Sequence record: KY000079.2
Source of the DNA: Acinetobacter phage AM24
Length of the DNA: 64,000 nt
Strand: one strand, 5' to 3'
Shown: positions 1 through 64,000 of the stretch, one piece after another
Numbering within the stretch: the first letter of the stretch is position 1
Layout of the letters: every line of letters starts with the position of its first letter
The notes under the pieces: generated by a model
Seen by the model: only the letters and a program-made list of their open reading frames with translations
Told to the model about the DNA's origin: nothing
The model's database searches: none
Position numbers and translations under genes: made by a program

Positions 1-10
1 ACACAGTATT

Positions 11-1564
11 ATGCGCTTGAGTGAATCTGTTTTCAATACTCCACAATACATGCTTCCAGAGCACTTTGAAAAGCTTACCAGTTATATGATTGATCGTAAC
101 ACTGGTAAGTTAGCTTGGCAAGTAGATATTGGTGCTGAAAAAGAAAGAGCAGCAAAAGAAAAAGCTGAAAAGGATAAAGACAAGGTTTTAGCCTTAGATC
201 CAGTTAAAGCAAATTCATTCAAACGACCTGACTTCTCACAGTATCCAGAAGAAACTCGTGAGCAAGCTCGACAAGATTATTATGACTTCATTCAATATGA
301 CCCTAAGAATAAATTAGGTGTTTTAAATATTGAAGGTACGACTGTTTACAGAAGTACCCCCTTCGAGGCTATGTGTGGGATGACCTCTTACCAAAGACTC
401 GAACGTACTATCAAGGCACAAATAGCAGAGGGTGCTAAAACCATCCTCATGTATGTTGATAGTGGAGGTGGTGAAGCATTCGGAAATATTGAAACAGCAG
501 TTAACTTGAGAAATATTGCTGACCAAAATGGTGCAAAACTTATTGCATACGTAGATGGTCGTGCAGCTTCAGCAGCTTATGCACTTTCCTCAGTAGCTCA
601 TACAGTGGTAGCAAATCCAGACTCAGAAGTGGGTTCAATTGGGGTTGTTGTTTCACTGATTGAGGATACCACAAAAGAGGAAGGTATACAAACAATCACA
701 CTCTTTAGAGGTGATAACAAAGTAGCAACTGATGATGAAGGACGTTTTAAAGAAGGCTTCATTCAAAGAATGAACAACACACTTGATCGTATGTATGGAT
801 TGTTTACAGGCCACGTAGCTAAGTACAGAAATATGGATGTCAAGGATGTTGTAGCAACACAAGCTTCTATGTATACCGCAGAGAAAGCCCTAGAGGTTGG
901 CTTGGTGGATGTATTGATGACTCGTGCAGATTTCTTTGGTGATTACCTTCCAAGACAAACCCAAAGAGTTAACTCTTTAAGTTTCAGTCCGTTTGCTGAA
1001 ACTACCAAGTTCAAAACAACATGTGAGGATGTAAAACAAATGGACGTAAAAGATTTAGATTTAAACCAAAAAGATAATCCAGAAGTAGTAACCCTGCAAA
1101 AATCTGAATATGAAGATTTGATGACTAAGGTTTCTGCTAGTGATGAACAAATTAAATTGGCTATTGATGCTGCATTAGCTGAACAGGCTGATACACACCA
1201 ACAAGCACTTCAAGCATTACAAGCTGACTTAGCACAAAAAGAAGTTGACTTACAAGCTTTAACTGAACGTGCACAACTAGCTGAACAAAGTTTAATTGAT
1301 CTAAAACATGAAACTTTAATGGCTGACCGCAGAGAAAAACTTGAGAAAGTTCTTGCAGTTGACCAAGTAGAAGGTGCAATGCAACTGGCTGCTACATTTA
1401 GTGATGAGCAATTCGAAGCTTATCATGCAACACTTTCAAGTGTTTACCAAAAATCAAAAGACAGTCTTAAAGAGAAGGGTACAAAGGCAAATGATGAAGA
1501 GCCTACCAAAGATTATTCTTCTATTTTAGGTGCTGCAATTCAAAAACACAATCAATCTCGATAA
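11..1564 (+). CDS. Prohead protease-scaffold fusion. N-terminal ClpP/S49-like serine protease, C-terminal coiled-coil scaffold. The ORF stays open to the window start and may be 5'-truncated.
   Basis: Motif ILMYVDSGGGEAFGNIE resembles the ClpP/SppA oxyanion region. The C-terminal third is Q/A/L/E-rich heptad coiled coil (ALQALQADLAQKEVDLQAL). It lies immediately upstream of the capsid gene. Confidence 0.55.
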   Translation: MRLSESVFNTPQYMLPEHFEKLTSYMIDRNTGKLAWQVDIGAEKERAAKEKAEKDKDKVLALDPVKANSFKRPDFSQYPEETREQARQDYYDFIQYDPKNKLGVLNIEGTTVYRSTPFEAMCGMTSYQRLERTIKAQIAEGAKTILMYVDSGGGEAFGNIETAVNLRNIADQNGAKLIAYVDGRAASAAYALSSVAHTVVANPDSEVGSIGVVVSLIEDTTKEEGIQTITLFRGDNKVATDDEGRFKEGFIQRMNNTLDRMYGLFTGHVAKYRNMDVKDVVATQASMYTAEKALEVGLVDVLMTRADFFGDYLPRQTQRVNSLSFSPFAETTKFKTTCEDVKQMDVKDLDLNQKDNPEVVTLQKSEYEDLMTKVSASDEQIKLAIDAALAEQADTHQQALQALQADLAQKEVDLQALTERAQLAEQSLIDLKHETLMADRREKLEKVLAVDQVEGAMQLAATFSDEQFEAYHATLSSVYQKSKDSLKEKGTKANDEEPTKDYSSILGAAIQKHNQSR

Positions 1565-1582
1565 TTAGAGGAAGTTCAACAT

Positions 1583-2047
1583 ATGGCAACTTTAGATTTA
1601 AATGCATTGTTTAATCTTGGTCACACCGAGTTTTCTGATGTTTTCCAGACTGAAGCTGGTACAACTATTGGTTATGTTCGTAAGAACATCACAGTAACAG
1701 GTACGGCTGGTACAACTTTACAAATCGGTCACATCTTACAAGATAATGGAGATGGTACTGCCACAATCCCTGCAACTACAGCTTCAATTACAAACCCTGT
1801 AATTTACTGTGGTGATGACCCTTACAAACAACAAGCTGATGGTAAGCGTGACTGGAATTCAAATACAACTGTATTCACAGCAGATAACCTTACACAAGAT
1901 GTTGTAGTTGTTTATCGTGGTCGTGTTGGTGTAGGTACATCTTACCTAGTATTCCCTGCCGATGTAACTCCAACTACTCGTGCAGCAGTTTACAAAGCTC
2001 TTGACGACAAAGGCTTCAAGATCATCAGACAAATCGCTAAATACTAA
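1583..2047 (+). CDS. Hypothetical head-associated protein, possibly decoration or accessory.
   Basis: ORF with an RBS between the protease-scaffold and the putative major capsid gene. It is Thr/Gly-rich and beta-rich. Confidence 0.3.
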   Translation: MATLDLNALFNLGHTEFSDVFQTEAGTTIGYVRKNITVTGTAGTTLQIGHILQDNGDGTATIPATTASITNPVIYCGDDPYKQQADGKRDWNSNTTVFTADNLTQDVVVVYRGRVGVGTSYLVFPADVTPTTRAAVYKALDDKGFKIIRQIAKY

Positions 2048-2152
2048 TTTTAAGATATTTACGAAAAATAGTCAAAAGGAATTGATGGTGGGTGGGATGA
2101 ATTTGTTTCGCCACTCATCCCATAACACTTTCAAATATGAGGAATTTATAAT

Positions 2153-3223
2153 ATGCCAACTATTCGCAATCCATTAGATTTCAGCACTACTCTTGATCTT
2201 ACTGATGCTATTAATGAGATCGTACCAGAGTATGGTGCTTTTAACAACTCTGGATTATTTAATAAACGTGGTACAACTCAGGAAGCTGTACTTTACGAAA
2301 TCAACCAAGGCGCTCGTAGCTCAATGGTTGGTACAACTTCTCGTAGAGAACGTAACACTGTTAAAGACGCTCGTGGGCGTGTTAAACAACAAGCTCTCTA
2401 CATTCCTTACATCAAACACAGCGCACAAATCGCTCGTGAAGATGTAGCGTATGTTGTACGTGACTGGAAAGAGCTTACTGTTGAATCAGTAACAGAGTTA
2501 TACGTAGACAAGCTTGCAAGCTTACGTAGAAACTTAGAGCAATCTCATGAATATATGGCTGTAACAGCTACACAAGGTATCACTCGTGATCCTCTAGATG
2601 GTTCTGTGATTGTTGACATGTTCGCTATCAATGGCGTTACACAAACAGTTCATACTTGGAACTTCACTGACCCTAACTTCGACCTTATTGGTGCGATTCG
2701 TAAGTTAAAAACTGACTTAACTCGTGCTAACCTTTGGGGTGGTGTGATTCAGTCAGTGGACGTACCAGTAGGTGAAGCGTTGTTTAATGCTATCGTAACA
2801 CACCCTCAATTAGCTGAACTTTATGTTCTTGCTATGACTGGTCGTGGTCAAGAGGCAATCAACAACTCTCGTCCTTGGGCGACAGAAACAATGACTCGTT
2901 ACGGTATTGCTTCTACGTTTACATTTGATGGTGTACGTTTCATGACTTACCCTTCAACATTCCGTACAGAGCAAGGTGACTTGATTGAACCTATCGCTAA
3001 TAACGAAGGTCACACAATTGTACGTGGTTTATCTGGTATGTATGAAGCTCGCTTCGCTCCAGACAACAACCTTGATACAATTGGTCAAGTAGGTCAAGAG
3101 ATTTTCGCATGGCGTACTCCATTGATCGAACGTCACCACTTCGAAATCATCACTGAAACAAGCCCAATCTACTTCGCTACACATCCTGAATTAATCTTCA
3201 AGATCGTAGGTACATTGGCTTAA
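2153..3223 (+). CDS. Putative major capsid protein.
   Basis: 356 aa, the size of P2 gpN-like or HK97-fold capsid proteins. It sits directly downstream of the protease/scaffold, has a strong RBS (tgaggaa..atg), and is followed by a stable hairpin. Confidence 0.5.
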   Translation: MPTIRNPLDFSTTLDLTDAINEIVPEYGAFNNSGLFNKRGTTQEAVLYEINQGARSSMVGTTSRRERNTVKDARGRVKQQALYIPYIKHSAQIAREDVAYVVRDWKELTVESVTELYVDKLASLRRNLEQSHEYMAVTATQGITRDPLDGSVIVDMFAINGVTQTVHTWNFTDPNFDLIGAIRKLKTDLTRANLWGGVIQSVDVPVGEALFNAIVTHPQLAELYVLAMTGRGQEAINNSRPWATETMTRYGIASTFTFDGVRFMTYPSTFRTEQGDLIEPIANNEGHTIVRGLSGMYEARFAPDNNLDTIGQVGQEIFAWRTPLIERHHFEIITETSPIYFATHPELIFKIVGTLA

Positions 3224-3243
3224 TCAGTCAAATGAATAACCTT

Positions 3244-3269
3244 CTAGGCTATCTTTCTAGGTAGCCTAG
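3244..3269 (+). terminator. Stable hairpin after the capsid gene, without a strong U-tract. Likely an RNA stabiliser or partial terminator.
   Basis: 8-bp inverted repeat ctaggcta / tagcctag with a 10-nt loop. Confidence 0.3.
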
Positions 3270-3340
3270 ATAACTTTATCTAAAGGCATTTCATAAGGTT
3301 TAGAGATGTTTTTACATAAAGTTATTTCTAGGAGAATGTA

Positions 3341-3889
3341 ATGACATTTACATATACAGGCGATCCATCAAACAACAAAATCGATGAGCTTAGATTACTC
3401 TTAGGTGACTTAGATGAAAGACAACCAATCTACCAAGATGAAGAGCTTCAATACTTTTTAGATCAAGCTGATGGTAACGTGAAGGTAGCCTTCTACTTAG
3501 CTATTGGTGCTATGATTCCAAAGTTTACCCGAATGGCTAGAGAAAGGGCTGGACAAATCGAAGTCTATGCTGGTGATTACTTCAACCACTACTTACAGTG
3601 GATTAAGATGTTAATGAAGCCAACTTCACCATCATTCCAGTTAAGAGAAGATGCTCTTTTCTATGGTGGTATTGAGAAGGCTCAGTCACAGCAATACTTC
3701 CTAGACCCTTCTATTGTTGCACAACCATTCTATAGAGGACAATTCTTCAGAATGCCAACTATGATGGGATATCGTAGATTAACCCCTACGGGATTCGCTG
3801 AAGTTGATGAAAGTGGAAGACTTTTAGGTTTTGTGAGAGATGTAGCACTACCAGCAGTTATTGATGATTCTGATGTGCCAAATCCTTAA
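3341..3889 (+). CDS. Hypothetical head completion or connector protein.
   Basis: Its position after the capsid gene, in a run of small co-oriented structural ORFs, each with an RBS. Confidence 0.3.
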   Translation: MTFTYTGDPSNNKIDELRLLLGDLDERQPIYQDEELQYFLDQADGNVKVAFYLAIGAMIPKFTRMARERAGQIEVYAGDYFNHYLQWIKMLMKPTSPSFQLREDALFYGGIEKAQSQQYFLDPSIVAQPFYRGQFFRMPTMMGYRRLTPTGFAEVDESGRLLGFVRDVALPAVIDDSDVPNP

Positions 3890-3898
3890 GGAGTAAGT

Positions 3899-4504
3899 AT
3901 GGCTAGGGGTGGATTACCTGAATGGCAAAAGGCCAGATACAGAACAACATATGCTGGAAAGAAAGCCTATACGGTTAGACATAAGAACCTAACCATGCAT
4001 GTGAATACTGAAAAGTTAGAAGCCTTGAAAGGTGAACTTGTTAACCTATCTCTTCAACATGTACGTTACGGTATTGTGGATGATAATAGATATCCTACAA
4101 GTGACCCTAGAGGTAGAGGTGGGATGTATGTAGCAACCATTTGGAAGCGTCTTGAGTTTGGTTCAGTAGATGAGATCAATGGTAAAGCCAGAGTTATTCC
4201 ACCACGACCAACATTTACACAACATGTGCACACTGGTGGTAAAGGTACAGCAAAACTTGTAATGATGGATATCATGCACGATGTCTTTACAGGTAAATCT
4301 GTTAGGGATAAAGCATGGGTGAAGTTAGGTTTAGCAATGCAATCTCGTCTTAAATTTGATGTAATGACTCAGAAAGGTTTTGTTCCATTGAAGTTACCTA
4401 GTTGGTCCGATAGATCCCCAACAGACTTCTATAATGATACAGGTCATTTAATTAGAAGTATTTCTTATCGAATTATGCCTATAGGTTTAGATTTTAGCAA
4501 GTGA
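3899..4504 (+). CDS. Hypothetical structural protein, head-tail joining region.
   Basis: ORF with an RBS (ggagtaagtatgg). Called from synteny only. Confidence 0.25.
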   Translation: MARGGLPEWQKARYRTTYAGKKAYTVRHKNLTMHVNTEKLEALKGELVNLSLQHVRYGIVDDNRYPTSDPRGRGGMYVATIWKRLEFGSVDEINGKARVIPPRPTFTQHVHTGGKGTAKLVMMDIMHDVFTGKSVRDKAWVKLGLAMQSRLKFDVMTQKGFVPLKLPSWSDRSPTDFYNDTGHLIRSISYRIMPIGLDFSK

Positions 4505-4522
4505 TTTAGTGGAGATTAAAAT

Positions 4523-4933
4523 ATGGAAATTATGCCACTATCATCACCTACAGGGCGTGTCAATTTAAAAGTATTGAGACATGTTGGTGGGTATTACGAT
4601 GAAGATGGGATGTGGGTTGGTGGTCAATATCAAGAGATTTCTGTTATTGCCAATGTTCAACCAGCTAACAGATGGAACGTACAACAACAATTAAAAGAAG
4701 GGGACAGACAGAAAGATACAATCTTAGTTCTCTGTTACGACAATCTTGTCAAGGCAGATGATAGGGCTGATCCTTCAGGGAATCCTCAAGTTAAAACCAA
4801 AGCTGATATTGTTGTCTGGAAAGATAAATACTATGAGGTAAAAACAGCAGAACCTTATGAAATGGGTGTGCTCAATCACTGTGAATGTATTTGTGTAAGG
4901 CTAGATGATGAATCACCATTTATTGGAGGTTAA
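4523..4933 (+). CDS. Hypothetical head-tail or tail completion protein.
   Basis: Small ORF with an RBS in the structural gene run. Confidence 0.25.
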   Translation: MEIMPLSSPTGRVNLKVLRHVGGYYDEDGMWVGGQYQEISVIANVQPANRWNVQQQLKEGDRQKDTILVLCYDNLVKADDRADPSGNPQVKTKADIVVWKDKYYEVKTAEPYEMGVLNHCECICVRLDDESPFIGG

Positions 4934-4935
4934 TC

Positions 4936-5502
4936 ATGCAAGACAGAAGACAATTCTCAAGAGCATTTAGAGAGTTGATGCCAGATGTACAGTTCTACTG
5001 GTCTGGACAAGAAGGTGTAAAACTAACTCCCCCAATGGTTCTATTTGATGTTTTAGCCGATGAAATTGTTGGTATGGGTGAAAAACCAACCTCAACCGCA
5101 CCAAGAGATGTAGCTGGTGATACTGACTATGTTGGACGTTATGGGGAAACTAGAGAGGTAGTCGTTCGGGTTTCCTTTATAGGTAAATTTACTGATAGCA
5201 CATATGCTAATTCCAGAAAGTTTATGGCAATCGTAAAAAGTTTTCAAGGAAGAAGTGCATTTTACCGACAGGGATTGTCTTTAGCAGGTGTCTCTCCGAT
5301 GAGGCCAGTTGATGTTTCTACAGAGACTACAGCCTATACAAACAACTATGTGGATCTTACCCTTAGATATAAATCAATCTTTGAATTTAATTTAGAGCCT
5401 ATTGAAGAAGTAGAAGTGAGCCATGTTCTCACTATTGACGAAGATTTAGGGACTCCAGAACCTGACTACACAATAACAGGTACAAACACTATCACCAGAT
5501 AA
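4936..5502 (+). CDS. Hypothetical tail completion protein.
   Basis: Its start is coupled to the stop of the ORF ending at 4933. Called from synteny. Confidence 0.25.
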   Translation: MQDRRQFSRAFRELMPDVQFYWSGQEGVKLTPPMVLFDVLADEIVGMGEKPTSTAPRDVAGDTDYVGRYGETREVVVRVSFIGKFTDSTYANSRKFMAIVKSFQGRSAFYRQGLSLAGVSPMRPVDVSTETTAYTNNYVDLTLRYKSIFEFNLEPIEEVEVSHVLTIDEDLGTPEPDYTITGTNTITR

Positions 5503-5515
5503 AAGAGGAAGAAAA

Positions 5516-6544
5516 ATGGCTTCAAAACTTTCTGAAGTAGTGAATGTTGTTATTAGAAGAGAGACTAGTTTCATCCGTGAAGCTGATTTAAACACAATGG
5601 CTATTGTCTCAAATAACACAACATTTACAGATGCATACCGCATCTACACTAATATTGATCAAATTTTAGATGATGGCTTTGATACAGATTCTTATGTTTA
5701 TAAAGCAGCAGCAATGGCTTTTGGACAAGAAATTAAACCAGCTAAGATTGTTGTTACAGGTGGTGCTGTTGCAACTGGCGAGTATGTTACAAAGCTTACA
5801 AGTACATTAAGTGCATATAACCAATTTTTATACGTTGTCACAGATGCTACAGCAGATGCAGATATTCTTGCAATTGCAGCTTATGTGGAAACACAAGAGT
5901 TATTTTATGGAGTTACTATGACTGATATTACAGCACAAGGCAACTTGATGACTCAGCTAAAAACTCTTGGCTACGATCGTACACTTGTTTTATTCAATGA
6001 AAATACTACAGGAACTATCCCAGAAGCTGGATGGATTGCTAGATTTGGTTCTGAGCAAGCTGGAAGTATCACTTGGGTTCTTAAACCAGTTAAAGGTCTT
6101 TTACCATCAAAACTTTCTGAAACACAGAAAACATTCTTAGAGACCAACAACGTTTCATGGCTAGACAGTTATGAAAACGATGCGGTTATCTCTAATCGTG
6201 GTGGTAAGGTTGCTTCTGGTGAGTGGATTGATGTAATGCTTGGGGTTCAGTGGATTATCACTCGCTTGAGAGAAGCAGTTTACAACGTTCTAAGAAACCA
6301 ACGTAAAGTAGGTATGAGTAATGAAGGGGTTGCTTTAATTGAGGCACCGATTCGTAGAGTTTTAGAACAAGCTATCCTGTTTGGTATCTTGGCAAGAGAA
6401 CCACAATATTCTCTTATCATGCCTGATGTTCTAGCATTGACACCAGCAGAACGTAACTCTCGTAAACTTAAAGGCATCACTTTCAGAGCTAGACTTGAAG
6501 GTGCTATTCACTATGTTGACATTGAAGGTACTGTTTACCCTTAA
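5516..6544 (+). CDS. Putative tail sheath protein.
   Basis: 342 aa, immediately upstream of a 175-aa tube-sized gene, the chaperone and the tape measure. This matches the order sheath-tube-chaperone-TMP in P2/Mu-like contractile tails. Confidence 0.4.
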   Translation: MASKLSEVVNVVIRRETSFIREADLNTMAIVSNNTTFTDAYRIYTNIDQILDDGFDTDSYVYKAAAMAFGQEIKPAKIVVTGGAVATGEYVTKLTSTLSAYNQFLYVVTDATADADILAIAAYVETQELFYGVTMTDITAQGNLMTQLKTLGYDRTLVLFNENTTGTIPEAGWIARFGSEQAGSITWVLKPVKGLLPSKLSETQKTFLETNNVSWLDSYENDAVISNRGGKVASGEWIDVMLGVQWIITRLREAVYNVLRNQRKVGMSNEGVALIEAPIRRVLEQAILFGILAREPQYSLIMPDVLALTPAERNSRKLKGITFRARLEGAIHYVDIEGTVYP

Positions 6545-6581
6545 TCTGAGGGTAAACTTACTTAAAATAAGGAGAGTTTAG

Positions 6582-7109
6582 ATGGCTGAACAAAACTTAG
6601 GTACATACAGTGCTGAAGAAGTTCAAGTAATTTTAGAGCAAGAAAGTACAGGTCTAGTTTATAGGGTTGTAGGTTTCATGGAAGATTCTATGGTTACTAT
6701 AACACCTTCAGTAGATACATACACACCATACAATGGTGCAGATAATACTGGTGCCCGTATTCACAATGGTAACAGAAGTGCAAACGTGGTTTTATCTCTA
6801 CAACAAACTTCACCTTCGAACGATGTCTTAACAAGACTACTTCAAAAGGATGTTCGTTCACGTAGAAATGAAGGTCTCTTCTCAGTAATGATTAAGGATG
6901 CTTCTGGACGTACTGTTGCGACAGCACGACAAGCATACATTACAAGACTACCAGAAATCACTTACACAAACAACATGTCAGTGCGTGAATGGAATATTTA
7001 TGCATACAACTCAGAAATCTTCGTTGGTGGTAACGCTATGTTAGAACCAGAAGTTGTAGATGCTTTAACAACACTTGAAGCGCCTATCGACAACACTTGG
7101 GTTGACTAA
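6582..7109 (+). CDS. Putative tail tube protein.
   Basis: 175 aa (P2 FII is about 172 aa). It is followed by a strong intrinsic terminator. It shares the LSLQQTSP.N motif with the next two genes. Confidence 0.45.
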   Translation: MAEQNLGTYSAEEVQVILEQESTGLVYRVVGFMEDSMVTITPSVDTYTPYNGADNTGARIHNGNRSANVVLSLQQTSPSNDVLTRLLQKDVRSRRNEGLFSVMIKDASGRTVATARQAYITRLPEITYTNNMSVREWNIYAYNSEIFVGGNAMLEPEVVDALTTLEAPIDNTWVD

Positions 7110-7112
7110 TGC

Positions 7113-7150
7113 TTGGGAGGGTTGGGTTTTCCTTCCCTCCCTTTTTGTTT
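7113..7150 (+). terminator. Rho-independent terminator after the tube gene.
   Basis: Stem gggaggg ... ccctccc followed by ttttt. Confidence 0.5.
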
Positions 7151-7165
7151 CTTTGAGAGGATATT

Positions 7166-7732
7166 ATGATCAATGAATTGATGTATTACTCACCAATGGA
7201 TGTGCAATTCACCATTCTTGGAAAAACTATTTCAGGTTATGCTGAAGACAACTTCATTGTGATTGAGCCTCAAAATGACACATCAACCATGAAGGATTCT
7301 CTTGATGGTAGAGTGCAAATAACACAGAAACCTAATGCAATGTATACTGTAACTCTTTCATTGCAGCAGACATCACCAGATAACACCTTATTGAGTGCAC
7401 TACATACAATCTACAAGAGATTTGGTTCAACATTAAAACTTCCATTGATTATTAAAGATCATAATACAGGGACCACAATGTATGCAACTGATGTTTTCTT
7501 TAGAAGGGAACCTACAGTTACTTTTGGTTCAGGTATGAATGTACTTAACTGGGAGTTTAATGTAAAGAATCCTTCTTTTGTCATTAGTGGTAACCCTATA
7601 GGTGATAATGATGATATTGAAAGAATGATCAACCAAGCTATTCAAATAGCTGGTTATTTAGATATTGACCTATCTTCAATTTTAGGAACTGTTAATAATC
7701 TTTTTGAAGATGTTAGAGACATATTTGTCTAG
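7166..7732 (+). CDS. Tail tube paralog, possibly a tube initiator or baseplate-proximal tube-like protein.
   Basis: Motif VTLSLQQTSPDNTLLSAL parallels VVLSLQQTSPSNDVLTRL in the tube protein 6582-7109. Confidence 0.35.
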   Translation: MINELMYYSPMDVQFTILGKTISGYAEDNFIVIEPQNDTSTMKDSLDGRVQITQKPNAMYTVTLSLQQTSPDNTLLSALHTIYKRFGSTLKLPLIIKDHNTGTTMYATDVFFRREPTVTFGSGMNVLNWEFNVKNPSFVISGNPIGDNDDIERMINQAIQIAGYLDIDLSSILGTVNNLFEDVRDIFV

Positions 7733-7735
7733 GGA

Positions 7736-8350
7736 GTGAATTATATGGCTGATCTTGATTTTGATCAATACATCAAAGAAAACCCCGACATCTTAGGTCA
7801 AACAGTTGATAGAGATTCCTTGCTAGGTCCACAAGCTACAAATACTGTTTTAAAGTCATCAACAAAGGCTTCTGAGAGCTTTGGTAACTTTGTTAAGCAA
7901 ACCCAAAGTGTTCTTAACAGTAGAGTTTTTACAACCCTTAAGAGGATTGCTGGAAAGATTATCTCTAATGGTGAGGGTTCTTATGACCCTTCAAAGCATA
8001 TCTTTTATGTTGGTGATTTAAAATTAGAGGGTGTTGTTGAATGTAGAATCAACTACCCAGATGTTTTCAAAACTTACGAAAGTATGGCAATTGGTGGAAA
8101 CCCTGTAACCAGAAAAAGAAATGGTGTCATTACTATGGAGATTGTACTGCAAAGAACCTCTCCTAGTTGTAATGCACTTAATCAAGCATGGGATATCATG
8201 TATAGAACTGGTAGGGGAAAACTTAAAATCCACATTGTCGATAATGGTGGTATTGGCCTAGATGGTGATGCCATTATTGTTAAAAAACCAGACAATACAA
8301 TGGATATTGATGGTGCAGATTTTACATATACCTTTCAATTATTTAGATAA
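7736..8350 (+). CDS. Tail tube paralog.
   Basis: Motif MEIVLQRTSPSCNALNQA is the third copy of the L.LQ.TSP.N.L signature. Confidence 0.35.
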   Translation: MNYMADLDFDQYIKENPDILGQTVDRDSLLGPQATNTVLKSSTKASESFGNFVKQTQSVLNSRVFTTLKRIAGKIISNGEGSYDPSKHIFYVGDLKLEGVVECRINYPDVFKTYESMAIGGNPVTRKRNGVITMEIVLQRTSPSCNALNQAWDIMYRTGRGKLKIHIVDNGGIGLDGDAIIVKKPDNTMDIDGADFTYTFQLFR

Positions 8351-8369
8351 TATCTTTGTTATATAAGGA

Positions 8370-8801
8370 GTGAATATGACACAAGAACTACAACGAGTTG
8401 TTACTGTTAACGACAAAGAATACACAATTCAAATCTTCAAGGGTGAAACCTCAATGGTTATCTTCCATGAGTTAAGCCGTGTAATCATCCCCTTCATTAA
8501 GGATTTACAGGATGCCTTCACAACTGAAGATGAAGCAGAAAAAAGTAAAATGATTTTAAGTGCTCTAGAGAAAGTATTCACTACAGTGGATTATAACACA
8601 GCACTCAAACTCTTAAAAACTCTGGTAAGTCAAGTATATGGTGCCAATGGCCGTGTAATTGTTCCTAATGATGAATTCGCTAAGAACATTACTTCATGGT
8701 ACTTGTTAGCTTGGGAAGTTATCTCATTCAACTACGCTGATGTTTTTTCCTTTCTCGGTTCAGGAGAGACAGCAGCAGACCTGAACCGAGACTTAATCTA
8801 A
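8370..8801 (+). CDS. Tail assembly chaperone (gpE/G-like).
   Basis: 143-aa acidic protein directly upstream of the tape measure. A -1 frame ORF overlaps its 3' end. Confidence 0.45.
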   Translation: MNMTQELQRVVTVNDKEYTIQIFKGETSMVIFHELSRVIIPFIKDLQDAFTTEDEAEKSKMILSALEKVFTTVDYNTALKLLKTLVSQVYGANGRVIVPNDEFAKNITSWYLLAWEVISFNYADVFSFLGSGETAADLNRDLI

Positions 8802-9010
8802 AATTAAGGGCTGAACTTGACAAATTAGATGAAGAGTTCAGCATGCCTCATGAATGGCTGCAAATACTTAGTGCTAAAAAACCTTTGGTTACCTATATGG
8901 AATTAAGGAATATGACATGCTCTGAAGTATACGACATTCTTGAGTTGCAAGATAGTTTAGACCTCTACAGGGATGTTGCTGAATATATCCAAGAGCAAAA
9001 TAAAAAATAA
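8741..9010 (+). CDS. -1 frame extension of the tail chaperone (E'/GT-like), probably made by programmed ribosomal frameshifting.
   Basis: The -1 frame is open from 8741 (just after an in-frame TGA at 8738-8740) to TAA at 9008-9010. It has no start codon of its own. A TTTTTT run at 8743-8748 lies exactly where the two frames overlap. Confidence 0.4.
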   Translation, partial: CFFLSRFRRDSSRPEPRLNLKLRAELDKLDEEFSMPHEWLQILSAKKPLVTYMELRNMTCSEVYDILELQDSLDLYRDVAEYIQEQNKK

Positions 9011-9025
9011 TTGTGAGGTAATATA

Positions 9026-11140
9026 ATGGAAATTGCTAAGCTGTTTGCCTCTGTCGGCTTCCGAGTTGACACAACAAACCTTGAAAAGTTCGAAAGCAAG
9101 TTAGGCCAAGTACAGACTAAGTTTGTAGGTTTTAGCCAAACAATTAGTGCTGTTGGTACACAAGCATCCACAGCAATTGTCCCTGTAAATAATCTCCTAA
9201 AAGCTTTAGATTTCAAAGGAAAAAGCACAGGTATTACACCTTTAGTTACCGCTTTAGGTAAATTATCAACAACCGTGAACTCAATGAATACTTCTGAGTT
9301 CCACTCAAAGATTCAAAAAATTACATTAGCACTAGAAGAATCTAGACCTAGTATATGGAAAAGTAAAAATGCTTGGGAAGCATACGCTAAAGCTGTAGCA
9401 GAAGCAAGGGCTGCCTTAACAGGAAACTGGGGAAGAATGCCTCCTAGCCCAAGAACTGCTGCTAGTAGTGCTGCTGGGGTAGCTGGAGGTATGGCTTTAG
9501 GGTCAACTATGAGAGGAGGTGGTGGTTATGTATCATCACCCCACTACACACCAGCAAGTAGACTTTTAGCCCCTATGGTTGGCTCTCACTTAGCTTATTT
9601 AGGTTCTGGTGGTGTTATGGCTGGGGTTGGTGCTATCTATGCAACTAAAGCCACTCTAGATAGAGCACAAGAGAACGTAACAGCAGAAAACTTCGTAAAG
9701 ATGGCCTCTAAAGATGATGCCGAGTTCAAACAAAACCGCGATTGGTTGTGGGAAAGATCACAGTACTATGGTACTGACATCAATGCCAACATGGAAGGTT
9801 TTGGTAAGATTTATATGAACACCATTGATTCTCTAGGAAGAAAAGCTTCTTTAAATGTTATTGAAGACATTATGAAATATAACACTGCTATGCACACCTC
9901 TAGGGAAGCTCAGAAGTTTATTAACAAGTCATTGTACCAAATGGCAGGTACAGCCCAAGTAAACGCTCAAGACTATAACCAATGGGAAGAACACGTAGCT
10001 GGTGGTAACAAAGTGGCTTCTGCTGCTCTTGATATCTTAGCACGACAAGGTAAAGTCCAAAAAGATTGGCGTACATTAGGTAATGCTAAAAAAGCTATCT
10101 CTGAATTAAAACTTGAAGGTAAAGATTTAGTTCCAGCCTTGACACAAGCTATGGCTAATGCTTCTGCTAAAGGTCTTGAAACTGGTCGTACTGGTTACCA
10201 AGCCCAACAAACAAGATTCCAAAACCAAGTGACACAATTTGCTAGGGATCTTGCTGATGGTGGCTTGTTCGATATGGCTAAGAATTTCTTTAAGTTACTA
10301 TCAACCATTATGGATGTCATGAAGGCAATGATGCCTGTATGGACTGGTTTAGCTAAGGTTATGGGATTCTTCTTTGAGAATTTAGCTTCTGGCATTGAAG
10401 CCATTAAGGAATTCTTGAAGTATAGCCTAGATTTTATATCATTCTTATACGAAACACGTACTGGTGCTCTTATTGCCAATGCTGGTATTGCTTTACTTCT
10501 TATTGGACTTTGGAGATTCTTCAGTGGCTTCAAGAAGTTTATGACTGCTGTTAAATTATTAATGGCTTCAAACCCAATACTATTAGCATTAATGGCAATC
10601 ATTACTGTTCTAGGTTTCCTATATGGTCAATGGAAAGCACAACAAGAAGGTTTAGATAACTGGTTAGATGTCTTTACAGATGTTCTAACAATTGCCAAAT
10701 ATTCATTCTTAGAGTTTGTCTACAATGTACAATCATACTTCTTTATGATGATTTCGTCAATTGTCTCTAAAGGCATGGAAATCAAAACTTGGTTGTCTGA
10801 TGTAATTGAAGAAATGAGGGAGATGAGTAAAGTTGATGACTTAATTGTTACTGGTTTTGAGAAAGTTGAAGAGTTGAGACAAAGAAACAAAAAGAACCGA
10901 GAGGAACTTGATGGAGTATTTGAAAAATATGGAATCAACAGAAATAGCTTCTGGTTACCAATGATGAAAATACCACAACCACCAACACCATCTCAAAATG
11001 CATATGGTAATGGCTTAAGTGGCTTTACTGGTGCTGACTTCAGAATCAAAACTGAAGGTCAATTCACACTGGTTGACCAAAAAGGAAAACCTCTGGGTAA
11101 TGCTGAGAATATTAATTCTCAAGTTGCTTATGGTGTTTAG
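9026..11140 (+). CDS. Tail tape measure protein.
   Basis: 704 aa, downstream of the chaperone and frameshift pair. It has a Gly/Ala-rich N-terminal region and a long hydrophobic segment (LIANAGIALLLIGLW...LLMASNPILLALMAIITVLGFLYG). Confidence 0.7.
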   Translation: MEIAKLFASVGFRVDTTNLEKFESKLGQVQTKFVGFSQTISAVGTQASTAIVPVNNLLKALDFKGKSTGITPLVTALGKLSTTVNSMNTSEFHSKIQKITLALEESRPSIWKSKNAWEAYAKAVAEARAALTGNWGRMPPSPRTAASSAAGVAGGMALGSTMRGGGGYVSSPHYTPASRLLAPMVGSHLAYLGSGGVMAGVGAIYATKATLDRAQENVTAENFVKMASKDDAEFKQNRDWLWERSQYYGTDINANMEGFGKIYMNTIDSLGRKASLNVIEDIMKYNTAMHTSREAQKFINKSLYQMAGTAQVNAQDYNQWEEHVAGGNKVASAALDILARQGKVQKDWRTLGNAKKAISELKLEGKDLVPALTQAMANASAKGLETGRTGYQAQQTRFQNQVTQFARDLADGGLFDMAKNFFKLLSTIMDVMKAMMPVWTGLAKVMGFFFENLASGIEAIKEFLKYSLDFISFLYETRTGALIANAGIALLLIGLWRFFSGFKKFMTAVKLLMASNPILLALMAIITVLGFLYGQWKAQQEGLDNWLDVFTDVLTIAKYSFLEFVYNVQSYFFMMISSIVSKGMEIKTWLSDVIEEMREMSKVDDLIVTGFEKVEELRQRNKKNREELDGVFEKYGINRNSFWLPMMKIPQPPTPSQNAYGNGLSGFTGADFRIKTEGQFTLVDQKGKPLGNAENINSQVAYGV

Positions 11141-11177
11141 GTAGCAGAATACAGGAGAATAAAATGAGGGATCATGA

Positions 11178-12071
11178 ATGAGATATCACCTATATTCAAT
11201 AAACACGGGAGAGGTAATCTCTCTTGATGCTACTACAAGCTTTAGTGAAAGCCATAAGGCCAATGTCACAGAGCATCCTGTGGAAATGGGCACACCAATT
11301 AGTGACCATGTGTTCTTATCCAACCCAACACTTAACCTGAAGGGTATCGTGACAGATTATGATGTAGTTAATAGTCAATATATTGACTTGTCAAGCTTCT
11401 CGGTATCCTCAGTAGTTCAAGATGTAATTAGTCTTTTTAAGGACCCTACAGATGTTGATAATATTTCAACACAGGATGACACTAAGTTAGACTTTAGGTC
11501 AATTGCTGTTGCAAACGCCTTGAAGAAAGCTTTTTATGATCGCCATGTTTTCTCTTTGTTTGTTTTAGATGACACAGAAGATACACCACCTATTGATCAC
11601 TACAACACAGTGGTAATCGATGGTCTAAACTTCACTAGAAGTGCTGACAATGGTGGTGAAATGATTGAGGTTGATATTGCACTCAAGCAAATACGATTAG
11701 CCAAAATCAGAAGATCTGAAGTGACAAAAGCCGAGAAGGATGCCTTAGATAAAGCTGTTTCTCAGACAGCTAAATCAAACGCTACTAAAGATAGTACTAG
11801 TGGTTCATCTAAGAGTACTAAAGATGGTAAAGGGACTAAAACAAGTGGTGATGGTGCCTTTTCAGATCCTTCAGATATTAGCAAACAATTTGATGTTGGT
11901 GCTAAAGAAGGTGAAGGTGCTGGAAGTTTAGTTGGTAAGGTTAGATCCAAGACAGCAGCTATGGCTAAACAAAAGATGGTAGATGCAGAAGATGCTAGAA
12001 AGTTAGCCGAAAGAAACCGAGCAGGTATTTCTGAAGGTAAAACTTACGGAACTACTTATGGTGGTAGATAA
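11178..12071 (+). CDS. Hypothetical tail protein (gpU-position), with a low-complexity C-terminus.
   Basis: Its position after the tape measure. The C-terminus is Ser/Lys/Gly-rich. Confidence 0.3.
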   Translation: MRYHLYSINTGEVISLDATTSFSESHKANVTEHPVEMGTPISDHVFLSNPTLNLKGIVTDYDVVNSQYIDLSSFSVSSVVQDVISLFKDPTDVDNISTQDDTKLDFRSIAVANALKKAFYDRHVFSLFVLDDTEDTPPIDHYNTVVIDGLNFTRSADNGGEMIEVDIALKQIRLAKIRRSEVTKAEKDALDKAVSQTAKSNATKDSTSGSSKSTKDGKGTKTSGDGAFSDPSDISKQFDVGAKEGEGAGSLVGKVRSKTAAMAKQKMVDAEDARKLAERNRAGISEGKTYGTTYGGR

Positions 12072-12085
12072 TTTAAGGAGTATGT

Positions 12086-12433
12086 ATGGAGCAATTAAAA
12101 TATTATGGTTGTAGGGTAGCACTTTATAACGATAAAAATTACACATGCTTTATCAAGCTCTCAGATTTTACCTACCACTTAGCCTTTAGGTACAACACCT
12201 TTGCTGGTGCATATATGTTAACTGTATATGATGCCAATGGTAATACCCTAATATCAAACAAAATGGTCAAACCTGACAGGATGTTTGATATTAGACCTAG
12301 AGAGAATTCTGTAGAATCTTTGAACTTGGTATTTAACAAAATATTCCCAAATGCTGATATAAATTATGACAAATGGGATGACAACATGATGTGCACAGCC
12401 TATCTTACACGATGGGAGAATGTAGAGCAATAG
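12086..12433 (+). CDS. Hypothetical small tail or baseplate protein.
   Basis: ORF with an RBS (aaggagtatgtatgg) in the tail module. Confidence 0.25.
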   Translation: MEQLKYYGCRVALYNDKNYTCFIKLSDFTYHLAFRYNTFAGAYMLTVYDANGNTLISNKMVKPDRMFDIRPRENSVESLNLVFNKIFPNADINYDKWDDNMMCTAYLTRWENVEQ

Positions 12434-12445
12434 GAAGGAGGGTTT

Positions 12446-13642
12446 ATGTCTGAATATTTATGGGACAGGAAGATCAGGGTTACAGTTTACAAACAAGGCT
12501 TGACAACTGATGAAATCACCAAAATCCTTGCAAGCACAGATGATGGTCTTGAAGAGGGTTTCGATAGAAGCCCAACTCAGACAGGTATTTTAAAGTTTGA
12601 AATTGATCAAGAGTTACCTATTGAATTTGAGATTACAAAAACTCTAGACAATAGTGGAAAGAATAACTCTGCAAGTTTAAGAATATACAATATTAGTGAA
12701 GATACTGCAAAAACTATGGGCCACCAAATGCTCACAGTTAAAATTGAAGTAGCTTATAGAGGTATGCCTCTTACACCAATCTTCTTAGGGGATGTTATTA
12801 GTGCATCCTACAAAAGAGGTAAAGAAGGAAACTATGCTGACTTTGAAATGAGTCAATCATACCTAATACAAAATACAGGAATCAAGTTCTCTGCTACATT
12901 CCCTGCTGGGATGACCTATGCGGAAGCTGTGTTTTTTGTTTTAGATTTTTATAGTTTTGCTGGTGAGTTTTACTCTGCCAAAGAAGATGAAATTGCCATG
13001 TTCCAAAAGCCATTACCTTATGGGTTAAGCTTAGAGGGAAACATGGCTGAATGTTTAGCAAAGCTTTTAAAGCCTATAGGTATGAATTGGCACATTACTC
13101 AAGCTAACACTATTCAAATTTTTACTGATAGGGTTTTTGAGGAAGGTGGCACTAGTGGAACAATCTCAAAACAAGGTCTAGTTCCAAATAAAACACAATC
13201 AAGTGATGTTACAACAAGCACTGGTTTAACAATATACTCATTCGATGCTGATAGTGGTTTGATTGAAAAACCATACCTAAAAACTGAAACAGTTACAAAA
13301 AGAATGGGTGAGGTAGCTAACAACGAAACATTCATTGCAGTAAAACCTACAAAGTCAAAAGCTAAATCTACAAGTGAAGCGGTTGGTACAAATAAAAAGA
13401 AAACCAAAAAAGCTGTAAAGACACCAAACAAACCGAAGATCACTGTAGCTCGACAAGTTGTTGAGTTTAAAACCCTACTATTACCTCAAATAGAACCAAA
13501 AACGGTTGTTGATATTGTTTCCAAAACACAGGAAAACATTAGTGGTCGTTATGGAATCTTAGAGGTTAAGTATACAGGTGCCAGCTATGATGATAAATGG
13601 TACTGTGAATGCATCGGAGTTGCAACCAGTAAGATAGATTAA
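12446..13642 (+). CDS. Putative gpD-like tail or baseplate hub protein.
   Basis: 398 aa (P2 gpD is 387 aa), located between the tape-measure region and the spike gene. It contains an internal Lys-rich linker. Confidence 0.35.
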   Translation: MSEYLWDRKIRVTVYKQGLTTDEITKILASTDDGLEEGFDRSPTQTGILKFEIDQELPIEFEITKTLDNSGKNNSASLRIYNISEDTAKTMGHQMLTVKIEVAYRGMPLTPIFLGDVISASYKRGKEGNYADFEMSQSYLIQNTGIKFSATFPAGMTYAEAVFFVLDFYSFAGEFYSAKEDEIAMFQKPLPYGLSLEGNMAECLAKLLKPIGMNWHITQANTIQIFTDRVFEEGGTSGTISKQGLVPNKTQSSDVTTSTGLTIYSFDADSGLIEKPYLKTETVTKRMGEVANNETFIAVKPTKSKAKSTSEAVGTNKKKTKKAVKTPNKPKITVARQVVEFKTLLLPQIEPKTVVDIVSKTQENISGRYGILEVKYTGASYDDKWYCECIGVATSKID

Positions 13643-13646
13643 AGGA

Positions 13647-14396
13647 GTGAACATGAACACAGATTTTATCACAGCACTAAAGAAAGGTGCACAAACTCAG
13701 ACTGAGAACAGGTACTATTGTTTACCAGCCGAGGTTGTTGGTGTTGCCAATCTTGATAAGGGTGTAATTGATGTAAAACCAATTATTGAACGAGTGTATG
13801 ATGATGGATCTGTAAATGAAGTTCCTACCATATTATCTGTGCCAATAGCACACCCACACACAAGAAATAGTGCCATAATGTTGCCAGTAAATCAAGGTGA
13901 CAGTGTACTTTTAGTTTTCTCTCAAAGGGATATTTCTGCATTTAAAGGTGGAGCAAGAAGTTCCCATGAACCAGAAACAAGAAGAGTTCATGATCTAAAT
14001 GATGCCTTTGCCATTCTTGGAATTAGCCCCCTAGAGGAAAGCCCTTATGCATCACAGCAGCATTCCTTGCCACACTCCACAAGTGATGTTGTTGTGGTGC
14101 ATAATTTAGGTTCTTCAAATGAAAATGAAGTAAGACTAAAACGCAATGGAGACATTGAGTTAACTACACCAAATAATTTCGTAGTTAATGCAAAAACAGC
14201 ACAATTTAATGTTGACAAATTGATAAATACGGGTGATAATATTGTAGAGGGAGACTCTACTGTAAATAGCAACCAGACAGTTAATGGAATGACTAATCTT
14301 GTTGGTGGTGGTGTTGCCAAGGGAATCTCTCTAGAACAACATAGACACCATTACACCGATGATGGTAACGATATGATTACAGACCCTCCACAATAG
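13647..14396 (+). CDS. Baseplate spike or assembly protein (gpV-like).
   Basis: The N-terminal region (LPAEVVGV...VDVKPI...PTILSVPIAHPHT...LPVNQGDSVLLVF) resembles the OB-fold of Phage_base_V / gp5-like spikes. The next gene is gpW/gp25-sized. Confidence 0.5.
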   Translation: MNMNTDFITALKKGAQTQTENRYYCLPAEVVGVANLDKGVIDVKPIIERVYDDGSVNEVPTILSVPIAHPHTRNSAIMLPVNQGDSVLLVFSQRDISAFKGGARSSHEPETRRVHDLNDAFAILGISPLEESPYASQQHSLPHSTSDVVVVHNLGSSNENEVRLKRNGDIELTTPNNFVVNAKTAQFNVDKLINTGDNIVEGDSTVNSNQTVNGMTNLVGGGVAKGISLEQHRHHYTDDGNDMITDPPQ

Positions 14397-14416
14397 TGAG
14401 GGTTTATTTTTAAGGG

Positions 14417-14833
14417 GTGTATATGGACATACTATTAGTAAATGGGAAGGTTTCCATTACAGGAAATCAACTCCATCCAACAACAGACCTTGCCAGTAAA
14501 GTTTCCCAAAGAATCTACGTAAGACTTAAAAGCAACAAAGGTTACTGGTTTCTTGACACTACCTTTGGGGTTGCTTGGCTTGATGAAATCTTTGGAAAAA
14601 GAAGAACTAAAGCTGCAATCGATACTCGACTTCAACAAGAAATCTTAAAAGACACTTATATTGAAAGAATTAGTTCTTGGTCATCTAACATTGATGGTCG
14701 TTCCTATAGTTGTCAATTTACCATACAGGTTATAAGAAGTCAAGATGAGGATAACACAATTACCATGAGGTTAGTTGGTAACGAATCTGGTCTTATCCTT
14801 CAAGATAGTCTAGGTAATGTATATGAAATATAG
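14417..14833 (+). CDS. Baseplate wedge protein (gpW / gp25-like).
   Basis: 138 aa, immediately after the spike and before a large gpJ-like gene. This is the canonical V-W-J-I order. Confidence 0.4.
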   Translation: MYMDILLVNGKVSITGNQLHPTTDLASKVSQRIYVRLKSNKGYWFLDTTFGVAWLDEIFGKRRTKAAIDTRLQQEILKDTYIERISSWSSNIDGRSYSCQFTIQVIRSQDEDNTITMRLVGNESGLILQDSLGNVYEI

Positions 14834-14842
14834 GAGGCTTAA

Positions 14843-16306
14843 ATGGCTAGAACTGTAAATGGAGTTTTACAAAGAGATTCTTTATCAGATATTAGAACAA
14901 AGCTAAGAACCAAAGCTGTTGAGATTTTCCAAGAAGTTACACCTTATGGTCAATCAGTTGATACAGACCCAGCTTCTATTTTAGGTAGATGGATTGATAT
15001 TAATGCTGAAGCAAAATACGACCTTGAAGAAATAACTGAGTATCTTATTAATATGGCTGACTTAGACACAGCCGAAGGTAACAAACTTGAAGACATTACC
15101 AGTTTAGGTGGTATTGATAGATTACAGTCAACAGCTTCTCAGGTTTTACTTGTTGTTGTAGCTAAACCATATACAGTTATCCCAGCAGGTTCATTCATTA
15201 AGAGTGCTTACACTAACGACACTTTCTCAACCGACTATGAAATTCAAATCCAATCGACACAAGGAGAAGGCGGTGTTTTTGGTTATGACCTCAATGTTGC
15301 TGACTCTAGTGATCCAAACTTTAACTACGTCTTCACATGGCAACGAGATTCATCTCCGAGCACAAACATTAATGTTAATGTACAACGTGGCACTGGTTCT
15401 TTTGACTCTTTTCTACAACTGCTTGTAGATACAATCAATCAAACAACCGATGATGTATTTGCTGAGATATCTTCAGATGGATACCTTAAGATCACTACAA
15501 CAGATTACAATGAAACAATATCACTAAAATTAACAGCAAGTCAAGTTGTTAATGTTTACCAAGGTGTTGAAGCAACCTGTACTAACTTAGGTGCTGTATC
15601 GGCTGATGCTGGTACTTTAACTTCAATTCAAAGTCCTGTTAATGGTTGGTTATCAGTTAATAACCCTTTTGATGCTTCTATTGGTTCAGAAATTCAAACC
15701 GATGAAGAATTGAGAGATTACTACAAAGCAGCTAAAAACTTTGGTGGGTCAAGTACTTTGAATGCTCTTCAAGCTTCCTTGTACAGAGTCTCAGGCGTTA
15801 AATACGTTTATATCAGTGAGAACACATCTAACATTACTACCACAATGCCTTCACACTCATTCAGTGCTGTAGTTCTTGGTGGAAGAAGAGATGATATCGC
15901 ACAGGTTATCTTCGAAAATAAACCTCTAGGTATTAACTCTTTTGGTTCTTCTGAAGGTAATGCTGTTGATATCAATGGAAACAACTACACTGTTAATTTT
16001 AGTCGGCCTGAGTTTGTTCCTATTGCTATCAGAATCAGTCTTACACAACAAGCTGGTTTCGAAAATAGTAACTACGATCAAATTAGACAGAATATTATCA
16101 ATTATCTAAACAGTATGCAATATGGTGGAGGGGTTGTTTCAATATCAAGACTTTATACACCAATTAATGCGGTGCCAAACCACTATATTAATAGTTTGGA
16201 AATTGGTCGAATAGTGAATGGTGTACCTGAATATGGAACATCAAACATTACTCTTCAATATAATGAGATACCAACAATCAATCCAGAAAACATCCAATTC
16301 TACTAG
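14843..16306 (+). CDS. Baseplate protein (gpJ / gp6-like).
   Basis: 487 aa, in the J position of a V-W-J-I cluster. Confidence 0.4.
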   Translation: MARTVNGVLQRDSLSDIRTKLRTKAVEIFQEVTPYGQSVDTDPASILGRWIDINAEAKYDLEEITEYLINMADLDTAEGNKLEDITSLGGIDRLQSTASQVLLVVVAKPYTVIPAGSFIKSAYTNDTFSTDYEIQIQSTQGEGGVFGYDLNVADSSDPNFNYVFTWQRDSSPSTNINVNVQRGTGSFDSFLQLLVDTINQTTDDVFAEISSDGYLKITTTDYNETISLKLTASQVVNVYQGVEATCTNLGAVSADAGTLTSIQSPVNGWLSVNNPFDASIGSEIQTDEELRDYYKAAKNFGGSSTLNALQASLYRVSGVKYVYISENTSNITTTMPSHSFSAVVLGGRRDDIAQVIFENKPLGINSFGSSEGNAVDINGNNYTVNFSRPEFVPIAIRISLTQQAGFENSNYDQIRQNIINYLNSMQYGGGVVSISRLYTPINAVPNHYINSLEIGRIVNGVPEYGTSNITLQYNEIPTINPENIQFY

Positions 16307-16314
16307 GAGGTTAT

Positions 16315-16941
16315 ATGATAGATCATAGCTTCACAGAAAAAGCTCGATCAAGATATACAGGAACTTTTAAGGGTGATGGTGTTTTTGATTGTGCAGTTAG
16401 AACTGGTATTGCATATGAACAAGATTGCTTAGATCAGTTTGATGACTTTGTTGATAAGCTTTTCAACATTGAAAAATCTTCTGGTTTGATGTTGGACCTT
16501 ATAGGGAAAATTGTAGGTCAGGATAGGGTTTTAATTTCTTACACTGACCAAAAGAATTTTGGTTTCTTAGGTCACCCCTTGGCAGAATCCTTTGGTACAA
16601 AAGCAAATCCAAATATTGGTGGTTATTGGAAGAGTTCTTCGTCTTCCAGCACTATTTATAGGAAGATGGCTGATGATACTTACAGGACTGTCTTGAGGGC
16701 AAGAATTGCATCAAATATCTCTAGAGGAACTATCAATGACTTCCTCAGAGTTATAAATATTCTTACTGGTCACACCAGATCTCAAATTATTGAGGGTCCT
16801 GAAAGTGGTAGTGTAACTTTGGTAATCCCTTCGGGTAATGCAACATTAGTTCAATATTATTATACACGTATAGGACAACCAGATCAAATTCTGCCAATTC
16901 CTGTAGGTGTTAGTTTAAAAGTTATTATTGTAGAGGAATAA
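16315..16941 (+). CDS. Baseplate protein (gpI-like).
   Basis: 208 aa, in the I position following the J-like gene. Confidence 0.35.
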   Translation: MIDHSFTEKARSRYTGTFKGDGVFDCAVRTGIAYEQDCLDQFDDFVDKLFNIEKSSGLMLDLIGKIVGQDRVLISYTDQKNFGFLGHPLAESFGTKANPNIGGYWKSSSSSSTIYRKMADDTYRTVLRARIASNISRGTINDFLRVINILTGHTRSQIIEGPESGSVTLVIPSGNATLVQYYYTRIGQPDQILPIPVGVSLKVIIVEE

Positions 16942-16942
16942 A

Positions 16943-18031
16943 ATGGCAAGAATTAACAAGCCCAACGACTACAATGTTATTTGGGCACAATCAGGTGGTA
17001 AATCTGATATTACAGCTAAGATTCCTGAAGGTTGGGTTGTTGAGATTCCTGACTTTGAAGATATGAACGCCCTTCAGTACAGACAAGATAGAGCCATTGC
17101 TTATCTTCTACAAGCTGGTGTTCCTGAGTGGGGTTCTAGTAGTGTTTACTATGTAAACCAAATTACAAACAGAAGCGGTGTATTGTATAGAGCTATTCAA
17201 GAAAACCAAGGAAGAGACCCTTCAACCTCAGTTGCTAATGGTTATTGGGAAAAATTATCACCTTCTTATGCTGAGTTCACAACACTTCAAAATAGGATAA
17301 ACTCAACAGATCCATTCTCACAATACATCCTTAAAACTCAACCAGTAGTTTCTGTATCTATAGGTGCTACTGGTTATCGGTCCAACATTGAGCCAACGAC
17401 AGGTATGTTCTTTAATGGAACCGAGATGGAGTTTAGAAAATCAGGAACAACAACAGCAGTTATCCCTCCAGAAACATTGAGTATTGAGGATAATAGCAGA
17501 AACTTAGCAACAACTGCTTGGGTAAAATCTTTAATTGCAGACGAGATTTCTAAAGTTACAACTAAGTTCCAGATTGGTATCGGTGAATCAATTATCAGTA
17601 ATAACCCACAAAACCCAGCAACAACTAAAGGTTATGGTGTTTGGGCTTTAGATTGCCAAGGTAGAACAATTGTAGGTGTTTCACAAAATACACCAGACCC
17701 TACTTGGACGAAAACTGTAAATAGTTTGTTTGGTGCTTACACAAACACATTAACTACAGATAATATCCCACCACATAGACACTTTGCCGTAAGAATTGGT
17801 AACCCTATTGGCGATATGTCTTTAACTAATAATGTCTTTGTGAATGCACACAGAACCAACTCTGATTATAACGGATATATTGCTGGTTCAACAAACCCAA
17901 GTGAGATTCCAAATACAGGTGTGACATCAAATCCAATTGGAACTGATGGTCAACCTATCGGTGGGACAGCAGCGTCTTTTAGTAATGTTCAGCCATCACA
18001 AACCAAGTATATCTGGACAAGAATCGCTTAA
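16943..18031 (+). CDS. Putative tail fiber or receptor-binding protein (proximal).
   Basis: Its position after the baseplate genes. It is Thr/Asn/Gly-rich, as expected for a fiber protein. Confidence 0.35.
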   Translation: MARINKPNDYNVIWAQSGGKSDITAKIPEGWVVEIPDFEDMNALQYRQDRAIAYLLQAGVPEWGSSSVYYVNQITNRSGVLYRAIQENQGRDPSTSVANGYWEKLSPSYAEFTTLQNRINSTDPFSQYILKTQPVVSVSIGATGYRSNIEPTTGMFFNGTEMEFRKSGTTTAVIPPETLSIEDNSRNLATTAWVKSLIADEISKVTTKFQIGIGESIISNNPQNPATTKGYGVWALDCQGRTIVGVSQNTPDPTWTKTVNSLFGAYTNTLTTDNIPPHRHFAVRIGNPIGDMSLTNNVFVNAHRTNSDYNGYIAGSTNPSEIPNTGVTSNPIGTDGQPIGGTAASFSNVQPSQTKYIWTRIA

Positions 18032-18043
18032 TTAGGAGTAGGA

Positions 18044-18430
18044 GTGATGGAGATATTTTCAATTAGTACAGCTATTGCCTTCATCAAACCTATAATTCCA
18101 AATATCATCGGTGGTGCTTTATCCATTAAGGATGAGATAACAAGTGGTGCTAAAGAACAATCTTTCAAGAGGTACTTTGTTCTTTTCATTATGTTTATCT
18201 TGGCAGTATCTTTTGGGTACTACCTTGGTGGCTTTATTATTGAGTATTTGAAGATAGAGAAATGGAGTGGTGACTTGCCCACATTCTCTTATGCAATGAT
18301 CATGATATTAGCCACAGCATCGAGTCTAAGGTTTATTAAGAAATTCACAAGCCGTATCGAAGAAGTATTGGATTTAATCTTTGATGGTTTTATCGGCTTG
18401 ATCAAAACCATATTTAAGATGGATAAGTGA
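18044..18430 (+). CDS. Membrane protein (2-3 predicted TM helices), embedded in the fiber module. Possible holin-like or fiber-associated protein.
   Basis: Hydrophobic segments IAFIKPIIPNIIGGAL, VLFIMFILAVSFGYYLGGFII and AMIMILATAS. Confidence 0.35.
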   Translation: MMEIFSISTAIAFIKPIIPNIIGGALSIKDEITSGAKEQSFKRYFVLFIMFILAVSFGYYLGGFIIEYLKIEKWSGDLPTFSYAMIMILATASSLRFIKKFTSRIEEVLDLIFDGFIGLIKTIFKMDK

Positions 18431-18451
18431 TAGCCATGAAGGAGTTATCGA

Positions 18452-18778
18452 ATGAATAACATTATCGACAGTATTACTGCATCTTTTGTTGGAATAGCTT
18501 TGTTGCTAACCCCAACAGTTGTATTCCAAGGGGTGATGGTTGCACTTGTCGCCTTTTTCATTTGGATTGAGTATTTCTCAAAGAAATTTGATAAGAATGG
18601 TTTTATGTATGTGATGTTCACATTTATAGGAATGTCAGCATCCATACTCTATTACTATGCCCCTAGTATTCAGACCGATTTTGGTTGGACTATAGCGTTA
18701 ATTACATTTAGTTTATACACAATATACTTCTTAAAGTATATTTGGAGAATGAGAAAAGATAATCGCACAGGAGATTAG
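18452..18778 (+). CDS. Membrane protein (3 predicted TM helices).
   Basis: Hydrophobic segments FVGIALLLTPTVVFQGVMVALVAFFIWI, MYVMFTFIGMSASILYYY and WTIALITFSLYTIYFL. Confidence 0.35.
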   Translation: MNNIIDSITASFVGIALLLTPTVVFQGVMVALVAFFIWIEYFSKKFDKNGFMYVMFTFIGMSASILYYYAPSIQTDFGWTIALITFSLYTIYFLKYIWRMRKDNRTGD

Positions 18779-18779
18779 A

Positions 18780-20024
18780 ATGGAACAACTTGTTTTAAAT
18801 ATTAATAAAGTCCCTGTTGTGGAAGCCTCTCAATTTAAATACTCAGACCATATTTTTGTTTCAGTTAATGGTCAATTTAAAAGAATGAAAAGAACTGATC
18901 TCCTTACCTTATTGAGTGCTGATGTTAAAGGTGAAAAAGGTGATAGAGGTCCGATTGGTTTACAAGGTAGGACTGGAGCTACAGGTGCAACTGGGGCCAC
19001 AGGAGCTACAGGTGCAACTGGAGATAAAGGTGTTAAGGGAGATCGTGGAGATGCTGGTTTCCGAGGATGGTCACCAGTCTTCAAATCTGTAGCTGACTCT
19101 GGATCTATCTACCTATACCTAAGTGATTGGGTTGGTGGTGAAAATACAAAACCTGATGTTCTAGGTTATATCTCACCTACAGGGATTGTAAACTATATCT
19201 CTGAGGGCGCAACTGCAATCAACACTGACTTTGCACCACAAATCAATGACCTTCAAACAAGTAAACTAGATGTTGGCTCTACAACTAGTGCTATCCCTGA
19301 AGGTTCAAACTTATATTATACAGATGCACGAGTTCGTGCTGCAACCCTTACAGGTCTCTCTACTGCGACCTCTACAGCTATTGCAGCGACTGATACTGTA
19401 TTAAGTGCATTTGGCAAGGCACAGGCTCAACTTAACCTTAAACAGAACAGTGCAAGCTTAGGAACAGATGTACAAGCTACAGTTCTATCTACTTACACTG
19501 TTGGTGGTAATACAGCAATTGCCAACACTGATACCATAGCAGCAGCTTTTGGTAAAGCTCAAGGGCAAATTAATGCTAGACAACTTTCAGCCAATCTTTC
19601 ATCTGATGTTCAGGCGTTAGTACTTTCAAGTTATGTTGTTGGTTCTAACACAGCTTTAGCCAATACAGATACTTTCATTGCTGCTCTTGGCAAGTTGCAA
19701 GGTCAGATCAATGCTAGAGAGGTAGCTGCCAATGTACCAGCAGATGTTAGGGCAACAGTTCTTACAGGTCTCTCTACAGCGACCTCTACAGCAATTACTG
19801 CTACAGATACTGTCTTGTCAGCCTTCGGGAAATTACAAGCCCAAGTCAACTTGAAACAAGACTCATCTACCCTAGCTGCAAATGTAAGATCAACAACCCT
19901 TACAGGTTTCTCTGCAACACCAAACTCAGCAGTAGTTGCAGCAGATACACTATTGGCAGCAATAGGAAAATTACAGGCTCAAGTTGATAGTTTATCTTCT
20001 AGAGTAACAGCACTAGGAGGATAA
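18780..20024 (+). CDS. Collagen-like tail fiber protein.
   Basis: Gly-X-Y triplets GEKGDRGPIGLQGRTGATGATGATGATGATGDKGVKGDRGDAGFRG, followed by five repeats of about 46 aa ending ...FGKaQaQvN.... Confidence 0.6.
   Translation: MEQLVLNINKVPVVEASQFKYSDHIFVSVNGQFKRMKRTDLLTLLSADVKGEKGDRGPIGLQGRTGATGATGATGATGATGDKGVKGDRGDAGFRGWSPVFKSVADSGSIYLYLSDWVGGENTKPDVLGYISPTGIVNYISEGATAINTDFAPQINDLQTSKLDVGSTTSAIPEGSNLYYTDARVRAATLTGLSTATSTAIAATDTVLSAFGKAQAQLNLKQNSASLGTDVQATVLSTYTVGGNTAIANTDTIAAAFGKAQGQINARQLSANLSSDVQALVLSSYVVGSNTALANTDTFIAALGKLQGQINAREVAANVPADVRATVLTGLSTATSTAITATDTVLSAFGKLQAQVNLKQDSSTLAANVRSTTLTGFSATPNSAVVAADTLLAAIGKLQAQVDSLSSRVTALGG
19330..20000 (+). repeat. Five tandem coding repeats of about 138 nt (about 46 aa) within the tail fiber gene.
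   Basis: Repeated peptide ATVLTGLSTATSTAI.ATDTVLSAFGK.QAQ.NLKQ.S..L...V. and diverged copies. Confidence 0.5.
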
Positions 20025-20025
20025 T

Positions 20026-20592
20026 ATGGCAACAACTTTTCTAGAGGAAACTGTGGAAGTTTCAATTTCTCGTGAAGAGGCACCAACAACCTCTTCAGGA
20101 GTTGACCTAAGAAATATTTTAATTGTTAGTGACAACCCTAGATATTCAGATAGTCATCGAGTTTACTCATCTGTTTCTGAAATGAAAATGGATGGTTTCA
20201 CCAGTGATGACTTCGCTTTAAAATTTGCTGCTCTTTACTTCCCAAACACAACAATACCCTACGATAGACCAAAGCTTATTGTATCTGGTGGTGCTCTTCT
20301 AACAGACTACCATGAATATATTAACAAGATATCTCAAGTATTGCAATCAACAGATAACTTTGGATTGATTATTACTGATGGTTTATATAGGGGCTTGACT
20401 GAGGAACAGGGTGCCAACTTTGTAATTAATGTTGCCCAGTATGTTGAAACTACTGAGAAGTTTTATGCAGTTTTTCTCGACAATAGATTTATGCCTGAAT
20501 ACAAAAAATTCATCCACACAGCTAGTGACGATGTTGTACTAACAGAATCACCTGAAGGATTATTGACAGAGAGTTCTTTTGTCAAAGAGTAA
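20026..20592 (+). CDS. Putative tail fiber assembly or fiber-associated protein.
   Basis: 188 aa, translationally coupled to the fiber gene. The size and position are gpG-like. Confidence 0.3.
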   Translation: MATTFLEETVEVSISREEAPTTSSGVDLRNILIVSDNPRYSDSHRVYSSVSEMKMDGFTSDDFALKFAALYFPNTTIPYDRPKLIVSGGALLTDYHEYINKISQVLQSTDNFGLIITDGLYRGLTEEQGANFVINVAQYVETTEKFYAVFLDNRFMPEYKKFIHTASDDVVLTESPEGLLTESSFVKE

Positions 20593-20618
20593 TTCAAGGC
20601 AGTTAAAAGGAGTTTAAC

Positions 20619-21293
20619 ATGGACATTTTAAAATTTAACTCTCGTGGTGATTTAGTAGTTCACCTACAGAAAAAACTTGCATCATTAGGCTATAAGTTAA
20701 ACCCAGATGGGATCTTTGGAAAGGCCACTCAAGAAGCTGTTATTCATTTCCAAAGACAAAATGGTTTAACTTCTGATGGTATCGTTGGCAAGTTAACTTG
20801 GTCTATGTTGGACTCTAAAACTTCATCAATAGGTAAAACTAGAACAATTAGCCAAAACGGTATTAACTTTATAAAAAGTTTTGAGGGTTTAAGACTACGT
20901 GCTTATGACGATGGTGTTGGGGTGATCACTATTGGTTATGGCACAACTCGTTATCCAAATGGTCATAAAGTTCAATTAGGCGATACCTGCACTGAAAAAC
21001 AGGCAGAACAGTACTTATCCAATGATTTAGTCAAGTTTGAAAAGGCTGTTAATGAACTAGTCAAAGTTCCAGTCAATCAAAACCAATATGATGCACTTGT
21101 TAGCTTCACATACAATGTTGGAGTAGGTGCACTATCAACAAGTAAGGCTTTAAAGCTTCTAAATGCTGGTGATTACACTGGTTGTGCTAAAGCAATGCTT
21201 TCTTGGAATAAGGGTCGTGTTGGTGGAAAACTTGTTGAAATCGGTGGTCTAACCAGAAGAAGAAATGCAGAAAAGGATTTATTTTTAAAATAA
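20619..21293 (+). CDS. Endolysin. N-terminal peptidoglycan-binding domain (PG_binding_1) plus C-terminal GH24 T4-type lysozyme.
   Basis: Repeats DGIFGKATQEAVIHFQ / DGIVGKLTWSML match PG_binding_1. The C-terminal part (GINFIKSFEGLRLRAYDDGVGVITIGYGTT) carries the lysozyme catalytic-region signature. Confidence 0.8.
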   Translation: MDILKFNSRGDLVVHLQKKLASLGYKLNPDGIFGKATQEAVIHFQRQNGLTSDGIVGKLTWSMLDSKTSSIGKTRTISQNGINFIKSFEGLRLRAYDDGVGVITIGYGTTRYPNGHKVQLGDTCTEKQAEQYLSNDLVKFEKAVNELVKVPVNQNQYDALVSFTYNVGVGALSTSKALKLLNAGDYTGCAKAMLSWNKGRVGGKLVEIGGLTRRRNAEKDLFLK

Positions 21294-21307
21294 TCAAGGA
21301 GTGATTT

Positions 21308-21589
21308 ATGGCTGATGTTTTAGTATCAGGTATCAAAATTTCAGAAATGGACCTTGTTAATGAAGTTCAAGGTTCAGAAAAGGTCCCTACAGACCAAGTT
21401 GGTGATAAAGCTATTAGTATTGATCAAATACTTACTTATGTCAACAACAAAGTAAAACCAACTTGGGGAAACATCCAAGGTGATATTAATACACAGACTG
21501 ATTTAATCAACCTTATAACTAACCAAAATGCAGCCTTGATGAATGAGGTCGAACAACTTAAAATCAGGGTTTCACAACTAGAAACCTAA
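21308..21589 (+). CDS. Hypothetical protein. Hydrophilic with a C-terminal coiled coil, no TM helix.
   Basis: ORF with RBS aaggagtgatttatgg, last + strand gene before the convergent terminator. Confidence 0.3.
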   Translation: MADVLVSGIKISEMDLVNEVQGSEKVPTDQVGDKAISIDQILTYVNNKVKPTWGNIQGDINTQTDLINLITNQNAALMNEVEQLKIRVSQLET

Positions 21590-21627
21590 AACAAACCCCT
21601 GAAGGAATTCCTTCAGGGGTTTTTCTA
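21590..21627. terminator. Bidirectional rho-independent terminator between convergent transcription units.
   Basis: Perfect 10-bp stem cccctgaagg / ccttcagggg with loop aatt. It is flanked by an A-run upstream and ttttt downstream. Confidence 0.6.
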
Positions 21628-21645
21628 TGGTATATAATTCAAACT

Positions 21646-24417
21646 TTATTGACAGTTTTCACATTCTTCATATCTCTTAATATCACCAGATCCTCGCATA
21701 GAGTAAATGTAATAAAGAGCTAAAATACCATCATTTATTAAAGCATACTTATGAACCTTCATAATATACTCTGGGGTGTCATTGCTTGTAAAGTACAAGT
21801 TGATTGATTGTTGTTGGTCAATATATTGTTGACGCTGAGCACACAAATCAAGATGCTTTAGCATATCAATTTCAAAGGCAGTTCGGAAAACATCTTTCTC
21901 ATGTTGAGTCAGCCAGTGTACATGTTGTACAGAACCCTTATGTTTATTGATGTCGTTTACTACATCTTCATTATAAACACCACGCTCCTTCATGATCTCC
22001 AGAAGGACTTTATTCACCCTCCAGATATCACCTCCAGCACTTTGCTTCACAAACACCATAGCAACATCTAGGCCAATACCTTCGGAAGCCCCTGCCATAA
22101 TCTCTGCTGTTGACTTTGTAGGTGGCATCATCATGGTTGTTGCATTACGGATACCTAGGTGAGCACAACCTTCAGGCATTCCTAATTCACGTGCTAACCA
22201 CTTAGAAGCTGCTAAGGTTTGATCTCGCATACCCTTAAAGATTTCTTCATTAAGCCAGAAACTCTCAAGGCTCCCTACAACAATTCTACGTTTTTGTAGT
22301 AGTGTGTGGAAACCTAATACACCTGTACCAACTGCACGGAATCTCTTGGTGAAGGCTAAGATTTTTCTAAATGCCAAGGCATCCTCTTTATCTTGAACCA
22401 TTCTCTTTTCCATAAACTCAATGTAGTCACTCACATTACAGTCTTGCATAATATGTGCAATAAATGCTAAGTGAGGACATCTTGATTTCCACTCATCGTA
22501 TAAGTCAAGGTTTAAGTTTAGAATTACACAAGAGAATGTATGCTTCTCATCACTACCAAGTAACACTTCTTGGCAATTCATTGTATTCAAACCATTGAAC
22601 ATCAACATGTTACGTTTTGGCTCAAGTGCACAATATGTATCATCAAATCTTCCTTGGTCGATCACTTCATCAACACATACAAATCTTTCAGCAGAACGTT
22701 GAGGTTTTCTTTCACTCCATTTTAGGCGGTGTGTTTTTAAACCTAACTGACTCAACTTAAAGAGACCTGTACTCGATACAAGAAGACGATAAGCATCTTG
22801 GCATTCATACAGTCCTTTATCACCTGTACCATTATTGAGAGGTAATTCTTTTAGACCACCTACATCCCTCAAGACAACCTTTGAAGAAACACCAAGTGTT
22901 TGTAACATCAATTGCACATCTTGTAAGAATGTCTTGTGAATGCTTACCACTTGGATAGATTCATTTTCACCATTACGAGCAATAGTTCCATCTGAATCTA
23001 GGAGTCCAGCAAACCATTCCAATCGGCTTTCAATAGTGTACTCAGATGTTGGTACAAAGAATTTATCCTTAAGCCCTTCACTGTGAGTAAGCTTAATACG
23101 ATCACCACCTTGAAGTCCTGACACTGAAGAAACGCAAGTTATATTTTCAAGTAACTCCTTCTTCTTACCATACAAGTATGTGTGTTTTTTACCTTTGTAT
23201 TCAAAACCATCACCAGTGAAGAATCCATTAGTGTAAGCATGTTCGAGGGCCTTGTCACCTAAAATAACTGGTAGATCAAATTTAGATAGTCGATCACCAG
23301 ACTTCAACTCGTAGGCACGTTTAATGACCTCATTGCCATCCTCACCAACAACCTTAAAGCGGTGATACTCTGTGCAATCTAATTCATACCCTGAATCAGT
23401 TACCACTTTAACTAACTTCTGATTTTCACCAGTTTTGATAATTGTCACTTCAGACCATTCAAAACCATTCCACACCTCGATCTGCTGTCCCTCAAGGTCA
23501 GAAATCGTTTGATATCCACTTTTAGTTAAGATTAACGTCTCAGGTGAAACACATAAGTTTGATGCCTTAGCAGTCATACCTGCATCTTTAAATGCCTGAG
23601 CTAAGTGGCGGTTCATTTCATCAATCTTAGTGAAGTAACCCTTACCACGCTGCATCTTGATAGCAATAGCTTTAGCTAATAGAGCAACTGCTTCTGGGTC
23701 ATCCTTGACTAACTTCTCAATGTACTCGTCCTTACATAACCATGCTGGGTTATTACTTTCAGGTCGTTTGAATAGGTACTTTAAAACTTCCTCAAACTCA
23801 GGATGTTCAATACTAACAGCATAAGATAAACTACCTCTACGGCTACCTTGAACAACCTCATCCATACAATTAATCAAGTCACGAATGACAGGCATCACCC
23901 CACCACCATAACCACCCCTAGGTAGTTTCTTACCTTTATAGGCCCAGTCATCAACTGAGTAAGATGTACCATGCGAATGTTTAGTCAAGATACCTGCTTC
24001 AGTCACACAATCGTAACGAGAGAACAAGTTGTCACCAACATAACCACCAGCACAACTTACTGTTGATCCCCTTTCAGGTAAACCACTGTTCGCCAATAAA
24101 GGAGTTGAACAAGACACATAACCATCCCAAAGTACGTCAAAAAACACTTCCTCCCAAGTTTTACCAGCCGTATAAGTATCCACATTCCACCAAGAAGGGT
24201 ACTTATCTGGTGCATGTTTAGCTAAAGTCTTAGCAATCATTTTATAGCGAGCTTTTACAGTCTCACCATTCCAAGAATACTTTTCAAAGAACAACTGAGT
24301 CCCACCAGTAGTAAACCATTTAGGGATCTCTCCATGTTCTTGTAGTTTTTTTCGAAGTTGACTGTAACTATCAACCCCGTATAATTCTAATGTTTCTAAA
24401 AAAGACAAAACAGCCAC
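21646..24417 (-). CDS. nrdA: Ribonucleotide reductase class I large subunit (NrdA-like, no ATP cone), interrupted by a 326-aa LAGLIDADG intein.
   Basis: The extein motif ...KASNL/CQEV reconstitutes the active-site NxCxE (E. coli SNLCLEI). The total is 923 aa, which is a 597-aa extein plus the 326-aa intein. Confidence 0.85.
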   Translation of the reverse strand: MAVLSFLETLELYGVDSYSQLRKKLQEHGEIPKWFTTGGTQLFFEKYSWNGETVKARYKMIAKTLAKHAPDKYPSWWNVDTYTAGKTWEEVFFDVLWDGYVSCSTPLLANSGLPERGSTVSCAGGYVGDNLFSRYDCVTEAGILTKHSHGTSYSVDDWAYKGKKLPRGGYGGGVMPVIRDLINCMDEVVQGSRRGSLSYAVSIEHPEFEEVLKYLFKRPESNNPAWLCKDEYIEKLVKDDPEAVALLAKAIAIKMQRGKGYFTKIDEMNRHLAQAFKDAGMTAKASNLCVSPETLILTKSGYQTISDLEGQQIEVWNGFEWSEVTIIKTGENQKLVKVVTDSGYELDCTEYHRFKVVGEDGNEVIKRAYELKSGDRLSKFDLPVILGDKALEHAYTNGFFTGDGFEYKGKKHTYLYGKKKELLENITCVSSVSGLQGGDRIKLTHSEGLKDKFFVPTSEYTIESRLEWFAGLLDSDGTIARNGENESIQVVSIHKTFLQDVQLMLQTLGVSSKVVLRDVGGLKELPLNNGTGDKGLYECQDAYRLLVSSTGLFKLSQLGLKTHRLKWSERKPQRSAERFVCVDEVIDQGRFDDTYCALEPKRNMLMFNGLNTMNCQEVLLGSDEKHTFSCVILNLNLDLYDEWKSRCPHLAFIAHIMQDCNVSDYIEFMEKRMVQDKEDALAFRKILAFTKRFRAVGTGVLGFHTLLQKRRIVVGSLESFWLNEEIFKGMRDQTLAASKWLARELGMPEGCAHLGIRNATTMMMPPTKSTAEIMAGASEGIGLDVAMVFVKQSAGGDIWRVNKVLLEIMKERGVYNEDVVNDINKHKGSVQHVHWLTQHEKDVFRTAFEIDMLKHLDLCAQRQQYIDQQQSINLYFTSNDTPEYIMKVHKYALINDGILALYYIYSMRGSGDIKRYEECENCQ
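22576..23553 (-). mobile_element. Intein with a LAGLIDADG homing endonuclease domain, inserted at the catalytic Cys of NrdA.
   Basis: Block A CVSPETLILTKSG, block B TEYH, the LAGLIDADG motifs YTNGFFTGDGF and WFAGLLDSDGT, and a C-terminal ...FNGLNTMN followed by the +1 Cys. Confidence 0.75.
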
Positions 24418-24427
24418 AAATATCTCC

Positions 24428-25699
24428 TTACTTACTTCCTTGTAATCCTTTATTATCTTCTGAATCTTCCATGATCAGATTCAAGAGTTCTTCTTGTTCC
24501 TCTTGTTCTTTCTTCCTCATATTATTCCAAGCTTCTACAAACATAGCCTCAGACCAGTTACTTTCATACTCTCGGTTTTGACCCTTAGTGAAGAAATCTG
24601 GCATCTGGTAACCGTATGTATTTAAGTTAAACATCTTAGCCACTTTGGAATCCTTCTGAGTAACTTGGAACTCTTTAGGGATTTTATCTACAGGAACCTG
24701 CAAACGAGTCAAGAAAGTAAAGATTCGGAAGCGCACAAAATCAATGTACTCGGCTGTTGTATACCCATTGAGTGAACCTGAAGGGATTGCCATATCAATG
24801 ATTCGCTTCTCATGCTCTAACACGTAGTGGCAAGCTTGTAGTAACTTTCCAAACATTTCTTCATGCTCATGTAGAGGTTTTCCTACTTCATGGAAATAGG
24901 TGTTAAAATGTTCTGCTGCATAAATACCATGAAGGTCTTCATCTAGTGCACTTTGGTTAGCAATTTGTGCAATAACTTTAATTAAGTTAAAACCGTTTGT
25001 CTGGAAGCTTTTAAGGATGGCAAAGCTAGAGAACAACAAAGCTGTCTCTGTTAAAGAGAAGCACAAGCATGCAAGCATCTTGTTTTCATCTCGCATTAAC
25101 CCATCTAACCATTCCATACGTTCATTGAGCACAGGGTCATCAATGTAGGATGTGTAGTAATCATCGGTATCTAGGCCAAGTACAATGTTAATTTCATTGT
25201 ATGTTCGTGCATGGACCATCAACTCAATCATTGCTAAAGCAGAAGCACCAGCACGGGATTCATGTCGAGGGAATACTTTAATGAATAATCCATTCCAGAA
25301 TTCATCACCAACAATTAGTTCATACTGTAAGAATAAGTGTAGAACTGTTTTTACTGCATGTAGTTGCTCTTTAGTAAGCACATACTCAAGTTCCATCTGG
25401 TCATTCTTGACTTCCATTTCACTCTTGAACCACATCTGCTCTTCAAGCTGCTGGTCAGCAATCTCAAGAATCTTTGGGTACTTAATTTCATAGCCACTAT
25501 TGGGTGATGTAATACGGGTTTGCACTAACCCAGTTTTCTCTGAATTTAGTGTTTTGTTTATTGTCACATAAACGAATTTCCCTTCAGGGTTTTTCTCATC
25601 CTTGACATTGATAATAACCTTTCCAGTTGGTGGTGGTAAAAATCCAATCTTCTCAACCTGGCCTTCGGTTAAATCTACCTCAATATTGATTTTAGACAT
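24428..25699 (-). CDS. nrdB: Ribonucleotide reductase class I small subunit (NrdB-like) with an N-terminal extension.
   Basis: Ferritin-like di-iron/tyrosyl radical region (ELIVGDEFW..., ...ACLCFSLTETALLFSSFAIL..., ...YAAEHFNTYFHEV...). It lies immediately downstream of nrdA on the same strand. Confidence 0.75.
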   Translation of the reverse strand: MSKINIEVDLTEGQVEKIGFLPPPTGKVIINVKDEKNPEGKFVYVTINKTLNSEKTGLVQTRITSPNSGYEIKYPKILEIADQQLEEQMWFKSEMEVKNDQMELEYVLTKEQLHAVKTVLHLFLQYELIVGDEFWNGLFIKVFPRHESRAGASALAMIELMVHARTYNEINIVLGLDTDDYYTSYIDDPVLNERMEWLDGLMRDENKMLACLCFSLTETALLFSSFAILKSFQTNGFNLIKVIAQIANQSALDEDLHGIYAAEHFNTYFHEVGKPLHEHEEMFGKLLQACHYVLEHEKRIIDMAIPSGSLNGYTTAEYIDFVRFRIFTFLTRLQVPVDKIPKEFQVTQKDSKVAKMFNLNTYGYQMPDFFTKGQNREYESNWSEAMFVEAWNNMRKKEQEEQEELLNLIMEDSEDNKGLQGSK

Positions 25700-25752
25700 C
25701 TTAACTCCTTTTAATTTATAAAATTATAAATCATAAACTCCATGTAAAAGTA

Positions 25753-25772
25753 AGGCCACTCAATGGTGGCCT
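25753..25772 (-). terminator. Hairpin between the upstream - strand gene and nrdB. Possible attenuator or weak terminator.
   Basis: 7-bp stem aggccac / gtggcct with loop tcaatg. On the - strand transcript it is followed by a short U-run. Confidence 0.3.
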
Positions 25773-25778
25773 CTTCTG

Positions 25779-26255
25779 TTATTTACGTTTAATTCTTGCA
25801 CTGGTAATTCGAGGTTTATCTGAAGAGCGATGATACTCAATTTCAAAACCCAACTCATTTAAGATGTCTGAAAATTCACGAGAGGTTAAATTGGAGTCAA
25901 ACAATGGTACATCCTCACCATAATTCTTGACAACTTTAATACCTTGAATTTCCTTACGAGATACCTTTTCCAAGATTTCTTCACAAAATAACTTAGCGAA
26001 TAAGTCACACAGTGTTTGTACTGCTGGTCGTTTCTCTGGGGTTCGAAAACCGTTCTGGTCCTCTAATGAGTGCCAACCCCACCAACGACCTTCACCAATG
26101 TCAGTCTGTGCAAATAAACTTCGAGTATTTCTTTTGTGATCCTGATAATGCCCAAGTCGCACAATAAAGTTATCTAGAGTATTCCCTGTCATGTCTACAT
26201 AATTAGGACGTTTGGTAGGGTCTTTCTCTTGGACTTGGTTTACTGTTTCAATCAT
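25779..26255 (-). CDS. Hypothetical protein, first gene of the - strand nrd operon.
   Basis: 158-aa ORF with RBS aaggagactatatg. Confidence 0.4.
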   Translation of the reverse strand: MIETVNQVQEKDPTKRPNYVDMTGNTLDNFIVRLGHYQDHKRNTRSLFAQTDIGEGRWWGWHSLEDQNGFRTPEKRPAVQTLCDLFAKLFCEEILEKVSRKEIQGIKVVKNYGEDVPLFDSNLTSREFSDILNELGFEIEYHRSSDKPRITSARIKRK

Positions 26256-26882
26256 ATAGTCTCCTTATGAATTGTTTACATAATATGTAGGGATGTTATC
26301 TGGCACCACTACAAGTTGAAGGTATTGTAGTATGAATTAAATTTATAAAACACCCCACACCTTTAGAAATTCTTAAAAGTTTACCTTGTTTGGTTGTTTG
26401 TTAAACACAACACAAAATAAAGGTAGAACCTAGAGGTTATCTTTAAATTTGTCCCTAGGGGAAAATCCTTCAGGGAATAAAAAAGGACACCACTTAAAGT
26501 AGTGCCCTAAAAAGTACCCTAGGAAATATTACTATAATAACCCTGAGTCAAATTTTTTAAGTATCCCTTATATTTATAATACCCCAAAAAGTAATTTTGT
26601 CAAGCTAAAACCATGCCAACTAATCATTGGAAATTTCGATTAAAAATTAAATATTAGTAAATTCTGTAAAAATACATCAGACCGATTTGATCAAATGCAT
26701 TTTTTAAAAGTGAAAATAACCAGTTCAAAATGGTTTTAACCAGACCGATTTGATCAAATGTTCTAATAAGGTAATAAATAGGGTTTTAAATATGTTTCTT
26801 TTTTAAGTTGACAGAGAAAAAATTTTTTTATAAAGTTATCCACATCCAAAGATGGTTGATTGGTATAAGTAAGGAGAATTTC
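26256..26882. promoter_or_regulatory. AT-rich divergent intergenic control region. Candidate replication origin or early promoter cluster.
   Basis: 627 bp without a convincing ORF between divergently transcribed modules. It has exact 20-bp direct repeats cagaccgatttgatcaaatg at 26678-26697 and 26741-26760, each containing the palindrome tttgatcaaa with a GATC. It also has a palindrome ccctaggg near 26452 and a small inverted repeat aacca..tggtt near 26720. Confidence 0.45.
26808..26836 (+). promoter_or_regulatory. Sigma70-type promoter.
   Basis: -35 ttgaca (26808-13), 17-bp spacer, -10 taaagt (26831-36). The upstream context is ttttaagttgaca. Confidence 0.4.
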
Positions 26883-27599
26883 ATGTTTAAAGGTTTTTTA
26901 ACAGATGTTGCAAAAGAAGCTGGTGTTGGTCCTGCAATTCTTTTAAATCAGTTGCACCAATGGGTTAAGTCTACTGGAAACCAGAAGATTTACCGTTCTA
27001 ATGCTCAATTATCTGAAGACCTTGATGGAGTTCTTTCAGTAGCAGCTATTCAACGTCATAAGGTAAAACTGATTGAATGTGGATACATTATCGTTTCTCA
27101 CGATAAAGGAACTATTCGTACCACTACTTACCAATTAACTGAGAAAGCTTTGAAATCTTTAGGTGCTTTCTTTGACAAAGCTAAAGACAAAGTTAAACAA
27201 GCCTTCCAACCTAAAAAACCTAAACAACAAGTTCCAGCACAACCTAAAGAGGAACCAGTAAAGCAAAGCACTGAGAAACCAACCTCTATGGAAGAAGAGT
27301 TTAAGAAAGCTGGTCAAGAACGTAAGGACCGCCCTAGAGGTTGCCCTAAAGAACTTCTTAAAGGTATCTTTATGAGTGCTAAGAAAGAAGAGGAAAAACA
27401 AGAAGATGTTGTTTATGAGGACAATTCTGAAGAGTTATTTGGAAAGAAATTCGAAAGTGAAGACTTGAGTGATGAAGAAATCTTTGATAAAATGAGTAAA
27501 ACTCTTGGTGGTTTATTTAAGACTATCCCTAATGTGGATAAAAGAAATTCAAACCTTCAAGCTATAAATAACTTTGGTAACTTTCGAGAAGAGTACTAA
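26883..27599 (+). CDS. Putative DNA-binding protein, possibly a replication initiator or early regulator. The start is chosen at the ATG with an RBS.
   Basis: RBS taaggagaatttcatg. The N-terminal region is helix-turn-helix-like. The C-terminal part is Lys/Glu-rich. It is the first gene of the + strand replication module. Confidence 0.35.
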   Translation: MFKGFLTDVAKEAGVGPAILLNQLHQWVKSTGNQKIYRSNAQLSEDLDGVLSVAAIQRHKVKLIECGYIIVSHDKGTIRTTTYQLTEKALKSLGAFFDKAKDKVKQAFQPKKPKQQVPAQPKEEPVKQSTEKPTSMEEEFKKAGQERKDRPRGCPKELLKGIFMSAKKEEEKQEDVVYEDNSEELFGKKFESEDLSDEEIFDKMSKTLGGLFKTIPNVDKRNSNLQAINNFGNFREEY

Positions 27600-27631
27600 G
27601 GTTTGTTGATTAATAATCGGAGAAATCGATA

Positions 27632-28252
27632 ATGACTAAACATAAAATCGGAAAAGTTGCGTGTCAAAACTACCCAGAACTGAATGCACTATTCGAACAA
27701 GAATTACAAGATTTATTTCAGGAAAGATCTGAAGAAGAGTCTCGTATTCATGAAGCATTTAATAAATTCAAACCATTTCTGACCAAAGCTGTATATGGGA
27801 CAACTGAATGTGTTGATCCTCAAGTTCGTGTGTGGGCACATGCTGGATATGGTTTTGGTACTAAAAACTGGCGTTTTTATTATAAAGATATTTTAGAAAA
27901 TGCTCTTGAGTATGCCCGTGAAAAGCTGAGTGCTGATGAGTATGAAGGTGTTCGTGCAATGAAGAAAACTTTCTTAGGTGAGGACTTGATAGAGCAGCAC
28001 TGTCAAGATATGCTAAAAGAATTTTACGGGTATGATTACAAAGTTTATTGTTCAGAGTTTTATCGCTACTTTATACGAGATATGAGTTTGTTTGAAGAAA
28101 TGTGGTTTTTCAGCTTTGCAAATGTTGCTGGTTGGAAGGCATGGTTATTAATTAAAATTCTTGTTGGTATTCCTTGGGCAATATTTATGTTTGTACTAGT
28201 GTTTATTCTCTCTGGCTTGGAAAGAATTTATAATATTCTTTTTAAAAAGTAG
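27632..28252 (+). CDS. Hypothetical protein with a C-terminal TM helix.
   Basis: RBS aatcggagaaatcgataatg. Hydrophobic C-terminus WLLIKILVGIPWAIFMFVLVFILSGL. Confidence 0.4.
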   Translation: MTKHKIGKVACQNYPELNALFEQELQDLFQERSEEESRIHEAFNKFKPFLTKAVYGTTECVDPQVRVWAHAGYGFGTKNWRFYYKDILENALEYAREKLSADEYEGVRAMKKTFLGEDLIEQHCQDMLKEFYGYDYKVYCSEFYRYFIRDMSLFEEMWFFSFANVAGWKAWLLIKILVGIPWAIFMFVLVFILSGLERIYNILFKK

Positions 28253-28281
28253 TTGACATTATTTTCTACCTGATCTAATAT
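28253..28281 (+). promoter_or_regulatory. Sigma70-type promoter with extended -35 aaaagtagttgaca.
   Basis: -35 ttgaca (28253-58), 17-bp spacer, -10 taatat (28276-81). Confidence 0.45.
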
Positions 28282-28342
28282 ACACACATCAGGTAGAGAT
28301 ACCTAAAAATTAATAAACGAGATATCCTAAGAGGAAACTTAA

Positions 28343-28834
28343 ATGAAAGCGATTGTTAGTTCATCTTTAAAAGCACAAGAAGTTAGTTCTAAGCGTGAAA
28401 ACTTAGAGTTTAAATCAAATGGGACTAAGTTGTATCGTTCACTTGAAAAAATGTTCAAGGTTCGTGATGCACTTGCTGATGCTAAAGCAACTATTGCTGA
28501 AGTAACTGGTGAGAAATACATGATCGTTACAGCCGATGAAGCGATCCGCATTTATGAAAATAACAAATCATCATTTACAAGTTTTACTTTTGTAAAGATT
28601 TCTGATTGCACATTACGTACAATTTCTACTCGACAAACTGATATTGGTGTGTCTGGCACTGCTCGTCCAAGTAAAAACAAAGATCAATATAATGTCTTTG
28701 ATACCAACTTGGCTAAGAAAATGATCAAAGAAGGTCGTAAAGAAGAAGTTGAAAGTGGTGGTGCATGGCGTTCATTTAACAAGAAATCACTTGTTAGTAT
28801 GCGACACAATGGTATAACTTATTTGATTGCATAA
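28343..28834 (+). CDS. Hypothetical protein.
   Basis: RBS aagaggaaacttaaatg. 163 aa. Confidence 0.4.
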   Translation: MKAIVSSSLKAQEVSSKRENLEFKSNGTKLYRSLEKMFKVRDALADAKATIAEVTGEKYMIVTADEAIRIYENNKSSFTSFTFVKISDCTLRTISTRQTDIGVSGTARPSKNKDQYNVFDTNLAKKMIKEGRKEEVESGGAWRSFNKKSLVSMRHNGITYLIA

Positions 28835-28914
28835 GTTAAAGAACCAATTAAAACTTAGAAATTAATTTAACAAGAGTCATCCAAAAGGGTGATCTTGTTT
28901 TTCGTCTTTATAAA

Positions 28915-29214
28915 ATGGAGAAAAAGATGGTATTTGAAATTGGAATTCTTAGAGAAGCTTTGCAAGGTATCAGGAAGGCCAAAATGAAAGTGAGACTTGA
29001 TCCGTATATTAGCGAGGAAGAGTGCATCGAAATTCTTGAGGAACTTAATCTTGCAGAGATGGTGCACATGTCTCTCATTGCAACAATGCATGAGCAGCAA
29101 CAAGTTGTGTCTGGAAAAGTAATTATAAAAGGGACTAAGACACCAAAAGAAATTTTAGATCAACTTCGAGAGAAATCACCAGAGGATTCTAAAGTAATTT
29201 TACCAGATAATTAA
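28915..29214 (+). CDS. Hypothetical protein.
   Basis: RBS aaatggagaaaaagatg. 99 aa. Confidence 0.35.
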   Translation: MEKKMVFEIGILREALQGIRKAKMKVRLDPYISEEECIEILEELNLAEMVHMSLIATMHEQQQVVSGKVIIKGTKTPKEILDQLREKSPEDSKVILPDN

Positions 29215-29227
29215 AAGGAGTAAAACT

Positions 29228-31264
29228 GTGCAATATGAAGGATTCAAAATAAAAGGTGGAACTTACCAAAATTTTGATGTGAGCGATTTAGATTTTAGCC
29301 ATGAACACAAAACAACCTGCCCTAAATGTAAATCTAAAGGTAAGGACCGTTCTGGGAATAACTTTCATATTTACTCTCCAGATGAATTAGGTAGACCGAG
29401 TGGTGGTAAGTGTTGGGCTGCTGGTTGTGGATTCCGTATCTTAAGCGCTGAAATTATCGGTGAGTTAGAAGCTACAGGAAATGGTCATGGTAAATATGAG
29501 TTAACAGAAGAGGAAAAAGCTGAATTAAAAACACAACAGCTTTTAAGGAAATCTCAAAGGAATAAGGAGAAGGCATTGGAAAAGGCATTATCTAGGGAAG
29601 ATTTTTTGTCGATTTGGCAAAGCACTGGACCTGACCCTAAAGGTTGGAGAGGTTTGACAAAAGAAACCTGTGATGATTTAAAAATCCGATTCCGATATAA
29701 TGAGGATGATGGTAAGCCAAACTCAATGTTGGTCCCAACCTTTATGCCTATGGAGGATGGCGCTAAGGCTGTACCAGTGGGTTATAAGATTCGAGTATTT
29801 CCTAAAGACTTCTCTCATTCAGTTGGTGCTTTTGGTAAAGCTACTGATTTAATTGGTATGGCAAAATTCCACAGCCATAACAAAACTTTAGTGATTACTG
29901 CTGGTGAAGTTGACTGGGCTTCAGCTTATCAGATGTATAAGGCTAAGAAACCTGAACGTTATATTCCAGCTATTGTAACCTCACCACTGGGTGAAGAGGG
30001 AACCTTGCAGCACTTCTTGGAGAATCCTAGAAACTATGAGTTCTTCATGCAATTTGATAAGGTTATCTTGTGCTTAGACTCTGATGATGCTGGCTTAAAG
30101 GCTATGGAATCATTTGCCGAGAAGATGCCTAGAGAGAAGCTTTGGAAGGTTCAACTACGATACAAAGATGTGAATGAGTATCTCGTACAGGGCAAATATC
30201 AAGAGTTTGTCGATGATGTTGAGTTTAAGGCCAAACCATGTCATGATTCCTTGATCATTGGTTCTGGTGGTTGGCAAGTTGCCATTAAGCGTGAAATTAG
30301 TGTTGAGAAGTTGCAATTGCCTCCAATGTTGTGTAGACTAGAGAAATCTATAAAAGGTGGTTTCCCAATGGGTCGTATTGTAACCATTGGTGCAGCAAGT
30401 TCTGCTGGTAAAACCACCTTAGTAAACTCAATGATTTATTACTGGTTGGGTTTAAGAACACATAAAATCGGTATTGTATCTTTGGAGTTAACCTTCGGTC
30501 AATACTGTATGGATATGCTGTCACGACATGTTGGTAGAAAAATTGATGCATTTGAGACAGTTAAGGAACAACAAGATTTCTTAAATCGTCCAGATGTGAT
30601 TGATGCTGCAAATGATTTCTTCTACAATGAAGATGGAAGTGATAGATTCTGGGTGGTTGATAACCGAGATTCAAACATTGCAGAGATTCAACGCCTGTGT
30701 GAACAGATGGTTATCCAACATGGAATTAATGTTCTTATCTTAGACCCAGTTTCAGACTTAACACAAAAACTTGATAAGGAAAAACAAGTTGAGTTTGCTT
30801 CTTGGCAAAAGAGCTTTGTTAAGAAACACAATGTCTTGATGATTCAAATTTCACACGTTCGTAAAACAGGAAATGGTCAAAAGAGTTATGCTGAAGGTGC
30901 TGTCCCTACAGAAGATGACTTGATTGGTTCATATGCTGTTGGTTCATCTAGTGCGTGTACCATTATGCTTGCACGTAATAAGATGAGTGATAACCCGCGT
31001 GTACGTAATACCACAGGTGTCTATGTTCCGAAGTGTCGTTGGAGTCCAGTTACAGGTCACTTAGATGATATTTACTACGATCTAGAGACACACCGATTGC
31101 ACAATCTAGAGCAATGGGATTTGGGTATTGTTGATACTGGACAGAAGCTCTTGTTAGATGAAGACCTAGATACAAAAGGTGATGATCAAGATCATGTTTG
31201 TGCTGATGAACAGGAATCTGTATATGCATCATCAAGTGATGTAACTCAATTGTTTAGTGAGTAA
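29228..31264 (+). CDS. Bifunctional DNA primase-helicase (T7 gp4-like). GTG start.
   Basis: N-terminal zinc ribbon CPKC...CWAAGC. TOPRIM motifs LVITAGEVD and LCLDSDDAG. The DnaB/SF4 helicase has Walker A GAASSAGKTT, Walker B LILDPVSD and HVRK. RBS aaggag. Confidence 0.85.
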   Translation: MQYEGFKIKGGTYQNFDVSDLDFSHEHKTTCPKCKSKGKDRSGNNFHIYSPDELGRPSGGKCWAAGCGFRILSAEIIGELEATGNGHGKYELTEEEKAELKTQQLLRKSQRNKEKALEKALSREDFLSIWQSTGPDPKGWRGLTKETCDDLKIRFRYNEDDGKPNSMLVPTFMPMEDGAKAVPVGYKIRVFPKDFSHSVGAFGKATDLIGMAKFHSHNKTLVITAGEVDWASAYQMYKAKKPERYIPAIVTSPLGEEGTLQHFLENPRNYEFFMQFDKVILCLDSDDAGLKAMESFAEKMPREKLWKVQLRYKDVNEYLVQGKYQEFVDDVEFKAKPCHDSLIIGSGGWQVAIKREISVEKLQLPPMLCRLEKSIKGGFPMGRIVTIGAASSAGKTTLVNSMIYYWLGLRTHKIGIVSLELTFGQYCMDMLSRHVGRKIDAFETVKEQQDFLNRPDVIDAANDFFYNEDGSDRFWVVDNRDSNIAEIQRLCEQMVIQHGINVLILDPVSDLTQKLDKEKQVEFASWQKSFVKKHNVLMIQISHVRKTGNGQKSYAEGAVPTEDDLIGSYAVGSSSACTIMLARNKMSDNPRVRNTTGVYVPKCRWSPVTGHLDDIYYDLETHRLHNLEQWDLGIVDTGQKLLLDEDLDTKGDDQDHVCADEQESVYASSSDVTQLFSE

Positions 31265-31304
31265 TTGAATGCATATTTATTAAAGGATTAATTAGGAGGT
31301 AATT

Positions 31305-33812
31305 TTGACAGACCAAAAGAAATATCACGTTTTTGCAGCAGACTTAGAAAGTACAGGTTTGCTTCATCATCTTGAAGAACAGGGTGAGAATGCCCGATTA
31401 CACAACTTTGGTCTGTTATCTACCAAAAGTGATTCTTATGCCATTCTACATCCAATGAAACAAGGTGACCGTGAGAAACTTCAAAAGGTTTTAGATCGTG
31501 AAGATACTGTTTTGGTTATCCATAATGGTATCTGCTATGATATAGAAGCTTTAAAACATTTTAAATTTGATACTTCAAAAGTTAAAGTAATTGATACTTT
31601 ATATCTTGCTTGGTACTTAGATTTCTTTAAGGAAGGTCGTTATGGCTTAGAGGCTTATGGTGAGTTGTTAGGCTTTCCGAAGCCACCTATTGAAGACTGG
31701 GAGAATCTAACCCAAGAGGATTATGACCACCGTGTTTATGGGGATATTAAAATCCAGAAAGCACTTTGGTTAAAGCTTTGTAAGCAGTTTGCAGAACTGT
31801 ACAACATTCCAAATGATGAGTACATGGAGTCCCGTGTCATTGATCATTATGCAATGAAGTATATTATGTGGAAGGGTGAACAGATGCGTATTCAACAAGA
31901 GAATATGTGGAAGTTCGACTATGAAAAAGCTGCACCAATGCTTAAGAAGATTGAGTTTCAAATCAATGAAAAGATTGAAGCTCTCACAAGTGTAATGCCG
32001 AAGGTTCCAGTCTATGCAACAAGAAAGCGTCCAGCTAAACCTTTCAAGCAAAATGGTGAGTTAAGCTCTACAGGTTTAAAATGGAAGGAACTCACAGAGG
32101 AAATGAACCTGCCTTTTGAACATGCAGATGAAATCCGAGTGATTACTAAGTATAATCCACCAAACCCAGCTTCACCAGCACAGGTTAAGGATTGGCTGTT
32201 TGATTTAGGGTGGGTGCCACAAACCTACGAGTTTAAGAAAGATGATAGTGGTGAAAGGAAAATCCCTCAGATTTATGTAAAAGGATCTGGTGGTGAGGTT
32301 TGCCCATCTGTACAAGAGCTTGCAGAGCGATACCCAGAGGTTGGTCACTTGGTTGGCCTTGGTGTGTTAAAGCACCGAAAAGGAATGGTAGCTAACTGGC
32401 TCAACAACCATAGAAATGGATACCTAACAGCCCGTGCTGCTGGGTTCACTAACACATTACGCTTGAAACATGCGGAGCTAGTAAATATCCCTTCAGGTCG
32501 TGTTTTCTTGGGTTCACAAGTACGTGCACTATTAACGGTGCGTGATGATGCTAACATTTTGTTAGGTTCAGACTTGAGTTCTTTAGAAAACCGATTGAAG
32601 TTCCACTTTCAGATGCCTCTTGACCCTGACTATGTTAAGGCCCAGATGTCTAAAGACTTCGACCCTCACTTATCCCTAGCTCTTCTTGCTGGACTACTCA
32701 CAGAGGATGAAGTCAACTTCTACAAGATAGAAGAAAAAGGCTTTGAGATGCCTGATGAAGTGTACACTGATGATCTCAAGGAGATGCTTGCTAAGAGTGA
32801 TGATTGGAAACACACTGAATTAGCTCGTATTGAGAAGATACGTGGTATGGGTAAAGCTGGTAACTACGCTTGTTTGCCAATGGACACAAAGGTGGCTGTA
32901 TTTGATGACAAGTATTTGGGTCCAGTAAGATATGTAGATTTTAAAAACCTTAAGGATACAGACCAAATTGTCCAGTATTGCTCTGAAATTGGAGAATATA
33001 CTGCAAGTCCTTATAAGTACAAACACTTCTATAAGGATGCAGAGGTTGTGACTGTAAAAATTAAACCTGATGGGATTGTGACATTTAAGTGCACTTTGAA
33101 CCACCGTTGGTTGGTGAGGTTTGATAATGGTCGTGAAGGTTTTGCTGAACTTTCAGATATCATTTCAAATAACTACGAAATGAATTATGCTGGCGTGTGG
33201 GTAAAGGGTTCCGACTTAGAAATTATAGAAGTTACAAAAGAGGACGTTTTTTGTTTAACTACTGAAAGTTCATCATTCTTGATTAAACAGGGTAGGTATT
33301 ATTCGATTACTGGTAACTGTCAGTATGGCGCTGGGGCTAAAACTGTGGCACGTACAGCAAAGGTATCCTTAGATGTTGGTCAACAGATTGTTGAAGGTTA
33401 TCGAATGATGAACTGGTCCATTGATGTTATTGCTTCTAATACATCAATTAAAAAGACATCTTTTGGTGATTTCCAGTTAAACCCAATCAATAAGATGTAC
33501 TATCCTCTCAAGACAGCTAAGGATAGATTTTCAACATTAATTCAAGGTAGCGGTTCTTATGTATTTGACTTATGGTTGATGTTTATTTTCAAGAGATTGA
33601 AACTTGCGATGGATGCAGGGAAGTTGCAATTTAAACCTAAACTACTTGCCACTTTTCACGATGAGTGTACCTTTGAATGCCACAAAGATGATGAGGATTT
33701 TATGCAAGTCTTAATGAAAGATGCAATTGCTGATGTTAATAAGGCTTTGAAATTAAATGTTGATCTGGATTGCGATATAAAAACAGGTAGTAACTATTCA
33801 GAAATTCACTAA
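31305..33812 (+). CDS. Family A DNA polymerase with 3'-5' exonuclease, interrupted by a 149-aa mini-intein in motif B. TTG start.
   Basis: Exo I VFAADLESTG. After removal of the intein, motif B reads RGMGKAGNYA/CQYGAGAKT (compare T7 RDNAKTFIYGFLYGAG). Motif C-like region LATFHDECTFECHKDD. Confidence 0.85.
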   Translation: MTDQKKYHVFAADLESTGLLHHLEEQGENARLHNFGLLSTKSDSYAILHPMKQGDREKLQKVLDREDTVLVIHNGICYDIEALKHFKFDTSKVKVIDTLYLAWYLDFFKEGRYGLEAYGELLGFPKPPIEDWENLTQEDYDHRVYGDIKIQKALWLKLCKQFAELYNIPNDEYMESRVIDHYAMKYIMWKGEQMRIQQENMWKFDYEKAAPMLKKIEFQINEKIEALTSVMPKVPVYATRKRPAKPFKQNGELSSTGLKWKELTEEMNLPFEHADEIRVITKYNPPNPASPAQVKDWLFDLGWVPQTYEFKKDDSGERKIPQIYVKGSGGEVCPSVQELAERYPEVGHLVGLGVLKHRKGMVANWLNNHRNGYLTARAAGFTNTLRLKHAELVNIPSGRVFLGSQVRALLTVRDDANILLGSDLSSLENRLKFHFQMPLDPDYVKAQMSKDFDPHLSLALLAGLLTEDEVNFYKIEEKGFEMPDEVYTDDLKEMLAKSDDWKHTELARIEKIRGMGKAGNYACLPMDTKVAVFDDKYLGPVRYVDFKNLKDTDQIVQYCSEIGEYTASPYKYKHFYKDAEVVTVKIKPDGIVTFKCTLNHRWLVRFDNGREGFAELSDIISNNYEMNYAGVWVKGSDLEIIEVTKEDVFCLTTESSSFLIKQGRYYSITGNCQYGAGAKTVARTAKVSLDVGQQIVEGYRMMNWSIDVIASNTSIKKTSFGDFQLNPINKMYYPLKTAKDRFSTLIQGSGSYVFDLWLMFIFKRLKLAMDAGKLQFKPKLLATFHDECTFECHKDDEDFMQVLMKDAIADVNKALKLNVDLDCDIKTGSNYSEIH
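32871..33317 (+). mobile_element. Mini-intein with no homing endonuclease domain, inserted in motif B of the DNA polymerase.
   Basis: Block A CLPMDTKVAVF, block B CTLNHRWLV (TxxH), block F/G VFCLTTESSSFLIKQGRYYSITGN followed by the +1 Cys. Coordinates computed in frame from the ORF start. Confidence 0.7.
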
Positions 33813-33821
33813 GGAGTTGAA

Positions 33822-34343
33822 ATGGATTTTGAAATATGGAAACCAATAATGGTTGACAAGGATTCTGGTGCTCATCTGCTGGTGTCCAATTTTGGAAACG
33901 TAAAAGGTGTAGATTGGAGTGATCGTAGTAAATTAAACCACTCAGGGGGTTATCTAAAAGCATCACACTATGTTGGTGGGAATAGAACTAGGATGTGGTT
34001 TATACACAGATTAGTGGCAACTTTATTCTGTAAAAAACCTACAGAAGCGCACTCTCAAGTAAATCATATCGATGGTGATAAACAAAACAATCACTATAAA
34101 AATTTAGAGTGGGTGACACCTTCAAGGAATATTAGACATGCTCACACCGAGGGTTTGATGGATAGTCGTAAGAATGTTAAAACATTGAAAATGCATCACG
34201 ATGATGTTATTTTGAAGGCTTATCTTGAAGTTATGTTGGAATTTGGTACAATAACGAAAGTGGCTGAGAAATACGGTATGCCAAGGACAACTTTATCGTC
34301 TATTGTAAATGGTCGGTGTAAGAGGAAAATTACAGGTTTGTAG
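33822..34343 (+). CDS. HNH homing endonuclease (HNH_3 / I-HmuI-like), free-standing, immediately downstream of the polymerase.
   Basis: Motifs LLVSNFGNV, GGYLKA, HRLVATLF, VNHIDGDKQNNHYKNLEWVTPSRN. Confidence 0.75.
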   Translation: MDFEIWKPIMVDKDSGAHLLVSNFGNVKGVDWSDRSKLNHSGGYLKASHYVGGNRTRMWFIHRLVATLFCKKPTEAHSQVNHIDGDKQNNHYKNLEWVTPSRNIRHAHTEGLMDSRKNVKTLKMHHDDVILKAYLEVMLEFGTITKVAEKYGMPRTTLSSIVNGRCKRKITGL

Positions 34344-34351
34344 GAGGTTGT

Positions 34352-34597
34352 ATGAGAGATTTCTTAGGAGTTTTACTTGAGGTTGATGACGATGTTGTTT
34401 TGTTAAAAACACCAATTGTTGGTGAGCACACATTTAAAATTGGAAAAGTTAAAAAGATTTCTTCTAAAAAAGTTTTGGTGGAAATCAAAGGTCGTCCTTA
34501 TCGTTGGAGTGATGAGGAATGTATTCATGAGGTTTGGAGATACCCAGAGCAATTAATTCAAGTAGATATTGAGGTACATAGAAATGAAGAGCATTAA
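34352..34597 (+). CDS. Hypothetical small protein.
   Basis: RBS taggaggttgtatg. 81 aa. Confidence 0.3.
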   Translation: MRDFLGVLLEVDDDVVLLKTPIVGEHTFKIGKVKKISSKKVLVEIKGRPYRWSDEECIHEVWRYPEQLIQVDIEVHRNEEH

Positions 34598-34823
34598 TGG
34601 TTATGAACTGAAGGTTGGTCAATTGGTTATCTGTGCAGAACAGAAGACAGCAGACTTCTTTCATGGTAAAATTACACAGATTAACGAAAAGACTGTTATT
34701 GTAGAAACACATCGGGAAAACTACAAGTACCACAAATACTCTAAGCCAGTGACTGGCTATGTAACTCACCCAAGACGACCTGAACAAGTATTTGTTTTAG
34801 GAAGCCCTAAAGAATTAAATTAA
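34569..34823 (+). CDS. Hypothetical small protein. Its start overlaps the end of the previous ORF.
   Basis: 84-aa ORF. KOW-like segment ELKVGQLVICAEQ. Confidence 0.3.
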   Translation: MRYIEMKSINGYELKVGQLVICAEQKTADFFHGKITQINEKTVIVETHRENYKYHKYSKPVTGYVTHPRRPEQVFVLGSPKELN

Positions 34824-34852
34824 AAATTCTTTAAAATATTTTATAAAAGTAG

Positions 34853-34881
34853 TTGACATGGTGTTTTAATTATGATTTAAT
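34853..34881 (+). promoter_or_regulatory. Probable promoter with the same extended -35 (aaaagtagttgacat) as the promoter at 28253. The -10 is weaker.
   Basis: -35 ttgaca (34853-58), 17-bp spacer, -10 tttaat. It sits in the 256-bp intergenic region before the SSB gene. Confidence 0.35.
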
Positions 34882-35079
34882 TAGCACCATAAATTAATAA
34901 TCAATATATTACCTACCTTAGATGTGCAACACATCATATTTTTAGGAAGCCTCTAGGCAAGCCAGAAAGAAAAATGGAGAAGACAAGTTTTATTTAAGTC
35001 GGGACGACTATAATTAAGCGACTTTACGTCTTTTTCGCAAAACATATCTTAAAAGTATTTACTAAAAGGAGTTTACTAA

Positions 35080-35739
35080 ATGGCTAATACAAGTTTAATC
35101 GATGGTGTTGTTTTATTTAATGCACTTAAAAACCCAAAGTTTAAATTCGAAAGTCAAACTCGCCGAGAGTTTACAATCGATTTGATTGTGAGTAAGAAAG
35201 ATGCTATTGCTTGGAATAAACGTTTCAAGAAACAGCAAGCTGAAATTATTGACAACCAAGACTTTGTGGCAAAGTTTGAGATGGAAGTACCGTTCCCTGA
35301 GCAAGATGAACAGTATAAAATCAAAGTAAAACGCCCAGCAGATTATGAAGAAAAGGATCCAACAACCCTTCAGAAAACTGGTCGAATCTTACCAATTCCA
35401 GATAAGTATCGCCCTCGTGTTCTACAGTTGGTTGACCCAGAAACACGTAAATGTGTTGATATCACCTTCAAGGATTTTGGTGTAGGTCGTGGATCTAAAG
35501 TAACCGTTCAGTATGAAGAACGTGATAATGGTTCTTTCGGGACTACAGCACGTCTATCTAACGTTCGTGTTAACGAGTTGGTGAAGTTTGAGACAGGAAA
35601 CTCATTTGATCAACTTGGTGAGGTGGAAGAGGTTATGGAAAACCCTTACGCACAAAAAGCAACTCCAGCGCCAGCAGCTAATGAGGGCGGTGCCACTGGT
35701 GGTGACCCAAGCCAAGCAGAAGTTGAAGATCTCTTTTAA
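35080..35739 (+). CDS. Single-stranded DNA-binding protein (T7 gp2.5-like).
   Basis: 219 aa. The acidic C-terminal tail ends in ...QAEVEDLF, the aromatic terminal residue typical of gp2.5-type SSBs. RBS aaaggagtttactaaatg. It lies in the replication module. Confidence 0.5.
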   Translation: MANTSLIDGVVLFNALKNPKFKFESQTRREFTIDLIVSKKDAIAWNKRFKKQQAEIIDNQDFVAKFEMEVPFPEQDEQYKIKVKRPADYEEKDPTTLQKTGRILPIPDKYRPRVLQLVDPETRKCVDITFKDFGVGRGSKVTVQYEERDNGSFGTTARLSNVRVNELVKFETGNSFDQLGEVEEVMENPYAQKATPAPAANEGGATGGDPSQAEVEDLF

Positions 35740-35753
35740 TTGGTGAGGTAGAT

Positions 35754-36299
35754 ATGAGTGCAAGAAATCCGAAAAGGAAAGTTTATAAAACAAACCCAAA
35801 AATAACAATTTCTGTAGAGAAGGACCTTCGTTGGAGAGATGTTAAGGATATGGTTTTTGATTCGATAGAACAGGGAGTTCCTTCGGATTTTGAATCTAAA
35901 AAACTTGCACAACTATCTATCAAGTTATTAGCCGAGAAACAAGGACGTTCTCAGTTAAACTTGAGTTTTTATCCAGTTGTTCGTAGTACCCTTGAACATT
36001 TAACCCCTGATGAACTTAGAAAGATAGCTATTCAGTGTATTGTGAAATGTACTGAGACAGAAGAAACCAGTGAGAACATTGTACCTATTGCTAATAAGGT
36101 TGGTGTTATTTATGGTCGATTCTTTGATTATCGCTATAAGGGCAAACCTTATGTGGTATCTAAGCAAGCTGATCTTTTAGAAGAAGAAATGGGTGTTGCA
36201 AATTTACCTAAAGATGGTGATCTGGAAGAAAACCAACTGGAGGAAGATGAGCAGTATGACATCATGGGGGCATTAGGACATATCCCTATAGATTTGTAG
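35754..36299 (+). CDS. Hypothetical protein with an acidic C-terminus.
   Basis: RBS ggtgaggtagatatg. 181 aa. Confidence 0.4.
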   Translation: MSARNPKRKVYKTNPKITISVEKDLRWRDVKDMVFDSIEQGVPSDFESKKLAQLSIKLLAEKQGRSQLNLSFYPVVRSTLEHLTPDELRKIAIQCIVKCTETEETSENIVPIANKVGVIYGRFFDYRYKGKPYVVSKQADLLEEEMGVANLPKDGDLEENQLEEDEQYDIMGALGHIPIDL

Positions 36300-36339
36300 T
36301 TCGTAGGTTTTTACAAGGAATTTGCATAAGGAGTTGTGC

Positions 36340-37575
36340 ATGAGTAAGTATGATGGAATTGGTGAGAAGTTGCCAATTGTCACTGACTTAGGTGTTATTG
36401 AATATGAATTACCAGTTTATAGCTCTAAGGATGTTGTTGCAGTTTTTGACTTAGACTTTATTGTGTACTCTTCTGCATGTATGGCTGATCACACATCAAT
36501 TAAGGTGACATCGAAAAAGAAAGGTGTTGTCAAGTACTTCAAAAGTAGGACTGAATTTAATGAATTGCTGAGAGGTTTTAATGAAAAAAACCCTGAAGGT
36601 AAACTCACTAAAGCGGATTTTATTATTGAAGATATTGTTGTTCCCCAGCCTGTATCACATGCCTTAAGAAGTATTAAAGCACGAATTCAAGGTATTATGG
36701 AAGTCCTTGGTGCAAATAAGGCTGAGTATTATGTTGGTGGTGAGAATAATTTCAGGATGAGATTGCCATTGCCAGTACCATACAAAGGCAACCGAAAGGA
36801 AATGCGGAAGCCTACTCATTTAGCAGAAAGTAAAAAATATGCTATTGAGGTTATTGGTGCCAAAAGTGTCTATGGTAGGGAAGCTGACGATGTGGTAACA
36901 CAACGGGCCGTTCAGATTAGAAAGCAAGGAGCTAAAGCTATTCTGATTGGTGAGGATAAAGATGCTTATGGTACATTTAATATCTACACATATAACCCTA
37001 AAAAGGATTTTGAGCCTTTCTTCATAGGTGAATCCCCTTCTGTTTGGAGTACAAGTTTCATTGGTCACATAGACACAATTGAAAAGGTATCCATAGATAA
37101 GAATACAGGGAAAGAAAAAGTCACTTATGATTATAAAGGTTGTGGCCTAGCATGGAAATGCTATCAGATTGCCACAGGGGATGATGCAGATGGTTACCAC
37201 TTCTTAGATATTGCCAAGAGATTGTATTGTGATAAACATGGAGTCAGTCTGATGGCAGCAGCTAAGAAGATTCAACTCGATAGGGTAGGTTTGGTGGAAA
37301 AATTAAACAATGCCAAGGAAGAAAAAGAGTTGTGGGAAATTCTCTTAGAGCATTCAAAAAAATATTATGGGGAAGAACCTTTCGAATATACAGACCATAA
37401 TGGTATTAAACACACAACAGATTATATAGGTGTTCTTAACTTATACTATCACTGTGTGCATATGAGATTGTCAGTCGCTGATGACAATACCTTCTACACC
37501 ATCTTGAGAAAACATGGATTGTATGATGGTCCGTTTAATCCAGAAGTTGAATATTGTTATTTGTTCGAAAAGTAA
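36340..37575 (+). CDS. 5'-3' exonuclease / flap endonuclease (FEN, T7 gp6 / T5 D15-like). The start is moved to the ATG with an RBS.
   Basis: PIN-like N-terminus VFDLDFIV. The YKGNRK (YKanR) motif, GREADDVV and ILIGEDKDAYG (DKD). RBS taaggag at 36328-34. Confidence 0.7.
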   Translation: MSKYDGIGEKLPIVTDLGVIEYELPVYSSKDVVAVFDLDFIVYSSACMADHTSIKVTSKKKGVVKYFKSRTEFNELLRGFNEKNPEGKLTKADFIIEDIVVPQPVSHALRSIKARIQGIMEVLGANKAEYYVGGENNFRMRLPLPVPYKGNRKEMRKPTHLAESKKYAIEVIGAKSVYGREADDVVTQRAVQIRKQGAKAILIGEDKDAYGTFNIYTYNPKKDFEPFFIGESPSVWSTSFIGHIDTIEKVSIDKNTGKEKVTYDYKGCGLAWKCYQIATGDDADGYHFLDIAKRLYCDKHGVSLMAAAKKIQLDRVGLVEKLNNAKEEKELWEILLEHSKKYYGEEPFEYTDHNGIKHTTDYIGVLNLYYHCVHMRLSVADDNTFYTILRKHGLYDGPFNPEVEYCYLFEK

Positions 37576-37614
37576 TCTTTCAGTAATTATTCAGTTCAAA
37601 TTAACAAAAATTTG

Positions 37615-37643
37615 TTGACTTGGTGTTTGCATAGTTCTAATAT
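37615..37643 (+). promoter_or_regulatory. Sigma70-type promoter.
   Basis: -35 ttgact (37615-20), 17-bp spacer, -10 taatat (37638-43). Upstream context aatttgttgact. Confidence 0.45.
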
Positions 37644-37656
37644 ACAAGGAATAGTT

Positions 37657-38331
37657 ATGGTTGCAAGACATTCAAGAACTAAGTTAAATATATCTAACAT
37701 TGATACATCAAATATGAAACCTTCGGAGAAAGTTCAGCATATACTTGAACTTAATCCAGAGGTTTTCCCTTCTAAGGCTTCTTATATTGATCTCTTGAGG
37801 AAGTGTATTCGTGCAGGTTGGGTAAAACACCCAGTCAAGCAAGCCTACAAGGAGTCAAAAAAGAAGAAGATCAAAAACCCAAACCCATATCATCAGAAAA
37901 GATTTGAGTATGTTTGGGGTTACACCTGTGAAATTTGTGGTGAAGATTATGTCGAAAAGGATATCGAAGTAGACCACAAAGTAGGAAACATTAGGTTTAC
38001 CGAAATAGAGGACTTTGAGAGTTATGCTCTTGCAATTTTACATATTGCACCAGAGGACTTGCAAATACTTTGTGCTTATCGGGACACTGATGTTAGATCA
38101 AGGAAGAAACATTCCTGTCACCATATCAAAACACTAGCAGAAAAGAATGGAATATCTTTTGAAGAGGCTAAAGTTTTGAAAAAGGTTATTCAGGTAGAGA
38201 AGTCTGGCGAAGGTGCTGTTGTAAAGATGTTGACTAGTTTGGGTGTATCTGCTAAGGATATTCCAAAAACAAAGTCAGGTAAAAATAAATTATTAAGGGA
38301 GGTTGCTCTAAGTCAAGTTAAGGCTAAGTAA
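37657..38331 (+). CDS. HNH endonuclease.
   Basis: The motif CEICGEDYVEKDIEVDHKVGN...H...CHH is an HNH zinc-finger nuclease signature. The start is chosen at the ATG with RBS caaggaatagttatg. Confidence 0.55.
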   Translation: MVARHSRTKLNISNIDTSNMKPSEKVQHILELNPEVFPSKASYIDLLRKCIRAGWVKHPVKQAYKESKKKKIKNPNPYHQKRFEYVWGYTCEICGEDYVEKDIEVDHKVGNIRFTEIEDFESYALAILHIAPEDLQILCAYRDTDVRSRKKHSCHHIKTLAEKNGISFEEAKVLKKVIQVEKSGEGAVVKMLTSLGVSAKDIPKTKSGKNKLLREVALSQVKAK

Positions 38332-38344
38332 CCTTGGAGGTAAA

Positions 38345-39316
38345 ATGTCAAAACAAAATTTAGAGTATAATCTCGAAATGGTTGAGCCTAGAGCTTGGCA
38401 TGCTAAAGCTGTAGAAATGAGTCTACAAGGTAAATCCTCAAGTGATATTGCTGAGGCTTTACTAGGCAGACGCACTCAAGGAAGTACGGTTCGAGATTTT
38501 CTTCGAAAGGTTAGTATCAGCAAGGCTGCTATTGAAGAGGTTGAGCCTGTAGAGATTCAGGAAAAGAACCCAACTATTTTAATCATTGCTGATACACAGT
38601 GTAAACCAGATGAGAGCCTTGAATATATGTTGTGGGTTGGGCACTATATTGCCGAGACAAAACCTGATGTTATTGTGCATATTGGTGACCATTTTGACTT
38701 CCCAAGTTTATCAAGTTACGATAAAGGGAAAGCAAGTTCCGAGGGTCGTAGACTCTCTGATGACATTGAGGCTGGTTGTTTAGGGTTTGAGTATTTAAAT
38801 TTACCAATGAAGAAGTACCCTGAATATAAACCACGCAAGATATTTTGTCTAGGTAATCATGAAGAGCGTCTTGATCGTTATGTGAATGATAACCCTGAGT
38901 TGGTTGGGACACTGGGTACAGACAAGTTACCATTCAAGGAACATGGTTGGGAGGTGCACCCTTTCTTGAAACCTGTAGAGGTTAATGGGATTCACTTTGT
39001 ACACTACTTGGCAAACCCTTTCACAAGTAAACCTTATGGTGGTACGGCTGCAAGCATCCTTAAGACTGTTGGGAGATCTTTCGTAGTTGGTCATAAACAA
39101 TGCTTAGATATTGCTATCAGACCTATTATTGATGGGACACAACAGGTTGGTATTATTAATGGTGCATGTTACCCTTTTGATGAAGAATATAAAGGTTATC
39201 AAGGGAACAATCACTTTAGAGGTATTACAGTTCTAACTGAGGTAGAGAATGGTTTTGGTTGCCCTTCTTTTATTTCACTAGATCATATGAAAAAGCTATA
39301 TTATTCGGAAAATTAG
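38345..39316 (+). CDS. Calcineurin-like metallophosphoesterase (SbcD/Mre11-like nuclease or phosphatase).
   Basis: Motifs ILIIADTQ, VIVHIGDHFD, GNHE and GHKQ. Confidence 0.7.
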   Translation: MSKQNLEYNLEMVEPRAWHAKAVEMSLQGKSSSDIAEALLGRRTQGSTVRDFLRKVSISKAAIEEVEPVEIQEKNPTILIIADTQCKPDESLEYMLWVGHYIAETKPDVIVHIGDHFDFPSLSSYDKGKASSEGRRLSDDIEAGCLGFEYLNLPMKKYPEYKPRKIFCLGNHEERLDRYVNDNPELVGTLGTDKLPFKEHGWEVHPFLKPVEVNGIHFVHYLANPFTSKPYGGTAASILKTVGRSFVVGHKQCLDIAIRPIIDGTQQVGIINGACYPFDEEYKGYQGNNHFRGITVLTEVENGFGCPSFISLDHMKKLYYSEN

Positions 39317-39325
39317 GAGAAAACT

Positions 39326-40240
39326 ATGGAAGATAAAGAATTACAAGGGATTAAAGAAACTTTACAGGAAGTGAGCACACAAATTCAGAACGTATCAAAT
39401 GATGCTCAGAGTGCTGCTATTGAGTTGGCCCATAGCGAGGTTGAGCAGCCAGAGATTTCACCTGAAGAACAAGCTCGACAGGATCGTGTTGTAGCTTGTG
39501 TTCGTAAGATTGTACTTTTGAATACAATCATGGGCAACAACCCTGTGTACGGTGTTTTACCAAGTGAACATTTGAAAATCTTATCTGCTCAAGAAAAAGT
39601 ATTCTTGGAAGAACGTAATGAAGCCTTAGCTGCAATCCATTCTAAATACCTTATTGAAGTATTGGATGGCTTAGCTGATATGTTTGTTGTACAGACTGGC
39701 TACCAACATTTAAACGCACCAATTCCAGAAGAATTAATTGCTGAAGGTCGTTTCCCAGAACAATTTGCAGGACATGTTGGCTCAGCTTTAATGGGTCCAG
39801 AGATTGGTGCTCTATCAAATAGTGTATTTGCAGGTATGGCTGATGCATTCCATATTGCACGTATTGCCTCAGAGCAGCTTTTTATTGATAAGCTTGGGGT
39901 TAGCCAAGAACGATACCTTGAGGGTTGTATTCGAGCGTTAGAACTTATCTGTGATAACAATTTAGCTAAAGCTACAAAAGACAAAGATGTGGCTGCACGT
40001 TGGTACAAGAAACTTGGTAAAAAGTTAGTCGAGAAAGAAGGATGGCATATCCGTGCAGTTGAAGTTAATGGTGAAACTTGGTATTCACTCTTTGATGGTA
40101 ATGGTAAATTCCGTAAACACAAGGACTTTGTTGGTGTAGATTTGCAACCTGTTTTAGATTATATGCTTGAGGGTATTGACAAAGAGTTAATTCCAGATCA
40201 AGATAATGCTAAGTTACTATTCGAACAAGCGAGAGGTTAG
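39326..40240 (+). CDS. Hypothetical protein.
   Basis: RBS aggagaaaactatg. 304 aa. Confidence 0.4.
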   Translation: MEDKELQGIKETLQEVSTQIQNVSNDAQSAAIELAHSEVEQPEISPEEQARQDRVVACVRKIVLLNTIMGNNPVYGVLPSEHLKILSAQEKVFLEERNEALAAIHSKYLIEVLDGLADMFVVQTGYQHLNAPIPEELIAEGRFPEQFAGHVGSALMGPEIGALSNSVFAGMADAFHIARIASEQLFIDKLGVSQERYLEGCIRALELICDNNLAKATKDKDVAARWYKKLGKKLVEKEGWHIRAVEVNGETWYSLFDGNGKFRKHKDFVGVDLQPVLDYMLEGIDKELIPDQDNAKLLFEQARG

Positions 40241-40241
40241 T

Positions 40242-40409
40242 ATGGCTGAAAATACTGAAACAGTTACAATTTCAAAAGAACGGTATCAGAAACTTTTAAA
40301 AAATGAAAGTTGGTTGGCTGCACTAGGAGATGCTGGTGTGGATAACTGGTCTGGTTATGATGAAGCACGTGAAATTCAACGTGAGTGGGAAGAAGAAGAT
40401 GAAGATTAA
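40242..40409 (+). CDS. Hypothetical small acidic protein.
   Basis: RBS gagaggttagtatg. 55 aa. Confidence 0.3.
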   Translation: MAENTETVTISKERYQKLLKNESWLAALGDAGVDNWSGYDEAREIQREWEEEDED

Positions 40410-40581
40410 GTATGCCGTACATCATTATGTAGATGGTTGCTATGAAGGTGTTCGTGGCATCTTTGATAAAGTTGAAGAAGCAATTGAAAGACATAAGCAA
40501 TTATCAGAAACAGAGGCTACCTCAGATTTTGATTTTACAATTGAGGTTGTCTATGATGGGGGAGGTGATGAAGATGAGTAA
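40399..40581 (+). CDS. Hypothetical small protein.
   Basis: ATG overlapping the previous stop. 60 aa. Confidence 0.3.
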   Translation: MKIKYAVHHYVDGCYEGVRGIFDKVEEAIERHKQLSETEATSDFDFTIEVVYDGGGDEDE

Positions 40582-40993
40582 AGACTATTTCGAAGAAGTA
40601 CTTTATTGCCTAGATGGTTATGTAGCAAGCCATAATGAAAGAAATTTCGGTGATGCTGATGAGTGGTTGCGTCATGTTAGAAATGACTGGGAAAAGTTTA
40701 CTGACAATCATGATTCAAGTTTAAATCCACTTGAGCATTACCGTGAAGAGTTGAATGCAAATAAAGTTTTTGCTGCTGTCCATGTAATTACTGAATCCTG
40801 TGATCATTACAACTACCTTCTAGAAGTTCAAGATTGTAGTGATTTAATTGAGCAGTTGATATCAAGTCTTGGTCATGAGTTTGCGCATATATGTGATGTT
40901 TACGTGACAATGCCAGATGATTTTGATACAAACGCAGTAGAGGCAAGTATTATGTGTCGAAGTGCTAAGTATTTGGAAGGAGGTGATGATTGA
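40574..40993 (+). CDS. Hypothetical protein.
   Basis: RBS gggggaggtgatgaagatg. 139 aa. Confidence 0.35.
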   Translation: MSKDYFEEVLYCLDGYVASHNERNFGDADEWLRHVRNDWEKFTDNHDSSLNPLEHYREELNANKVFAAVHVITESCDHYNYLLEVQDCSDLIEQLISSLGHEFAHICDVYVTMPDDFDTNAVEASIMCRSAKYLEGGDD

Positions 40994-42024
40994 GTTTAAC
41001 AAAAGAGTTTTTTGAAAGAGATACAAACATCACCGCTAAGGTTATTGCTGACAGTATTTCTCCTTCGGGACAACGTATCACGACCTTTGAGGTTGAATAT
41101 CCACGTTTTATTCTTGCTGAGTTGAACACTCATAAGATGTTGGAAAAGAATTCATCAAGTTCTCGTGCTATTCCCATCATTAAAATGATTGAACAAATTG
41201 AAACTAATGGTGCAACTCCTCTATACTGGGGTAAAACTAAGTCAGGGATGCAAGCTGGGGAAGAGGTGGTTGGAAATGACCTAAGTGTTATACAATACTT
41301 GTGGGACTTGGCACGATCAAATGCTGTAGCATCAGCAGATATTTTATCTCAAATGGGGTTGCATAAACAAACATCTAATCGTTTGCTTGAACCTTTTCAG
41401 ATGATGAAGACTGTCATAACTGGTACTGACTGGGATAACTTCTTTAACTTACGGATTCATCCAGATTCTCAGCCAGAGTTCTGTATGTTGGCTTACAAGA
41501 TGTATATGGCTATGAAAGAGAGTACTCCTGTAAAATTAGTTGCTGGTCAATGGCATTTACCATTTGTTCACACTTTTATTAGTAAAGAGGGTGTTCAATA
41601 TTATAGCGATGGTATTAATCCTCTGAGTGGTGGTAAACAACTTTCACTTGAAGAAGCTATTCGTGTATCTGCATCGTGTTGTGCTCAAACATCATACCGT
41701 AAGAGTGATGATTCATTAGAGAAAGCTGATAAGATTTTCGACATGTTGATCAAGGCAGATGTGCTTCATGCTTCACCTTTTGGTCACTTGGCTACTCCTG
41801 TGCGTGAGTACTGGCAGAACCCGAAACCTTATTTGGATGATGTAAACTCTATGGATTATAGCACTTGGGAGAAAGGTATTACTCATATGAACCGTAAAGG
41901 TGTTCTATGTTCAGGCAACTTGACTGGTTGGATTTCATATCGACATCTTATTCCAAACAATACATGTTATGAATTTGATTTTGAAGAACGTATGAAGCTC
42001 TTCTCAGATGGAAGTGTTTCTTAA
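40990..42024 (+). CDS. ThyX-like protein (flavin-dependent thymidylate synthase fold) with atypical motifs. TTG start.
   Basis: An HxSPFxH-type motif (LHASPFGHL) and a degenerate RHR..S-like segment (LNTHKMLEKNSSSSRA). RBS ggaggtgatga. It is encoded alongside nrdAB and a dCMP deaminase. Confidence 0.4.
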   Translation: MSLTKEFFERDTNITAKVIADSISPSGQRITTFEVEYPRFILAELNTHKMLEKNSSSSRAIPIIKMIEQIETNGATPLYWGKTKSGMQAGEEVVGNDLSVIQYLWDLARSNAVASADILSQMGLHKQTSNRLLEPFQMMKTVITGTDWDNFFNLRIHPDSQPEFCMLAYKMYMAMKESTPVKLVAGQWHLPFVHTFISKEGVQYYSDGINPLSGGKQLSLEEAIRVSASCCAQTSYRKSDDSLEKADKIFDMLIKADVLHASPFGHLATPVREYWQNPKPYLDDVNSMDYSTWEKGITHMNRKGVLCSGNLTGWISYRHLIPNNTCYEFDFEERMKLFSDGSVS

Positions 42025-42034
42025 GGAGGTGTAC

Positions 42035-42424
42035 ATGGCTTATGTACGAGCAAGCCACAAGGATGTGGTAGAGTTACTTACACAGGGAAACTATGAAGTA
42101 ACCAAGGAAAATATTTATAAAGCATTACATTTGGTTTTTGGTTTTGATAGAACTCGTAGGGGTGAGTTTGGAATTGAAGATTCTGAAACGGCTTTATCGG
42201 AGAATGATATTGGCAAAAAGCGTTGGTTTAGTGTAGATGCATACCAACATAAAACCTTGGATGGTGAAGTGGTGGTTGGGTTAATGTACATTGGCTATGA
42301 ACGTAAGGATGAGGATTGGATTCAAAATGGACGACCTTCAGAGGAAGTTAAAATGGAAATTCGAAATGATCCATCTTACAATGCTTTAATTGCTGGTTTA
42401 AGTCGAAGACGACCTGTTAGTTAA
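42035..42424 (+). CDS. Hypothetical protein.
   Basis: RBS aaggaggtgtacatg. 129 aa. Confidence 0.4.
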   Translation: MAYVRASHKDVVELLTQGNYEVTKENIYKALHLVFGFDRTRRGEFGIEDSETALSENDIGKKRWFSVDAYQHKTLDGEVVVGLMYIGYERKDEDWIQNGRPSEEVKMEIRNDPSYNALIAGLSRRRPVS

Positions 42425-42465
42425 CGATTAAAATTTGAAGTGTTTCTTTATAGAGGCAAACCTAA

Positions 42466-42492
42466 AGGCTCACCTCTGGTGGGCTTTATTTG
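42466..42492 (+). terminator. Probable rho-independent terminator.
   Basis: Stem gctcacc / ggtgggc (one G-U pair) followed by tttattt. Confidence 0.35.
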
Positions 42493-42546
42493 TATGTAGT
42501 TTTAATATACATAGGTTTTTGAAATAAAAGTGTAAAGGAGTTTTAA

Positions 42547-44316
42547 ATGGGAAAAAATATTACCCGTAAAAGAGAGGATGGCCGTAACACCCGTAACCGT
42601 GACTACAGACAAGAAATTGGAGAAAGAGATTTATACATCAGTGAGAAGCACAAACAACAACGTGAAGAGTATATTAAACAAAACCCAATTGTTCCATTAA
42701 ACCCCAAACAACGTAGATATATGGAACTCTTAGATGAGAAGAAGTGTATCATTGCTACAGGCTTTGCAGGTTGTGTTGATGCTGATACAGAATTCTTAAG
42801 TGAATCTGGCTGGAAGCGCATGGCAGATTATGTTGTTGGTGATAAAGTCATGCAAGTCAGTCAAGAAGGTTTATTGGGAAGTTTTGTTGATCCAGTTCAA
42901 TATATTAAACGTGAGTGTGATTGGTTCTACCACTTCAAGACGCATCGTGGTATTGATCAAGTTTTATCCGAAGAGCACCACGTCGCGTATACGATAAAAG
43001 ATCGATTACGGCTGAACAAAGTGTTAGTTGCTGATCTTGTAGAAAGTTTGGATTACAAACCTAATGGCTTCCTAGGTAAAATTCCTTGTATCTATAGATT
43101 TAATGGCAATAGTTTGGGTTTAAGTGATTGGGATATTAGACTTGGTGTTGCTATCAAAGCGGATGCACATCTCGCTTCTGAGACAACAGGACGATATGTC
43201 TTTCGGCTAAAGAAAGAGCGTAAGGTTGAAAGACTTAAGTGGATTTTGGAAAATATGGGGCGTGATTATAAACTACGGCACTTAGAAGGTGGGTATACTG
43301 AAATCCAAGTCTATGCGCCAGAACACACAAAAAACCTTGCAGATTGGATGTTTTGCTCAAAAGAAGATGCAGAAATAATTATGAGTGAATATCAATACTG
43401 GGATGGGGATTCAAAACCATCTGGGTCTAGGTTGCCTAGATTTTCGACATCTAGGAAGACAGAAGCTGACGCCATGCAGTACTTTGCAAACATTTGTGGG
43501 TATCGTGCAAGTATTACTGAGGTGACTTCAGATTGTGCGTTTAAGCATGTAAAAAAGGTTTACAAATATGAAGGTCGTGTGATGTACACAGTTAATTTAA
43601 CGAAACAAACGCACATACGCTTGACACCAAAAAATCGTGTTACAGGAGAGATTGTGAAACCAGATAAAATCCCAAGTGTTGATGGGTATAAATATTGTTT
43701 TGAAGTTCCATCTGGTTTCTTGTTACTTAGAAGAAACGGCAAGGTGTTTGTAACAGGTAATACATCTAAAACATATATCCCCACAGCTATCTTTGCAGAT
43801 TTATACCGTACAGGAAAGCTTAAGAAAATTGTTTTAATTAGACCAGCCGTGTCTAATTCTAAGAGTTTAGGTTATTTTGCAGGGACTATTGAGCAAAAGA
43901 GTTCTGTTTGGTTGGCACCTGTTATTGATGTGCTATACAAGCGTCTAGGTCGTCCAGCAGCCCTACAAGCTATCGCTAATGGTGACATTGAGTTTGTTCC
44001 TATGGAAACAGTTAAAGGTCGAAGCTTTGATGAAGACACAGCAGTTATTGTTACGGAAGCTGAAGATTGTACCAAAGAGGAAATCATGTCTCTACTAACC
44101 CGACAAAATGGTTGTAAGATGGTCATTGAAGGTGATGTTCGACAAAGTGCACTTCGAGAGGAAAGTGGTTTGAAGATGGCTATTGATCTTTACTCTAAGC
44201 ACAAATCATTACAGGAAACTATGGGGTTAATCAGCTTTGATGATGTTCAAGATATTGTCCGAAGCCCTGAATGTAAAATTTGGATTAAGGTATTCGTTAA
44301 AGAGGGTTTGATGTGA
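42547..44316 (+). CDS. phoH: PhoH-like ATPase interrupted by a 330-aa intein in the P-loop.
   Basis: After removal of the intein, the extein Walker A is ATGFAG/TSKTY (GxxGxGKTY). The C-terminal PhoH signatures are VIEGDVRQSAL..ESGL and DDVQDIVRSPEC. Confidence 0.7.
   Translation: MGKNITRKREDGRNTRNRDYRQEIGERDLYISEKHKQQREEYIKQNPIVPLNPKQRRYMELLDEKKCIIATGFAGCVDADTEFLSESGWKRMADYVVGDKVMQVSQEGLLGSFVDPVQYIKRECDWFYHFKTHRGIDQVLSEEHHVAYTIKDRLRLNKVLVADLVESLDYKPNGFLGKIPCIYRFNGNSLGLSDWDIRLGVAIKADAHLASETTGRYVFRLKKERKVERLKWILENMGRDYKLRHLEGGYTEIQVYAPEHTKNLADWMFCSKEDAEIIMSEYQYWDGDSKPSGSRLPRFSTSRKTEADAMQYFANICGYRASITEVTSDCAFKHVKKVYKYEGRVMYTVNLTKQTHIRLTPKNRVTGEIVKPDKIPSVDGYKYCFEVPSGFLLLRRNGKVFVTGNTSKTYIPTAIFADLYRTGKLKKIVLIRPAVSNSKSLGYFAGTIEQKSSVWLAPVIDVLYKRLGRPAALQAIANGDIEFVPMETVKGRSFDEDTAVIVTEAEDCTKEEIMSLLTRQNGCKMVIEGDVRQSALREESGLKMAIDLYSKHKSLQETMGLISFDDVQDIVRSPECKIWIKVFVKEGLM
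42772..43761 (+). mobile_element. Intein with a degenerate LAGLIDADG-type endonuclease domain, inserted in the Walker A motif of PhoH.
   Basis: Block A CVDADTEFLSESGW, block B FKTH, LAGLIDADG-like LGVAIKADAHL and YWDGDS, and a C-terminus ...GKVFVTGN followed by the +1 Thr. Confidence 0.65.
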
Positions 44317-44918
44317 GTGGAAAAGGAATGGTTTGTGGTCATGGTATAAATGACTTTAAAGACCGTGTAAACATCAATGGCAAGATTGTCAGAGAGTATT
44401 GTCTATGGAAATCTATGTTGGCTAGATGTTATTCACCTATCTTCCACAAGCAAAACCCAACCTACAAGGGATGCGAAGTGGAACCATTTCTCCTATCCTT
44501 CACAAACTTCTATAATTTCGTAAGAAGTTTAAAGGGTTTTGGTGAGGTTGATGAGAAAGGTAGACCCTTCCAGATGGATAAAGACTTGTTGGTTAAGGGG
44601 AATAAAACTTATAGTGTTGATACTATTTGTTTTGTTCCTTGGGAAGTTAATGCGTTTTTAACAAACAATACTGCGGTTCGTGGTGATTTGCCAGTTGGTG
44701 TTGTCTATCATAAAAGAGATGATGTATACCAAGCAACCTTGAGGTTATATGGGAAGACAACTTATCTAGGATCTTTTGAGACACCTGAAGCGGCTTTTGT
44801 TGCCTACAAAAACGCTAAAGAAGCTCAAGCTAAAGTTTTAGCTGAAAAGTGGAAAGATAAGATTGACCCTAGAGTGTATGATGCGCTAATAAATTATGAG
44901 GTTAATATAGATGACTGA
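44313..44918 (+). CDS. AP2-domain putative homing endonuclease.
   Basis: The C-terminal AP2/ERF-like DNA-binding region is VGVVYHKRDDVYQATLRLYGKTTYLGSFETPEAAFVAYKNA. The N-terminus has the W..M..RC motif seen in phage HNH/AP2 endonucleases. Its start overlaps the phoH stop. Confidence 0.5.
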   Translation: MSGKGMVCGHGINDFKDRVNINGKIVREYCLWKSMLARCYSPIFHKQNPTYKGCEVEPFLLSFTNFYNFVRSLKGFGEVDEKGRPFQMDKDLLVKGNKTYSVDTICFVPWEVNAFLTNNTAVRGDLPVGVVYHKRDDVYQATLRLYGKTTYLGSFETPEAAFVAYKNAKEAQAKVLAEKWKDKIDPRVYDALINYEVNIDD

Positions 44919-45276
44919 AGGCTTTACAAATGCTGTTGAAAACATGAGGTTATGTGAAAATAATCTGTTAGAGGCTATCAATCGAGTATTTGAAGAGTAT
45001 GCTAAGATGGATTATTTCAATGATTGTTATTTGAATATGACAGAGGCAATCGATGATATAATTTTGAATTTCAACAACTTAATTGATAAAATTAATAATT
45101 TTAATTTTTCTTATGAAAAAGTGTTGACAAAAAATTTTTCTGTTGGTAAGATATGCTACATATTAAGAGCAGAATTAAAAGTTAACGATGAAACTGGCAT
45201 GGTTTATATTAAAAATTATGAAGTTTCAAAAATTAACTTTGATGGTTCTGAAAGTATTGTTATATCTGGAGAATAG
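44911..45276 (+). CDS. Hypothetical protein.
   Basis: 121-aa ORF. It contains an internal promoter-like sequence near its 3' end. Confidence 0.35.
   Translation: MTEGFTNAVENMRLCENNLLEAINRVFEEYAKMDYFNDCYLNMTEAIDDIILNFNNLIDKINNFNFSYEKVLTKNFSVGKICYILRAELKVNDETGMVYIKNYEVSKINFDGSESIVISGE
45124..45152 (+). promoter_or_regulatory. Sigma70-type promoter with extended -35 aaaagtgttgaca.
   Basis: -35 ttgaca (45124-29), 17-bp spacer, -10 taagat (45147-52). Confidence 0.35.
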
Positions 45277-45304
45277 ATTATGAAAGACTTTTAAGGAGAA
45301 AACT

Positions 45305-45544
45305 TTGAAAATTACGCAAGCACAGTTAGACCATCTTTGTACTCTTCATACTTTAATGGTATCCTCTAAGGAATCCTATGATGAAGCTGTTAAGAAAGTT
45401 GCAGAAGACAATGGTGTTGACAGTTCTGTATTAAAGTCCTTCATTGGTAAATATGAAGGGGATCGTGAAAAATTAAATAAAGAAGTGGAGAAAAAGCAAC
45501 AATTTATTGATCTTGTTGAAAGCTTCACTGTGGAGGGTAATTAA
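45305..45544 (+). CDS. Hypothetical small protein. TTG start.
   Basis: RBS aaggagaaaacttg. 79 aa. Confidence 0.35.
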   Translation: MKITQAQLDHLCTLHTLMVSSKESYDEAVKKVAEDNGVDSSVLKSFIGKYEGDREKLNKEVEKKQQFIDLVESFTVEGN

Positions 45545-45969
45545 TGGGTTTGGAAAGTGTAGAGGATTTACTAAAACTTTTGGCTAAAGTTAAGATGCAT
45601 GCAGCAATGGTACGTCTTGCTGAAGTTCAAGCTGGGAAGTCAGACTTAGAAGTTGCACGAGCTTGGTTCTCTGTTTGTCGTGGACATTATGTAGTGCCAA
45701 AACCAACAGAAGAATATGAGCCAGATTTTGAAGAAGACCGACTTAAAATTGTTGGTTTGGTTGAGGACGGTGAAAAATTTAAGTTTGAATTTGAAACATC
45801 CACTGGTTCAACAGTTCAATTAGGTGGTCGATTACATGCTGACTACATCTTAGTTGATAGCCAAGATGTGGACCCTTTTGAAATCATCGAACAATTAACA
45901 AATGTTCTTGGTGGGGAAGACTTGAAGAAGTCTGATGGTGATTCACCAATTAAACACTTGCTAAGTTAA
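45544..45969 (+). CDS. Hypothetical protein.
   Basis: Start coupled to the previous stop (taatgg). 141 aa. Confidence 0.35.
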   Translation: MGLESVEDLLKLLAKVKMHAAMVRLAEVQAGKSDLEVARAWFSVCRGHYVVPKPTEEYEPDFEEDRLKIVGLVEDGEKFKFEFETSTGSTVQLGGRLHADYILVDSQDVDPFEIIEQLTNVLGGEDLKKSDGDSPIKHLLS

Positions 45970-46046
45970 TTTAAATAAGGTAATATTCAGGTAGTACTAA
46001 AGGTTGTACTACCACTACTAAACAAAAATTTTTGGAGAAAATATTT

Positions 46047-46619
46047 ATGACACGTTTAAATACTCAATATGTTGAAACTCAAAACACTGGCAAGTTAAAA
46101 GTTGGTGATGTTGTTGAAATCTTAAATACAGAAGAATTCCATGATGGTGTAAAAGTTGGGGATCGTGCTGTTGTTTTACAAATTCGCACTATTTCAATCC
46201 TCGCATTACACTTCGCTGTATTAGGTTATGAAGTGGAAGGTAGTGATCACCTTGTATTCCGAAACATTGATTTTGAAGACTTTGAAGATGAAGTTAAATT
46301 CTTAGGTCGACAAACAGATGCACATGAATTCCAAACCAAATACCTTGAAAAGTTAGGTTCTACAAATATCCGTGTTCTTGATCTTGCACGTTTTGACGAA
46401 GATTATGTAGAGCAAAATGCTGTTTACCCTCTAGTTGGTGCTGCATTGAAACCTAAAATCAAGTGGGTTGAAAGCGAAGATGAAGGTCTGGTCGATGCTG
46501 TAACTGGTTGGGAAGCTGATACTGATGAAAATGGTGATGTTCTTGTGTTCCAACTTGAAGATGGTCACATCCAGTACACTCCGTTAGATGGAGGTGTTGA
46601 GTTAGCTTTAGCTAGTTAA
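46047..46619 (+). CDS. Larger member of the KOW/SH3-like VGD family, with an N-terminal double VGD repeat.
   Basis: KLKVGDVVEILNTEEFHDGVKVGDRAVVLQIR. The start is chosen at ATG 46047. Confidence 0.4.
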   Translation: MTRLNTQYVETQNTGKLKVGDVVEILNTEEFHDGVKVGDRAVVLQIRTISILALHFAVLGYEVEGSDHLVFRNIDFEDFEDEVKFLGRQTDAHEFQTKYLEKLGSTNIRVLDLARFDEDYVEQNAVYPLVGAALKPKIKWVESEDEGLVDAVTGWEADTDENGDVLVFQLEDGHIQYTPLDGGVELALAS

Positions 46620-46645
46620 TTCAATTAAATAACTGAGTTAAAGAA

Positions 46646-46672
46646 TGCCCCAACATTGTTTGGGGTTTTCTT
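46646..46672 (+). terminator. Rho-independent terminator.
   Basis: Stem ccccaa / ttgggg, loop cattgt, then ttttc. Confidence 0.45.
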
Positions 46673-46698
46673 GTAGTTTAACTTGACAGGAGGTCATT

Positions 46699-47091
46699 AT
46701 GGGAGAGCATATAATTCGTGCTCAGGCAATTGCGGAATTTAAAAGTAAAGACACAAGTAGGTTTGTTGGTTGTTCTGAAGTCCAATCAAAAACTGGTGCA
46801 ATTAAATCTGATGGGGGTTCTTCAACATATTACGATATTGCTATCCCCACAAGCTTACTTGAAGAGATGGCTGAACGAAGAAATGAAGATGGTTTATCTT
46901 ACATTAAAACTGAAGAGATCATCGAACTAGGTCTTGGAAATGATTTTGATGCTGGAAATATCTTCAAGTGTTTAATTCGAATGCAATCCTTAAAGAATGG
47001 TAAAGGTAAGGCTGGAAATGACTTAGAGTACGATGCTAACAAAGTTGTTTATTCTGCCAAAAAAATAGCAAAACGCTATTCTAAAAAATAG
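46699..47091 (+). CDS. Hypothetical protein.
   Basis: RBS gacaggaggtcattatg. 130 aa. Confidence 0.4.
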   Translation: MGEHIIRAQAIAEFKSKDTSRFVGCSEVQSKTGAIKSDGGSSTYYDIAIPTSLLEEMAERRNEDGLSYIKTEEIIELGLGNDFDAGNIFKCLIRMQSLKNGKGKAGNDLEYDANKVVYSAKKIAKRYSKK

Positions 47092-47103
47092 GTTTACATG
47101 TTA

Positions 47104-47140
47104 TTATCCCTCAAAGGTTGTCTTTTGAGGGATTTTTTAT
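47104..47140 (+). terminator. Rho-independent terminator.
   Basis: 10-bp stem atccctcaaa / tttgagggat followed by ttttttat. Confidence 0.5.
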
Positions 47141-47441
47141 GACTATGCGAAAAGAAGATGGTGGGATTGACTACCTACTTGCCTCCTTATTTTTATTATT
47201 GGGGTTTGTTTTAGGTGCTCTATTTCTTGCCTACCAAAACACTCAGTTTATGAAGAATGAAATGTATACAGATTGTGCTAAGCTAGGATTTTATGAGATC
47301 TATCCAGATGAGGGTAAAGGTGTCTACTGTACCATAGCAAAGTATGAGAAGGAGCACACTGAATACAATACTTACAAGGTTTTTAAAGATGATGGTGAGT
47401 TGTTTACCACCCTTCGTGAAGATTTAGGAGAGAAGAAATAA
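47139..47441 (+). CDS. Small membrane protein. The start is moved to the ATG after the terminator.
   Basis: TM segment YLLASLFLLLGFVLGALFLAY. Confidence 0.35.
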   Translation: MTMRKEDGGIDYLLASLFLLLGFVLGALFLAYQNTQFMKNEMYTDCAKLGFYEIYPDEGKGVYCTIAKYEKEHTEYNTYKVFKDDGELFTTLREDLGEKK

Positions 47442-47956
47442 TGCACATTCAAAAAGGTCAACTTCGCTTTAATAAGAGAGAGTTGTGGAACTTAGATAAA
47501 CACCTTGCTAAAGTTATTGTTCAGGGGTTACAACAGTTCAAGAGTGTCCACAAGAACACCATCCCACCTCACTTAGTCACTGAGGATATTAACCCTGAAA
47601 CTGGTAGAGAGGTTTATTGGGATTATTCTAGTGAGTATTGTGAACAACAATGGCAAGAGTTATTAGATAAGATGATCTTTGCGTTTACAGAGCATCCCAC
47701 ATACTTTGATATTGAACCTTATGATTTTCATTATGATGATTTAACACACCCTGAAAAGTTTCCTGAGCAAGTGTGGGAAGAGCATCCTGTTTATGGTAAG
47801 ATAACAGAGTGGAGGCAAGTGTTAAAAGAAGGTGTTACACAAGAAGATGTAGATGCTTGGTGGGAACGTAGTCGAGCTTATGATGCTGAGATTAAACGCA
47901 AAGTTGATGAAGGGCGAGAGTTATTCATTAAACATTTTGATAACTTATGGGACTGA
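47441..47956 (+). CDS. Hypothetical protein.
   Basis: Start coupled to the previous stop (taatg). 171 aa, acidic and aromatic-rich. Confidence 0.4.
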   Translation: MHIQKGQLRFNKRELWNLDKHLAKVIVQGLQQFKSVHKNTIPPHLVTEDINPETGREVYWDYSSEYCEQQWQELLDKMIFAFTEHPTYFDIEPYDFHYDDLTHPEKFPEQVWEEHPVYGKITEWRQVLKEGVTQEDVDAWWERSRAYDAEIKRKVDEGRELFIKHFDNLWD

Positions 47957-47985
47957 GATATACAGCATTATCGAGGAGGGTATAG

Positions 47986-48192
47986 ATGAGTAATATTAAA
48001 GTGGGTGATAAAGTAGAGGTTGTGAATACAGGTCTATTTGGATGGAATGTCCACATAGGACATGTTGGTACAGTGAAAAACATAGTGGGTGATTTTGAAA
48101 TAGAGGTGTATTTTGATAGTATTGGGGATGGACTAACCCAATGGGTTCACTACCCAACTTGGGAACGTTGGGTAAAAGTTATTAGGGAGTAA
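47986..48192 (+). CDS. KOW/SH3-like VGD-family small protein.
   Basis: MSNIKVGDKVEVVNTG...GHVGTVKNIV. RBS gaggagggtatagatg. Confidence 0.5.
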   Translation: MSNIKVGDKVEVVNTGLFGWNVHIGHVGTVKNIVGDFEIEVYFDSIGDGLTQWVHYPTWERWVKVIRE

Positions 48193-48195
48193 TTC

Positions 48196-48456
48196 ATGGG
48201 TAGACCAAATATAAGGGTTGGTGATACTGTGAGGATTTGTAAAAAAGATATCTTTGCACCTTTTGTTAGAAAAGGTGATCTTGCAATAGTGAAAGATATG
48301 CAGTTTGATGAGGATTGTGTTGACCTATGGTTAGACAGTTTTGGTTGGCACCACGAGCAAGTTGTAACAATTAGCAGGAATAGATCATATCCACCAAATA
48401 AATATATAACTTTTCTCCATCAATCTCAAAAACTTGTTGACAAACCTTCCGAATAA
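48196..48456 (+). CDS. KOW/SH3-like VGD-family small protein.
   Basis: IRVGDTVRICKK...KGDLAIVKDM. RBS agggagtaattcatg. Confidence 0.45.
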   Translation: MGRPNIRVGDTVRICKKDIFAPFVRKGDLAIVKDMQFDEDCVDLWLDSFGWHHEQVVTISRNRSYPPNKYITFLHQSQKLVDKPSE

Positions 48457-48500
48457 CCTTAATATTCAACCATAAGATAAACACTTAGTTTGGAGTTAAA

Positions 48501-49328
48501 ATGTTAAAAAAGATTGCTTTAGTTGGTGCGTTAGTTGCTTCGGCAGTTTCATTCACAGGTTGTACACGAGTTACTGATGCAGAGGTTGGTGTGAAGACTA
48601 GCTTCACTGGTAAGATTTCTGATTCACCACAATATCAAGGCTTGTATTTCCCTTGGGTATATAGCTTAGATAAATTCTCTACACGTAACCTGATTATTGA
48701 TGTTTCTGGTCAGCCTATTGTTGAGAATGTGCAGATGGATGGTATGACCATTCGGGTAAACTACTCAATTAAACCTGAACTTGCACCTGAAATGTGGAAA
48801 ACACAGAAGGCACAACACATGGTTCGTGGAGGTGGAGAGGGTGATGAAAAACGTGAGATATTCCTCATGGGTTTATATGTTGAGACAATCTCTCGTAATG
48901 TCATGATGGATGTGGTTAAGAACTACAAAGCCTTGGAGGTAAACTCTAAGCGTACAGAGATTGAGCCAATCTTAAAAGCTCAGATTGTGAAGACAATCAA
49001 TGCCAACGGTCGTGGTAAGTATGTGAATATTAATGAGGTGGTTATTATTAATTCACAACCACCGAAATCTGTTATGGATTCCGCTAAGCGTTACTTGACA
49101 TCACTAAACGACTTACGCACAAAGCAGAATGAAGTAGAGATTGCTAAGCAAGAATCTGAGCGATTAAAAGCTTTGGCTTCACAGGCAAATGAAACTACTT
49201 TAGACTACATGAGAGCACAAGCCCAATTGAATAACTCAGAAGCAATGATGGAAATGGCTCGTAATAAGAGTGTAAATAAGTTGATCATTGCACCAATGAA
49301 TATTACTTCATTAGGTAAGTTGGACTAG
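48501..49328 (+). CDS. Lipoprotein, possibly SPFH/band-7-like.
   Basis: Signal peptide with a lipobox-like MLKKIALVGALVASAVSFTGC. The central domain and the C-terminal coiled coil (KQNEVEIAKQESERLKALASQA) resemble HflK/C-type SPFH proteins. Confidence 0.45.
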   Translation: MLKKIALVGALVASAVSFTGCTRVTDAEVGVKTSFTGKISDSPQYQGLYFPWVYSLDKFSTRNLIIDVSGQPIVENVQMDGMTIRVNYSIKPELAPEMWKTQKAQHMVRGGGEGDEKREIFLMGLYVETISRNVMMDVVKNYKALEVNSKRTEIEPILKAQIVKTINANGRGKYVNINEVVIINSQPPKSVMDSAKRYLTSLNDLRTKQNEVEIAKQESERLKALASQANETTLDYMRAQAQLNNSEAMMEMARNKSVNKLIIAPMNITSLGKLD

Positions 49329-49378
49329 TACTAAATATACTGGGGAGTTATCCTCCCCAAATCTTTTTGGAGATTTAT

Positions 49379-49849
49379 ATGTCTTGGTTTAGTAAGATAT
49401 TTGGTGGTAAAGTTGTACAACAGCAAAATATAATGTCTAGTGGATCAGTAGTTGCTGGAGATTATGTTGGAAGAAATAACAATGGTAGTAATTCAGTAGG
49501 TTTTGATGTGACATTATCTGGTGGGTCTGTAAATATTAATGGCAGAAAATACACAGGGCGAAACATCCAAATTAATGGTGATCAAGTTATTGTTGATGGT
49601 GTAGTGAAAAGTACAGTGCAGTCAGGTCCAATAAATGTCGCTGTGAATGGTCATGTTGAAGATCTCAAAACAGTATCTGGTGATGTTACTGTCCAGAGTG
49701 GAACTGTTGGGAATATTCAAACAACCTCTGGAAATATCAATGTAAATGGTGATGTTCAAGGAAACATTAAAACAGTATCGGGAAATGTTAAGGGCCATAA
49801 GCTTGAAGGGGATGCACGTACAGTATCTGGCGATATAAAAACCCGTTAA
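49379..49849 (+). CDS. Beta-helix repeat protein (bactofilin-like repeats).
   Basis: Many repeats of the type VSGDVTVQSG / TSGNINVNGD / VSGNVKG. RBS gagatttatatg. Confidence 0.35.
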   Translation: MSWFSKIFGGKVVQQQNIMSSGSVVAGDYVGRNNNGSNSVGFDVTLSGGSVNINGRKYTGRNIQINGDQVIVDGVVKSTVQSGPINVAVNGHVEDLKTVSGDVTVQSGTVGNIQTTSGNINVNGDVQGNIKTVSGNVKGHKLEGDARTVSGDIKTR

Positions 49850-50041
49850 GGAGTTGTTAAGTGAATGCATTTATCTTATGGTTTATGGTATTTATGCTTT
49901 ACCTTTTGGTATGGCGTGTGGTAAAATTATATAAAGAAGATAAGGTTGGGGAGTTCTTTACAATGATGTGTATTGTAATGCTGCCAATACTAACAACTGC
50001 TATCTCTAAAGCTGTATTAAGTAGTTAATTAGGAGAAATAT

Positions 50042-50389
50042 ATGTCAAAGAATTCACATGTAAATACATTGGAAGTTGTGAATGGTGGTAATCCTGTAGT
50101 TAGTATTCAAGATTTGAACACTGCACGTAAAAACAAGTTGTTCCATGATGGTTTACAACGTGTATATGAAAAGATGTACCGTAGTGGTTTTATGAAAGAT
50201 ACCACACCAAAACAACAAAAGATGATTGAGGAAGAACCAATCATGATGTTATCTCGTGAGTTATATCCATCACGACAAGCATACCGACATGCGCTTCGCA
50301 GTTGGGCTAAACAGAAAGAGCGATTTGAAAAGGCTGCATCTCGTGGATTGCTTGCAGAGCACTTGAAGGTTCACTTATATGGTCTTTAA
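50042..50389 (+). CDS. Hypothetical protein.
   Basis: RBS taggagaaatatatg. 115 aa, basic. Confidence 0.4.
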   Translation: MSKNSHVNTLEVVNGGNPVVSIQDLNTARKNKLFHDGLQRVYEKMYRSGFMKDTTPKQQKMIEEEPIMMLSRELYPSRQAYRHALRSWAKQKERFEKAASRGLLAEHLKVHLYGL

Positions 50390-50400
50390 TTACTAAGATA

Positions 50401-50423
50401 AGCCCCGAAAGGGGTTTTCTTGT
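50401..50423 (+). terminator. Probable rho-independent terminator.
   Basis: gcccc gaaa ggggt followed by tttcttgttt. Confidence 0.35.
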
Positions 50424-50436
50424 TTAGGAGGTTTGT

Positions 50437-50634
50437 GTGGATAAATTTAAAGTTGGAGATGCTGTTAAGGTGGTTGCAACGAAGTCTGAATTAAATTCAA
50501 TTTTTGCACCACTACACCTAAAAGGTTTTGTTGGTGTCATAACAAACATAAATTTTGATGGTTTCTACAGAGTTAGGTTTGAGGATGATTGGTGGAATCT
50601 AAGAGAGTGTGATATCGATAAGGTGGTAGGATGA
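50437..50634 (+). CDS. KOW/SH3-like VGD-family small protein. GTG start.
   Basis: MDKFKVGDAVKVVATK...KGFVGVITNI. RBS ttaggaggtttgtgtg. Confidence 0.45.
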   Translation: MDKFKVGDAVKVVATKSELNSIFAPLHLKGFVGVITNINFDGFYRVRFEDDWWNLRECDIDKVVG

Positions 50635-50843
50635 GTATAAATACACAAAACATTAAAATGGGAGATAAAGTTAAAGTTATCTCCACTGAACGTCAACTTT
50701 CTGAGATTGGTGCATCTGGAGATAACCTCAAAGGAAAGATTGGTGTGGTAACTAGCATCTTTAGTTATGGTTTTGCTGTTGAATTTGATAAAAGTGGGTG
50801 TTGGTGTTTGAGGTTTAAAGATGTCCATAAAGTTTTAGAATGA
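50631..50843 (+). CDS. KOW/SH3-like VGD-family small protein.
   Basis: IKMGDKVKVISTE...KGKIGVVTSI. Start overlaps the previous stop. Confidence 0.45.
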   Translation: MSINTQNIKMGDKVKVISTERQLSEIGASGDNLKGKIGVVTSIFSYGFAVEFDKSGCWCLRFKDVHKVLE

Positions 50844-50866
50844 TTGTTGTGCAAGTGTAAATTAAT

Positions 50867-50895
50867 TTGACAAGTTTAACTTTTGATGATATACA
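50867..50895 (+). promoter_or_regulatory. Sigma70-type promoter.
   Basis: -35 ttgaca, 17-bp spacer, -10 tataca. Upstream context attaatttgaca. Confidence 0.4.
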
Positions 50896-50929
50896 TAAGG
50901 AACTATTAAACTTTTAAGAGGAATATTTT

Positions 50930-51361
50930 ATGGATCATCAAGAAAAATTTGATCAAAATCAACCAGAAACTTCAAAACACAAGGGAACACCTTGGTTAGA
51001 TTGGCTTCGTGGTACTATTGGCACCCTGTTAATTGTTATTGCAGTTGGTGCTTTTGTTGCGAATAATCAACAACAACAATCGCACTCTATTGTAACTGCT
51101 ATTCAAGCTTTGAACAAGGATAAAATTCGAGAAACATACTCTTCAAGTAACTATAATATTGCCATGACATGTGGCATGGATGGTAACTACCAAACTGCCT
51201 CTAATGTTTTAGAGCTAAGTGATGTCAAAGTTAAAACCCTTAATAGTATTGTGCTGTACGACACTGGTATTGTAATGGCAAACTTTAGTGACAATACAAA
51301 GTTTATCACAGATATTAAAAACTGCACAATCAATGTTCAGAAACTAACTAAGGAGTCGTAA
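50930..51361 (+). CDS. Membrane-anchored protein (N-terminal TM segment).
   Basis: TM GTIGTLLIVIAVGAFVA. RBS aagaggaatattttatg. Confidence 0.4.
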   Translation: MDHQEKFDQNQPETSKHKGTPWLDWLRGTIGTLLIVIAVGAFVANNQQQQSHSIVTAIQALNKDKIRETYSSSNYNIAMTCGMDGNYQTASNVLELSDVKVKTLNSIVLYDTGIVMANFSDNTKFITDIKNCTINVQKLTKES

Positions 51362-51511
51362 TATGAGGGAAATTTCTAAAGAGGGTATCAAAAGAAAAAT
51401 TAAAGATTGGTACAACCTAGCAGTAACACATCCAAGGATTTCCTATGCGATATTCTTGGTGGTTGTTTTTTCTTTAATACTTTTAAATACTGAATAATAA
51501 CAGGAGGTTAT

Positions 51512-52078
51512 ATGGGAATCAAAGGAGTTGGTGACTATATCCGCGTGACTGTTTCAAATGAAGCAAAAGCTGCACTTGCTCGGAAGTTATTACCTTTAGA
51601 GAATGTCAAAGATAAATATAGCGCATCAGCACAAACACAGCTAGGTTTTCCTTTTGGTGGTAACCTAGGGATTCCCTACACCTTAGAAACCATGAAGAGA
51701 CGCTATGTCGATTTCCTTGGTGAGAATGAGATTAAAATTCTTAGGTACATGATGCGGATATCTTTATCCTCAATTAAGTATGGAATGTACACCAAGCAAG
51801 ATTACGCTATGGTGAACTTTACAAGCTCTATTGTATCGCCTTATCTTTGGGATGTTTATAAAGATTGGTTACTGTCTTGTGGTTTTACCTTAAGGGAAGA
51901 CATCAGGGAAACTGTTTTAATTCAAGATTCTTACAATCAAGGGTCTGGAAGGTTTAAACTAATGTATGGTGCAAAAATCTTTTGGTCAAAAAAATCTGAA
52001 GAAAATGTTGACTTGTTAGCTAAAATAGGTGTAGGATTAGGTATCAAAAATGGTTATGACCTAGAGGAAATCTTATGA
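51512..52078 (+). CDS. Hypothetical protein.
   Basis: RBS aacaggaggttatatg. 188 aa. Confidence 0.4.
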   Translation: MGIKGVGDYIRVTVSNEAKAALARKLLPLENVKDKYSASAQTQLGFPFGGNLGIPYTLETMKRRYVDFLGENEIKILRYMMRISLSSIKYGMYTKQDYAMVNFTSSIVSPYLWDVYKDWLLSCGFTLREDIRETVLIQDSYNQGSGRFKLMYGAKIFWSKKSEENVDLLAKIGVGLGIKNGYDLEEIL

Positions 52079-52464
52079 CCGAATTAGTTGAACAAGCAGA
52101 AACTAAAGTAACCGATGATGAAGTTATTAAAGTTCGTAAAAGTGTGGTTGTTGATTTTATTATTAAAGATCGAAACAGTTATCTAAGAGCACAACAAGCA
52201 CGCTATAAGAACATGAGATTGATTGATGGAATTTATATGAGATCGCTGTTCATATATGGTGCTTTGTCAATTTTATTAGTGTTATCATTACTGTGGACAA
52301 TTGTTCGAATCATACTATTGAAAGAATTCTCTGATGTTTTATTAGGAGCTTTTGATGTAATACTGCTATTCATGTTTGCGACTCGAATCGATGGTGCATT
52401 ACACTGGTGGGATGAGGAGGAAGAAAGATCTGGAGGTTATCTTGCCAACACAGAAACAGACTGA
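52075..52464 (+). CDS. Membrane protein (2 TM helices).
   Basis: LFIYGALSILLVLSLLWTIV and VLLGAFDVILLFMFATRI. Confidence 0.35.
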   Translation: MTELVEQAETKVTDDEVIKVRKSVVVDFIIKDRNSYLRAQQARYKNMRLIDGIYMRSLFIYGALSILLVLSLLWTIVRIILLKEFSDVLLGAFDVILLFMFATRIDGALHWWDEEEERSGGYLANTETD

Positions 52465-52912
52465 TTCACTTTACATTGAAATGCTGGAGCCTCTGAAGAA
52501 GAGGTCCCATGCAGTTCGAGCAAAGGTAGGAGCTATTCTGGTTACTCAACAGGGTAACCTTTTAGTAGGAATTAATGGTTTACCTAAACAACTTGGAAAC
52601 AAGTTAGAAATTGAAGAGGTGGTACTTGAGAGTGTTTTCAATGAACCGCCAAGATGGGTACTTACAGGAGAACTCATAACTAAACCTACAGTTATCCATG
52701 CAGAGATGAATTGTATATTAAAAGCCGCACGTGAAGGAGTGAGCACGGTTAATTCTACTGTCTATGTAACGCTATCACCATGTGCTCACTGTGCCTCTAT
52801 GCTTGTCTCTGCTGGTGTTAAGCGGTTGGTTTATGTTGAGGATTATCGTGATCCTTCAGGGTTAGATGTTTTGAGACGATGCGATGTGGAGGTGATTAAG
52901 TATGAGCATTGA
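52442..52912 (+). CDS. dCMP deaminase (cytidine/deoxycytidylate deaminase family).
   Basis: Zinc-binding motifs HAEMNCI and SPCAHCASML. A TTG at 52442 is preceded by ggagg. An alternative ATG start lies at 52482. The ORF-track start at 52376 lacks an RBS and overlaps the upstream gene. Confidence 0.65.
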   Translation: MPTQKQTDSLYIEMLEPLKKRSHAVRAKVGAILVTQQGNLLVGINGLPKQLGNKLEIEEVVLESVFNEPPRWVLTGELITKPTVIHAEMNCILKAAREGVSTVNSTVYVTLSPCAHCASMLVSAGVKRLVYVEDYRDPSGLDVLRRCDVEVIKYEH

Positions 52913-53093
52913 AGATAAGAAATGTGAAAAATGTCCAACAGGCACATATATTCGAAGAGAGTGGAAAGAAAGTCTTGGAGAATTTGGTGATGTGAATGTT
53001 ATTGAAGATATTTGTGATACGTGCGGTCATGACTATTGGAAAGAGCAAGCAGAGAAAATACAAGAAGCCTATTTAAATGGGGAGATTGATTGA
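52902..53093 (+). CDS. Small zinc-ribbon protein.
   Basis: CEKCPTG ... CDTCGH, two CxxC pairs. 63 aa. Confidence 0.4.
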   Translation: MSIEDKKCEKCPTGTYIRREWKESLGEFGDVNVIEDICDTCGHDYWKEQAEKIQEAYLNGEID

Positions 53094-53422
53094 TGGATAT
53101 GTTGAAAGTTTATTTAAAAAAGAGAATGCTTGGGTGTGCTTTTAAAGGTATTATCCACCAAGGTCCTGACAAGGAAAAATTTCAGGATGCTGAATTCTTA
53201 CTTACAAGAATTTCACATCGTTATGTTTGGGGTCATCCTGTAGGTCATCCAAATAAGAAATTCTGCTTCAAGTTTGCAGATGTTAGATTTTACTTTGATG
53301 ATCAACAATCGGAACCTCACCAGCCATTTATGTATAAGTTGTTAGATGCACTATGTGATGTTGAAGATGACATCAAAAGTGGATATATTGGGTATTTAAT
53401 AACTGACCAAAATAAAGCATAA
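53090..53422 (+). CDS. Hypothetical protein.
   Basis: Start overlaps the previous stop. 110 aa. Confidence 0.35.
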   Translation: MMDMLKVYLKKRMLGCAFKGIIHQGPDKEKFQDAEFLLTRISHRYVWGHPVGHPNKKFCFKFADVRFYFDDQQSEPHQPFMYKLLDALCDVEDDIKSGYIGYLITDQNKA

Positions 53423-53432
53423 GAAATTTAAA

Positions 53433-53466
53433 TTAACCTCCTAGTTGACAGGAGGTTTTTTATTGC
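53433..53466 (+). terminator. Rho-independent terminator.
   Basis: Stem aacctcct / aggaggtt with loop agttgac, followed by ttttttatt. Confidence 0.5.
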
Positions 53467-53510
53467 CTAAAATTTAGTTAATTTAATAGGTAACCAAAAG
53501 GTTAATTTTT

Positions 53511-53951
53511 ATGACAACTTATGTATATGTTGAAATGTCGGAAGGCTCAAAGAGTCCATCAGGAAAACTCCATGAGGTTGACACCTCAATGATTTGTATC
53601 CAGAAAGATACACTATTTAAGGGATTTCCAGAAGTAAACTTCGACATGTTGATGGAAACCTTGAAAGAACACCTCAATGAATTCGAAGAGTCAACTTTCC
53701 TAAAAAACTGGCAGGGTGTTGGTTATATGAAAAATATACCACAACATCAATTTGCACTCAGAATGGTTGAAAAATATAAACTGTTCTCAGCCCTTGATGA
53801 AATGGATCTTGAAGATGTAGAATATGATGAGTATGCCAATGGGGTTGTTCAAAGTATGCTGGCACTGTTAGATGACTTGTTTCATGGTGGGGATACCATT
53901 GAAGTGATTAAGATTATTTATGCTGGTGAAGTTAACAACTTGTTTGGGTGA
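53511..53951 (+). CDS. Hypothetical acidic protein.
   Basis: 146-aa ORF after the terminator. Confidence 0.4.
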   Translation: MTTYVYVEMSEGSKSPSGKLHEVDTSMICIQKDTLFKGFPEVNFDMLMETLKEHLNEFEESTFLKNWQGVGYMKNIPQHQFALRMVEKYKLFSALDEMDLEDVEYDEYANGVVQSMLALLDDLFHGGDTIEVIKIIYAGEVNNLFG

Positions 53952-53962
53952 GGGATTTTTAA

Positions 53963-54169
53963 ATGAAAGAGAAATGGACTGTTGTTGCTGCTATAGTTTG
54001 TAGCATCTTAATCCTGTACTTCTGTGCACTATCACAAAATAAAGCTAAAGAGGCTCAGTGTGATGGAGAAACGCGATTTTATGCAAGTGGTGGGAGAATT
54101 TATGCTTGTGACAACTATAAAAAGCCGAAAGCTCAACAACAGGAAACACAGGAATGGACAAACAATTAG
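53963..54169 (+). CDS. Small secreted or membrane protein with Cys pairs.
   Basis: N-terminal hydrophobic segment WTVVAAIVCSILILYFCAL. RBS gagggatttttaaatg. Confidence 0.35.
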   Translation: MKEKWTVVAAIVCSILILYFCALSQNKAKEAQCDGETRFYASGGRIYACDNYKKPKAQQQETQEWTNN

Positions 54170-54357
54170 TTTTGAACTATTTAAGGACCTACAGTTTTTC
54201 TTACATACGACCTATGTATCGATCCCTACGAGTTAGATCTAAAGGTATGTCTTTAAACAAGTTTAGGAAGTTTTTAAAAGATATGGAAAAGGAAGGGTTA
54301 ATTGAAGAGGTTAAAATACTTCCTTACCATGATTTTCCTTGCTGGAGATTGAAATGA
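54154..54357 (+). CDS. Hypothetical small basic protein, possibly DNA-binding.
   Basis: 67-aa ORF overlapping the previous stop. Confidence 0.3.
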   Translation: MDKQLVLNYLRTYSFSYIRPMYRSLRVRSKGMSLNKFRKFLKDMEKEGLIEEVKILPYHDFPCWRLK

Positions 54358-54578
54358 CATTCTTTAATGAAGAGCGTATTGGTGGTAAAGATGAAGTTGA
54401 TCTAGATTCAAAAATTATATCAAGCTTAAATGTGCACGGTTTCAATAGAGTCACATACGAGTTTTCCTTCTTGATTTTTGGTGAGGATTTTGATAAAACT
54501 ATCTACACACGATTTGATATAGATTTTAATATCGAAGACCATGAAGAATTTATCTGGAGAGATGATGATGACACCTAG
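54354..54578 (+). CDS. Hypothetical small acidic protein.
   Basis: ATG at 54354 overlapping the previous stop (atga). Confidence 0.3.
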   Translation: MTFFNEERIGGKDEVDLDSKIISSLNVHGFNRVTYEFSFLIFGEDFDKTIYTRFDIDFNIEDHEEFIWRDDDDT

Positions 54579-54762
54579 AGAAGAGTTTGAGAATTTACCA
54601 CAGGTAAAAGAAATACTAAAGTGTGGTGCTATATACTTTTGCCCTGTACGTAAACACTACGAAACCACTAAAAGTAGTTTGATAATGTGTGTTTACTTCA
54701 TTAATGGTGCGTGGTATTCTTATCAACATGTACTGGATATTATGAATAAGTCTGAGGATTAA
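54541..54762 (+). CDS. Hypothetical small protein. The start is uncertain; there are alternative ATGs at 54562-54568.
   Basis: 73-aa ORF. Confidence 0.3.
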   Translation: MKNLSGEMMMTPREEFENLPQVKEILKCGAIYFCPVRKHYETTKSSLIMCVYFINGAWYSYQHVLDIMNKSED

Positions 54763-54765
54763 ATA

Positions 54766-54948
54766 ATGGTTAAACAACAAACTTTTGATGAATGGTATGC
54801 TGAGTGGACTGGTTCCAGTATTAAGTGTGAGAACACTGATGTACGTGCTGCATGGGATCATCAACAGAAACGTATTCAGTTTCTGGAAAAGGCATTTGAA
54901 AACTTAAAACTCCAGTTGGAAGACAAAGAGATTGATTCCAAGGTGTGA
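54766..54948 (+). CDS. Hypothetical small protein.
   Basis: 60-aa ORF immediately after the previous stop. Confidence 0.3.
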   Translation: MVKQQTFDEWYAEWTGSSIKCENTDVRAAWDHQQKRIQFLEKAFENLKLQLEDKEIDSKV

Positions 54949-55153
54949 TTTTCTACCGAGTCAGTAATCCTGAATGGGAACTTGGCGTAAGAAGTTTTAA
55001 AGCGATGTCATTAACAAAATTTTAATAGGTAGGTAACTATGAGTGTTATTTCAAAAAGTTTTGACTTTATTATAACAGTTGTAGCTGTGGGTTTGTTTTT
55101 CTTTATGTTTGGATTTTGGTCAGCGTACTTTATTTTTACCTAATAGGATCACT

Positions 55154-55525
55154 ATGAAACAAATTATTTTTCTAGACGATGAAAGAGTTATCCAAGACGT
55201 AACTTGGATAGATTACTCTCAATGGTCGGGTGCTTACGTTATTTCTCAAAGTTCAGCTTCTCGTTTAATCTCATACATTAAACATTATGGGAAATACTTT
55301 GACTGGGAAAATACTTTGTTTTCCTTAGACCATGACCTTCAGGATTTTGATGGGGAGGAAGAGTCTACAGGCTACACCTTCATTAAATGGTTGATTGAAT
55401 TCATGGTTGAGAATGAGATTTCCTTAGAATATCTCAATGTAGTTGTGCACTCCCAAAACCCTATTGGCAAAGAAAACATTGAAAAATATATCAGTAATGC
55501 TAAACTACATTATTTGGAATTCTAG
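55154..55525 (+). CDS. Hypothetical protein with a receiver-like N-terminus (IIFLDDER).
   Basis: The start is chosen at ATG 55154 (MKQIIFLDDERV). Confidence 0.35.
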   Translation: MKQIIFLDDERVIQDVTWIDYSQWSGAYVISQSSASRLISYIKHYGKYFDWENTLFSLDHDLQDFDGEEESTGYTFIKWLIEFMVENEISLEYLNVVVHSQNPIGKENIEKYISNAKLHYLEF

Positions 55526-55534
55526 GAGAGTAAC

Positions 55535-55744
55535 TTGTCAGGTCAAAAGTGGTACGTTAGCCATGCCGAAGCACTAACACAGAACATCGCAGGGTTGCTC
55601 ATAGCATTTATAGTGATGATGGTATTAGGAATACCTTTACATACCACATTAAAGATCCAAGTGATTTTATTCTTTACATCGTACATCAGAAGTTATACTA
55701 TCAGACGTATATTTAATTGGTTAAGCTTGAGGAAAAATACATGA
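55535..55744 (+). CDS. Small membrane protein. TTG start.
   Basis: RBS aggagagtaacttg. TM LLIAFIVMMVLGIPL. Confidence 0.3.
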   Translation: MSGQKWYVSHAEALTQNIAGLLIAFIVMMVLGIPLHTTLKIQVILFFTSYIRSYTIRRIFNWLSLRKNT

Positions 55745-55902
55745 TCAACATCGTTTATTTGGTTTTAGTTATTACGTGGAATAGTGGAACAGCAACAGTA
55801 CAAGTTCCACAAGCAAATATAAAACAATGTGAGATTAACAAACAAGCACTAATTCCTGATGAGAGTGTTAAACGAGCTTATTGTATTGTTGGGGTGAAGT
55901 GA
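55741..55902 (+). CDS. Small protein with an N-terminal signal or TM segment.
   Basis: MINIVYLVLVITWNSG. Confidence 0.3.
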   Translation: MINIVYLVLVITWNSGTATVQVPQANIKQCEINKQALIPDESVKRAYCIVGVK

Positions 55903-56120
55903 TGCAATACTATCAACTTGGTGACGTTGTGGAAGTTGTAGAATTAGTGGCACTTGATAGTAAATTTGGTATCCAAATTGGTGATGTTGCTAAAGTTGTT
56001 ACAGTCAAGAATTTCCCTGATGGATCTCAGATGGTTGATTGTTACAATCCAAAGTGGGATCATGAAAATCTCAATGGTATTAGAGAAATGACTCGTTCTC
56101 AGTTGAAAAAGGTGAAGTAA
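55902..56120 (+). CDS. KOW/SH3-like VGD-family small protein.
   Basis: LGDVVEVVELV...IGDVAKVVTV...CYNPKW. Confidence 0.5.
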   Translation: MQYYQLGDVVEVVELVALDSKFGIQIGDVAKVVTVKNFPDGSQMVDCYNPKWDHENLNGIREMTRSQLKKVK

Positions 56121-56350
56121 TGGCAGCAAGAGATTATGAAGATTACCCTTTAGTTGTGGGTGATAGAATTATTGTCAAGTACACTATAGAGGTCGATGAA
56201 AATAATGGTGTGAAGGCTGGTGATGTAGCCAAGGTTGTTTATGTGGATTTAGATCACGATGTTTGGTGCTTCAACCCTAACTGGAAACTTGGCAATGTTG
56301 AACTTGGTGGTAACTTCATGAGAAGTGATCAAATTGGGAGATTAAAATGA
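56120..56350 (+). CDS. KOW/SH3-like VGD-family small protein.
   Basis: VGDRIIVKYT...AGDVAKVVYV...CFNPNW. Confidence 0.5.
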   Translation: MAARDYEDYPLVVGDRIIVKYTIEVDENNGVKAGDVAKVVYVDLDHDVWCFNPNWKLGNVELGGNFMRSDQIGRLK

Positions 56351-56739
56351 GTTTATCTGAAGATCAAGATAAAGGTGAAGGTTTAACGATTGAGGAAATT
56401 CGTTCTCGTGCACCAAAAGATGCTACTCTATATGGTTTTGAAGACCAAGAAGATGGACGTTATGTATATTACTTAAAGGTTATAGATGGTCAAGTGTATA
56501 TTCAACTATCTTGGATGGATGATTGGATTGAGTCAACGCCAAATAAACTATTTAATAGTGACTTACCACTTAATCCACCAAAATATGCTACACATTATGA
56601 AATTCAAGGAAATGAGGTAGTATATTATGCTAAGGACCAAATAGGTCGTTGGTGCTATGTTGATGATGACAGTGGTGGTGGTTGGCCTACGCACTTAGAT
56701 GAATGGGATCGCTTAGATAATGAACTGAAGCCACTTTAA
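56347..56739 (+). CDS. Hypothetical protein, without the family motif.
   Basis: 130-aa ORF overlapping the previous stop. Confidence 0.35.
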   Translation: MSLSEDQDKGEGLTIEEIRSRAPKDATLYGFEDQEDGRYVYYLKVIDGQVYIQLSWMDDWIESTPNKLFNSDLPLNPPKYATHYEIQGNEVVYYAKDQIGRWCYVDDDSGGGWPTHLDEWDRLDNELKPL

Positions 56740-56767
56740 TGTGGTTTTATTTTTTGGAGATTTATAA

Positions 56768-56962
56768 ATGAGTTATTTTAAAGTAGGTGACAAAGTAGAG
56801 GTGATAGAGGTTTTAGCTGCCGATGAGGAAGCTAATATTAAAGTGGGTGATGTTGCAAAAGTCACTGTGGTGAGAGGGCCTTTGTGGATTCAATGTGAAA
56901 ATCCTGAATGGGAAGAAGGCTTCATGCCTATGAGAGAGTTCCAAATCAAGAGGGTGGGTTGA
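56768..56962 (+). CDS. KOW/SH3-like VGD-family small protein.
   Basis: KVGDKVEVIEV...VGDVAKVTVV...CENPEW. Confidence 0.5.
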   Translation: MSYFKVGDKVEVIEVLAADEEANIKVGDVAKVTVVRGPLWIQCENPEWEEGFMPMREFQIKRVG

Positions 56963-56965
56963 TTA

Positions 56966-57159
56966 TGAAGTTTCAGGTAGGTGATAAAGTAGTTATCACA
57001 AAGGTTACAGTAACAGATATTAGATTTGGGGTGAAGGTTGGAGATGTAGCCAAGGTGGTTGAACAAGGTGACTGGGATCCAAATTGGTACTATTGTAGAA
57101 ACCCTGATTGGAAACAAGATACAGTCAATATGAAAAATGACCAAATTAAAAAACTCTGA
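56966..57159 (+). CDS. KOW/SH3-like VGD-family small protein.
   Basis: QVGDKVVITKV...VGDVAKVVEQ...CRNPDW. Start at the ATG after RBS agagggtgggttgattatg. Confidence 0.5.
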
Positions 57160-57178
57160 AAATAATTTTAAAAAGTTG

Positions 57179-57207
57179 TTGACAGGAAAATTAAAACCCA
57201 CTAACAT
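57179..57207 (+). promoter_or_regulatory. Sigma70-type promoter with extended -35 aaaagttgttgaca.
   Basis: -35 ttgaca, 17-bp spacer, -10 taacat. Confidence 0.4.
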
Positions 57208-57295
57208 AAGCCTCATAGAGAACAAGCAAACAAAGTTCTTAATGAAATACTTGAATAAACAGCACATTGGTGCACAAACTATCTAGGAGATATTA

Positions 57296-58489
57296 ATGGA
57301 TTTACTTATTGGTCATTCTTACCAGTTAATCAACACTAAAGACCCAGCTTTCATGTTCACAACTGGTTTTAGTGACCCTAAGACAAATAAAGTCATTAAA
57401 GATGCTGTTATTAAACCTTACAGCAAAGATGATGATGGTGATGTTTTTGCTTATGCATACTTCCCAGATCGTCAAGACACTATTATCAATCCAGATCATA
57501 ATGTGTTGATCATTCGAAGTGAATTTGATTTGTTTAAAGAAGTTGGTGCTGGTGATCAATCTCAACCAGAAGTGGATGGAATTGAAGAAAGTGAAGTATT
57601 CTCTCACAATCTTAAGAAGATGTTCCAAGAGATGGTTGATAAGAACCTAAGCTCTGAAGAGATGCAAGCGAAGATCACTGAAACTATCCGTGAAACTGTG
57701 CTAGAGCAAGCTCCACGACCACTTGAAGTGAAGTTTGGTGAGAAGACAACTGTAATTGGTACTGCTCACGTAATGCTTGAAGAAGCTTTAAAACGCTTAA
57801 ATGCAACAAAGAACATCATGTTAGTTGGTCCTGCTGGTTCTGGTAAGACTTACCTTGCAGCACAACTTGCAGAGTCTTTAGAGCTTGACTTCTCATCAAT
57901 TTCTTGTAGCTCTGGTATGTCTGAATCAGTAATTACTGGTTGGTTGTTACCTGTTGATGGTGGTGCATTTGAATATCATGAAAGTGACTTTATTCGAATT
58001 TACGAAAATGGTGGTGTGTTCTTGTTCGATGAAATGGATGCTGCTGACCCATCTATCCTATTGATCATCAACCAAGCATTAGCAAACGGTAAAATTACTG
58101 TTCCGCAACGTAAAGGTAATACCGAAGTTAAACGACATAAAGATTTCATTTGCGTTGGTGCATGTAACACATTTGGTCGTGGTTCTAACTTGATGTACTC
58201 TGGTCGTGAACGTCTTGATGAATCAACACTTGACCGTTTCCGTTTAGGTTTGATGGAAATGGACTACGATAAGCTTCTTGAAGAAAGAGTTGTTGATAAA
58301 GCTGTTCGTGATTGGGCTTGGCAAGTACGTGCTCGAATTCAGGAAAGTGGTTTACGCCGAGTGATGTCAACACGTTTCATGATCGATGCAACTAAGTTAT
58401 TACAAAACACTGATGCAACAATGCAGAAAGTAAAAGATATCTTCTTTGTTGGTTGGAAGGAAGATGAACGCCGAAAAGTTGACCACTAA
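57296..58489 (+). CDS. MoxR/CobS-like AAA+ ATPase.
   Basis: Walker A MLVGPAGSGKTYLA, Walker B VFLFDEMD, sensor/arginine region STLDRFRLG. N-terminal domain of about 170 aa. Confidence 0.65.
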   Translation: MDLLIGHSYQLINTKDPAFMFTTGFSDPKTNKVIKDAVIKPYSKDDDGDVFAYAYFPDRQDTIINPDHNVLIIRSEFDLFKEVGAGDQSQPEVDGIEESEVFSHNLKKMFQEMVDKNLSSEEMQAKITETIRETVLEQAPRPLEVKFGEKTTVIGTAHVMLEEALKRLNATKNIMLVGPAGSGKTYLAAQLAESLELDFSSISCSSGMSESVITGWLLPVDGGAFEYHESDFIRIYENGGVFLFDEMDAADPSILLIINQALANGKITVPQRKGNTEVKRHKDFICVGACNTFGRGSNLMYSGRERLDESTLDRFRLGLMEMDYDKLLEERVVDKAVRDWAWQVRARIQESGLRRVMSTRFMIDATKLLQNTDATMQKVKDIFFVGWKEDERRKVDH

Positions 58490-58504
58490 AAGTCAACTGA
58501 AGTT

Positions 58505-58537
58505 AGCCTCTAGAGATTACTCTAGGGGTTTTCTTTT
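58505..58537 (+). terminator. Rho-independent terminator.
   Basis: Stem cctctaga / tctagggg (one G-U pair) followed by ttttctttt. Confidence 0.45.
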
Positions 58538-58550
58538 GCATAAATTTTAC

Positions 58551-58579
58551 TTGATTTAAAAATAGAATTTGTTTAGAAT
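58551..58579 (+). promoter_or_regulatory. Sigma70-type promoter.
   Basis: -35 ttgatt, 17-bp spacer, -10 tagaat. Confidence 0.4.
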
Positions 58580-58615
58580 CTACTTAGTTATTAAACTCAA
58601 TAAGAGGATATCTCA

Positions 58616-59509
58616 ATGTATAAAGCTGTTGAAAATGTTAAAGGTTTGCGCGGTAAAGTGGCGATCGTTAAATATAGAAATGTTTCTGATGCTATGGACC
58701 ACTATAAGAAATATGATGTGGACATCCCTTTCAAGCACAATAAAGGTCAGGTTTCAGAGTATCGTGGTGGTCATCATAGTACTGATTGGACAGGTTTTAG
58801 TGATCAACGTCACTTTGAACAAACTATGCTTCATGGTGATAAAATCAAAGCGATTGAGATTGAAGAAATTCAAGCACCAGAAGTTAAGGTTGAGTCACGT
58901 AAACGTAAACGCCACAAAGGACCTATCGGTGATACTTTAGATATTCATGCAGTATATCGTGGTGAATTAGATCGTGCATGGACCTATACCAAACGTGATA
59001 TGCATGATGGTGGCATGAAAAACATTACCCTCCTAATTAACATTGGTGATAACTGTGGTATTTCCTCACAGGCATTAGGGTGGCGTGGTGCAGTGGCATT
59101 GAAAGTCTGTGATGTGATGACTGAAGCTGGCTACAATGTTCGAATCATTGCTAACCAAATGACTGAAAATGTAACCCGTGATGATGATGGTTATGGTTAC
59201 AATTGCACAACTGTTAAAGACTTTGATGAATACTTGGATGTTCCTAAGCTTGCTGCTATCTTCTGTCGTGCAGGTTTCTTCCGTTCAGTAATCTTCACCA
59301 CAATTGTTTATGAAGCTGAATTACTAGGGAAACGTGTAGATTATGGTTTAGGTCGATCTATCAAGTCACAGAGTGAGGAAGGTAAGAAGCTCATCGAACA
59401 TGTGCACCAAGACGAAGGATATATGGTGGTATTCCCTTCAGTGAATGGTAAAGAAGATGCTTTAAATGCCATGAAGGAGATCTTAAAGCCTTATTTAATT
59501 GAGGAATAA
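58616..59509 (+). CDS. Hypothetical protein, possible partner of the AAA+ ATPase (VWA/CobT-like?).
   Basis: RBS aagaggatatctcaatg. 297 aa. The segment ITLLINIGDNCGIS weakly resembles a MIDAS-type beta-strand-loop. Confidence 0.3.
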   Translation: MYKAVENVKGLRGKVAIVKYRNVSDAMDHYKKYDVDIPFKHNKGQVSEYRGGHHSTDWTGFSDQRHFEQTMLHGDKIKAIEIEEIQAPEVKVESRKRKRHKGPIGDTLDIHAVYRGELDRAWTYTKRDMHDGGMKNITLLINIGDNCGISSQALGWRGAVALKVCDVMTEAGYNVRIIANQMTENVTRDDDGYGYNCTTVKDFDEYLDVPKLAAIFCRAGFFRSVIFTTIVYEAELLGKRVDYGLGRSIKSQSEEGKKLIEHVHQDEGYMVVFPSVNGKEDALNAMKEILKPYLIEE

Positions 59510-59511
59510 TC

Positions 59512-59793
59512 ATGGATCGTCAAGAGATGATTAAAAAGTACCCTATCGGCTCTAAGCTGGTAGGGAGGTATCTAGGACACAAACAGTCTTCAAGTGAAAT
59601 GATTTGTAAGGTTGTTGGTTATTCTGCTTTCAGAACTTCGATGTTAGTCTATAATCCAGAAATAATTGGTCATACTGGTACTGGAAGATGTGTAGATCAA
59701 ACAGGATCTAGGATTTCTGGGGAAAAGATAAAAGATCTTTATGGTAACCATTGTTGGTATGTTAAATATGAAGATTTGCGAGGTAATCAATGA
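59512..59793 (+). CDS. VGD-family subfamily B small protein (YPIG.KV...GKVVGY...YNP.ITGHSG...CWY).
   Basis: YPIGSKLVGRY...CKVVGYSAF...YNPEIIGHTGTG...CWYVKY. Confidence 0.45.
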   Translation: MDRQEMIKKYPIGSKLVGRYLGHKQSSSEMICKVVGYSAFRTSMLVYNPEIIGHTGTGRCVDQTGSRISGEKIKDLYGNHCWYVKYEDLRGNQ

Positions 59794-60083
59794 TTTTAGA
59801 AGAGTTAGAAGACATTGCTAGAGAATATCCAATAGGTTCGAAGGTTATATGCAATGGTAATCATCTTGGTTATGGGAGTAATGAGAAAGACTTAGTTTGT
59901 AAAGTTCTTGGCTATAGTCGATTGGGCTATGGTTTGTTATTATACAACCCTGACATTACAGGACACTCAGGGAATGACTATTGTTTAAATGGTTTGCATG
60001 AAGAAGTTGATCAAAGCTACCTTGAGAGAAACTACCGAGAGAGTTGCTGGTATATTAGCTACAACATGGTTAAGAAGGTGTAG
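59790..60083 (+). CDS. VGD-family subfamily B small protein.
   Basis: YPIGSKVICNG...CKVLGYSRL...YNPDITGHSGND...CWYISY. Confidence 0.45.
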   Translation: MILEELEDIAREYPIGSKVICNGNHLGYGSNEKDLVCKVLGYSRLGYGLLLYNPDITGHSGNDYCLNGLHEEVDQSYLERNYRESCWYISYNMVKKV

Positions 60084-60113
60084 TATACCTATAGATAAAA
60101 TGTGGAGGTATAA

Positions 60114-60386
60114 ATGGTTGCTATTCCAAAAGATAAATTCCCTATTGGATGTAAAGTAAGGGTGATTAGTGGAGATTGTTGCTGGAAAACTGGAGATATT
60201 GGCAAGGTTATAGGTTATAGTGATACAGATGATGTTGTTGTATATAATCCACGTATAGAAGGCCATAATGCAGAAATTTCTTGTTTTGATGAGAATGGTT
60301 GTAGGGTCAAAGATGAAGTAAGGTTAAAATATGCAGGTCATTTATGGTACTTCTCTATAAGAAGTATAGAAAGAATTGGAGGTTAG
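60114..60386 (+). CDS. VGD-family subfamily B small protein.
   Basis: FPIGCKVRVIS...GKVIGYSDT...YNPRIEGHNAE...LWYFSI. Confidence 0.45.
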   Translation: MVAIPKDKFPIGCKVRVISGDCCWKTGDIGKVIGYSDTDDVVVYNPRIEGHNAEISCFDENGCRVKDEVRLKYAGHLWYFSIRSIERIGG

Positions 60387-60389
60387 GTT

Positions 60390-60851
60390 ATGAGTAAGCA
60401 AGTAGAAAACCCTAAGTACAAAGCCTTAAAACAACCTACAGGTAATGGTTCATGTCGCCCTAAAGGTTATGGCTGGGTACAAGTTGATAGGTTGGTTGGC
60501 TCTGACAATCAGTATGGTATTGTAGAAAATGGTATCTATAAGGTTGTGGTGTATAATCCTTTAGGTGTAATTATTATTACTCCAGATGCCCCGTATGGTG
60601 ACAACACAAGAGAGCTAATTAAAGACCAATACCATTGGGTTTCATTTGATGATGTCTTTAACCCAATACCTGAAGATGAAGAACTGAAGGTGGGTGATAG
60701 GGTGATGCTTAATCAAGACTACAACAACTATAAAAAAGGTTATGTTATGAAAGTAAAAGAAATCAGAAAAGATGGTGACGATTTGCTTGTAAAACTTTGT
60801 AATCCGAGTACATCCTTCTGGGCTTATTCTTATAGAATACGTAAATTCTAA
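60390..60851 (+). CDS. Hypothetical protein with a C-terminal VGD/KOW-like module.
   Basis: LKVGDRVMLNQ...KGYVMKVKEI. Confidence 0.35.
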   Translation: MSKQVENPKYKALKQPTGNGSCRPKGYGWVQVDRLVGSDNQYGIVENGIYKVVVYNPLGVIIITPDAPYGDNTRELIKDQYHWVSFDDVFNPIPEDEELKVGDRVMLNQDYNNYKKGYVMKVKEIRKDGDDLLVKLCNPSTSFWAYSYRIRKF

Positions 60852-60871
60852 TTAAGTTTCCCTTGAAAACT

Positions 60872-60900
60872 TGCACAAACACTCAAGAAATGGTAATATG
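60872..60900 (+). promoter_or_regulatory. Sigma70-type promoter.
   Basis: -35 ttgcac, 17-bp spacer, -10 taatat. Confidence 0.4.
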
Positions 60901-60935
60901 CACCTATCAATCAACCAAGCATTATAGGTGCTAAA

Positions 60936-61400
60936 ATGGATAAACTTTTTAAGTATACCAAACTTCAACAATCTCAAAAAACTTCAAAATTATCATCTAC
61001 TTACAATAAAGTGACTACTTATGTAGCTCGCTTTTTTCGTGTTGCCTTTAAAAACTTCTTAAGTATGTTTGATGGTGGAAGTCCTCAAGATATCATGCGA
61101 GATAGATTTAAAGAGTGGCACGAAGAGGTAAGTCTTGCAAATAAGAAGGTGGCTTATCAAGTTGGTCAGAGAGTAACCATTAATGATGTTTCTTATTTTG
61201 AGAAATACAGAGGTTTTCATGCTGGTGATGTTGCAAAAATTACCAAATTGATTAATGAGGATGGTGTTGAGAAGTTAGCACTGTTCAATCCTAAATGGAT
61301 TACTGCTAAAGATGAACTTGATTTGGGTTGTGTAATTGTTGACCCTAAGAAATGTATGGTGGAGATTGTTGGTGTTAAATCTGGGGGTGTAAATGTATAA
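60936..61400 (+). CDS. KOW/SH3-like VGD-family protein (C-terminal module).
   Basis: QVGQRVTIND...AGDVAKITKL...LFNPKW. Confidence 0.45.
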   Translation: MDKLFKYTKLQQSQKTSKLSSTYNKVTTYVARFFRVAFKNFLSMFDGGSPQDIMRDRFKEWHEEVSLANKKVAYQVGQRVTINDVSYFEKYRGFHAGDVAKITKLINEDGVEKLALFNPKWITAKDELDLGCVIVDPKKCMVEIVGVKSGGVNV

Positions 61401-61602
61401 TGAAGGTCTGCCTGTAGATGGTGCTAAAATAGTGGTACATAGCCCTGATGACATATCTAGAAACACCCACAACGTAAGAGAAAACGATGTTGGTAAAGTG
61501 GTTGGTAGATATAACGGTCAAGGAAATGGAATTGTTGCCAAGAACCCTAACTGGAAAGATGGTACACTGTGCTTAGGTCCTAATAAGTACGAGGTAATTT
61601 AA
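61393..61602 (+). CDS. KOW/SH3-like VGD-family small protein.
   Basis: DGAKIVVHSP...NDVGKVVGRYNG...AKNPNW. Confidence 0.5.
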   Translation: MYNEGLPVDGAKIVVHSPDDISRNTHNVRENDVGKVVGRYNGQGNGIVAKNPNWKDGTLCLGPNKYEVI

Positions 61603-61603
61603 C

Positions 61604-61804
61604 ATGAAAGCTAAAATTGGTGATATTATAGAAATCACCACACCTGATGAAGAAAGTTTAAAAAGAGGTGTGAAATTAGGACAAATTGGAAAAGTTACTG
61701 AAGAGTATGAGTTCGGTTGTTTTGCCAAGAATCCTTTATGGGGTGAAAAAATTGTAGGTTTCTGGAATGACGAATTTGAAGTCTTAAATGAAGTGCAGAG
61801 GTAG
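61604..61804 (+). CDS. KOW/SH3-like VGD-family small protein.
   Basis: KIGDIIEITT...LGQIGKVTEE...AKNPLW. Confidence 0.5.
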   Translation: MKAKIGDIIEITTPDEESLKRGVKLGQIGKVTEEYEFGCFAKNPLWGEKIVGFWNDEFEVLNEVQR

Positions 61805-61813
61805 GAATAAGTT

Positions 61814-62128
61814 ATGGAAAGTTGGGATGGTTATTTAGAAACATACCCTATTGGGGGTAGTTATAAGGAACATAGTAGTGGTACGGGTCAATCTAAAAAT
61901 ATTAAAGTTGGATCTAGGATTATTGTAACAAACCCTGACGCTGTTTCCCAAAGAGTTGGTAAGATTAAAGCTGGCGATGTTGGTAAGGTTGTATGTGTGG
62001 ATGCAGTTAATGGTATACTGGCATATAACCCCAACTGGAATAATCGAGATCGTAGTGTTGATGATGACTATGATTACAATGGGACAGCTTGTTTTTTACT
62101 CCCGTATGAATTTGAGATCATATCTTAG
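61814..62128 (+). CDS. KOW/SH3-like VGD-family small protein.
   Basis: VGSRIIVTNP...AGDVGKVVCV...AYNPNW. Confidence 0.5.
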   Translation: MESWDGYLETYPIGGSYKEHSSGTGQSKNIKVGSRIIVTNPDAVSQRVGKIKAGDVGKVVCVDAVNGILAYNPNWNNRDRSVDDDYDYNGTACFLLPYEFEIIS

Positions 62129-62136
62129 GTGACAAT

Positions 62137-62322
62137 ATGGTGAAGATAGGCACTAAAGTTATTGTAAAGTATGTATATTTAATGTCTACTAGTGGTGCAA
62201 AAGTTGGTGATGTTGCCAAAGTTATTGGTCGTTATAATGGCAATGGGGTTGTTGTAAAGAACCCTAATTGGTTGTGTGGTACACTATCACTAAAATTTGG
62301 TGAATTTGAGCTAATAAAGTGA
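62137..62322 (+). CDS. KOW/SH3-like VGD-family small protein.
   Basis: IGTKVIVKYV...VGDVAKVIGRYNG...VKNPNW. Confidence 0.5.
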   Translation: MVKIGTKVIVKYVYLMSTSGAKVGDVAKVIGRYNGNGVVVKNPNWLCGTLSLKFGEFELIK

Positions 62323-62329
62323 GGATGTT

Positions 62330-62590
62330 ATGACTGAGTGTTACGGCTGGTATGTTCCAACATCACAAAAAGAGTATGTTATACGAGTTGGCGATAAAGT
62401 TGAAATTATCGATGCTTGGGGGATGGATAAAGAAAAGGGGATTCAAAATGATCACATTGCCAAGGTTACTCAAGTCGGAGATAAATACATTTTATGTAGG
62501 AATCCAATTTGGAAAATTAGGGGTGATAGAGCTATGGGATTTGAACAAGTGAAGTTGATAGACTTATCAGATAAGGAGGAATTGCTATGA
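62330..62590 (+). CDS. KOW/SH3-like VGD-family small protein.
   Basis: VGDKVEIIDA...NDHIAKVTQV...CRNPIW. Confidence 0.5.
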   Translation: MTECYGWYVPTSQKEYVIRVGDKVEIIDAWGMDKEKGIQNDHIAKVTQVGDKYILCRNPIWKIRGDRAMGFEQVKLIDLSDKEELL

Positions 62591-62844
62591 AAGAACCAGA
62601 AATTGGCACAAAAGTTGTAATTGTTAATCCTGATGATCATTCTCGTGGAGAGGGTATTGTGGAGGGAGATGTTGCGAAGGTTGTTGGGGTGGATACTTGC
62701 ATAAAAGATTGTGATTTACTACTTCTCTTGCACAATCCTAAGTGGGAAAACATGCAAGAAGGTGTTCTAAGTTGCAACACACCTTGTCATCTTGTATACT
62801 TATCTGAATGTGATATTTACGAAGAATGCCTTAAGGGGACTTAG
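62587..62844 (+). CDS. KOW/SH3-like VGD-family small protein.
   Basis: IGTKVVIVNP...EGDVAKVVGV...LHNPKW. Confidence 0.5.
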   Translation: MKEPEIGTKVVIVNPDDHSRGEGIVEGDVAKVVGVDTCIKDCDLLLLLHNPKWENMQEGVLSCNTPCHLVYLSECDIYEECLKGT

Positions 62845-62846
62845 TT

Positions 62847-63137
62847 ATGAGTTGGAGAGTACCTGAAATTGGTGAGAGGGTTGTGATGTCACACCCTGAT
62901 TATGAATCAAAAATACACAAGATTAAATCGGGAGATGTTGGAAAAGTAGTGGGAATAATACCTGATGATGACCCAAGCCTAGTATTACTATTCTTGTACA
63001 ATCCAAACTGGGACCTTGATGAATACTATCCTCATGATATTGGGGATGAGTTTATAGGCGACCCTGAAGAAGCTTGTCTGGTGTATATTCGTGAATGTGA
63101 TCTTCATGGAATAAATGAGAGTGAGGCAAAATTGTAA
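62847..63137 (+). CDS. KOW/SH3-like VGD-family small protein.
   Basis: IGERVVMSHP...SGDVGKVVGI...LYNPNW. Confidence 0.5.
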   Translation: MSWRVPEIGERVVMSHPDYESKIHKIKSGDVGKVVGIIPDDDPSLVLLFLYNPNWDLDEYYPHDIGDEFIGDPEEACLVYIRECDLHGINESEAKL

Positions 63138-63237
63138 TGGAAATTGGACAAAAATTGTTGTAAAGCACCTAGATTTCTAGTCTAAACAGGATGTGATTAA
63201 ATATGGTAATGTTGGTAAGGTATTTGGAGGTTGATTA

Positions 63238-63588
63238 ATGGCTCAGAAATTAGAGTTTCATGAAGGTTATGTCCTGATGGATGGGGTCAAAATGAATGTT
63301 GATTTGGATTATACTGACCAAACAACAGGCTGGAGCACAAAAGATGTAATAGAAGCATTCCCATATGGTTGCAAGGTCAGCCTTGATGTAGAAGGTTTGG
63401 TTGGTAGAAAGGGTGTAGGTAAGGTTGTGGGATATTGGGATGACTGTGTTCTTGTTTATAATCCACAGAATACAGGACACTCTGGAGGGTCATTTTTTGA
63501 GGAAAACAGGCATTTATGGAAAGAGATTTATAGTGGAAAATGTTGGTGGATTCATTTTACTAGAGTTAGAGATGTGAGAAAGATATGA
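63238..63588 (+). CDS. VGD-family subfamily B protein.
   Basis: FPYGCKVSLD...GKVVGYWDD...YNPQNTGHSGG...CWWIHF. Confidence 0.45.
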   Translation: MAQKLEFHEGYVLMDGVKMNVDLDYTDQTTGWSTKDVIEAFPYGCKVSLDVEGLVGRKGVGKVVGYWDDCVLVYNPQNTGHSGGSFFEENRHLWKEIYSGKCWWIHFTRVRDVRKI

Positions 63589-63929
63589 GTGCTAAGATAC
63601 CAGAAATACCACCTATACCAGAGCCAGAAAAACCTTATGAAATTTCCCAGACTGTATATAGTCGATTTAATCAGCAAAAGTGTAAGTATGAAGTATTTTC
63701 TGTGGGTGAGAGGGTAAGAATATTCCTTTATGGATCTCAATTCCTGAATAATTATGGAATTTACGATGGTCAAGTAGGGAAGATTGTGGAGATAAAAAAG
63801 GTTGATATGGGGAATGGAAGTGTTGTTGCTAAGATTTACATAAAAAACCCACTATGGCACTATAAATTACCTGACAAAGACCCTACAATAATGGAGTTTT
63901 TGGATCATGAAGTTTCCATATTGGAGTAG
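63585..63929 (+). CDS. KOW/SH3-like VGD-family protein.
   Basis: VGERVRIFLY...DGQVGKIVEI...IKNPLW. Confidence 0.45.
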   Translation: MSAKIPEIPPIPEPEKPYEISQTVYSRFNQQKCKYEVFSVGERVRIFLYGSQFLNNYGIYDGQVGKIVEIKKVDMGNGSVVAKIYIKNPLWHYKLPDKDPTIMEFLDHEVSILE

Positions 63930-64000
63930 GGAGTAGGGGTAGAGTAGTAATTAAAGTGTTAACTAGAGTAGCTATTAGAAATTATAAGTTTTAGGAGGAT

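What the first reader, a model, noticed from the sequence alone, without database searches (positions are those of the whole stretch)
22576..23553. LAGLIDADG intein at the catalytic cysteine of NrdA
The 923-aa nrdA reading frame carries CVSPETLILTKSG ... two LAGLIDADG motifs (NGFFTGDGF, WFAGLLDSDGT) ... FNGLNTMN inserted between SNL and CQEV. Excising 326 aa restores the N-x-C-x-E active-site motif. The +1 residue is the catalytic Cys itself, a classic RNR intein insertion site. The penultimate residue is Met, not the usual His.
Basis: partly seen in the sequence, partly recalled or inferred. Interest (0 to 1): 0.55.

Follow-up and report, generated by a model that had tools for sequence, protein, structure and literature searches.

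The report
Homing intein in phage NrdA
The large ribonucleotide reductase gene of this Acinetobacter phage carries a genuine self-splicing protein insert (an intein with its own DNA-cutting enzyme) directly in front of the enzyme's catalytic cysteine; it belongs to a known family of phage inteins at a known site, so it is a clean but ordinary example.

Summary
nrdA (window 21646-24417, minus strand, 923 aa) holds a 326-aa in-frame insert at 22576-23553. It begins with Cys and ends with Asn, and the next residue is Cys.

- **It is an insert.** The sister phage Mithridates has a 597-aa NrdA that equals the window protein minus the insert.
- **The site is the catalytic cysteine.** The +1 Cys aligns with E. 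coli NrdA C439.
- **It is an intein.** The N-terminal intein and LAGLIDADG models pass their curated cut-offs. A confident structure model matches PI-SceI, PI-PfuI and the TliVMA intein.
- **The family and site are known.** All 12 relatives checked, out of 339 phage records with a homologue, sit at the same site. They include ICP1, T5-like, phiCbK-like and SPbeta-like phages. Several are already annotated as inteins.
- **The family lacks a penultimate His.** None of the relatives read here has one. Most end Gly-Gln or Gly-Asn. Met-Asn was seen only in this Acinetobacter-phage group.
- **The intein spread recently.** Its synonymous divergence is 0.01-0.02, against 0.07-0.58 in the exteins. Short co-conversion tracts flank it.
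- **NrdA still works.** Extein dN/dS is 0.02-0.07 in nearly all pairs of intein-bearing alleles, which implies splicing.

This is a new member of a known kind, of low interest.

The parts
21646..24417 (-). nrdA precursor ORF: 923 aa, 104.7 kDa, class Id-like RNR alpha subunit interrupted by the intein
   Evidence: ORF list. Pfam Ribonuc_red_lgC/lgN and NCBIfam NrdE-prime hits. Best solved relatives 6dqw/6dqx. Mass.
23554..24417 (-). N-extein, precursor aa 1-288, ending ...KASNL. Contains the C225 equivalent.
   Evidence: Colinear with Mithridates NrdA.
22576..23553 (-). Intein, 326 aa, 36.7 kDa: a Hint splicing domain split by a LAGLIDADG homing endonuclease domain
   Evidence: AlphaFold model with pLDDT 91.1. 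Foldseek hits to the TliVMA intein, PI-SceI and PI-PfuI. Absent from Mithridates.
21646..22575 (-). C-extein, precursor aa 615-923 plus stop. It starts with the catalytic Cys (CQEV...) and contains E441, C462 and Y730/Y731 equivalents and a C-terminal CxxC.
23515..23553 (-). Splicing block A (CVSPETLILTKSG). Cys1 is the N-terminal nucleophile.
   Evidence: TIGR01445 alignment starts at this residue. Cys1 is conserved in all 13 full family members aligned.
23350..23382 (-). Splicing block B (LDCTEYHRFKV): Thr61 (B:7), His64 (B:10), Phe66 (B:12)
22678..23256 (-). Homing endonuclease domain, approximately intein residues 100-292. The limits come from the gap in the alignment to the 139-aa mini-intein of Burkholderia phage SURPRISE13.
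   Evidence: Pfam LAGLIDADG_3 and Hom_end. I-DmoI structural matches.
23203..23238 (-). LAGLIDADG motif 1 (AYTNGFFTGDGF). The catalytic Asp115 is retained.
   Evidence: Aligned to the first LAGLIDADG motif of PI-PfuI.
22984..23022 (-). LAGLIDADG motif 2 (LEWFAGLLDSDGT). The catalytic Asp188 is retained.
   Evidence: Aligned to the second LAGLIDADG motif of PI-PfuI.
22597..22644 (-). Splicing block F (DDTYCALEPKRNMLMF). Cys308 occupies position F:4, where most inteins have Asp.
22576..22596 (-). Splicing block G (NGLNTMN): Thr324 (G:5), Met325 (G:6, normally His), Asn326 (G:7, the cyclising residue)
22573..22575 (-). Codon of the +1 Cys. It is both the C-extein splicing nucleophile and the thiyl-radical Cys of the reductase (E. 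coli C439).
23554..23574 (-). Upstream flank of the homing site, extein codons 282-288 (T A K A S N L). All seven codons differ silently from the intein-free allele, which marks a co-conversion tract shared only with Bestia.
   Evidence: Chance estimate about 5e-10.
22570..22575 (-). Downstream flank, codons 615-616 (TGC CAA). It is identical in all intein-bearing alleles and silently different (TGT CAG) in the intein-free allele.
24428..25699 (-). nrdB (423 aa), the partner beta subunit immediately upstream in the same operon. It is uninterrupted in this window.
   Evidence: Best solved relatives 8dq4/6cwo.

Best explanation
This is a class 1 intein with a nested LAGLIDADG homing endonuclease, in the nrdA gene of an Acinetobacter baumannii phage.

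**Splicing (inferred).** The gene is translated as a 105-kDa precursor that cannot be active, because the insert splits the N-x-C-x-E finger loop. The expected steps are:

1. Cys1 performs an N-S acyl shift.
2. The +1 Cys, which is the future thiyl-radical Cys, takes over the N-extein by transesterification.
3. Asn326 cyclises and releases the 37-kDa intein.
4. An S-N shift yields the 68-kDa NrdA with a native SNLCQE active site.

**The C-terminal step.** It proceeds without a penultimate His, as in the rest of this family. The family also has Cys at F:4 and Thr at G:5.

**Homing (inferred).** The endonuclease domain cuts intein-free nrdA alleles during co-infection. Repair from the intein-bearing copy then copies in the intein together with a few to about 20 bp of flanking extein.

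**Shown here:** the anatomy, the insertion site, the fold, the natural empty allele, and the population signature of recent spread. **Inferred:** the splicing chemistry and the present-day endonuclease activity.
For: - **Exact in-frame insert absent from an orthologue.** Mithridates NrdA is 597 aa and equals the extein.
- **Intein and endonuclease models pass their cut-offs.** The N-terminal intein model starts at residue 289.
- **Splicing residues are present.** Cys1, Thr61-x-x-His64, the blocks F and G, Asn326 and Cys+1.
- **The fold fits.** The model has pLDDT 91.1 and pTM 0.90. Its best structural matches are endonuclease-containing inteins: 7qsu at 6e-15, then 1ef0, 1dq3, 1vde and 2cw7. 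Mini-inteins and I-DmoI match the two domains separately.
- **The insertion site is the catalytic Cys.** Cys+1 aligns with E. coli C439, and all other catalytic residues are kept.
- **The site is shared.** 12 of 12 relatives examined sit at the same place, and three groups are annotated as inteins.
- **Both LAGLIDADG catalytic Asp residues are intact**.
- **The intein is much younger than its exteins.** Its dS is 0.009-0.024, against 0.07-0.58 in the exteins of the same genes.
- **Presence is polymorphic, with co-conversion haplotypes** at -19..-1 and at +3 and +6.
- **The host gene is under purifying selection.** Extein dN/dS is 0.02-0.07 in nearly all pairs of intein-bearing alleles, with one C-extein pair at 0.16. 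NrdA is therefore still functional and splicing must occur.
- **Literature support.** About 5% of functional inteins lack the penultimate His, and the Chilo iridescent virus RNR intein splices with its native C-terminal Gln (PMC4031507). Phage class 1 inteins often lack this His (PMC5050341).
Against: - No experiment shows splicing or cleavage for this intein.
- The NCBIfam C-terminal intein model did not match, and Pfam Intein_splicing stays below its cut-off (27.1 bits against 35.8). The C-terminal half is therefore atypical.
- The penultimate residue is Met. The block F position that is His in many relatives is Asn here, so no obvious general base for Asn cyclisation is visible.
- Intein dN/dS is 0.2-0.8, on very few substitutions. 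This would also fit an endonuclease drifting towards inactivity.
- Only one intein-free allele is available. The downstream 2-nt difference could therefore be private to that phage rather than a co-conversion mark.
Confidence: 0.9

Rival explanations
1. The intein still splices, but its endonuclease is no longer active. The element would now be inherited vertically or moved only by general recombination between co-infecting phages, not by homing.
For: Intein dN/dS is 0.2-0.8, far above the exteins. Ten of the 18 variable intein sites are non-synonymous. Homing cycles predict endonuclease decay after fixation, and six of the seven known relatives already carry the intein.
Against: Both catalytic Asp residues and both motifs are intact. 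Intein dS is 5-50 times lower than extein dS in the same genes. The tracts flanking the intein are very short: 19 nt or less upstream and 6 nt downstream. These features fit break-initiated gene conversion better than ordinary recombination. An empty site still exists in the population.
Confidence: 0.25
2. The intein uses a class 3-like or hybrid mechanism. Cys308 at block F position 4 would attack the N-terminal junction, or would form a regulatory disulfide with Cys1 or Cys+1, instead of acting as a passive substitute for the usual Asp.
For: Cys at F:4 and Thr at G:5 are two of the three residues of the class 3 Trp-Cys-Thr signature. They are conserved in almost all family members. Two relatives, SURPRISE13 and P0031, also have Trp at B:12, which gives the complete triplet. 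The definition of the triplet and the existence of triplet-bearing inteins that begin with Ser or Cys are in PMC2807308 and PMC5222942.
Against: The window intein has Cys1, Thr B:7 and His B:10, which are the class 1 set. It has Phe, not Trp, at B:12, and Cys rather than Ser/Thr at +1. The SPbeta-like member has the ordinary Asp at F:4, so Cys is replaceable in this family.
Confidence: 0.07
3. The insert is not removed. It would be a decayed intein or a domesticated domain, leaving nrdA a pseudogene or a protein with a new function.
For: The block G is atypical, and no C-terminal intein model matched.
Against: All splice-junction nucleophiles are intact. The insert splits the catalytic finger loop at C439, so an unspliced protein cannot be a reductase. 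Yet the exteins of intein-bearing alleles show dN/dS of 0.02-0.07 in nearly all pairs and keep every catalytic residue. nrdB next to it is intact.
Confidence: 0.02
4. The interruption is an intron with a homing endonuclease gene that is removed at the RNA level.
For: RNR genes of phages often carry group I introns. The nrdB of the sister phage Herod has one.
Against: No Rfam family, group I or group II introns included, reaches its threshold anywhere in the window. The insert is one continuous frame with the exteins, with no stop codon. It has Hint blocks and a Hint fold at both ends.
Confidence: 0.01

Closest known systems
The same intein in Acinetobacter phages Bestia, YMC13/03/R2096, P577, Herod and Ab15 (GenBank MW316733, KM672662/NC_027332, OR180307, MW316732, PP763259)
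   Same: 98.2-98.8% amino-acid identity over all 326 residues. Same host gene, same site, same ...NTMN|C end. The KM672662 annotation note already lists the intein N-terminal and LAGLIDADG domain hits.
   Different: The window differs at 8-10 of 978 nt in the intein and about 9-10% in the C-extein. None of those records names the feature an intein. I found no paper in the searchable library that describes it.
NrdA inteins of Vibrio phages ICP1, PG07 and eugene, Rheinheimera Barba phages, Staphylococcus Silviavirus, and Pectobacterium Certrevirus. ICP1 records annotate an 'intein-containing ... precursor'. The Certrevirus NrdA intein with a LAGLIDADG endonuclease is noted in PMC7344957.
   Same: 47-55% identical over the full length. 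Same insertion point SNL|C-x-E, same architecture, Cys at F:4 and Thr at G:5.
   Different: They end in Gly-Gln, where the window intein ends in Met-Asn. Most of their hosts are long class Ia-type NrdA proteins of 730-750 aa after splicing. The window has a 597-aa class Id-like enzyme.
The RIR1 allelic intein group of InBase: Bacillus subtilis SPbeta prophage bnrdE intein and Chilo iridescent virus RIR1 intein (PMC1635734; CIV splicing with C-terminal Gln summarised in PMC4031507)
   Same: The SPbeta-like phage phi3Ts carries its intein at the identical position before the catalytic Cys. It is detectably homologous (25% identity over 100% of the query, E 4e-14). It also lacks the penultimate His, ending Gly-Asn.
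   Different: The SPbeta-type intein is 385 aa, has Asp at F:4 and sits in a class Ib NrdE. I did not have the CIV sequence, so its relation rests on the literature statement that it is allelic with the SPbeta intein.
Structurally characterised endonuclease-containing inteins: PI-SceI (1vde, 1ef0), PI-PfuI (1dq3, itself an RNR intein) and the TliVMA intein (7qsu)
   Same: The same two-domain arrangement, a Hint domain with a nested double-motif LAGLIDADG endonuclease. Foldseek E-values 6e-15 to 1e-11, TM-scores 0.56-0.63.
   Different: Only 12-16% sequence identity. Their host sites are different. The window intein is smaller, at 326 aa against about 360-454 aa.

Membership tests
Intein (class 1 protein-splicing element) | In-frame insertion in a conserved host protein that is absent from orthologues | tested here: met
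   Mithridates NrdA is 597 aa and matches the extein colinearly, with 11 aa differences and none at the junction. The extein also aligns without a gap to 6dqw and to E. coli NrdA.
Intein (class 1 protein-splicing element) | N-terminal Cys/Ser/Thr nucleophile (block A) and the block B Thr-x-x-His | tested here: met
   Cys1, Thr61 and His64 are present. TIGR01445 scores 36.9 bits against a cut-off of 24.5, starting at the first intein residue.
Intein (class 1 protein-splicing element) | [quoted passage not shown] | tested here: met
   Asn326 is followed by Cys+1.
Intein (class 1 protein-splicing element) | Penultimate His (G:6). This is typical but not obligatory: about 5% of functional inteins lack it (PMC4031507). 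| tested here: not met
   Met325 occupies this position. None of the relatives whose C-terminus was read has His there: they carry Gly, with single cases of Ser and Ala.
Intein (class 1 protein-splicing element) | Hint fold | tested here: met
   The model has pLDDT 91.1. It matches PI-SceI, PI-PfuI, the TliVMA intein and the Ssp/Npu DnaB mini-inteins.
Intein (class 1 protein-splicing element) | Autocatalytic excision with ligation of the exteins | not testable with these tools
   Indirect evidence only. Extein dN/dS is 0.02-0.07 in nearly all pairs of intein-bearing alleles, and all catalytic residues are kept.
LAGLIDADG homing endonuclease (single-chain, two motifs) | Two LAGLIDADG motifs, each ending in a catalytic acidic residue | tested here: met
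   Asp115 and Asp188 are present. Pfam LAGLIDADG_3 scores 44.6 bits against a cut-off of 22.5. The motifs align to those of PI-PfuI.
LAGLIDADG homing endonuclease (single-chain, two motifs) | Site-specific cleavage of the empty allele and gene conversion (homing) | not testable with these tools
   Indirect evidence. Intein dS is 0.009-0.024 against extein dS of 0.07-0.58. Presence is polymorphic, and silent-site tracts adjoin the insertion point.
RIR1 allelic intein group at the catalytic Cys (SPbeta / iridovirus type) | The same insertion point in the RNR large subunit as the SPbeta-type prophage intein | tested here: met
   phi3Ts reads FSNL|C...GN|CSEV and the window reads ASNL|C...MN|CQEV. 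Both lie at the E. coli C439 column.
RIR1 allelic intein group at the catalytic Cys (SPbeta / iridovirus type) | Sequence homology of the intein itself to group members | tested here: met
   tblastn to SPbeta-like phages gives E 4e-14 to 1e-13 over 100% of the query. Identity rises to 47-55% with the Vibrio, Rheinheimera and Staphylococcus phage members. The CIV member was not compared.
Class 3 inteins | No N-terminal nucleophile; Trp B:12, Cys F:4, Thr G:5 triplet; Ser/Thr at +1 (PMC2807308, PMC5222942) | tested here: not met
   Cys1 is present, B:12 is Phe66 and +1 is Cys. Only Cys308 (F:4) and Thr324 (G:5) fit the signature.
Class Id ribonucleotide reductase (host protein) | A short alpha subunit without an ATP-cone, closest to the F. 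johnsoniae / A. ureae alpha, with a matching beta subunit | tested here: met
   The extein is 597 aa and its best PDB hits are 6dqw/6dqx at E 6e-70. No ATP-cone domain appears among the Pfam hits. NrdB is closest to 8dq4/6cwo. The metal cofactor cannot be tested here.
Group I / group II intron | A match to an intron RNA model at the interruption | tested here: not met
   No Rfam hit at gathering threshold anywhere in the window. The same search found the group I intron in Herod nrdB.

The most novel reading that the evidence does not exclude
In this RNR intein family the usual penultimate His is missing, Cys sits at F:4 and Thr at G:5, and both Cys1 and Cys+1 are present. Three cysteines would therefore meet at the splicing centre. 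The least ordinary reading not excluded is that Cys308 takes part in catalysis as a class 1/class 3 hybrid, or forms a reversible disulfide with Cys1 or Cys+1. Maturation of the reductase would then be gated by redox state. The Met-Asn end of the Acinetobacter-phage lineage would be a further retuning of the C-terminal step.
Probability: 0.08. Interest if true: 0.5.

Novelty: new member of a known kind. Interest (0 to 1): 0.2.

Why it matters
For annotation, the product of this gene should be described as an intein-containing precursor. The mature NrdA is 597 aa (68 kDa), not 923 aa. The six public orthologues lack that annotation.

Biologically this is a textbook case, not a discovery. Even so, the phage group offers a compact natural system:

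- It has an empty allele (Mithridates).
- It has two co-conversion haplotypes among filled alleles.
- The intein's synonymous divergence is 5-50 times lower than that of its host gene.

This material suits measurement of homing and co-conversion tract length in a therapeutic-phage lineage of A. baumannii. The Met at the penultimate position, in a family that otherwise has Gly, Ser or Ala there and often Gln at the end, adds one data point to how inteins manage Asn cyclisation without the usual His.

Tried and rejected
- **Primary papers.** I tried to read the SPbeta papers (PMC19153, PMC55833) and the class 3 extension paper (PMC3133030) for the exact site name and splicing data. None is held. 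The link to the InBase RIR1 allelic group therefore rests on PMC1635734 plus my own alignment to an SPbeta-like phage.
- **C-terminal models.** NCBIfam and Pfam gave no C-terminal intein hit. Pfam Intein_splicing matched only the N-terminal half, below its cut-off. I read this as the family's atypical block G, not as evidence against an intein.
- **Sequence search of solved structures.** It gave only a weak PI-PfuI hit (E 1.6e-4). The fold comparison settled the point.
- **Word-indexed protein search.** It returned only 33 hits, mostly fragments. The tblastn search of phage genomes was far more informative.
- **Preferred flank codons.** I looked for a shared codon pattern around the insertion site across distant relatives, as a footprint of the endonuclease target. 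None was evident.
- **Intron hypothesis.** Rejected.
- **Other inteins in the window.** I checked ten further ORFs of the window (eight of the large ones and the two just downstream of nrdB), including the primase-helicase and the polymerase. None has an intein.
- **Active-site distances.** I could not measure the Cys1, Cys308 and Cys+1 distances, because the model coordinates are not exposed.
Full report
**Observation.** The minus-strand ORF 21646-24417 encodes 923 aa. The stretch CVSPETL...GLNTMN is precursor residues 289-614. It is 326 aa and maps to window 22576-23553, exactly the coordinates given. Deleting it joins ...KASNL to CQEV... and recreates the N-x-C-x-E motif. Both LAGLIDADG motifs, the Met-Asn end and the following Cys are as described.

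**Is it an insert?** Megablast against public phage genomes finds seven records, all Acinetobacter baumannii phages, at 94-96% identity. Six match over the full 2772 nt. The seventh, Mithridates, matches in two pieces that cover 65% of the query. Its annotated nrdA is 1794 nt. Its 597-aa product has the same length as the window protein without the insert. It differs at only 11 residues and reads QAFKDAGMTAKASNL|CQEVLLGS across the junction.

The spliced sequence aligns without a gap through asnlC.E to the class Id alpha subunits 6dqw and 6dqx (E 6e-70). I fetched E. coli nrdA and aligned it. The +1 Cys falls on C439, and N437, E441, C225, C462, Y730 and Y731 are all conserved.

**Is it an intein?**
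- NCBIfam's N-terminal intein model scores 36.9 bits (cut-off 24.5) and begins at the first residue of the insert.
- Pfam LAGLIDADG_3 scores 44.6 bits (cut-off 22.5).
- Pfam Intein_splicing matches only the N-terminal half and stays below its cut-off. No C-terminal intein model matches.
- The family alignment shows Cys1, block B Thr61-x-x-His64, block F and block G.
- An AlphaFold model of the insert with five extein residues on each side has mean pLDDT 91.1 and pTM 0.90.
- Its best matches among solved structures are endonuclease-containing inteins: the TliVMA intein 7qsu (6e-15), PI-SceI, PI-PfuI and PI-TkoII. Mini-inteins and I-DmoI match the two domains separately.
- Alignment to PI-PfuI puts Asp115 and Asp188 at the motif ends, the positions of the catalytic acids.
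- Rfam finds no intron or other RNA family in the window. The same search did find a group I intron in a sister phage's nrdB.

**Family and site.** A translated search with the intein finds 339 phage records. I fetched 12 representatives: Vibrio PG07, eugene and ICP1, Rheinheimera Barba8A, Staphylococcus RP15, Escherichia SelmaRatti, Corynebacterium C3PO, Bacteroides DAC16, Caulobacter Karma, Bacillus phi3Ts (SPbeta-like), Burkholderia SURPRISE13 and Pectobacterium DU_PP_IV. In all 12 the intein sits between (S/T)N(L/P) and C-x-E, at the E. coli C439 column. ICP1, SelmaRatti and Karma records already annotate it as an intein.

The literature describes an allelic RIR1 intein group shared by B. 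subtilis prophages, iridoviruses and a cyanobacterium (PMC1635734). It also describes phage RNR inteins in SPbeta, in P1201 (host gene shown to be functional) and in Certrevirus (PMC3653736, PMC7344957). The site is therefore a known, widely used one. This holds even though inteins are said to be rarely placed at catalytic residues (PMC4760082).

**The penultimate residue.** None of the relatives whose C-terminus I could read has His at G:6. This covers the 12 phage representatives and about 14 metagenomic proteins. The common endings are Thr-Gly-Gln|Cys and Thr-Gly-Asn|Cys, with single cases of Ser-Gln and Ala-Asn. Met-Asn occurs only in the Acinetobacter-phage group, where all six intein-bearing alleles have it.

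According to reviews, about 5% of functional inteins lack this His. The Chilo iridescent virus RNR intein splices better with its native C-terminal Gln than with Asn (PMC4031507). Phage class 1 inteins frequently have other residues at this position, and restoring His can even slow splicing (PMC5050341). Only the Met is specific to this group.

The family also has Cys at F:4 (Asp only in the SPbeta-like member) and Thr at G:5. These are two thirds of the class 3 signature (PMC2807308, PMC5222942). With Cys1, Thr B:7, His B:10, Phe at B:12 and Cys at +1, the window intein fits class 1.

**Evidence for function and mobility.**
- Among the five distinct intein-bearing alleles, Nei-Gojobori dS is 0.009-0.024 in the intein. 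It is 0.07-0.23 in the N-extein and 0.07-0.58 in the C-extein.
- Extein dN/dS is 0.02-0.07 in nearly all pairs, with one C-extein pair (Herod/Ab15) at 0.16. The host gene has stayed under strong purifying selection while carrying the insert. Because the insert splits the active-site loop, this implies efficient splicing.
- The much lower synonymous divergence of the intein implies that it entered these lineages well after the exteins diverged. That is the expected result of homing.
- Intein dN/dS is 0.2-0.8 on few substitutions, which is consistent with relaxed constraint on a selfish element.
- The seven extein codons just upstream (T A K A S N L) all differ at the third position between the window and Mithridates. 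The background is about 0.05 differing codons per codon, so the chance of this is about 5e-10.
- That upstream haplotype is shared only with Bestia. YMC13/03/R2096, P577, Herod and Ab15 carry the intein with the Mithridates-type upstream flank.
- Downstream, all intein-bearing alleles have TGC CAA and the empty allele has TGT CAG.
- These are short co-conversion tracts of different lengths, as expected from independent repair events at a double-strand break. With only one empty allele, the downstream pair is suggestive and not conclusive.

**Mechanism.** Translation gives a 104.7-kDa inactive precursor. Class 1 splicing then proceeds: a Cys1 N-S shift, transesterification to Cys+1, Asn326 cyclisation and an S-N shift. 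The products are a 68.0-kDa NrdA and a 36.7-kDa intein-endonuclease (masses). The chemistry is inferred from the residues and from the family. It is not shown here.

The nucleophile Cys+1 is the residue that later carries the thiyl radical, so the enzyme cannot work before splicing. In mixed infections the free intein would cut empty nrdA alleles and be copied in.

**Context.** The host enzyme is a class Id-like RNR, not an E. coli/T4-type class Ia enzyme. The alpha subunit is closest to 6dqw/6dqx, it has no ATP-cone hit, and the beta subunit is closest to 8dq4/6cwo.

**Novelty.** The intein is 98% identical in protein to copies in six public phage genomes. One of them lists the intein and LAGLIDADG domain hits in its note field, but none names the feature an intein. 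No paper in the searchable library describes an NrdA intein in Acinetobacter phages. A related phage's terminase intein has been described (PMC8228797).

This is a new member of a well-known kind at a known site. Interest is low. The useful by-products are the natural empty allele, the co-conversion haplotypes and the Met-Asn ending.

Noticed in passing
L020 785-1094 (Acinetobacter phage Herod nrdB); compare window 24428-25699: In Herod, nrdB is annotated as two CDS fragments separated by a group I intron (Rfam RF00028, 82.4 bits). YMC13/03/R2096, P577 and Ab15 also show truncated nrdB CDSs of 429-510 nt. In KM672662 the fragment is labelled 'alpha chain'. The window, Bestia and Mithridates have an intact 1272-nt nrdB. 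The RNR operon of this phage group therefore carries an intein and an intron in different combinations.
   Followed up: partly
window 26256-26807; compare L002 8006-8614 and L020 2747-3355: Bestia and Herod have a free-standing HNH homing endonuclease gene (609 nt) a short distance beyond the 158-aa ORF next to nrdB. The window has only a 552-nt AT-rich gap there (GC about 0.27-0.33), with no ORF of 60 aa or more. Mithridates also lacks this gene. It is a third mobile element that is polymorphic around the same operon.
   Followed up: partly
window 21646-22575 versus 23554-24417: The window's C-extein is about 9-10% divergent in DNA (dS about 0.53) from all six relatives, which differ from one another by only 2-6% there. 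Its N-extein is within 1.5-5% of them. The gene is mosaic, with a change of ancestry at or near the intein.
   Followed up: partly
L017 (Burkholderia phage SURPRISE13 nrdA, intein at protein residues 440-578) and protein P0031: A 139-aa mini-intein occupies the same site, with no endonuclease domain. It has Trp at B:12, Cys at F:4 and Thr at G:5, the complete class 3 triplet. It also has Cys1, Cys+1 and a Gly-Gln end. This combination would be worth testing for its splicing mechanism.
   Followed up: partly
protein P0020 (metagenomic relative, 370 aa): This family member lacks Cys1 (the junction reads TTNVF|IAGDT) and has Gln in place of the block B His. Its block F/G region is not recognisable. 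It may be a decayed, non-splicing copy.
   Followed up: no
window 24428-25699 (nrdB): The Pfam small-subunit domain covers only residues 70-335 of 423. There is an N-terminal extension of about 70 aa and a charged, Glu-rich C-terminal tail (...KKEQEEQEELLNLIMEDSEDNKGLQGSK). Neither was explained.
   Followed up: no
window 18780-20024: The ORF homologous to the 'putative tail fiber protein' of Bestia and Mithridates contains a collagen-like Gly-X-Y run (GEKGDRGPIGLQGRTGATGATGATGATGATGDKGVKGDRGDAG). It is followed by several copies of a repeat of about 40 aa ending ...AFGKAQ(A/G)Q(I/L)N.
   Followed up: no

Follow-up and report, generated by a model that had tools for sequence, protein, structure and literature searches.

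We found that the phoH gene of Acinetobacter phage AM24, within the 64,000-nucleotide stretch of DNA analyzed here (the window; record KY000079.2), is interrupted by an intein. The element is real, belongs as an ordinary member to a family of phage inteins already known, and lacks annotation in public records, where the 589-residue protein of sister phages is labeled "PhoH-like" or "hypothetical." It is very likely a full-size intein, with a two-motif LAGLIDADG endonuclease inserted in a Hint splicing domain, situated in the Walker A loop of PhoH, and our analysis suggests that this genuine LAGLIDADG-bearing intein is probably active. An intein at this place had been proposed in the initial annotation, and the proposal is borne out by exact borders, an empty allele, homologues in unrelated hosts, the predicted fold, and a relative known to splice. 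The features, with the basis for each, are as follows.

42547..44316, + strand: PhoH open reading frame with the insert, 589 aa (reading frame and translation)
42547..42771, + strand: PhoH residues 1-75 (N-extein), with the opening half of Walker A, ATGFAG, at its end (reading frame and translation)
42772..43761, + strand: intein, 330 aa, Cys1 to Asn330 (precise absence in sister phages, homologues in unrelated exteins, model)
42772..43086, + strand: N-terminal lobe of the Hint domain, about residues 1-105, borders approximate (β-strand region of the model; alignment with the AceL NrdHF and Spl DnaX inteins)
42772-42774, + strand: block A, Cys1 (invariant in 29 of 29 family members)
42967-42969 and 42976-42978, + strand: block B, Ser66 and His69 of Ser66-Glu-Glu-His69
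43117..43611, + strand: LAGLIDADG-type homing endonuclease domain, about residues 116-280 (model, Foldseek, conserved Asp)
43162-43164, + strand: Asp of motif 1, ...LGVAIKAD131A (helix 119-131)
43402-43404, + strand: Asp of motif 2, ...EYQYWD211G (helix 197-210)
43612..43761, + strand: C-terminal lobe of the Hint domain, about residues 281-330 (family alignment)
43696-43698, + strand: block F, Cys309 (29 of 29 in the family alignment)
43753-43761, + strand: block G, Thr328-Gly329-Asn330 (family alignment)
43762..44316, + strand: C-extein of PhoH with the stop codon; its first residues, TSKTY, complete the Walker A loop, with the +1 Thr at 43762-43764
44313..44918, + strand: HNH-endonuclease-like gene, 201 aa, outside the intein (PHROG match)

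The phoH ATG is preceded by a Shine-Dalgarno-like AAAGGAG. Translation of the reading frame shows that nucleotides 42772-43761 (990 nt) encode 330 in-frame residues, from Cys1 to Asn330, and contain no stop codon. The residues at the two junctions are ...KCIIATGFAG|CVDADTEFLS...RNGKVFVTGN|TSKTYIPTAI, and the insertion point splits the Walker A loop, GFAG|TSKT, after Gly75 and before Thr76. Both the position first given for a 330-residue insert in the P-loop, which the translation and the empty allele match to the base, and the claimed Gly-Asn end (Gly329-Asn330) followed by a +1 Thr were thus correct. Removal of the insert in silico yields a protein of 259 aa. The Pfam PhoH match, which covers residues 400-582 of the precursor in the C-extein, reaches only profile positions 22-203 with the insert in place (E 1.3e-34) and extends to the full profile length, positions 2-203 of 205, once it is removed (E 5.2e-41). 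The spliced sequence scores 140.8 bits against the PhoH profile PF02562 (cut-off 27) over its full length, Walker A included. Its restored GFAGTSKTY is as the initial annotation predicted, but the pattern is GxxGxSKT, with Ser for Gly, rather than the GxxGxGKT expected there; the spliced P-loop GFAGTSKT, with Ser before Lys-Thr, has the form that is invariant in the PhoH clade (GxAGTSKT), in which TSKTYIPT shows no variation.

Intein-free alleles of the same gene occur in close relatives. The phoH gene of Acinetobacter phage Bestia, which is 98% identical to the window in DNA, is 780 nt long, matches the joined extein parts at 766 of 780 positions (223/225 nt in the N-extein and 543/555 nt in the C-extein), and lacks precisely the 990 nt, with 30 nt on either side of the junction identical. 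The insert is likewise precisely missing in Herod, Mithridates, and Ab15. Among the 11 closest PhoH records, only those of YMC13/03/R2096 (two records) and P577 carry it. An insert that was a conserved PhoH subdomain would be expected in these closest orthologues; it is absent from them, and the exteins are 99% identical in amino acid sequence to the intein-less alleles. The intein of YMC13/03/R2096 differs from that of the window by 19 nt and six amino acid changes that leave the splicing and LAGLIDADG motifs unaffected; the differences are mostly synonymous, which we count as a selection signal. Intein and exteins have equal GC and GC3 values, giving no support for a recent foreign acquisition, and a search of the 64-kb window found no second member of the family.

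The family is widespread among phages: used alone as a query, the insert retrieved full-length relatives in 202 phage records. Together with the Bestia allele, this places the observation well outside chance. These homologues are 24-54% identical to it, full-length, and always in frame, with the form Cys1...GN|C/S/T, and their hosts, which comprise at least 10 unrelated protein families, include PhoH, DnaC, RtcB, primase/helicase, RecD-like proteins, ribonucleotide reductase (RNR) α, DNA polymerase, NAMPT, TOPRIM, and RDF. In several unrelated P-loop proteins, the insert occupies the identical G|xGK[ST] site. Identity to the inteins carried by other PhoH proteins is 41-54%, whereas the exteins of those proteins are only 23-34% identical; this higher conservation of the intein indicates horizontal spread. 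The +1 residue is Cys, Ser, or Thr in every member examined, Thr being shared with the inteins of KIL1, Vibrio 1258, and Vibrio 277E43, and one member, the mini-intein P0013, is missing the endonuclease domain.

An alignment of 29 family members provided the conservation counts for the splicing domain. Cys1, His69 (B:10), Cys309 (F:4), and Asn330 are invariant (29/29), and Gly329 (G:6; 28/29), Arg320 (27/29), and the block B Ser/Thr (27/29) are nearly so. Position G:5, here Thr328, is Thr in 23 members and Thr or Cys in 28. Blocks A and B, as named in the initial annotation, are present and conserved: Cys1, and Ser66-x-x-His69, a Thr/Ser-x-x-His motif that aligns with the Ser-x-x-His of AceL NrdHF. 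Position B:12 is Val71 and is Val, Met, Ile, or Phe across the family, with Trp in none of the 29. The host gene is thus interrupted in frame and has intein-free alleles, position 1 is Cys, and Asn at G:7 is followed by Thr at +1, as in a class 1 intein. The penultimate His typical of such inteins is replaced by Gly329; no His lies between Cys309 and Asn330, and none of the 29 members has one at the position aligned with F:13. Asn cyclization would therefore have to be assisted otherwise, perhaps by the conserved Arg320. The profile search suggested at the outset returned nothing for this sequence from the curated models, neither from the Pfam Intein_splicing/Hint and NCBIfam intein N- and C-terminal models at E ≤ 1 nor from the Pfam and NCBIfam LAGLIDADG models. 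Pfam Intein_splicing matches 1 of 14 relatives (E 1.8e-4), and LAGLIDADG_3 gives weak matches in 4 of 14. An NCBIfam VioC line on the insert (E 0.029) was dismissed as noise. Standard intein HMMs therefore miss this family, so that such phage inteins are systematically under-annotated, and surveys of gene length or of phoH as a marker gene would misread them.

An AlphaFold (AF2) model of the intein has a pLDDT of 89.3 and a pTM of 0.87. Its best Foldseek matches are TliVMA, PhoVMA, PI-SceI, PI-PfuI, and PI-TkoII, followed by the AceL NrdHF intein and I-DmoI; with E down to 7.6e-12 against intein endonucleases and solved inteins matched at probability 1.00, the predicted model has a Hint fold. 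PI-SceI, TliVMA, PhoVMA, and PI-PfuI (PDB 1vde, 7qss/7qsu, 7qst, and 1dq3) resemble it in fold (E 7.6e-12 to 9e-9, TM 0.5-0.6), with a Hint domain joined to a double LAGLIDADG domain, at a sequence identity of 10-14%, but they have a penultimate His and reside in V-ATPase and RNR of yeast and archaea. The endonuclease region of the model forms two αββαββα repeats, the arrangement of monomeric two-motif LAGLIDADG enzymes. The two LAGLIDADG-like segments picked out initially from the sequence turn out to be the C-terminal ends of the predicted LAGLIDADG helices. Motif 1 ends in Ala rather than Gly, and both acidic residues are retained (Asp131 in 27 of 29 members and Asp211 in 26 of 29).

Comparison with known systems places the element among characterized inteins. 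The intein of the RDF protein of mycobacteriophage Bethlehem (gp51, a phosphoesterase) aligns with it end to end (317 vs. 330 aa; pairwise E 1e-12). Both have Cys1, Cys at F:4, a Thr-Gly-Asn end, Ser/Thr/Cys at +1, and a LAGLIDADG-type domain, and both are phage-borne and adjoin an invariant active-site motif. In E. coli, the Bethlehem intein splices fully with Gly, its native residue, in the penultimate position; G316H slows it, and its endonuclease is toxic there (PMC5050341). The Turj99 TOPRIM intein, one of the cluster A1 TOPRIM inteins (Kelley et al. 2016, mBio, PMC5050341), also matches. These RDF and TOPRIM inteins differ in being only ∼22% identical, in having a metallophosphoesterase or primase rather than PhoH as host, and in coming from phages of Actinobacteria rather than Acinetobacter. 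PhoH is among the 15 most frequent bacterial intein hosts, with 21 inteins, and ATP-binding P-loops are recurrent insertion sites, as in DnaB-b, MCM-a, and RFC-a (Novikova et al. 2016, PMC4760082); an intein in the P-loop of a phage ATPase is expected and leaves the basic picture unchanged. Those bacterial PhoH inteins lie in chromosomes of Actinobacteria and Deinococcus-Thermus (PMC4760082), whereas ours is in a phage of a gammaproteobacterium, and it interrupts Walker A after the fourth residue (GxxG|xSKT) instead of at the "classic" Lys|Thr of TerL1-a (PMC5050341).

We infer splicing, the order of acyl transfers, and endonuclease activity from the family, above all from the Bethlehem RDF intein. 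The 589-aa precursor would be translated with its ATP-binding loop split and should be inactive. The Hint domain would fold, and Cys1 would attack the carbonyl of Gly75 to form a thioester; the hydroxyl of Thr+1 would receive the N-extein, cyclization of Asn330 would free the intein, and an O-to-N shift would leave a normal Gly-Thr peptide bond. The product would be a 259-aa PhoH with the length and P-loop of the protein in intein-free sister phages. Splicing would turn a 68-kDa precursor into a 29.5-kDa ligated PhoH and a 38-kDa intein; the spliced protein would carry the tryptic junction peptide CIIATGFAGTSK, and the unspliced precursor the junction peptides ...GFAGCVDADTEFLSESGWK. With the ATP-binding loop split in this way, these phages would depend on splicing for PhoH activity. 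The freed 330-aa intein may then act as a site-specific DNA endonuclease that cuts intein-less phoH around GCAGGT|ACATCT during co-infection, and the element would spread when the break is repaired from the copy that has the intein.

The invariant Cys309 raises the question of the splicing route. In a class 3-like or relay route, Cys309 would be an obligatory acyl carrier before Thr+1, either attacking the N-terminal scissile bond itself or taking the N-extein from Cys1. The relevant comparison is the AceL NrdHF intein (Hoffmann et al. 2020, PMC7891396; PDB 6zgq), proven to be class 3 by C124A/S mutants and branched intermediates, and inactivated by G145H (PMC7891396). It has the same Ser at B:7, His at B:10, Cys F:4-x3-Pro, and Thr-Gly-Asn (PMC7891396), a non-Trp B:12 residue (Met), no His helpers, and a phage-like origin. 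The family profile finds no better sequence match in the PDB (7.8e-10; 49.9 bits), AceL NrdHF is also the best match for the Hint fold alone, and its N-terminal part matches no other intein in the PDB. The profile was needed for this match to be significant: single-sequence phmmer against the PDB gave only matches at E ∼0.3, two NSE1 chains (chance) and AceL NrdHF, and a PDB phmmer search with the mini-intein P0013, run for the block F/G alignment with AceL, gave chance matches only. AceL NrdHF differs in having Ala1 and Cys F:4 as first nucleophile, in being naturally split with a free-standing GIY-YIG gene between the halves, and in residing in RNR β, whereas the window's intein is a contiguous element with Cys1 and a LAGLIDADG domain.

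With blocks assigned by motif comparison with AceL NrdHF, the intein has the Cys F:4 and Thr G:5 of class 3, in line with their conservation in the family (Cys F:4 in 29 of 29, Thr G:5 in 23, Gly G:6 in 28). It lacks the other two marks of the class, a nucleophile-free position 1 (Cys1 is present) and Trp at B:12 (Val71). By definition, class 3 inteins lack an N-terminal nucleophile (PMC7891396, PMC5050341), which excludes an intein with Cys1, and an unused Cys1 would be hard to reconcile with its presence in 29 of 29 members. Moreover, Cys is the second commonest F:4 residue among inteins generally (PMC4031507), Kelley et al. regarded the RDF homologue as a class 1 intein (PMC5050341), and the block F/G correspondence with AceL consists of motif spacing only, taken from residue numbers in PMC7891396. 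We therefore consider an obligatory role of Cys309 unlikely. Nevertheless, with Cys invariant at F:4 and a proven class 3 intein among its kin, the first acyl acceptor could be other than Cys1. Tentatively, and with considerable doubt, the atypical class 3 intein AceL NrdHF might be an Ala1 offshoot of the window's family rather than kin of the Trp-Cys-Thr class 3 inteins, in which case members such as the window's intein may relay the acyl group from Cys1 to Cys309 to Thr+1 or use either Cys. If so, class 3 chemistry arose at least twice; a transition from class 1 to class 3 by point mutation has been argued to be improbable (PMC7664689). With Cys1, Cys F:4, and Gly-Asn, and with relatives proven to be of class 1 type and class 3, this compact intein would be a handy substrate for studying how the two splicing routes interconvert.

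Returning to the preferred reading of an intact, splicing intein, we weighed whether the insert could instead have decayed to a non-splicing, tolerated disruption that leaves the phage with no functional PhoH. For decay, the intein has no penultimate His, Thr is a rather weak nucleophile at +1, phoH is accessory in phages so that its loss might be tolerated, and the curated intein HMMs all fail on the sequence. Against this, the family-invariant splicing residues are all intact, the frame is open through 330 codons, the mostly synonymous differences from YMC13/03/R2096 spare the motifs, the exteins are conserved, and Thr+1 recurs in the three relatives named above. The Gly-Asn end is functional in the Bethlehem RDF and AceL NrdHF inteins, where the penultimate Gly is required, a known and tolerated deviation (PMC5050341, PMC7891396). 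A decayed intein is accordingly very improbable. That the insert is no intein at all, but a PhoH subdomain specific to its lineage or an element at the DNA level (an intron or an in-frame free-standing endonuclease gene), is favored by the failure of the Pfam/NCBIfam models as its sole point and is effectively refuted by the closest PhoH orthologues without exactly this insert, its recurrence in unrelated protein families, the Hint fold of the model, the uninterrupted frame with conserved Cys1, Asn, and +1 nucleophile at precise borders, and, for an intron, the lack of any Rfam intron or other RNA family in 42000-45300 at E ≤ 1.

Homing by the intein is supported indirectly by its patchy presence among near-identical phages, by its conservation beyond that of the exteins, and by the E. 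coli toxicity of the endonuclease of the RDF homologue (PMC5050341). The 60 nt around the empty site of Bestia equal the window's flanks, so the presumed homing site persists uncut in nature, which would fit phages that do not meet as well as a nuclease that is weak or inactive. Presence and absence of the intein across therapeutic-candidate A. baumannii phages that are >96% identical provide a natural system for work on homing.

Downstream, the gene at 44313-44918 had been taken for an AP2-domain homing endonuclease-like protein. The endonuclease likeness holds, as it matches PHROG families labeled "HNH endonuclease" (phrog_953, E 3e-75, over only profile positions 194-389 of 420); the AP2 assignment found no support, as Pfam gave no AP2 or HNH match to this gene and AP2 also has no PDB sequence support. 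Both the window and Bestia have the gene, with a premature stop in the Bestia copy, and the intein-bearing YMC13/03/R2096 lacks it. Because the gene and the intein vary independently among relatives, we rejected a functional link between them; the HNH-like neighbor is an independent mobile element.

The PhoH reading frame lies downstream of an AAAGGAG sequence that resembles a Shine-Dalgarno site and, translated across both junctions of its insert, reads ...KCIIATGFAG/CVDADTEFLS...RNGKVFVTGN/TSKTYIPTAI (slashes mark the junctions).

42547-44316, plus strand: PhoH reading frame with the insert, 589 aa (ORF listing)
42772-43761, plus strand: insert from Cys1 to Asn330, 330 aa (translation)

The initial annotation had placed an intein in the P-loop of PhoH, an observation that we confirm and an interpretation that our analysis supports; translation reproduced its insert coordinates exactly, as well as the Gly-Asn end and the Thr at +1 (the first C-extein residue). 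With the insert present, the Pfam PhoH profile (PF02562) covers residues 400-582 only (profile positions 22-203, E = 1.3e-34), and with the insert taken out, the 259-aa product fits positions 2-203 of 205 (E = 5.2e-41). At the DNA level, phoH is 97.7% identical to its counterparts in Acinetobacter baumannii phages YMC13/03/R2096 and P577, both of which carry the same insert and whose records label the protein only "phosphate starvation-inducible" or "hypothetical." From four sister phages (Bestia, Herod, Mithridates, and Ab15), only the two flanks align. The annotated Bestia phoH is 780 nt long; the joined exteins (the PhoH parts flanking the insert) match it at 766/780 nt and 258/260 residues, and the Bestia junction has the same 30 nt on each side with precisely 990 nt missing. 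Of the eleven PhoH records that most resemble it in the phage collection (identity of 76% or more), just three contain the insert, two from YMC13/03/R2096 and one from P577. Such presence/absence polymorphism among sister phages is typical of a mobile element. That the insert is a conserved PhoH subdomain is refuted because the other eight records, near-identical orthologues included, are uninterrupted and the Bestia empty site is exact.

The spliced Walker A motif (42757-42771 joined to 43762-43785) belongs to a clade with the P-loop ATG[F/Y/L]AGTSKTYIPT, where Ser replaces the Gly of the canonical GxxxxGK[ST]. This P-loop is invariant in orthologues from Acinetobacter, Pseudomonas, and Vibrio phages that are just 46-77% identical overall and is, therefore, a conserved variant rather than a product of decay. 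Removal of the insert does restore GFAGTSKTY, as originally proposed, but not the proposed pattern GxxGxGKT, since Ser precedes Lys-Thr throughout the clade.

A tblastn search with the insert alone matched 202 phage records, 193 of them over at least 80% of its length. The host proteins include RtcB ligases of Corynebacterium, Pseudomonas, and Bacillus phages, primase/helicases, RecD-like helicases, DNA polymerases, NAMPT, large terminases, Vibrio phage PhoH-like proteins, ribonucleotide reductase (RNR) alpha subunits of Staphylococcus and Shigella phages, and a mycobacteriophage protein labelled "intein-containing topoisomerase primase"; a metagenome protein search added eight PhoH proteins, one DnaC-like protein, and one metallophosphatase. 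All homologous inserts with both ends present begin with Cys and end with Gly-Asn (Gln-Asn in one case), and the next residue is Cys, Ser, or Thr. The insertion point in P-loop hosts is identical (G/x-G-K-[ST]); in the window it follows the fourth Walker A residue, in contrast to the "classic" site between Lys and Thr (PMC5050341). One such host, the primase/helicase of Pseudomonas phage KIL1 (NC_030934, 55002-57803; GSASG/...TGN/TGKS), has a CDS annotated as a two-piece join, and the record seems to treat the intein as an intron. The splicing residues are strongly conserved.

Conservation at standard intein motif positions and at window residue 320 (29-member family alignment)
A:1, Cys1: 29/29
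B:10, His: 29/29
F:4, Cys: 29/29
G:7, Asn: 29/29
G:6, Gly: 28/29
Residue 320, Arg: 27/29
G:5, Thr (Cys or Ser in others): 23/29

In comparisons with other PhoH proteins, the inteins are 41-54% identical to that of the window and the exteins just 23-34%; this shows that the element spread among diverged phoH genes and did not diverge along with them. Its composition cannot be told apart from that of the host gene (GC, 38.9 vs. 38.7%; GC3, 31.2 vs. 30.0%), and the 19 nucleotide differences from the YMC13/03/R2096 copy cause six amino acid changes, none in motifs. These features mark the intein as resident and as subject to purifying selection.

An AlphaFold2 model built on a 14-sequence family alignment (mean pLDDT 89.3, pTM 0.87) has beta-rich N- and C-terminal parts and a center of two alpha-beta-beta-alpha-beta-beta-alpha repeats, the first helices of which end at D131 and W210/D211. 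Foldseek against the PDB ranked inteins with LAGLIDADG endonucleases best (TliVMA, at 7.6e-12, then PhoVMA, PI-SceI, PI-PfuI, and PI-TkoII), followed by the AceL NrdHF intein and many I-DmoI entries. Two segments initially read as degenerate LAGLIDADG motifs coincide with the two motif helices of the model; the window's intein retains the acidic residue of each, as do 27/29 and 26/29 relatives, respectively. Loss of the domain and replacement of its acidic residues are usual steps in endonuclease decay. Two metagenome proteins look like such steps within this one family: P0013 has a 156-aa mini-intein without the endonuclease domain in a GSGA/SGKD loop, and in P0011 both acidic residues are replaced by Asn. 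The window's element is a genuine, probably active intein with a predicted LAGLIDADG endonuclease.

The main experimental guide comes from mycobacteriophage Bethlehem. Its phosphoesterase (RDF) gene carries a 317-aa insert (C95...T-G-N411/S) that aligns with the window's intein over its full length (E = 1e-12) and was studied by Kelley et al. 2016 as the Bethlehem gp51 RDF intein (PMC5050341). Despite a penultimate Gly316, it splices in E. coli essentially to completion, and G316H slows it (PMC5050341). Phage class 1 inteins lacking His at this position had already been described and tested (PMC5050341). Judging from this homologue and the invariant residues, splicing in the window would start from a precursor whose Walker A loop, interrupted between Gly75 and Thr76, should not bind ATP. 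Cys1 would form a thioester with the N-extein, the N-extein would pass to Thr+1, Asn330 would cyclize, and the re-formed Gly-Thr bond would yield the 259-aa PhoH found uninterrupted in intein-free sister phages. Translation places no His between Cys309 and Asn330, so Asn cyclization must be helped from elsewhere; the conserved Arg320 is a candidate helper. Once released, the intein would cleave phoH DNA that lacks it and home into that site, as suggested by its sporadic distribution, the higher conservation of inteins than exteins, and the toxicity of the homologous endonuclease. Because of this toxicity, the Bethlehem intein could be cloned only with the endonuclease-inactivating R157W (PMC5050341); R157 aligns with R169 of the window's intein, which the model places in a beta-strand of the endonuclease domain.

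A second experimental guide bears on which cysteine acts. The AceL NrdHF intein, an atypical class 3 split intein reported as poorly conserved with other inteins, has Ala1, Ser65 (B:7), His68 (B:10), Met70 (B:12), Cys124 (F:4), Pro128, and Thr144-Gly145-Asn146 before Ser+1; Cys124 is its proven first nucleophile, and G145H abolishes activity (PMC7891396). Our family profile matched it at 7.8e-10, above every class 1 intein in the PDB, and the 29-member profile matched it with 49.9 bits; a phmmer search of its N-part against the PDB matched no other intein. On sequence grounds, AceL NrdHF (PDB 6zgq) may be an Ala1 derivative of this Cys1-bearing family. That kinship, the family-wide invariance of both Cys1 and the F:4 cysteine, and the Thr-Gly-Asn ending all favor a class-3-like or relay route in the window's intein, but we consider it unlikely: Cys1 places the intein outside class 3 by definition, and Cys is in any case the second commonest F:4 residue in inteins generally (PMC4031507). 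Were it true, a family that has both nucleophiles and includes an Ala1 offshoot would offer a natural counterexample to the argument that class 1 does not easily become class 3 by mutation (PMC7664689).

PhoH is among the top 15 bacterial intein hosts, and inteins have repeatedly inserted into P-loops (PMC4760082). Our literature search found no mention of an intein in PhoH of Acinetobacter phages, and the GenBank records do not annotate the insert as one. Searches found no second copy of the family within the 64-kb window and no RNA family match in the phoH region. The neighboring genes are as follows.

40990-42024, upstream of phoH: gene whose Bestia and YMC13/03/R2096 counterparts carry the annotation thymidylate synthase (ThyX type)
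42008-42424, between the ThyX-type gene and phoH: small hypothetical gene
44313-44918, overlapping the phoH stop codon: HNH-endonuclease-like gene, 201 aa (PHROG match)

The 44313-44918 product, initially described as an AP2-domain homing-endonuclease-like protein, does match PHROG "HNH endonuclease" families (phrog_953 in its C-terminal half only, positions 194-389 of 420), but it has no Pfam HNH or AP2 match, nor any PDB sequence match. Its QxDKDLLxxGNKxYSxD...N motif is kept in a Vibrio phage homologue, with Lys in place of the expected HNH His, and 1452 phage records contain relatives of the gene. Both the window and intein-less Bestia have it, the Bestia copy with a premature stop, and intein-bearing YMC13/03/R2096 lacks it. 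As its occurrence varies without regard to the intein, this is a second mobile gene in its own right and not an intein partner. The window pairs an intein shared with YMC13/03/R2096 and a downstream gene shared with Bestia, a pairing seen in 0/7 matching public records, and its C-extein is 97.8% identical to Bestia vs. 95.9% to YMC13/03/R2096. This mixed make-up of 42547-44918 suggests local mosaicism. The phoH stop TGA (44314-44316) overlaps the GTG at 44313 that starts the next reading frame as listed; the Bestia annotation starts that gene at an ATG corresponding to 44328.

Follow-up and report, generated by a model that had tools for sequence, protein, structure and literature searches.

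An array of 23 genes for variants of one small, predicted SH3-like barrel protein in a lytic Acinetobacter baumannii phage

Downstream of its replication module, a 97-kb lytic A. baumannii myophage of the AM24/Bestia/Mithridates group carries an array of small plus-strand genes, which raises the questions whether these genes have a single origin and what a phage might do with so many versions of one protein. Phages of this group are being investigated for therapeutic use against A. baumannii. A first-pass annotation of a 64-kb window (the whole stretch of DNA analysed) had listed at least 23 separate paralogs. All 23 were present among the window ORFs, as neighbouring plus-strand genes for variants of one small SH3-like beta-barrel protein of 61-190 aa, at the starts originally listed except for 56966, which was corrected to 56965. 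They account for about one gene in eight (about 13% of the phage genes) and are interleaved with unrelated accessory genes. Reading frames were intact in all 23 members, and a Shine-Dalgarno-like motif preceded every one, in line with the proposal that copies have their own ribosome-binding sites. Many copies had been said to overlap by ATGA or TAATG junctions; the genes are tightly packed, with six ATGA overlaps and several gaps of 1-3 nt. As suspected, the array runs past the window end, where a Shine-Dalgarno site lies at 63992-63997; in sister phages, the gene that follows at this point belongs to the family. The genes, referred to below by their start positions, are:

46047..46619, plus strand: member, 190 aa, N-terminal barrel at about aa 17-55 and very acidic C-terminal extension (pI 4.4); converged HMM E 6e-9, core HMM E 1e-3, no Pfam match; conserved in 6/6 phages
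47986..48192, plus strand: subgroup C member, 68 aa; phrog_5785 E 1.8e-15; among the most Mind-bomb-like members (HMM from Mind bomb repeats only, E 6e-6)
48196..48456, plus strand: subgroup C member, 86 aa; phmmer against 47986 E 5e-5, converged HMM E 6e-12; allele without an ortholog of at least 60% identity in five sister phages
50437..50634, plus strand: subgroup D member, 65 aa; phrog_20971 E 5e-35
50631..50843, plus strand: subgroup D member, 70 aa, starting in an ATGA overlap with 50437; phmmer against 50437 E 1e-10, converged HMM E 2e-10
54936..55025, plus strand: relic of a 24th member, last 29 codons and stop (IFYRVSNPEWELGVRSFKAMSLTKF, then stop; motif repeat D4, frame translation)
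55902..56120, plus strand: core member, 72 aa, GDVAKVV...NPKW; core HMM E 3e-25, phrog_5785 E 6e-23
56120..56350, plus strand: core member, 76 aa, structure-modelled
56768..56962, plus strand: core member, 64 aa; core HMM E 1e-26; in 6/6 phages
56965..57159, plus strand: core member, 64 aa, start checked; core HMM E 1.5e-26
59512..59793, plus strand: subgroup B member, 93 aa, phrog_16588 type, pattern YPIG.KV...KVVGY...YNP..GH...CWY; phmmer against 59790 E 2e-21 and against 60114 E 2e-12
59790..60083, plus strand: subgroup B member, 97 aa; phrog_16588 E 6e-36, subgroup B HMM
60114..60386, plus strand: subgroup B member, 90 aa, bridging B and core; core HMM E 5e-5
60390..60851, plus strand: two-barrel member, 153 aa (aa 29-82 and 99-153); converged HMM E 1e-17, two domains
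60936..61400, plus strand: member, 154 aa, basic 73-aa N-terminal extension and C-terminal core barrel; core HMM E 6e-23 (aa 73-154)
61393..61602, plus strand: core member, 69 aa; core HMM E 3e-23
61604..61804, plus strand: core member, 66 aa; core HMM E 5e-23
61814..62128, plus strand: core member, 104 aa; core HMM E 8e-22, phrog_5785 E 5e-21
62137..62322, plus strand: core member, 61 aa; core HMM E 1e-22, subgroup B HMM E 6e-4; no ortholog of at least 60% identity in five sister phages
62330..62590, plus strand: core member, 86 aa; core HMM E 2e-25
62587..62844, plus strand: core member, 85 aa, acidic (pI 4.5), Cys-rich; core HMM E 7e-22
62847..63137, plus strand: core member, 96 aa, acidic (pI 4.4); core HMM E 9e-22
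63238..63588, plus strand: subgroup B member, 116 aa; phmmer against 60114 E 5e-11; no ortholog of at least 60% identity in five sister phages
63585..63929, plus strand: member, 114 aa, proline-rich N-terminus PEIPPIPEPEKP and barrel; core HMM E 2e-7, converged HMM E 2e-15

Twelve core members matched one another at phmmer E 1e-4 to 1e-14, and an HMM built from them recovered its own members at E 1e-21 to 1e-26. When this core HMM was run against 316 window ORFs, 18 of the 23 candidates ranked above the best non-candidate (E 0.54). An iterated profile converged on 20/23 members with zero false recruits, no other window ORF being pulled in, and the remaining three (59512, 59790 and 63238) were linked via 60114 at E 1e-10 to 1e-12. 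Profile-profile comparison with hhalign joined the core to subgroup B (75%, E 2.5e-5) and to subgroup D (86%, E 5.5e-6). Reversed and shuffled ORF sets, used as controls, returned nothing below E 1e-3. Because of these E-values and controls, all 23 members are assigned to one superfamily by sequence comparison, with homology well above chance. Of the two-part signature that had been said to be common to all copies, the literal motifs were present in some members only: the regular expression for the first element fitted 7/23 members, GD[VI][AG]KV[VI] 8/23 and the third expression 5/23, while NPxW occurred in 13/23. The ten members without NPxW are divergent relatives that fall into three subgroups (B, C and D, beside the core). 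Amino-acid identity between paralogs is 20-45%.

AlphaFold2 models of one core member (56120, pLDDT 84) and one subgroup B member (60114, pLDDT 86) indicated that each unit of approximately 60 aa is a single SH3-like five-stranded barrel, the five strands recurring in the 60114 model, which also has an inserted segment of about 25 aa. A fold of the SH3/KOW type, as originally proposed, was thus borne out, whereas the reading of the two signature elements as two KOW-like repeats was not: the two elements correspond to the first two strands of a single barrel, and 60390 is the only member with two units. The residues that hold the fold (G of VGD, V.V, G-D-V-A/G-K-V and N-P-x-W) are fixed, and three loops (the strand 1-2 loop, the strand 2-3 hairpin and the stretch after NPxW) vary both between paralogs and between orthologs. 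Several members carry N- or C-terminal extensions. Six members are basic and 14/23 are acidic, with a median pI of 5.7 and, in several, a net charge of -9 to -22.

Relationships to catalogued families were sought at the level of single members and of profiles. No Pfam or NCBIfam model reached threshold for any member. Sub-threshold matches were obtained with SH3_15 (PF18346; 2/25 members, best E 0.01, below gathering score), SH3_1 (canonical SH3, PF00018; 2/25 members, E 0.09) and KOW (PF00467; 1/25 members, E 0.043, and 0/10 full-length members at E up to 1). MIB_HERC2 (PF06701) matched no window member, the ligand-binding residues ALYDY, WW and P..Y were absent from the family alignments, no characterised viral structure matched the members, and a literature search found nothing on the family. 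The motif, which had been left without a named family, is nevertheless catalogued: phrog_5785, phrog_16588 or phrog_20971, all of unknown function in PHROGs, matched 10/10 members tested (E 7e-5 to 3e-39). The sequences are therefore already known, but PHROGs splits them over separate unannotated families and records neither their common origin nor their fold nor their expansion to 20-28 copies.

Mib/HERC2 SH3-like domains are known chiefly from eukaryotic ubiquitin ligases. Against the PDB, the family profile matched HERC2 at E 9e-4; against 1.84 billion proteins, its best matches were multi-repeat proteins with Pfam SH3_15 (E 7e-97). An alignment of Mind bomb repeats matched the family (hhalign 96%, E 5e-9) and subgroup D (92%, E 6e-7), statistics that are biased upward since the alignment was drawn from the family profile's own best matches. 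With the same bias, an HMM built from these repeats only gave family members as 36 of its 40 top matches among 1,724 phage ORFs (best E 3e-6). Members also resembled the solved MIB1 REP and HERC2 domains in fold comparison. By profile-profile and fold comparison, the SH3 repeats of Mind bomb thus appear to be the closest named relatives, although only remotely.

There is some chance, although not a large one, that the members are nucleic-acid-binding barrels of the KOW, Sso7d or OapB type, which would modulate transcription or translation, serve as RNA chaperones or interfere with NusG/Rho. KOW proteins (NusG/Spt5, uL24, eL14) are likewise SH3-like five-stranded barrels; the phage unit, in contrast, consists of one barrel with neither an NGN domain nor ribosomal context, and the predominance of acidic members, the single sub-threshold KOW match and the fact that the only near-significant sequence affinities are to protein-binding Mib/HERC2 repeats all argue against nucleic-acid binding.

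Orthologs were compared between the window phage and five sister phages at a cut-off of 60% identity. Each phage carries 20-28 copies, which form 45 ortholog groups, only about nine of them common to all six, and phages with approximately 93% nucleotide identity to one another differ in how many copies they carry and in which ones. In five reciprocal-best paralog pairs (phmmer), the two genes are neighbours, which is the pattern expected from local duplication. The relic at 54936 has an intact counterpart in Mithridates, Bestia and YMC13 (compared by eye with intact gene L031 11316-11522), and a chimeric paralog is present in a metagenome. HNH endonuclease genes are scattered through the array region in sister phages. 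Stretches of motif-coding DNA of 18-47 nt recur along the array, but long DNA-level repeats between paralogs are absent from it, which indicates that the paralogs are old. Median dN/dS in the family was 0.34, against 0.12 in neighbouring genes (p 1e-6); values were below 1 in 18/19 members with measurable orthologs and exceeded 1 only in 60114 (1.23), while three control frames overlapping real genes gave 1.0-1.4. Together, the adjacent pairs, the inter-phage differences and the raised dN/dS support the proposed history of repeated duplication and diversification. Positive selection was not demonstrated, because mean dN/dS is below 1; at the sequence level, the raised ratio fits diversification but does not prove the arms race that the first-pass annotation had suggested, in which members might act in host takeover, anti-defence or superinfection exclusion.

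Between two family blocks lie genes for an AAA_5 (MoxR/dynein-type) ATPase (57296-58489) and a DUF7192 protein (58616-59509), conserved in 6/6 phages, and relatives on other phage contigs adjoin PhoH, ribonucleotide reductase and thymidylate synthase genes. Both arrangements would suit members that act as adaptors or cofactors of the phage's own machinery, either as substrate adaptors of the ATPase and DUF7192 protein or as subunits of replication or nucleotide-metabolism complexes, with the NPxW core as a possible common docking surface. This role is nonetheless improbable: a fixed partner explains neither the dispensability of most ortholog groups nor the raised dN/dS, and phage BS46, whose genome organisation is similar (PMC11126041), lacks the expansion. 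Least credible is that recombination-prone short repeats have generated the array as a nearly neutral by-product, its drifting copies having little or no function, for although the recurring stretches could seed illegitimate recombination and copies have been gained, lost and left as relics, dN/dS lies below the values of overlapping frames, frames and Shine-Dalgarno sites are intact throughout, about nine groups are retained in all six phages, and the paralogs are old.

The observed homology, fold, arrangement, turnover and selection pattern are best explained, with a chance that we put at about even, by a tandem expansion of stand-alone SH3-like barrels that form a distant phage offshoot of the Mind bomb/MIB-HERC2 domain type and would serve as a protein-binding repertoire for host takeover or counter-defence. 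Early or middle expression, protein binding and biological role are the parts that we infer. Host RNA polymerase would make the members together with replication and nucleotide-metabolism genes; sigma-70-like promoters, which as consensus matches are no commoner than in shuffled sequence, and intrinsic terminators split the region into small units. Each member, as a small protein-binding module, would bind a different host protein, for example a protein of the host's defences or a target of takeover, and block or redirect it. The set would be remodelled continually as members duplicate locally, diverge, are replaced by other alleles or are lost. A more specific version of this protein-binding repertoire is tentative at best: a rigid Mind-bomb-like barrel might present its three hypervariable loops as a natural binder, each copy neutralising a different host defence or housekeeping protein, and the set might be reshuffled between phages by duplication, loss and recombination between paralogs, possibly started by endonucleases. 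In a variant, the copies would be substrate adaptors that can stand in for one another, all docked through a common NPxW face on one partner, for example a host protease or the AAA+ ATPase encoded within the array.

If members bind host proteins specifically, the array would supply ready-made small inhibitors of Acinetobacter defence or housekeeping functions and would account for host-range differences beyond tailspike specificity. In any case, the array is a plain example of a multigene family that has diversified within a mid-sized phage genome, and the family may form a sequence-level bridge from phage proteins to Mib/HERC2 SH3-like domains that bears on the origin of those domains.

Comparison with known systems shows both likenesses and differences. 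Mind bomb and HERC2 are ubiquitin ligases, and a crystal structure of the MIB1 MZM-REP region with bound Jagged1 peptide is available (PDB 4xi7). The phage proteins, in contrast, are independent proteins of 60-190 aa, each with its own gene, rather than repeats inside a RING or HECT ligase, NPxW is specific to them, and the ubiquitin system is not involved. The multigene families or gene 'accordions' of large DNA viruses likewise place paralogs side by side in an accessory region and vary among close relatives in the number and identity of the copies, and in phage T6 the homing endonuclease SegB is reported to drive amplification of anti-defence loci (PMC13096335); unlike such recent amplifications, the array copies are old and diverged. 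A precedent for the proposed mechanism is Nip of Bacillus phage phi3T, for which SH3-like domains are predicted and which counters the host defence protein SpbK; Nip, SpbK and the phage protein YonE make up a tripartite complex (PMC11984713). Nip, however, is a two-domain protein of 279 aa with an HU-like dimerisation domain, encoded by a single gene of a temperate Bacillus phage, and is likened to the array members by description, not by homology.

The window shared 93-94% nucleotide identity with lytic Acinetobacter baumannii myophages of ~97-102 kb, a group that includes Mithridates, Bestia, Herod, YMC13/03/R2096 (YMC13), P577 and Ab15. Further relatives, of roughly 97-100 kb, occurred in Logan assemblies. 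Mapping onto Bestia placed the gene array after a + strand module for replication and nucleotide metabolism (primase/helicase, DNA polymerase, exonuclease, thymidylate synthase, PhoH and dCMP deaminase), from where it extended rightwards to the end of the deposited sequence. All genes of the family were annotated as "hypothetical protein" in every record examined. The 23 + strand ORFs listed in the first-pass annotation were all present at the given starts, with lengths of 61-190 aa, except that the ORF placed at 56966, itself genuine and on the + strand, starts at 56965. A ribosome-binding site had been claimed for most copies, and a Shine-Dalgarno-like motif was indeed found upstream of each of the 23; the reported overlapping junctions were likewise observed as dense packing, with six ATGA overlaps and many gaps of 1-9 nt. 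Together, the genes covered 6,486 nt, or 36% of 46047-63929, and fourteen consecutive members occupied 59512-63929, uninterrupted by other genes. Because the genes are located outside the structural module, a virion or structural role was rejected.

An all-vs-all phmmer comparison divided the 23 genes, named by their start coordinates, as follows.

55902, 56120, 56768, 56965, 60936, 61393, 61604, 61814, 62137, 62330, 62587, 62847, + strand: core (n = 12; links E 1e-4 to 1e-14)
59512, 59790, 60114, 63238, + strand: subgroup B
47986, 48196, + strand: subgroup C
50437, 50631, + strand: subgroup D
46047, 60390, 63585, + strand: singletons

A core HMM recovered the twelve core proteins at E 1e-21 to 1e-26 and, outside the core, ranked 63585 (2e-7), 60114 (5e-5), 60390 (2e-4), 47986 (6e-4) and 46047 (1e-3) above every non-candidate, the best of which reached E 0.54 among 316 window ORFs. 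A profile iterated over the window and five sister phages (Mithridates, Bestia, Herod, Ab15 and YMC13) converged on 20 of the 23 candidates and recruited no other window ORF, and none from the first 48 kb of Bestia. The three candidates that it missed belong to subgroup B and matched 60114 at E 1e-10 to 1e-12, while the subgroup B HMM matched core member 62137 (E 6e-4). Profile alignments (hhalign) linked the core to subgroup B (75%, E 2.5e-5) and to subgroup D (86%, E 5.5e-6). When the 1,724 ORFs were all reversed or shuffled, no match fell below E 1e-3. Based on these phmmer links, profile matches and clean controls, sequence comparison assigned the 23 genes to a single superfamily. An artefact of chance or composition was rejected as a reading of the shared motifs. 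The claim that all copies carry a two-part signature was overstated: NPxW occurred in 13 of 23, and the three regular expressions fitted 7/23, 8/23 and 5/23.

The signature had also been interpreted as two KOW repeats per protein. In the AlphaFold2 model of 56120 (pLDDT 84), a single barrel was formed by strands 16-19, 36-42, 47-51, 64-68 and 72-74, with VGD.V.V as strand 1, GDVAKVV as strand 2 and NPNW following strand 3. Since both elements thus fall within one barrel, the two-repeat reading was rejected. The model of the subgroup B protein 60114 (pLDDT 86) reproduced these five strands; between strands 3 and 4 it had ~25 inserted residues that include a helix. Two units were carried by 60390, and three members had distinctive termini.

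46047: acidic C-terminal tail
60936: basic N-terminal extension
63585: proline-rich N-terminus

The median pI of the family was 5.7 and 14 of 23 products were acidic. Column-by-column inspection of the profile showed that the positions defining the fold are fixed, namely G4, V7, G24, V26, K28, V29, N44, P45 and W47. Variation, both among paralogs and inside ortholog groups, was found in three segments: columns 10-19 (strand 1-2 loop), columns 33-39 (strand 2-3 hairpin) and columns 48-60 (the stretch beyond NPxW). The strand 1-2 loop and strand 2-3 hairpin are the counterparts of the RT and n-Src loops of SH3 domains, which make up the ligand-binding face of those domains.

Searches of Pfam with single members and of NCBIfam returned no member at threshold, and PHROGs placed members in phrog_5785, phrog_16588 and phrog_20971, each listed as of unknown function. 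Foldseek against the PDB found generic SH3, eL14 and Agenet barrels only, none of them below E 1e-3, and the matches in BFVD were all uncharacterised orthologs from the proteomes of two sister phages, whose accession prefixes we take to denote AM24 and YMC13. Profiles of subgroups B and D yielded only weak ribosomal echoes in the PDB, and the top PDB sequence match of the family profile was HERC2 (E 9e-4, two repeats). A HMMER profile scan of 1.84 billion representative proteins produced just 241 matches at E up to 1e-3. Among the matches listed, about half were small NPxW proteins resembling those of the window and the remainder were multi-repeat proteins, the top ones being genuine Mind bomb SH3 repeat proteins: P0063 matched Pfam SH3_15 at E 7e-97, and P0075 combined WW, SH3_15 and RING domains. 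Several weaker multi-repeat matches also passed the SH3_15 gathering score.

Alignment with ten Mind bomb repeats gave 96% and E 5e-9 for the family and, over the full domain, 92% and E 6e-7 for subgroup D (hhalign), and an HMM built only from these repeats placed family proteins in 36 of its best 40 matches among 1,724 phage ORFs (top E 3e-6); all these values are optimistic because the ten repeats had been selected among the top matches of the family profile itself. In view of this biased choice, the family is best described as a probable remote relative, rather than a member, of the Mib/HERC2 SH3-like domains. Four tandem minus-strand paralogs were found in a small-gene cluster outside the window (YMC13 sequence L006, 46256-47531; Bestia sequence L003, 6679-7954). 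They share the pattern ...VGAKVT...WW.V.WSNG..N.Y....LKVLG, and the best of them approached Pfam MIB_HERC2 (E 5e-6) with 26.7 bits, below the gathering score of 33.5. Their resemblance to the window family was weak (E about 0.1).

Members were found in each sister phage.

Herod: 20 members, + strand, same region
YMC13: 20 members, + strand, same region
Bestia: 21 members, + strand, same region
Ab15: 22 members, + strand, same region
Mithridates: 28 members, + strand, same region

At the position of 50437, genes in the sister-phage sequences L001 (6577-6783), L002 (35855-36061) and L006 (26914-27120) did not reach the family-HMM cut-off of E 1e-3 but were among the top matches of the Mind-bomb-repeat HMM (E 0.004-0.4), so that the sister-phage counts are probably slightly too low. 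As had been considered possible, the array continues past the window: in Bestia, Herod, Ab15 and YMC13, the position that follows is occupied by another family gene, encoding 99-106 aa. A strong Shine-Dalgarno sequence (AGGAGG, 63992-63997) in the closing segment 63930-64000 indicated that a further gene begins just beyond the window end. Mithridates carried five additional members beyond its copy of 62847.

At a threshold of at least 60% identity, the 134 proteins of the six genomes formed 45 ortholog groups, of which only about nine were common to all six; four window alleles (48196, 50437, 62137 and 63238) lacked an ortholog. Five reciprocal-best paralog pairs were physically adjacent, as local duplication predicts. 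DNA shared among paralogs was confined to short motif-coding stretches of 18-47 nt, which indicates that the duplications are old; with no long DNA repeats left, recent amplification was rejected. Downstream of an unrelated ORF (54766-54948), a relic at 54936-55025 (+ strand) retained the final 29 codons and stop of a member. Since the corresponding 68-aa gene is intact in Mithridates, Bestia and YMC13, the relic looks like a scar of replacement or deletion. The metagenomic protein P0100 was a chimera, with ~30 initial residues of 60390 type followed by the barrel of a different paralog; its junction at the conserved LVGS/VGD motif suggests that paralogs recombine there. The 100-nt gap 63138-63237 contained a 9-codon ORF (MEIGQKLL plus stop) and an IKYGNVGKV-coding stretch, both like pieces of family members; alignment did not convincingly show it to be what a deletion had left of the Mithridates gene following the 62847 ortholog.

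The expansion is specific to the AM24-group lineage. BS46, of related cluster 14, did not carry it, and its sole significant relative was gp65, in which two family-like N-terminal units are fused to DUF3310. When IMG/VR was scanned with a degenerate DNA pattern, 31 loci were returned, with true members only in the YMC13 genome and the others due to chance. The 40 pattern sites in GTDB genomes included no relative and hence, at that sensitivity, gave no hint of copies in prophages or cellular genomes. Other phage-like contigs encoded relatives with fused repeats or an extra domain, adjoining PhoH or nucleotide-metabolism genes.

Selection was estimated as pairwise Nei-Gojobori dN/dS against orthologs. 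The family median was 0.34 (range 0.10-1.23), with 60114 alone above 1, as compared with 0.12 for the remaining + strand genes (Mann-Whitney p 1e-6) and 0.13 for those of at most 160 aa (p 2e-4). Three spurious frames overlapping real genes gave 1.0-1.4. With a median below the values of the spurious frames and above that of their neighbours, the family genes are real and constrained, though less so than the neighbours.

Several other genes in the window were also noted.

21646-24417, - strand: ribonucleotide reductase large subunit, 923 aa, equal in length to the YMC13 ortholog, for which an intein containing a LAGLIDADG domain is annotated
48501-49328, + strand: SPFH/Band 7 protein with lipoprotein-like N-terminus (Pfam E 3e-10)
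49367-49849, + strand, after the SPFH gene: 160 aa of GDV/GNI-type short repeats, no Pfam match
49861-50028, + strand, next: small hydrophobic protein
55109-55525, + strand, just upstream of the core block: 138 aa, Pfam cREC_REC (cyclic-phosphate processing receiver domain; E 2e-16), conserved in five sister phages
57296-58489, + strand, within the array: AAA_5 (dynein/MoxR-type) ATPase, conserved in all sister phages
58616-59509, + strand, within the array: DUF7192 protein (E 3e-89), conserved in all sister phages

The genes at 48501-50028 may form a membrane-associated module between family members, and the stand-alone cREC_REC-type domain in a lytic phage may be related to nucleotide-signal conflict systems. 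Between the AAA_5 and DUF7192 genes, Mithridates and Bestia carried an extra minus-strand gene of ~875 nt, absent from the window, Herod, Ab15 and YMC13.

The fold itself is unremarkable, and PHROGs already contains the sequences. No published description of the family was found in the literature searched, where three points seem undescribed: that the three PHROG families belong together, that they are probably akin to Mib/HERC2, and that a fast-turning-over array of 20-28 copies makes up ~13% of a phage's genes. The family merits an experimental look and is not categorically new.

These analyses established that the barrel is small and rigid with loops that vary, that most products are acidic, that turnover is rapid and that constraint, although relaxed, is real. 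This structural and evolutionary part is, by itself, considered highly probable. Members would bind proteins, because the modules closest to them in sequence bind peptides. Binding of nucleic acid by the members is an unlikely alternative, and a role as adaptors, serving either the AAA_5/DUF7192 pair of the phage itself or its replication complex, is slightly less likely still. Near-neutral drift of the array is highly improbable. Under the protein-binding proposal, host RNA polymerase would transcribe the members alongside the replication genes; candidate near-consensus sigma-70-type promoters were located in intergenic gaps starting at 50844, 53423, 57160, 58490 and 60852, and predicted intrinsic terminators were 2.6 times commoner than in shuffled sequence. 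Separate copies would address separate host proteins, for takeover or counter-defence. For the whole chain, from barrel family through protein binding and expression by host RNA polymerase to targets in host takeover or counter-defence, we consider the chances of being right and wrong to be evenly balanced. Among known systems, the MZM-REP region of MIB1 has a crystal structure in which a Jagged1 peptide is bound (entry 4xi7). The phage protein Nip, with predicted SH3-like domains, forms a complex with a defence protein and counters it, and thereby provides a precedent for an SH3-like phage protein that counters defence by complex formation (PMC11984713).
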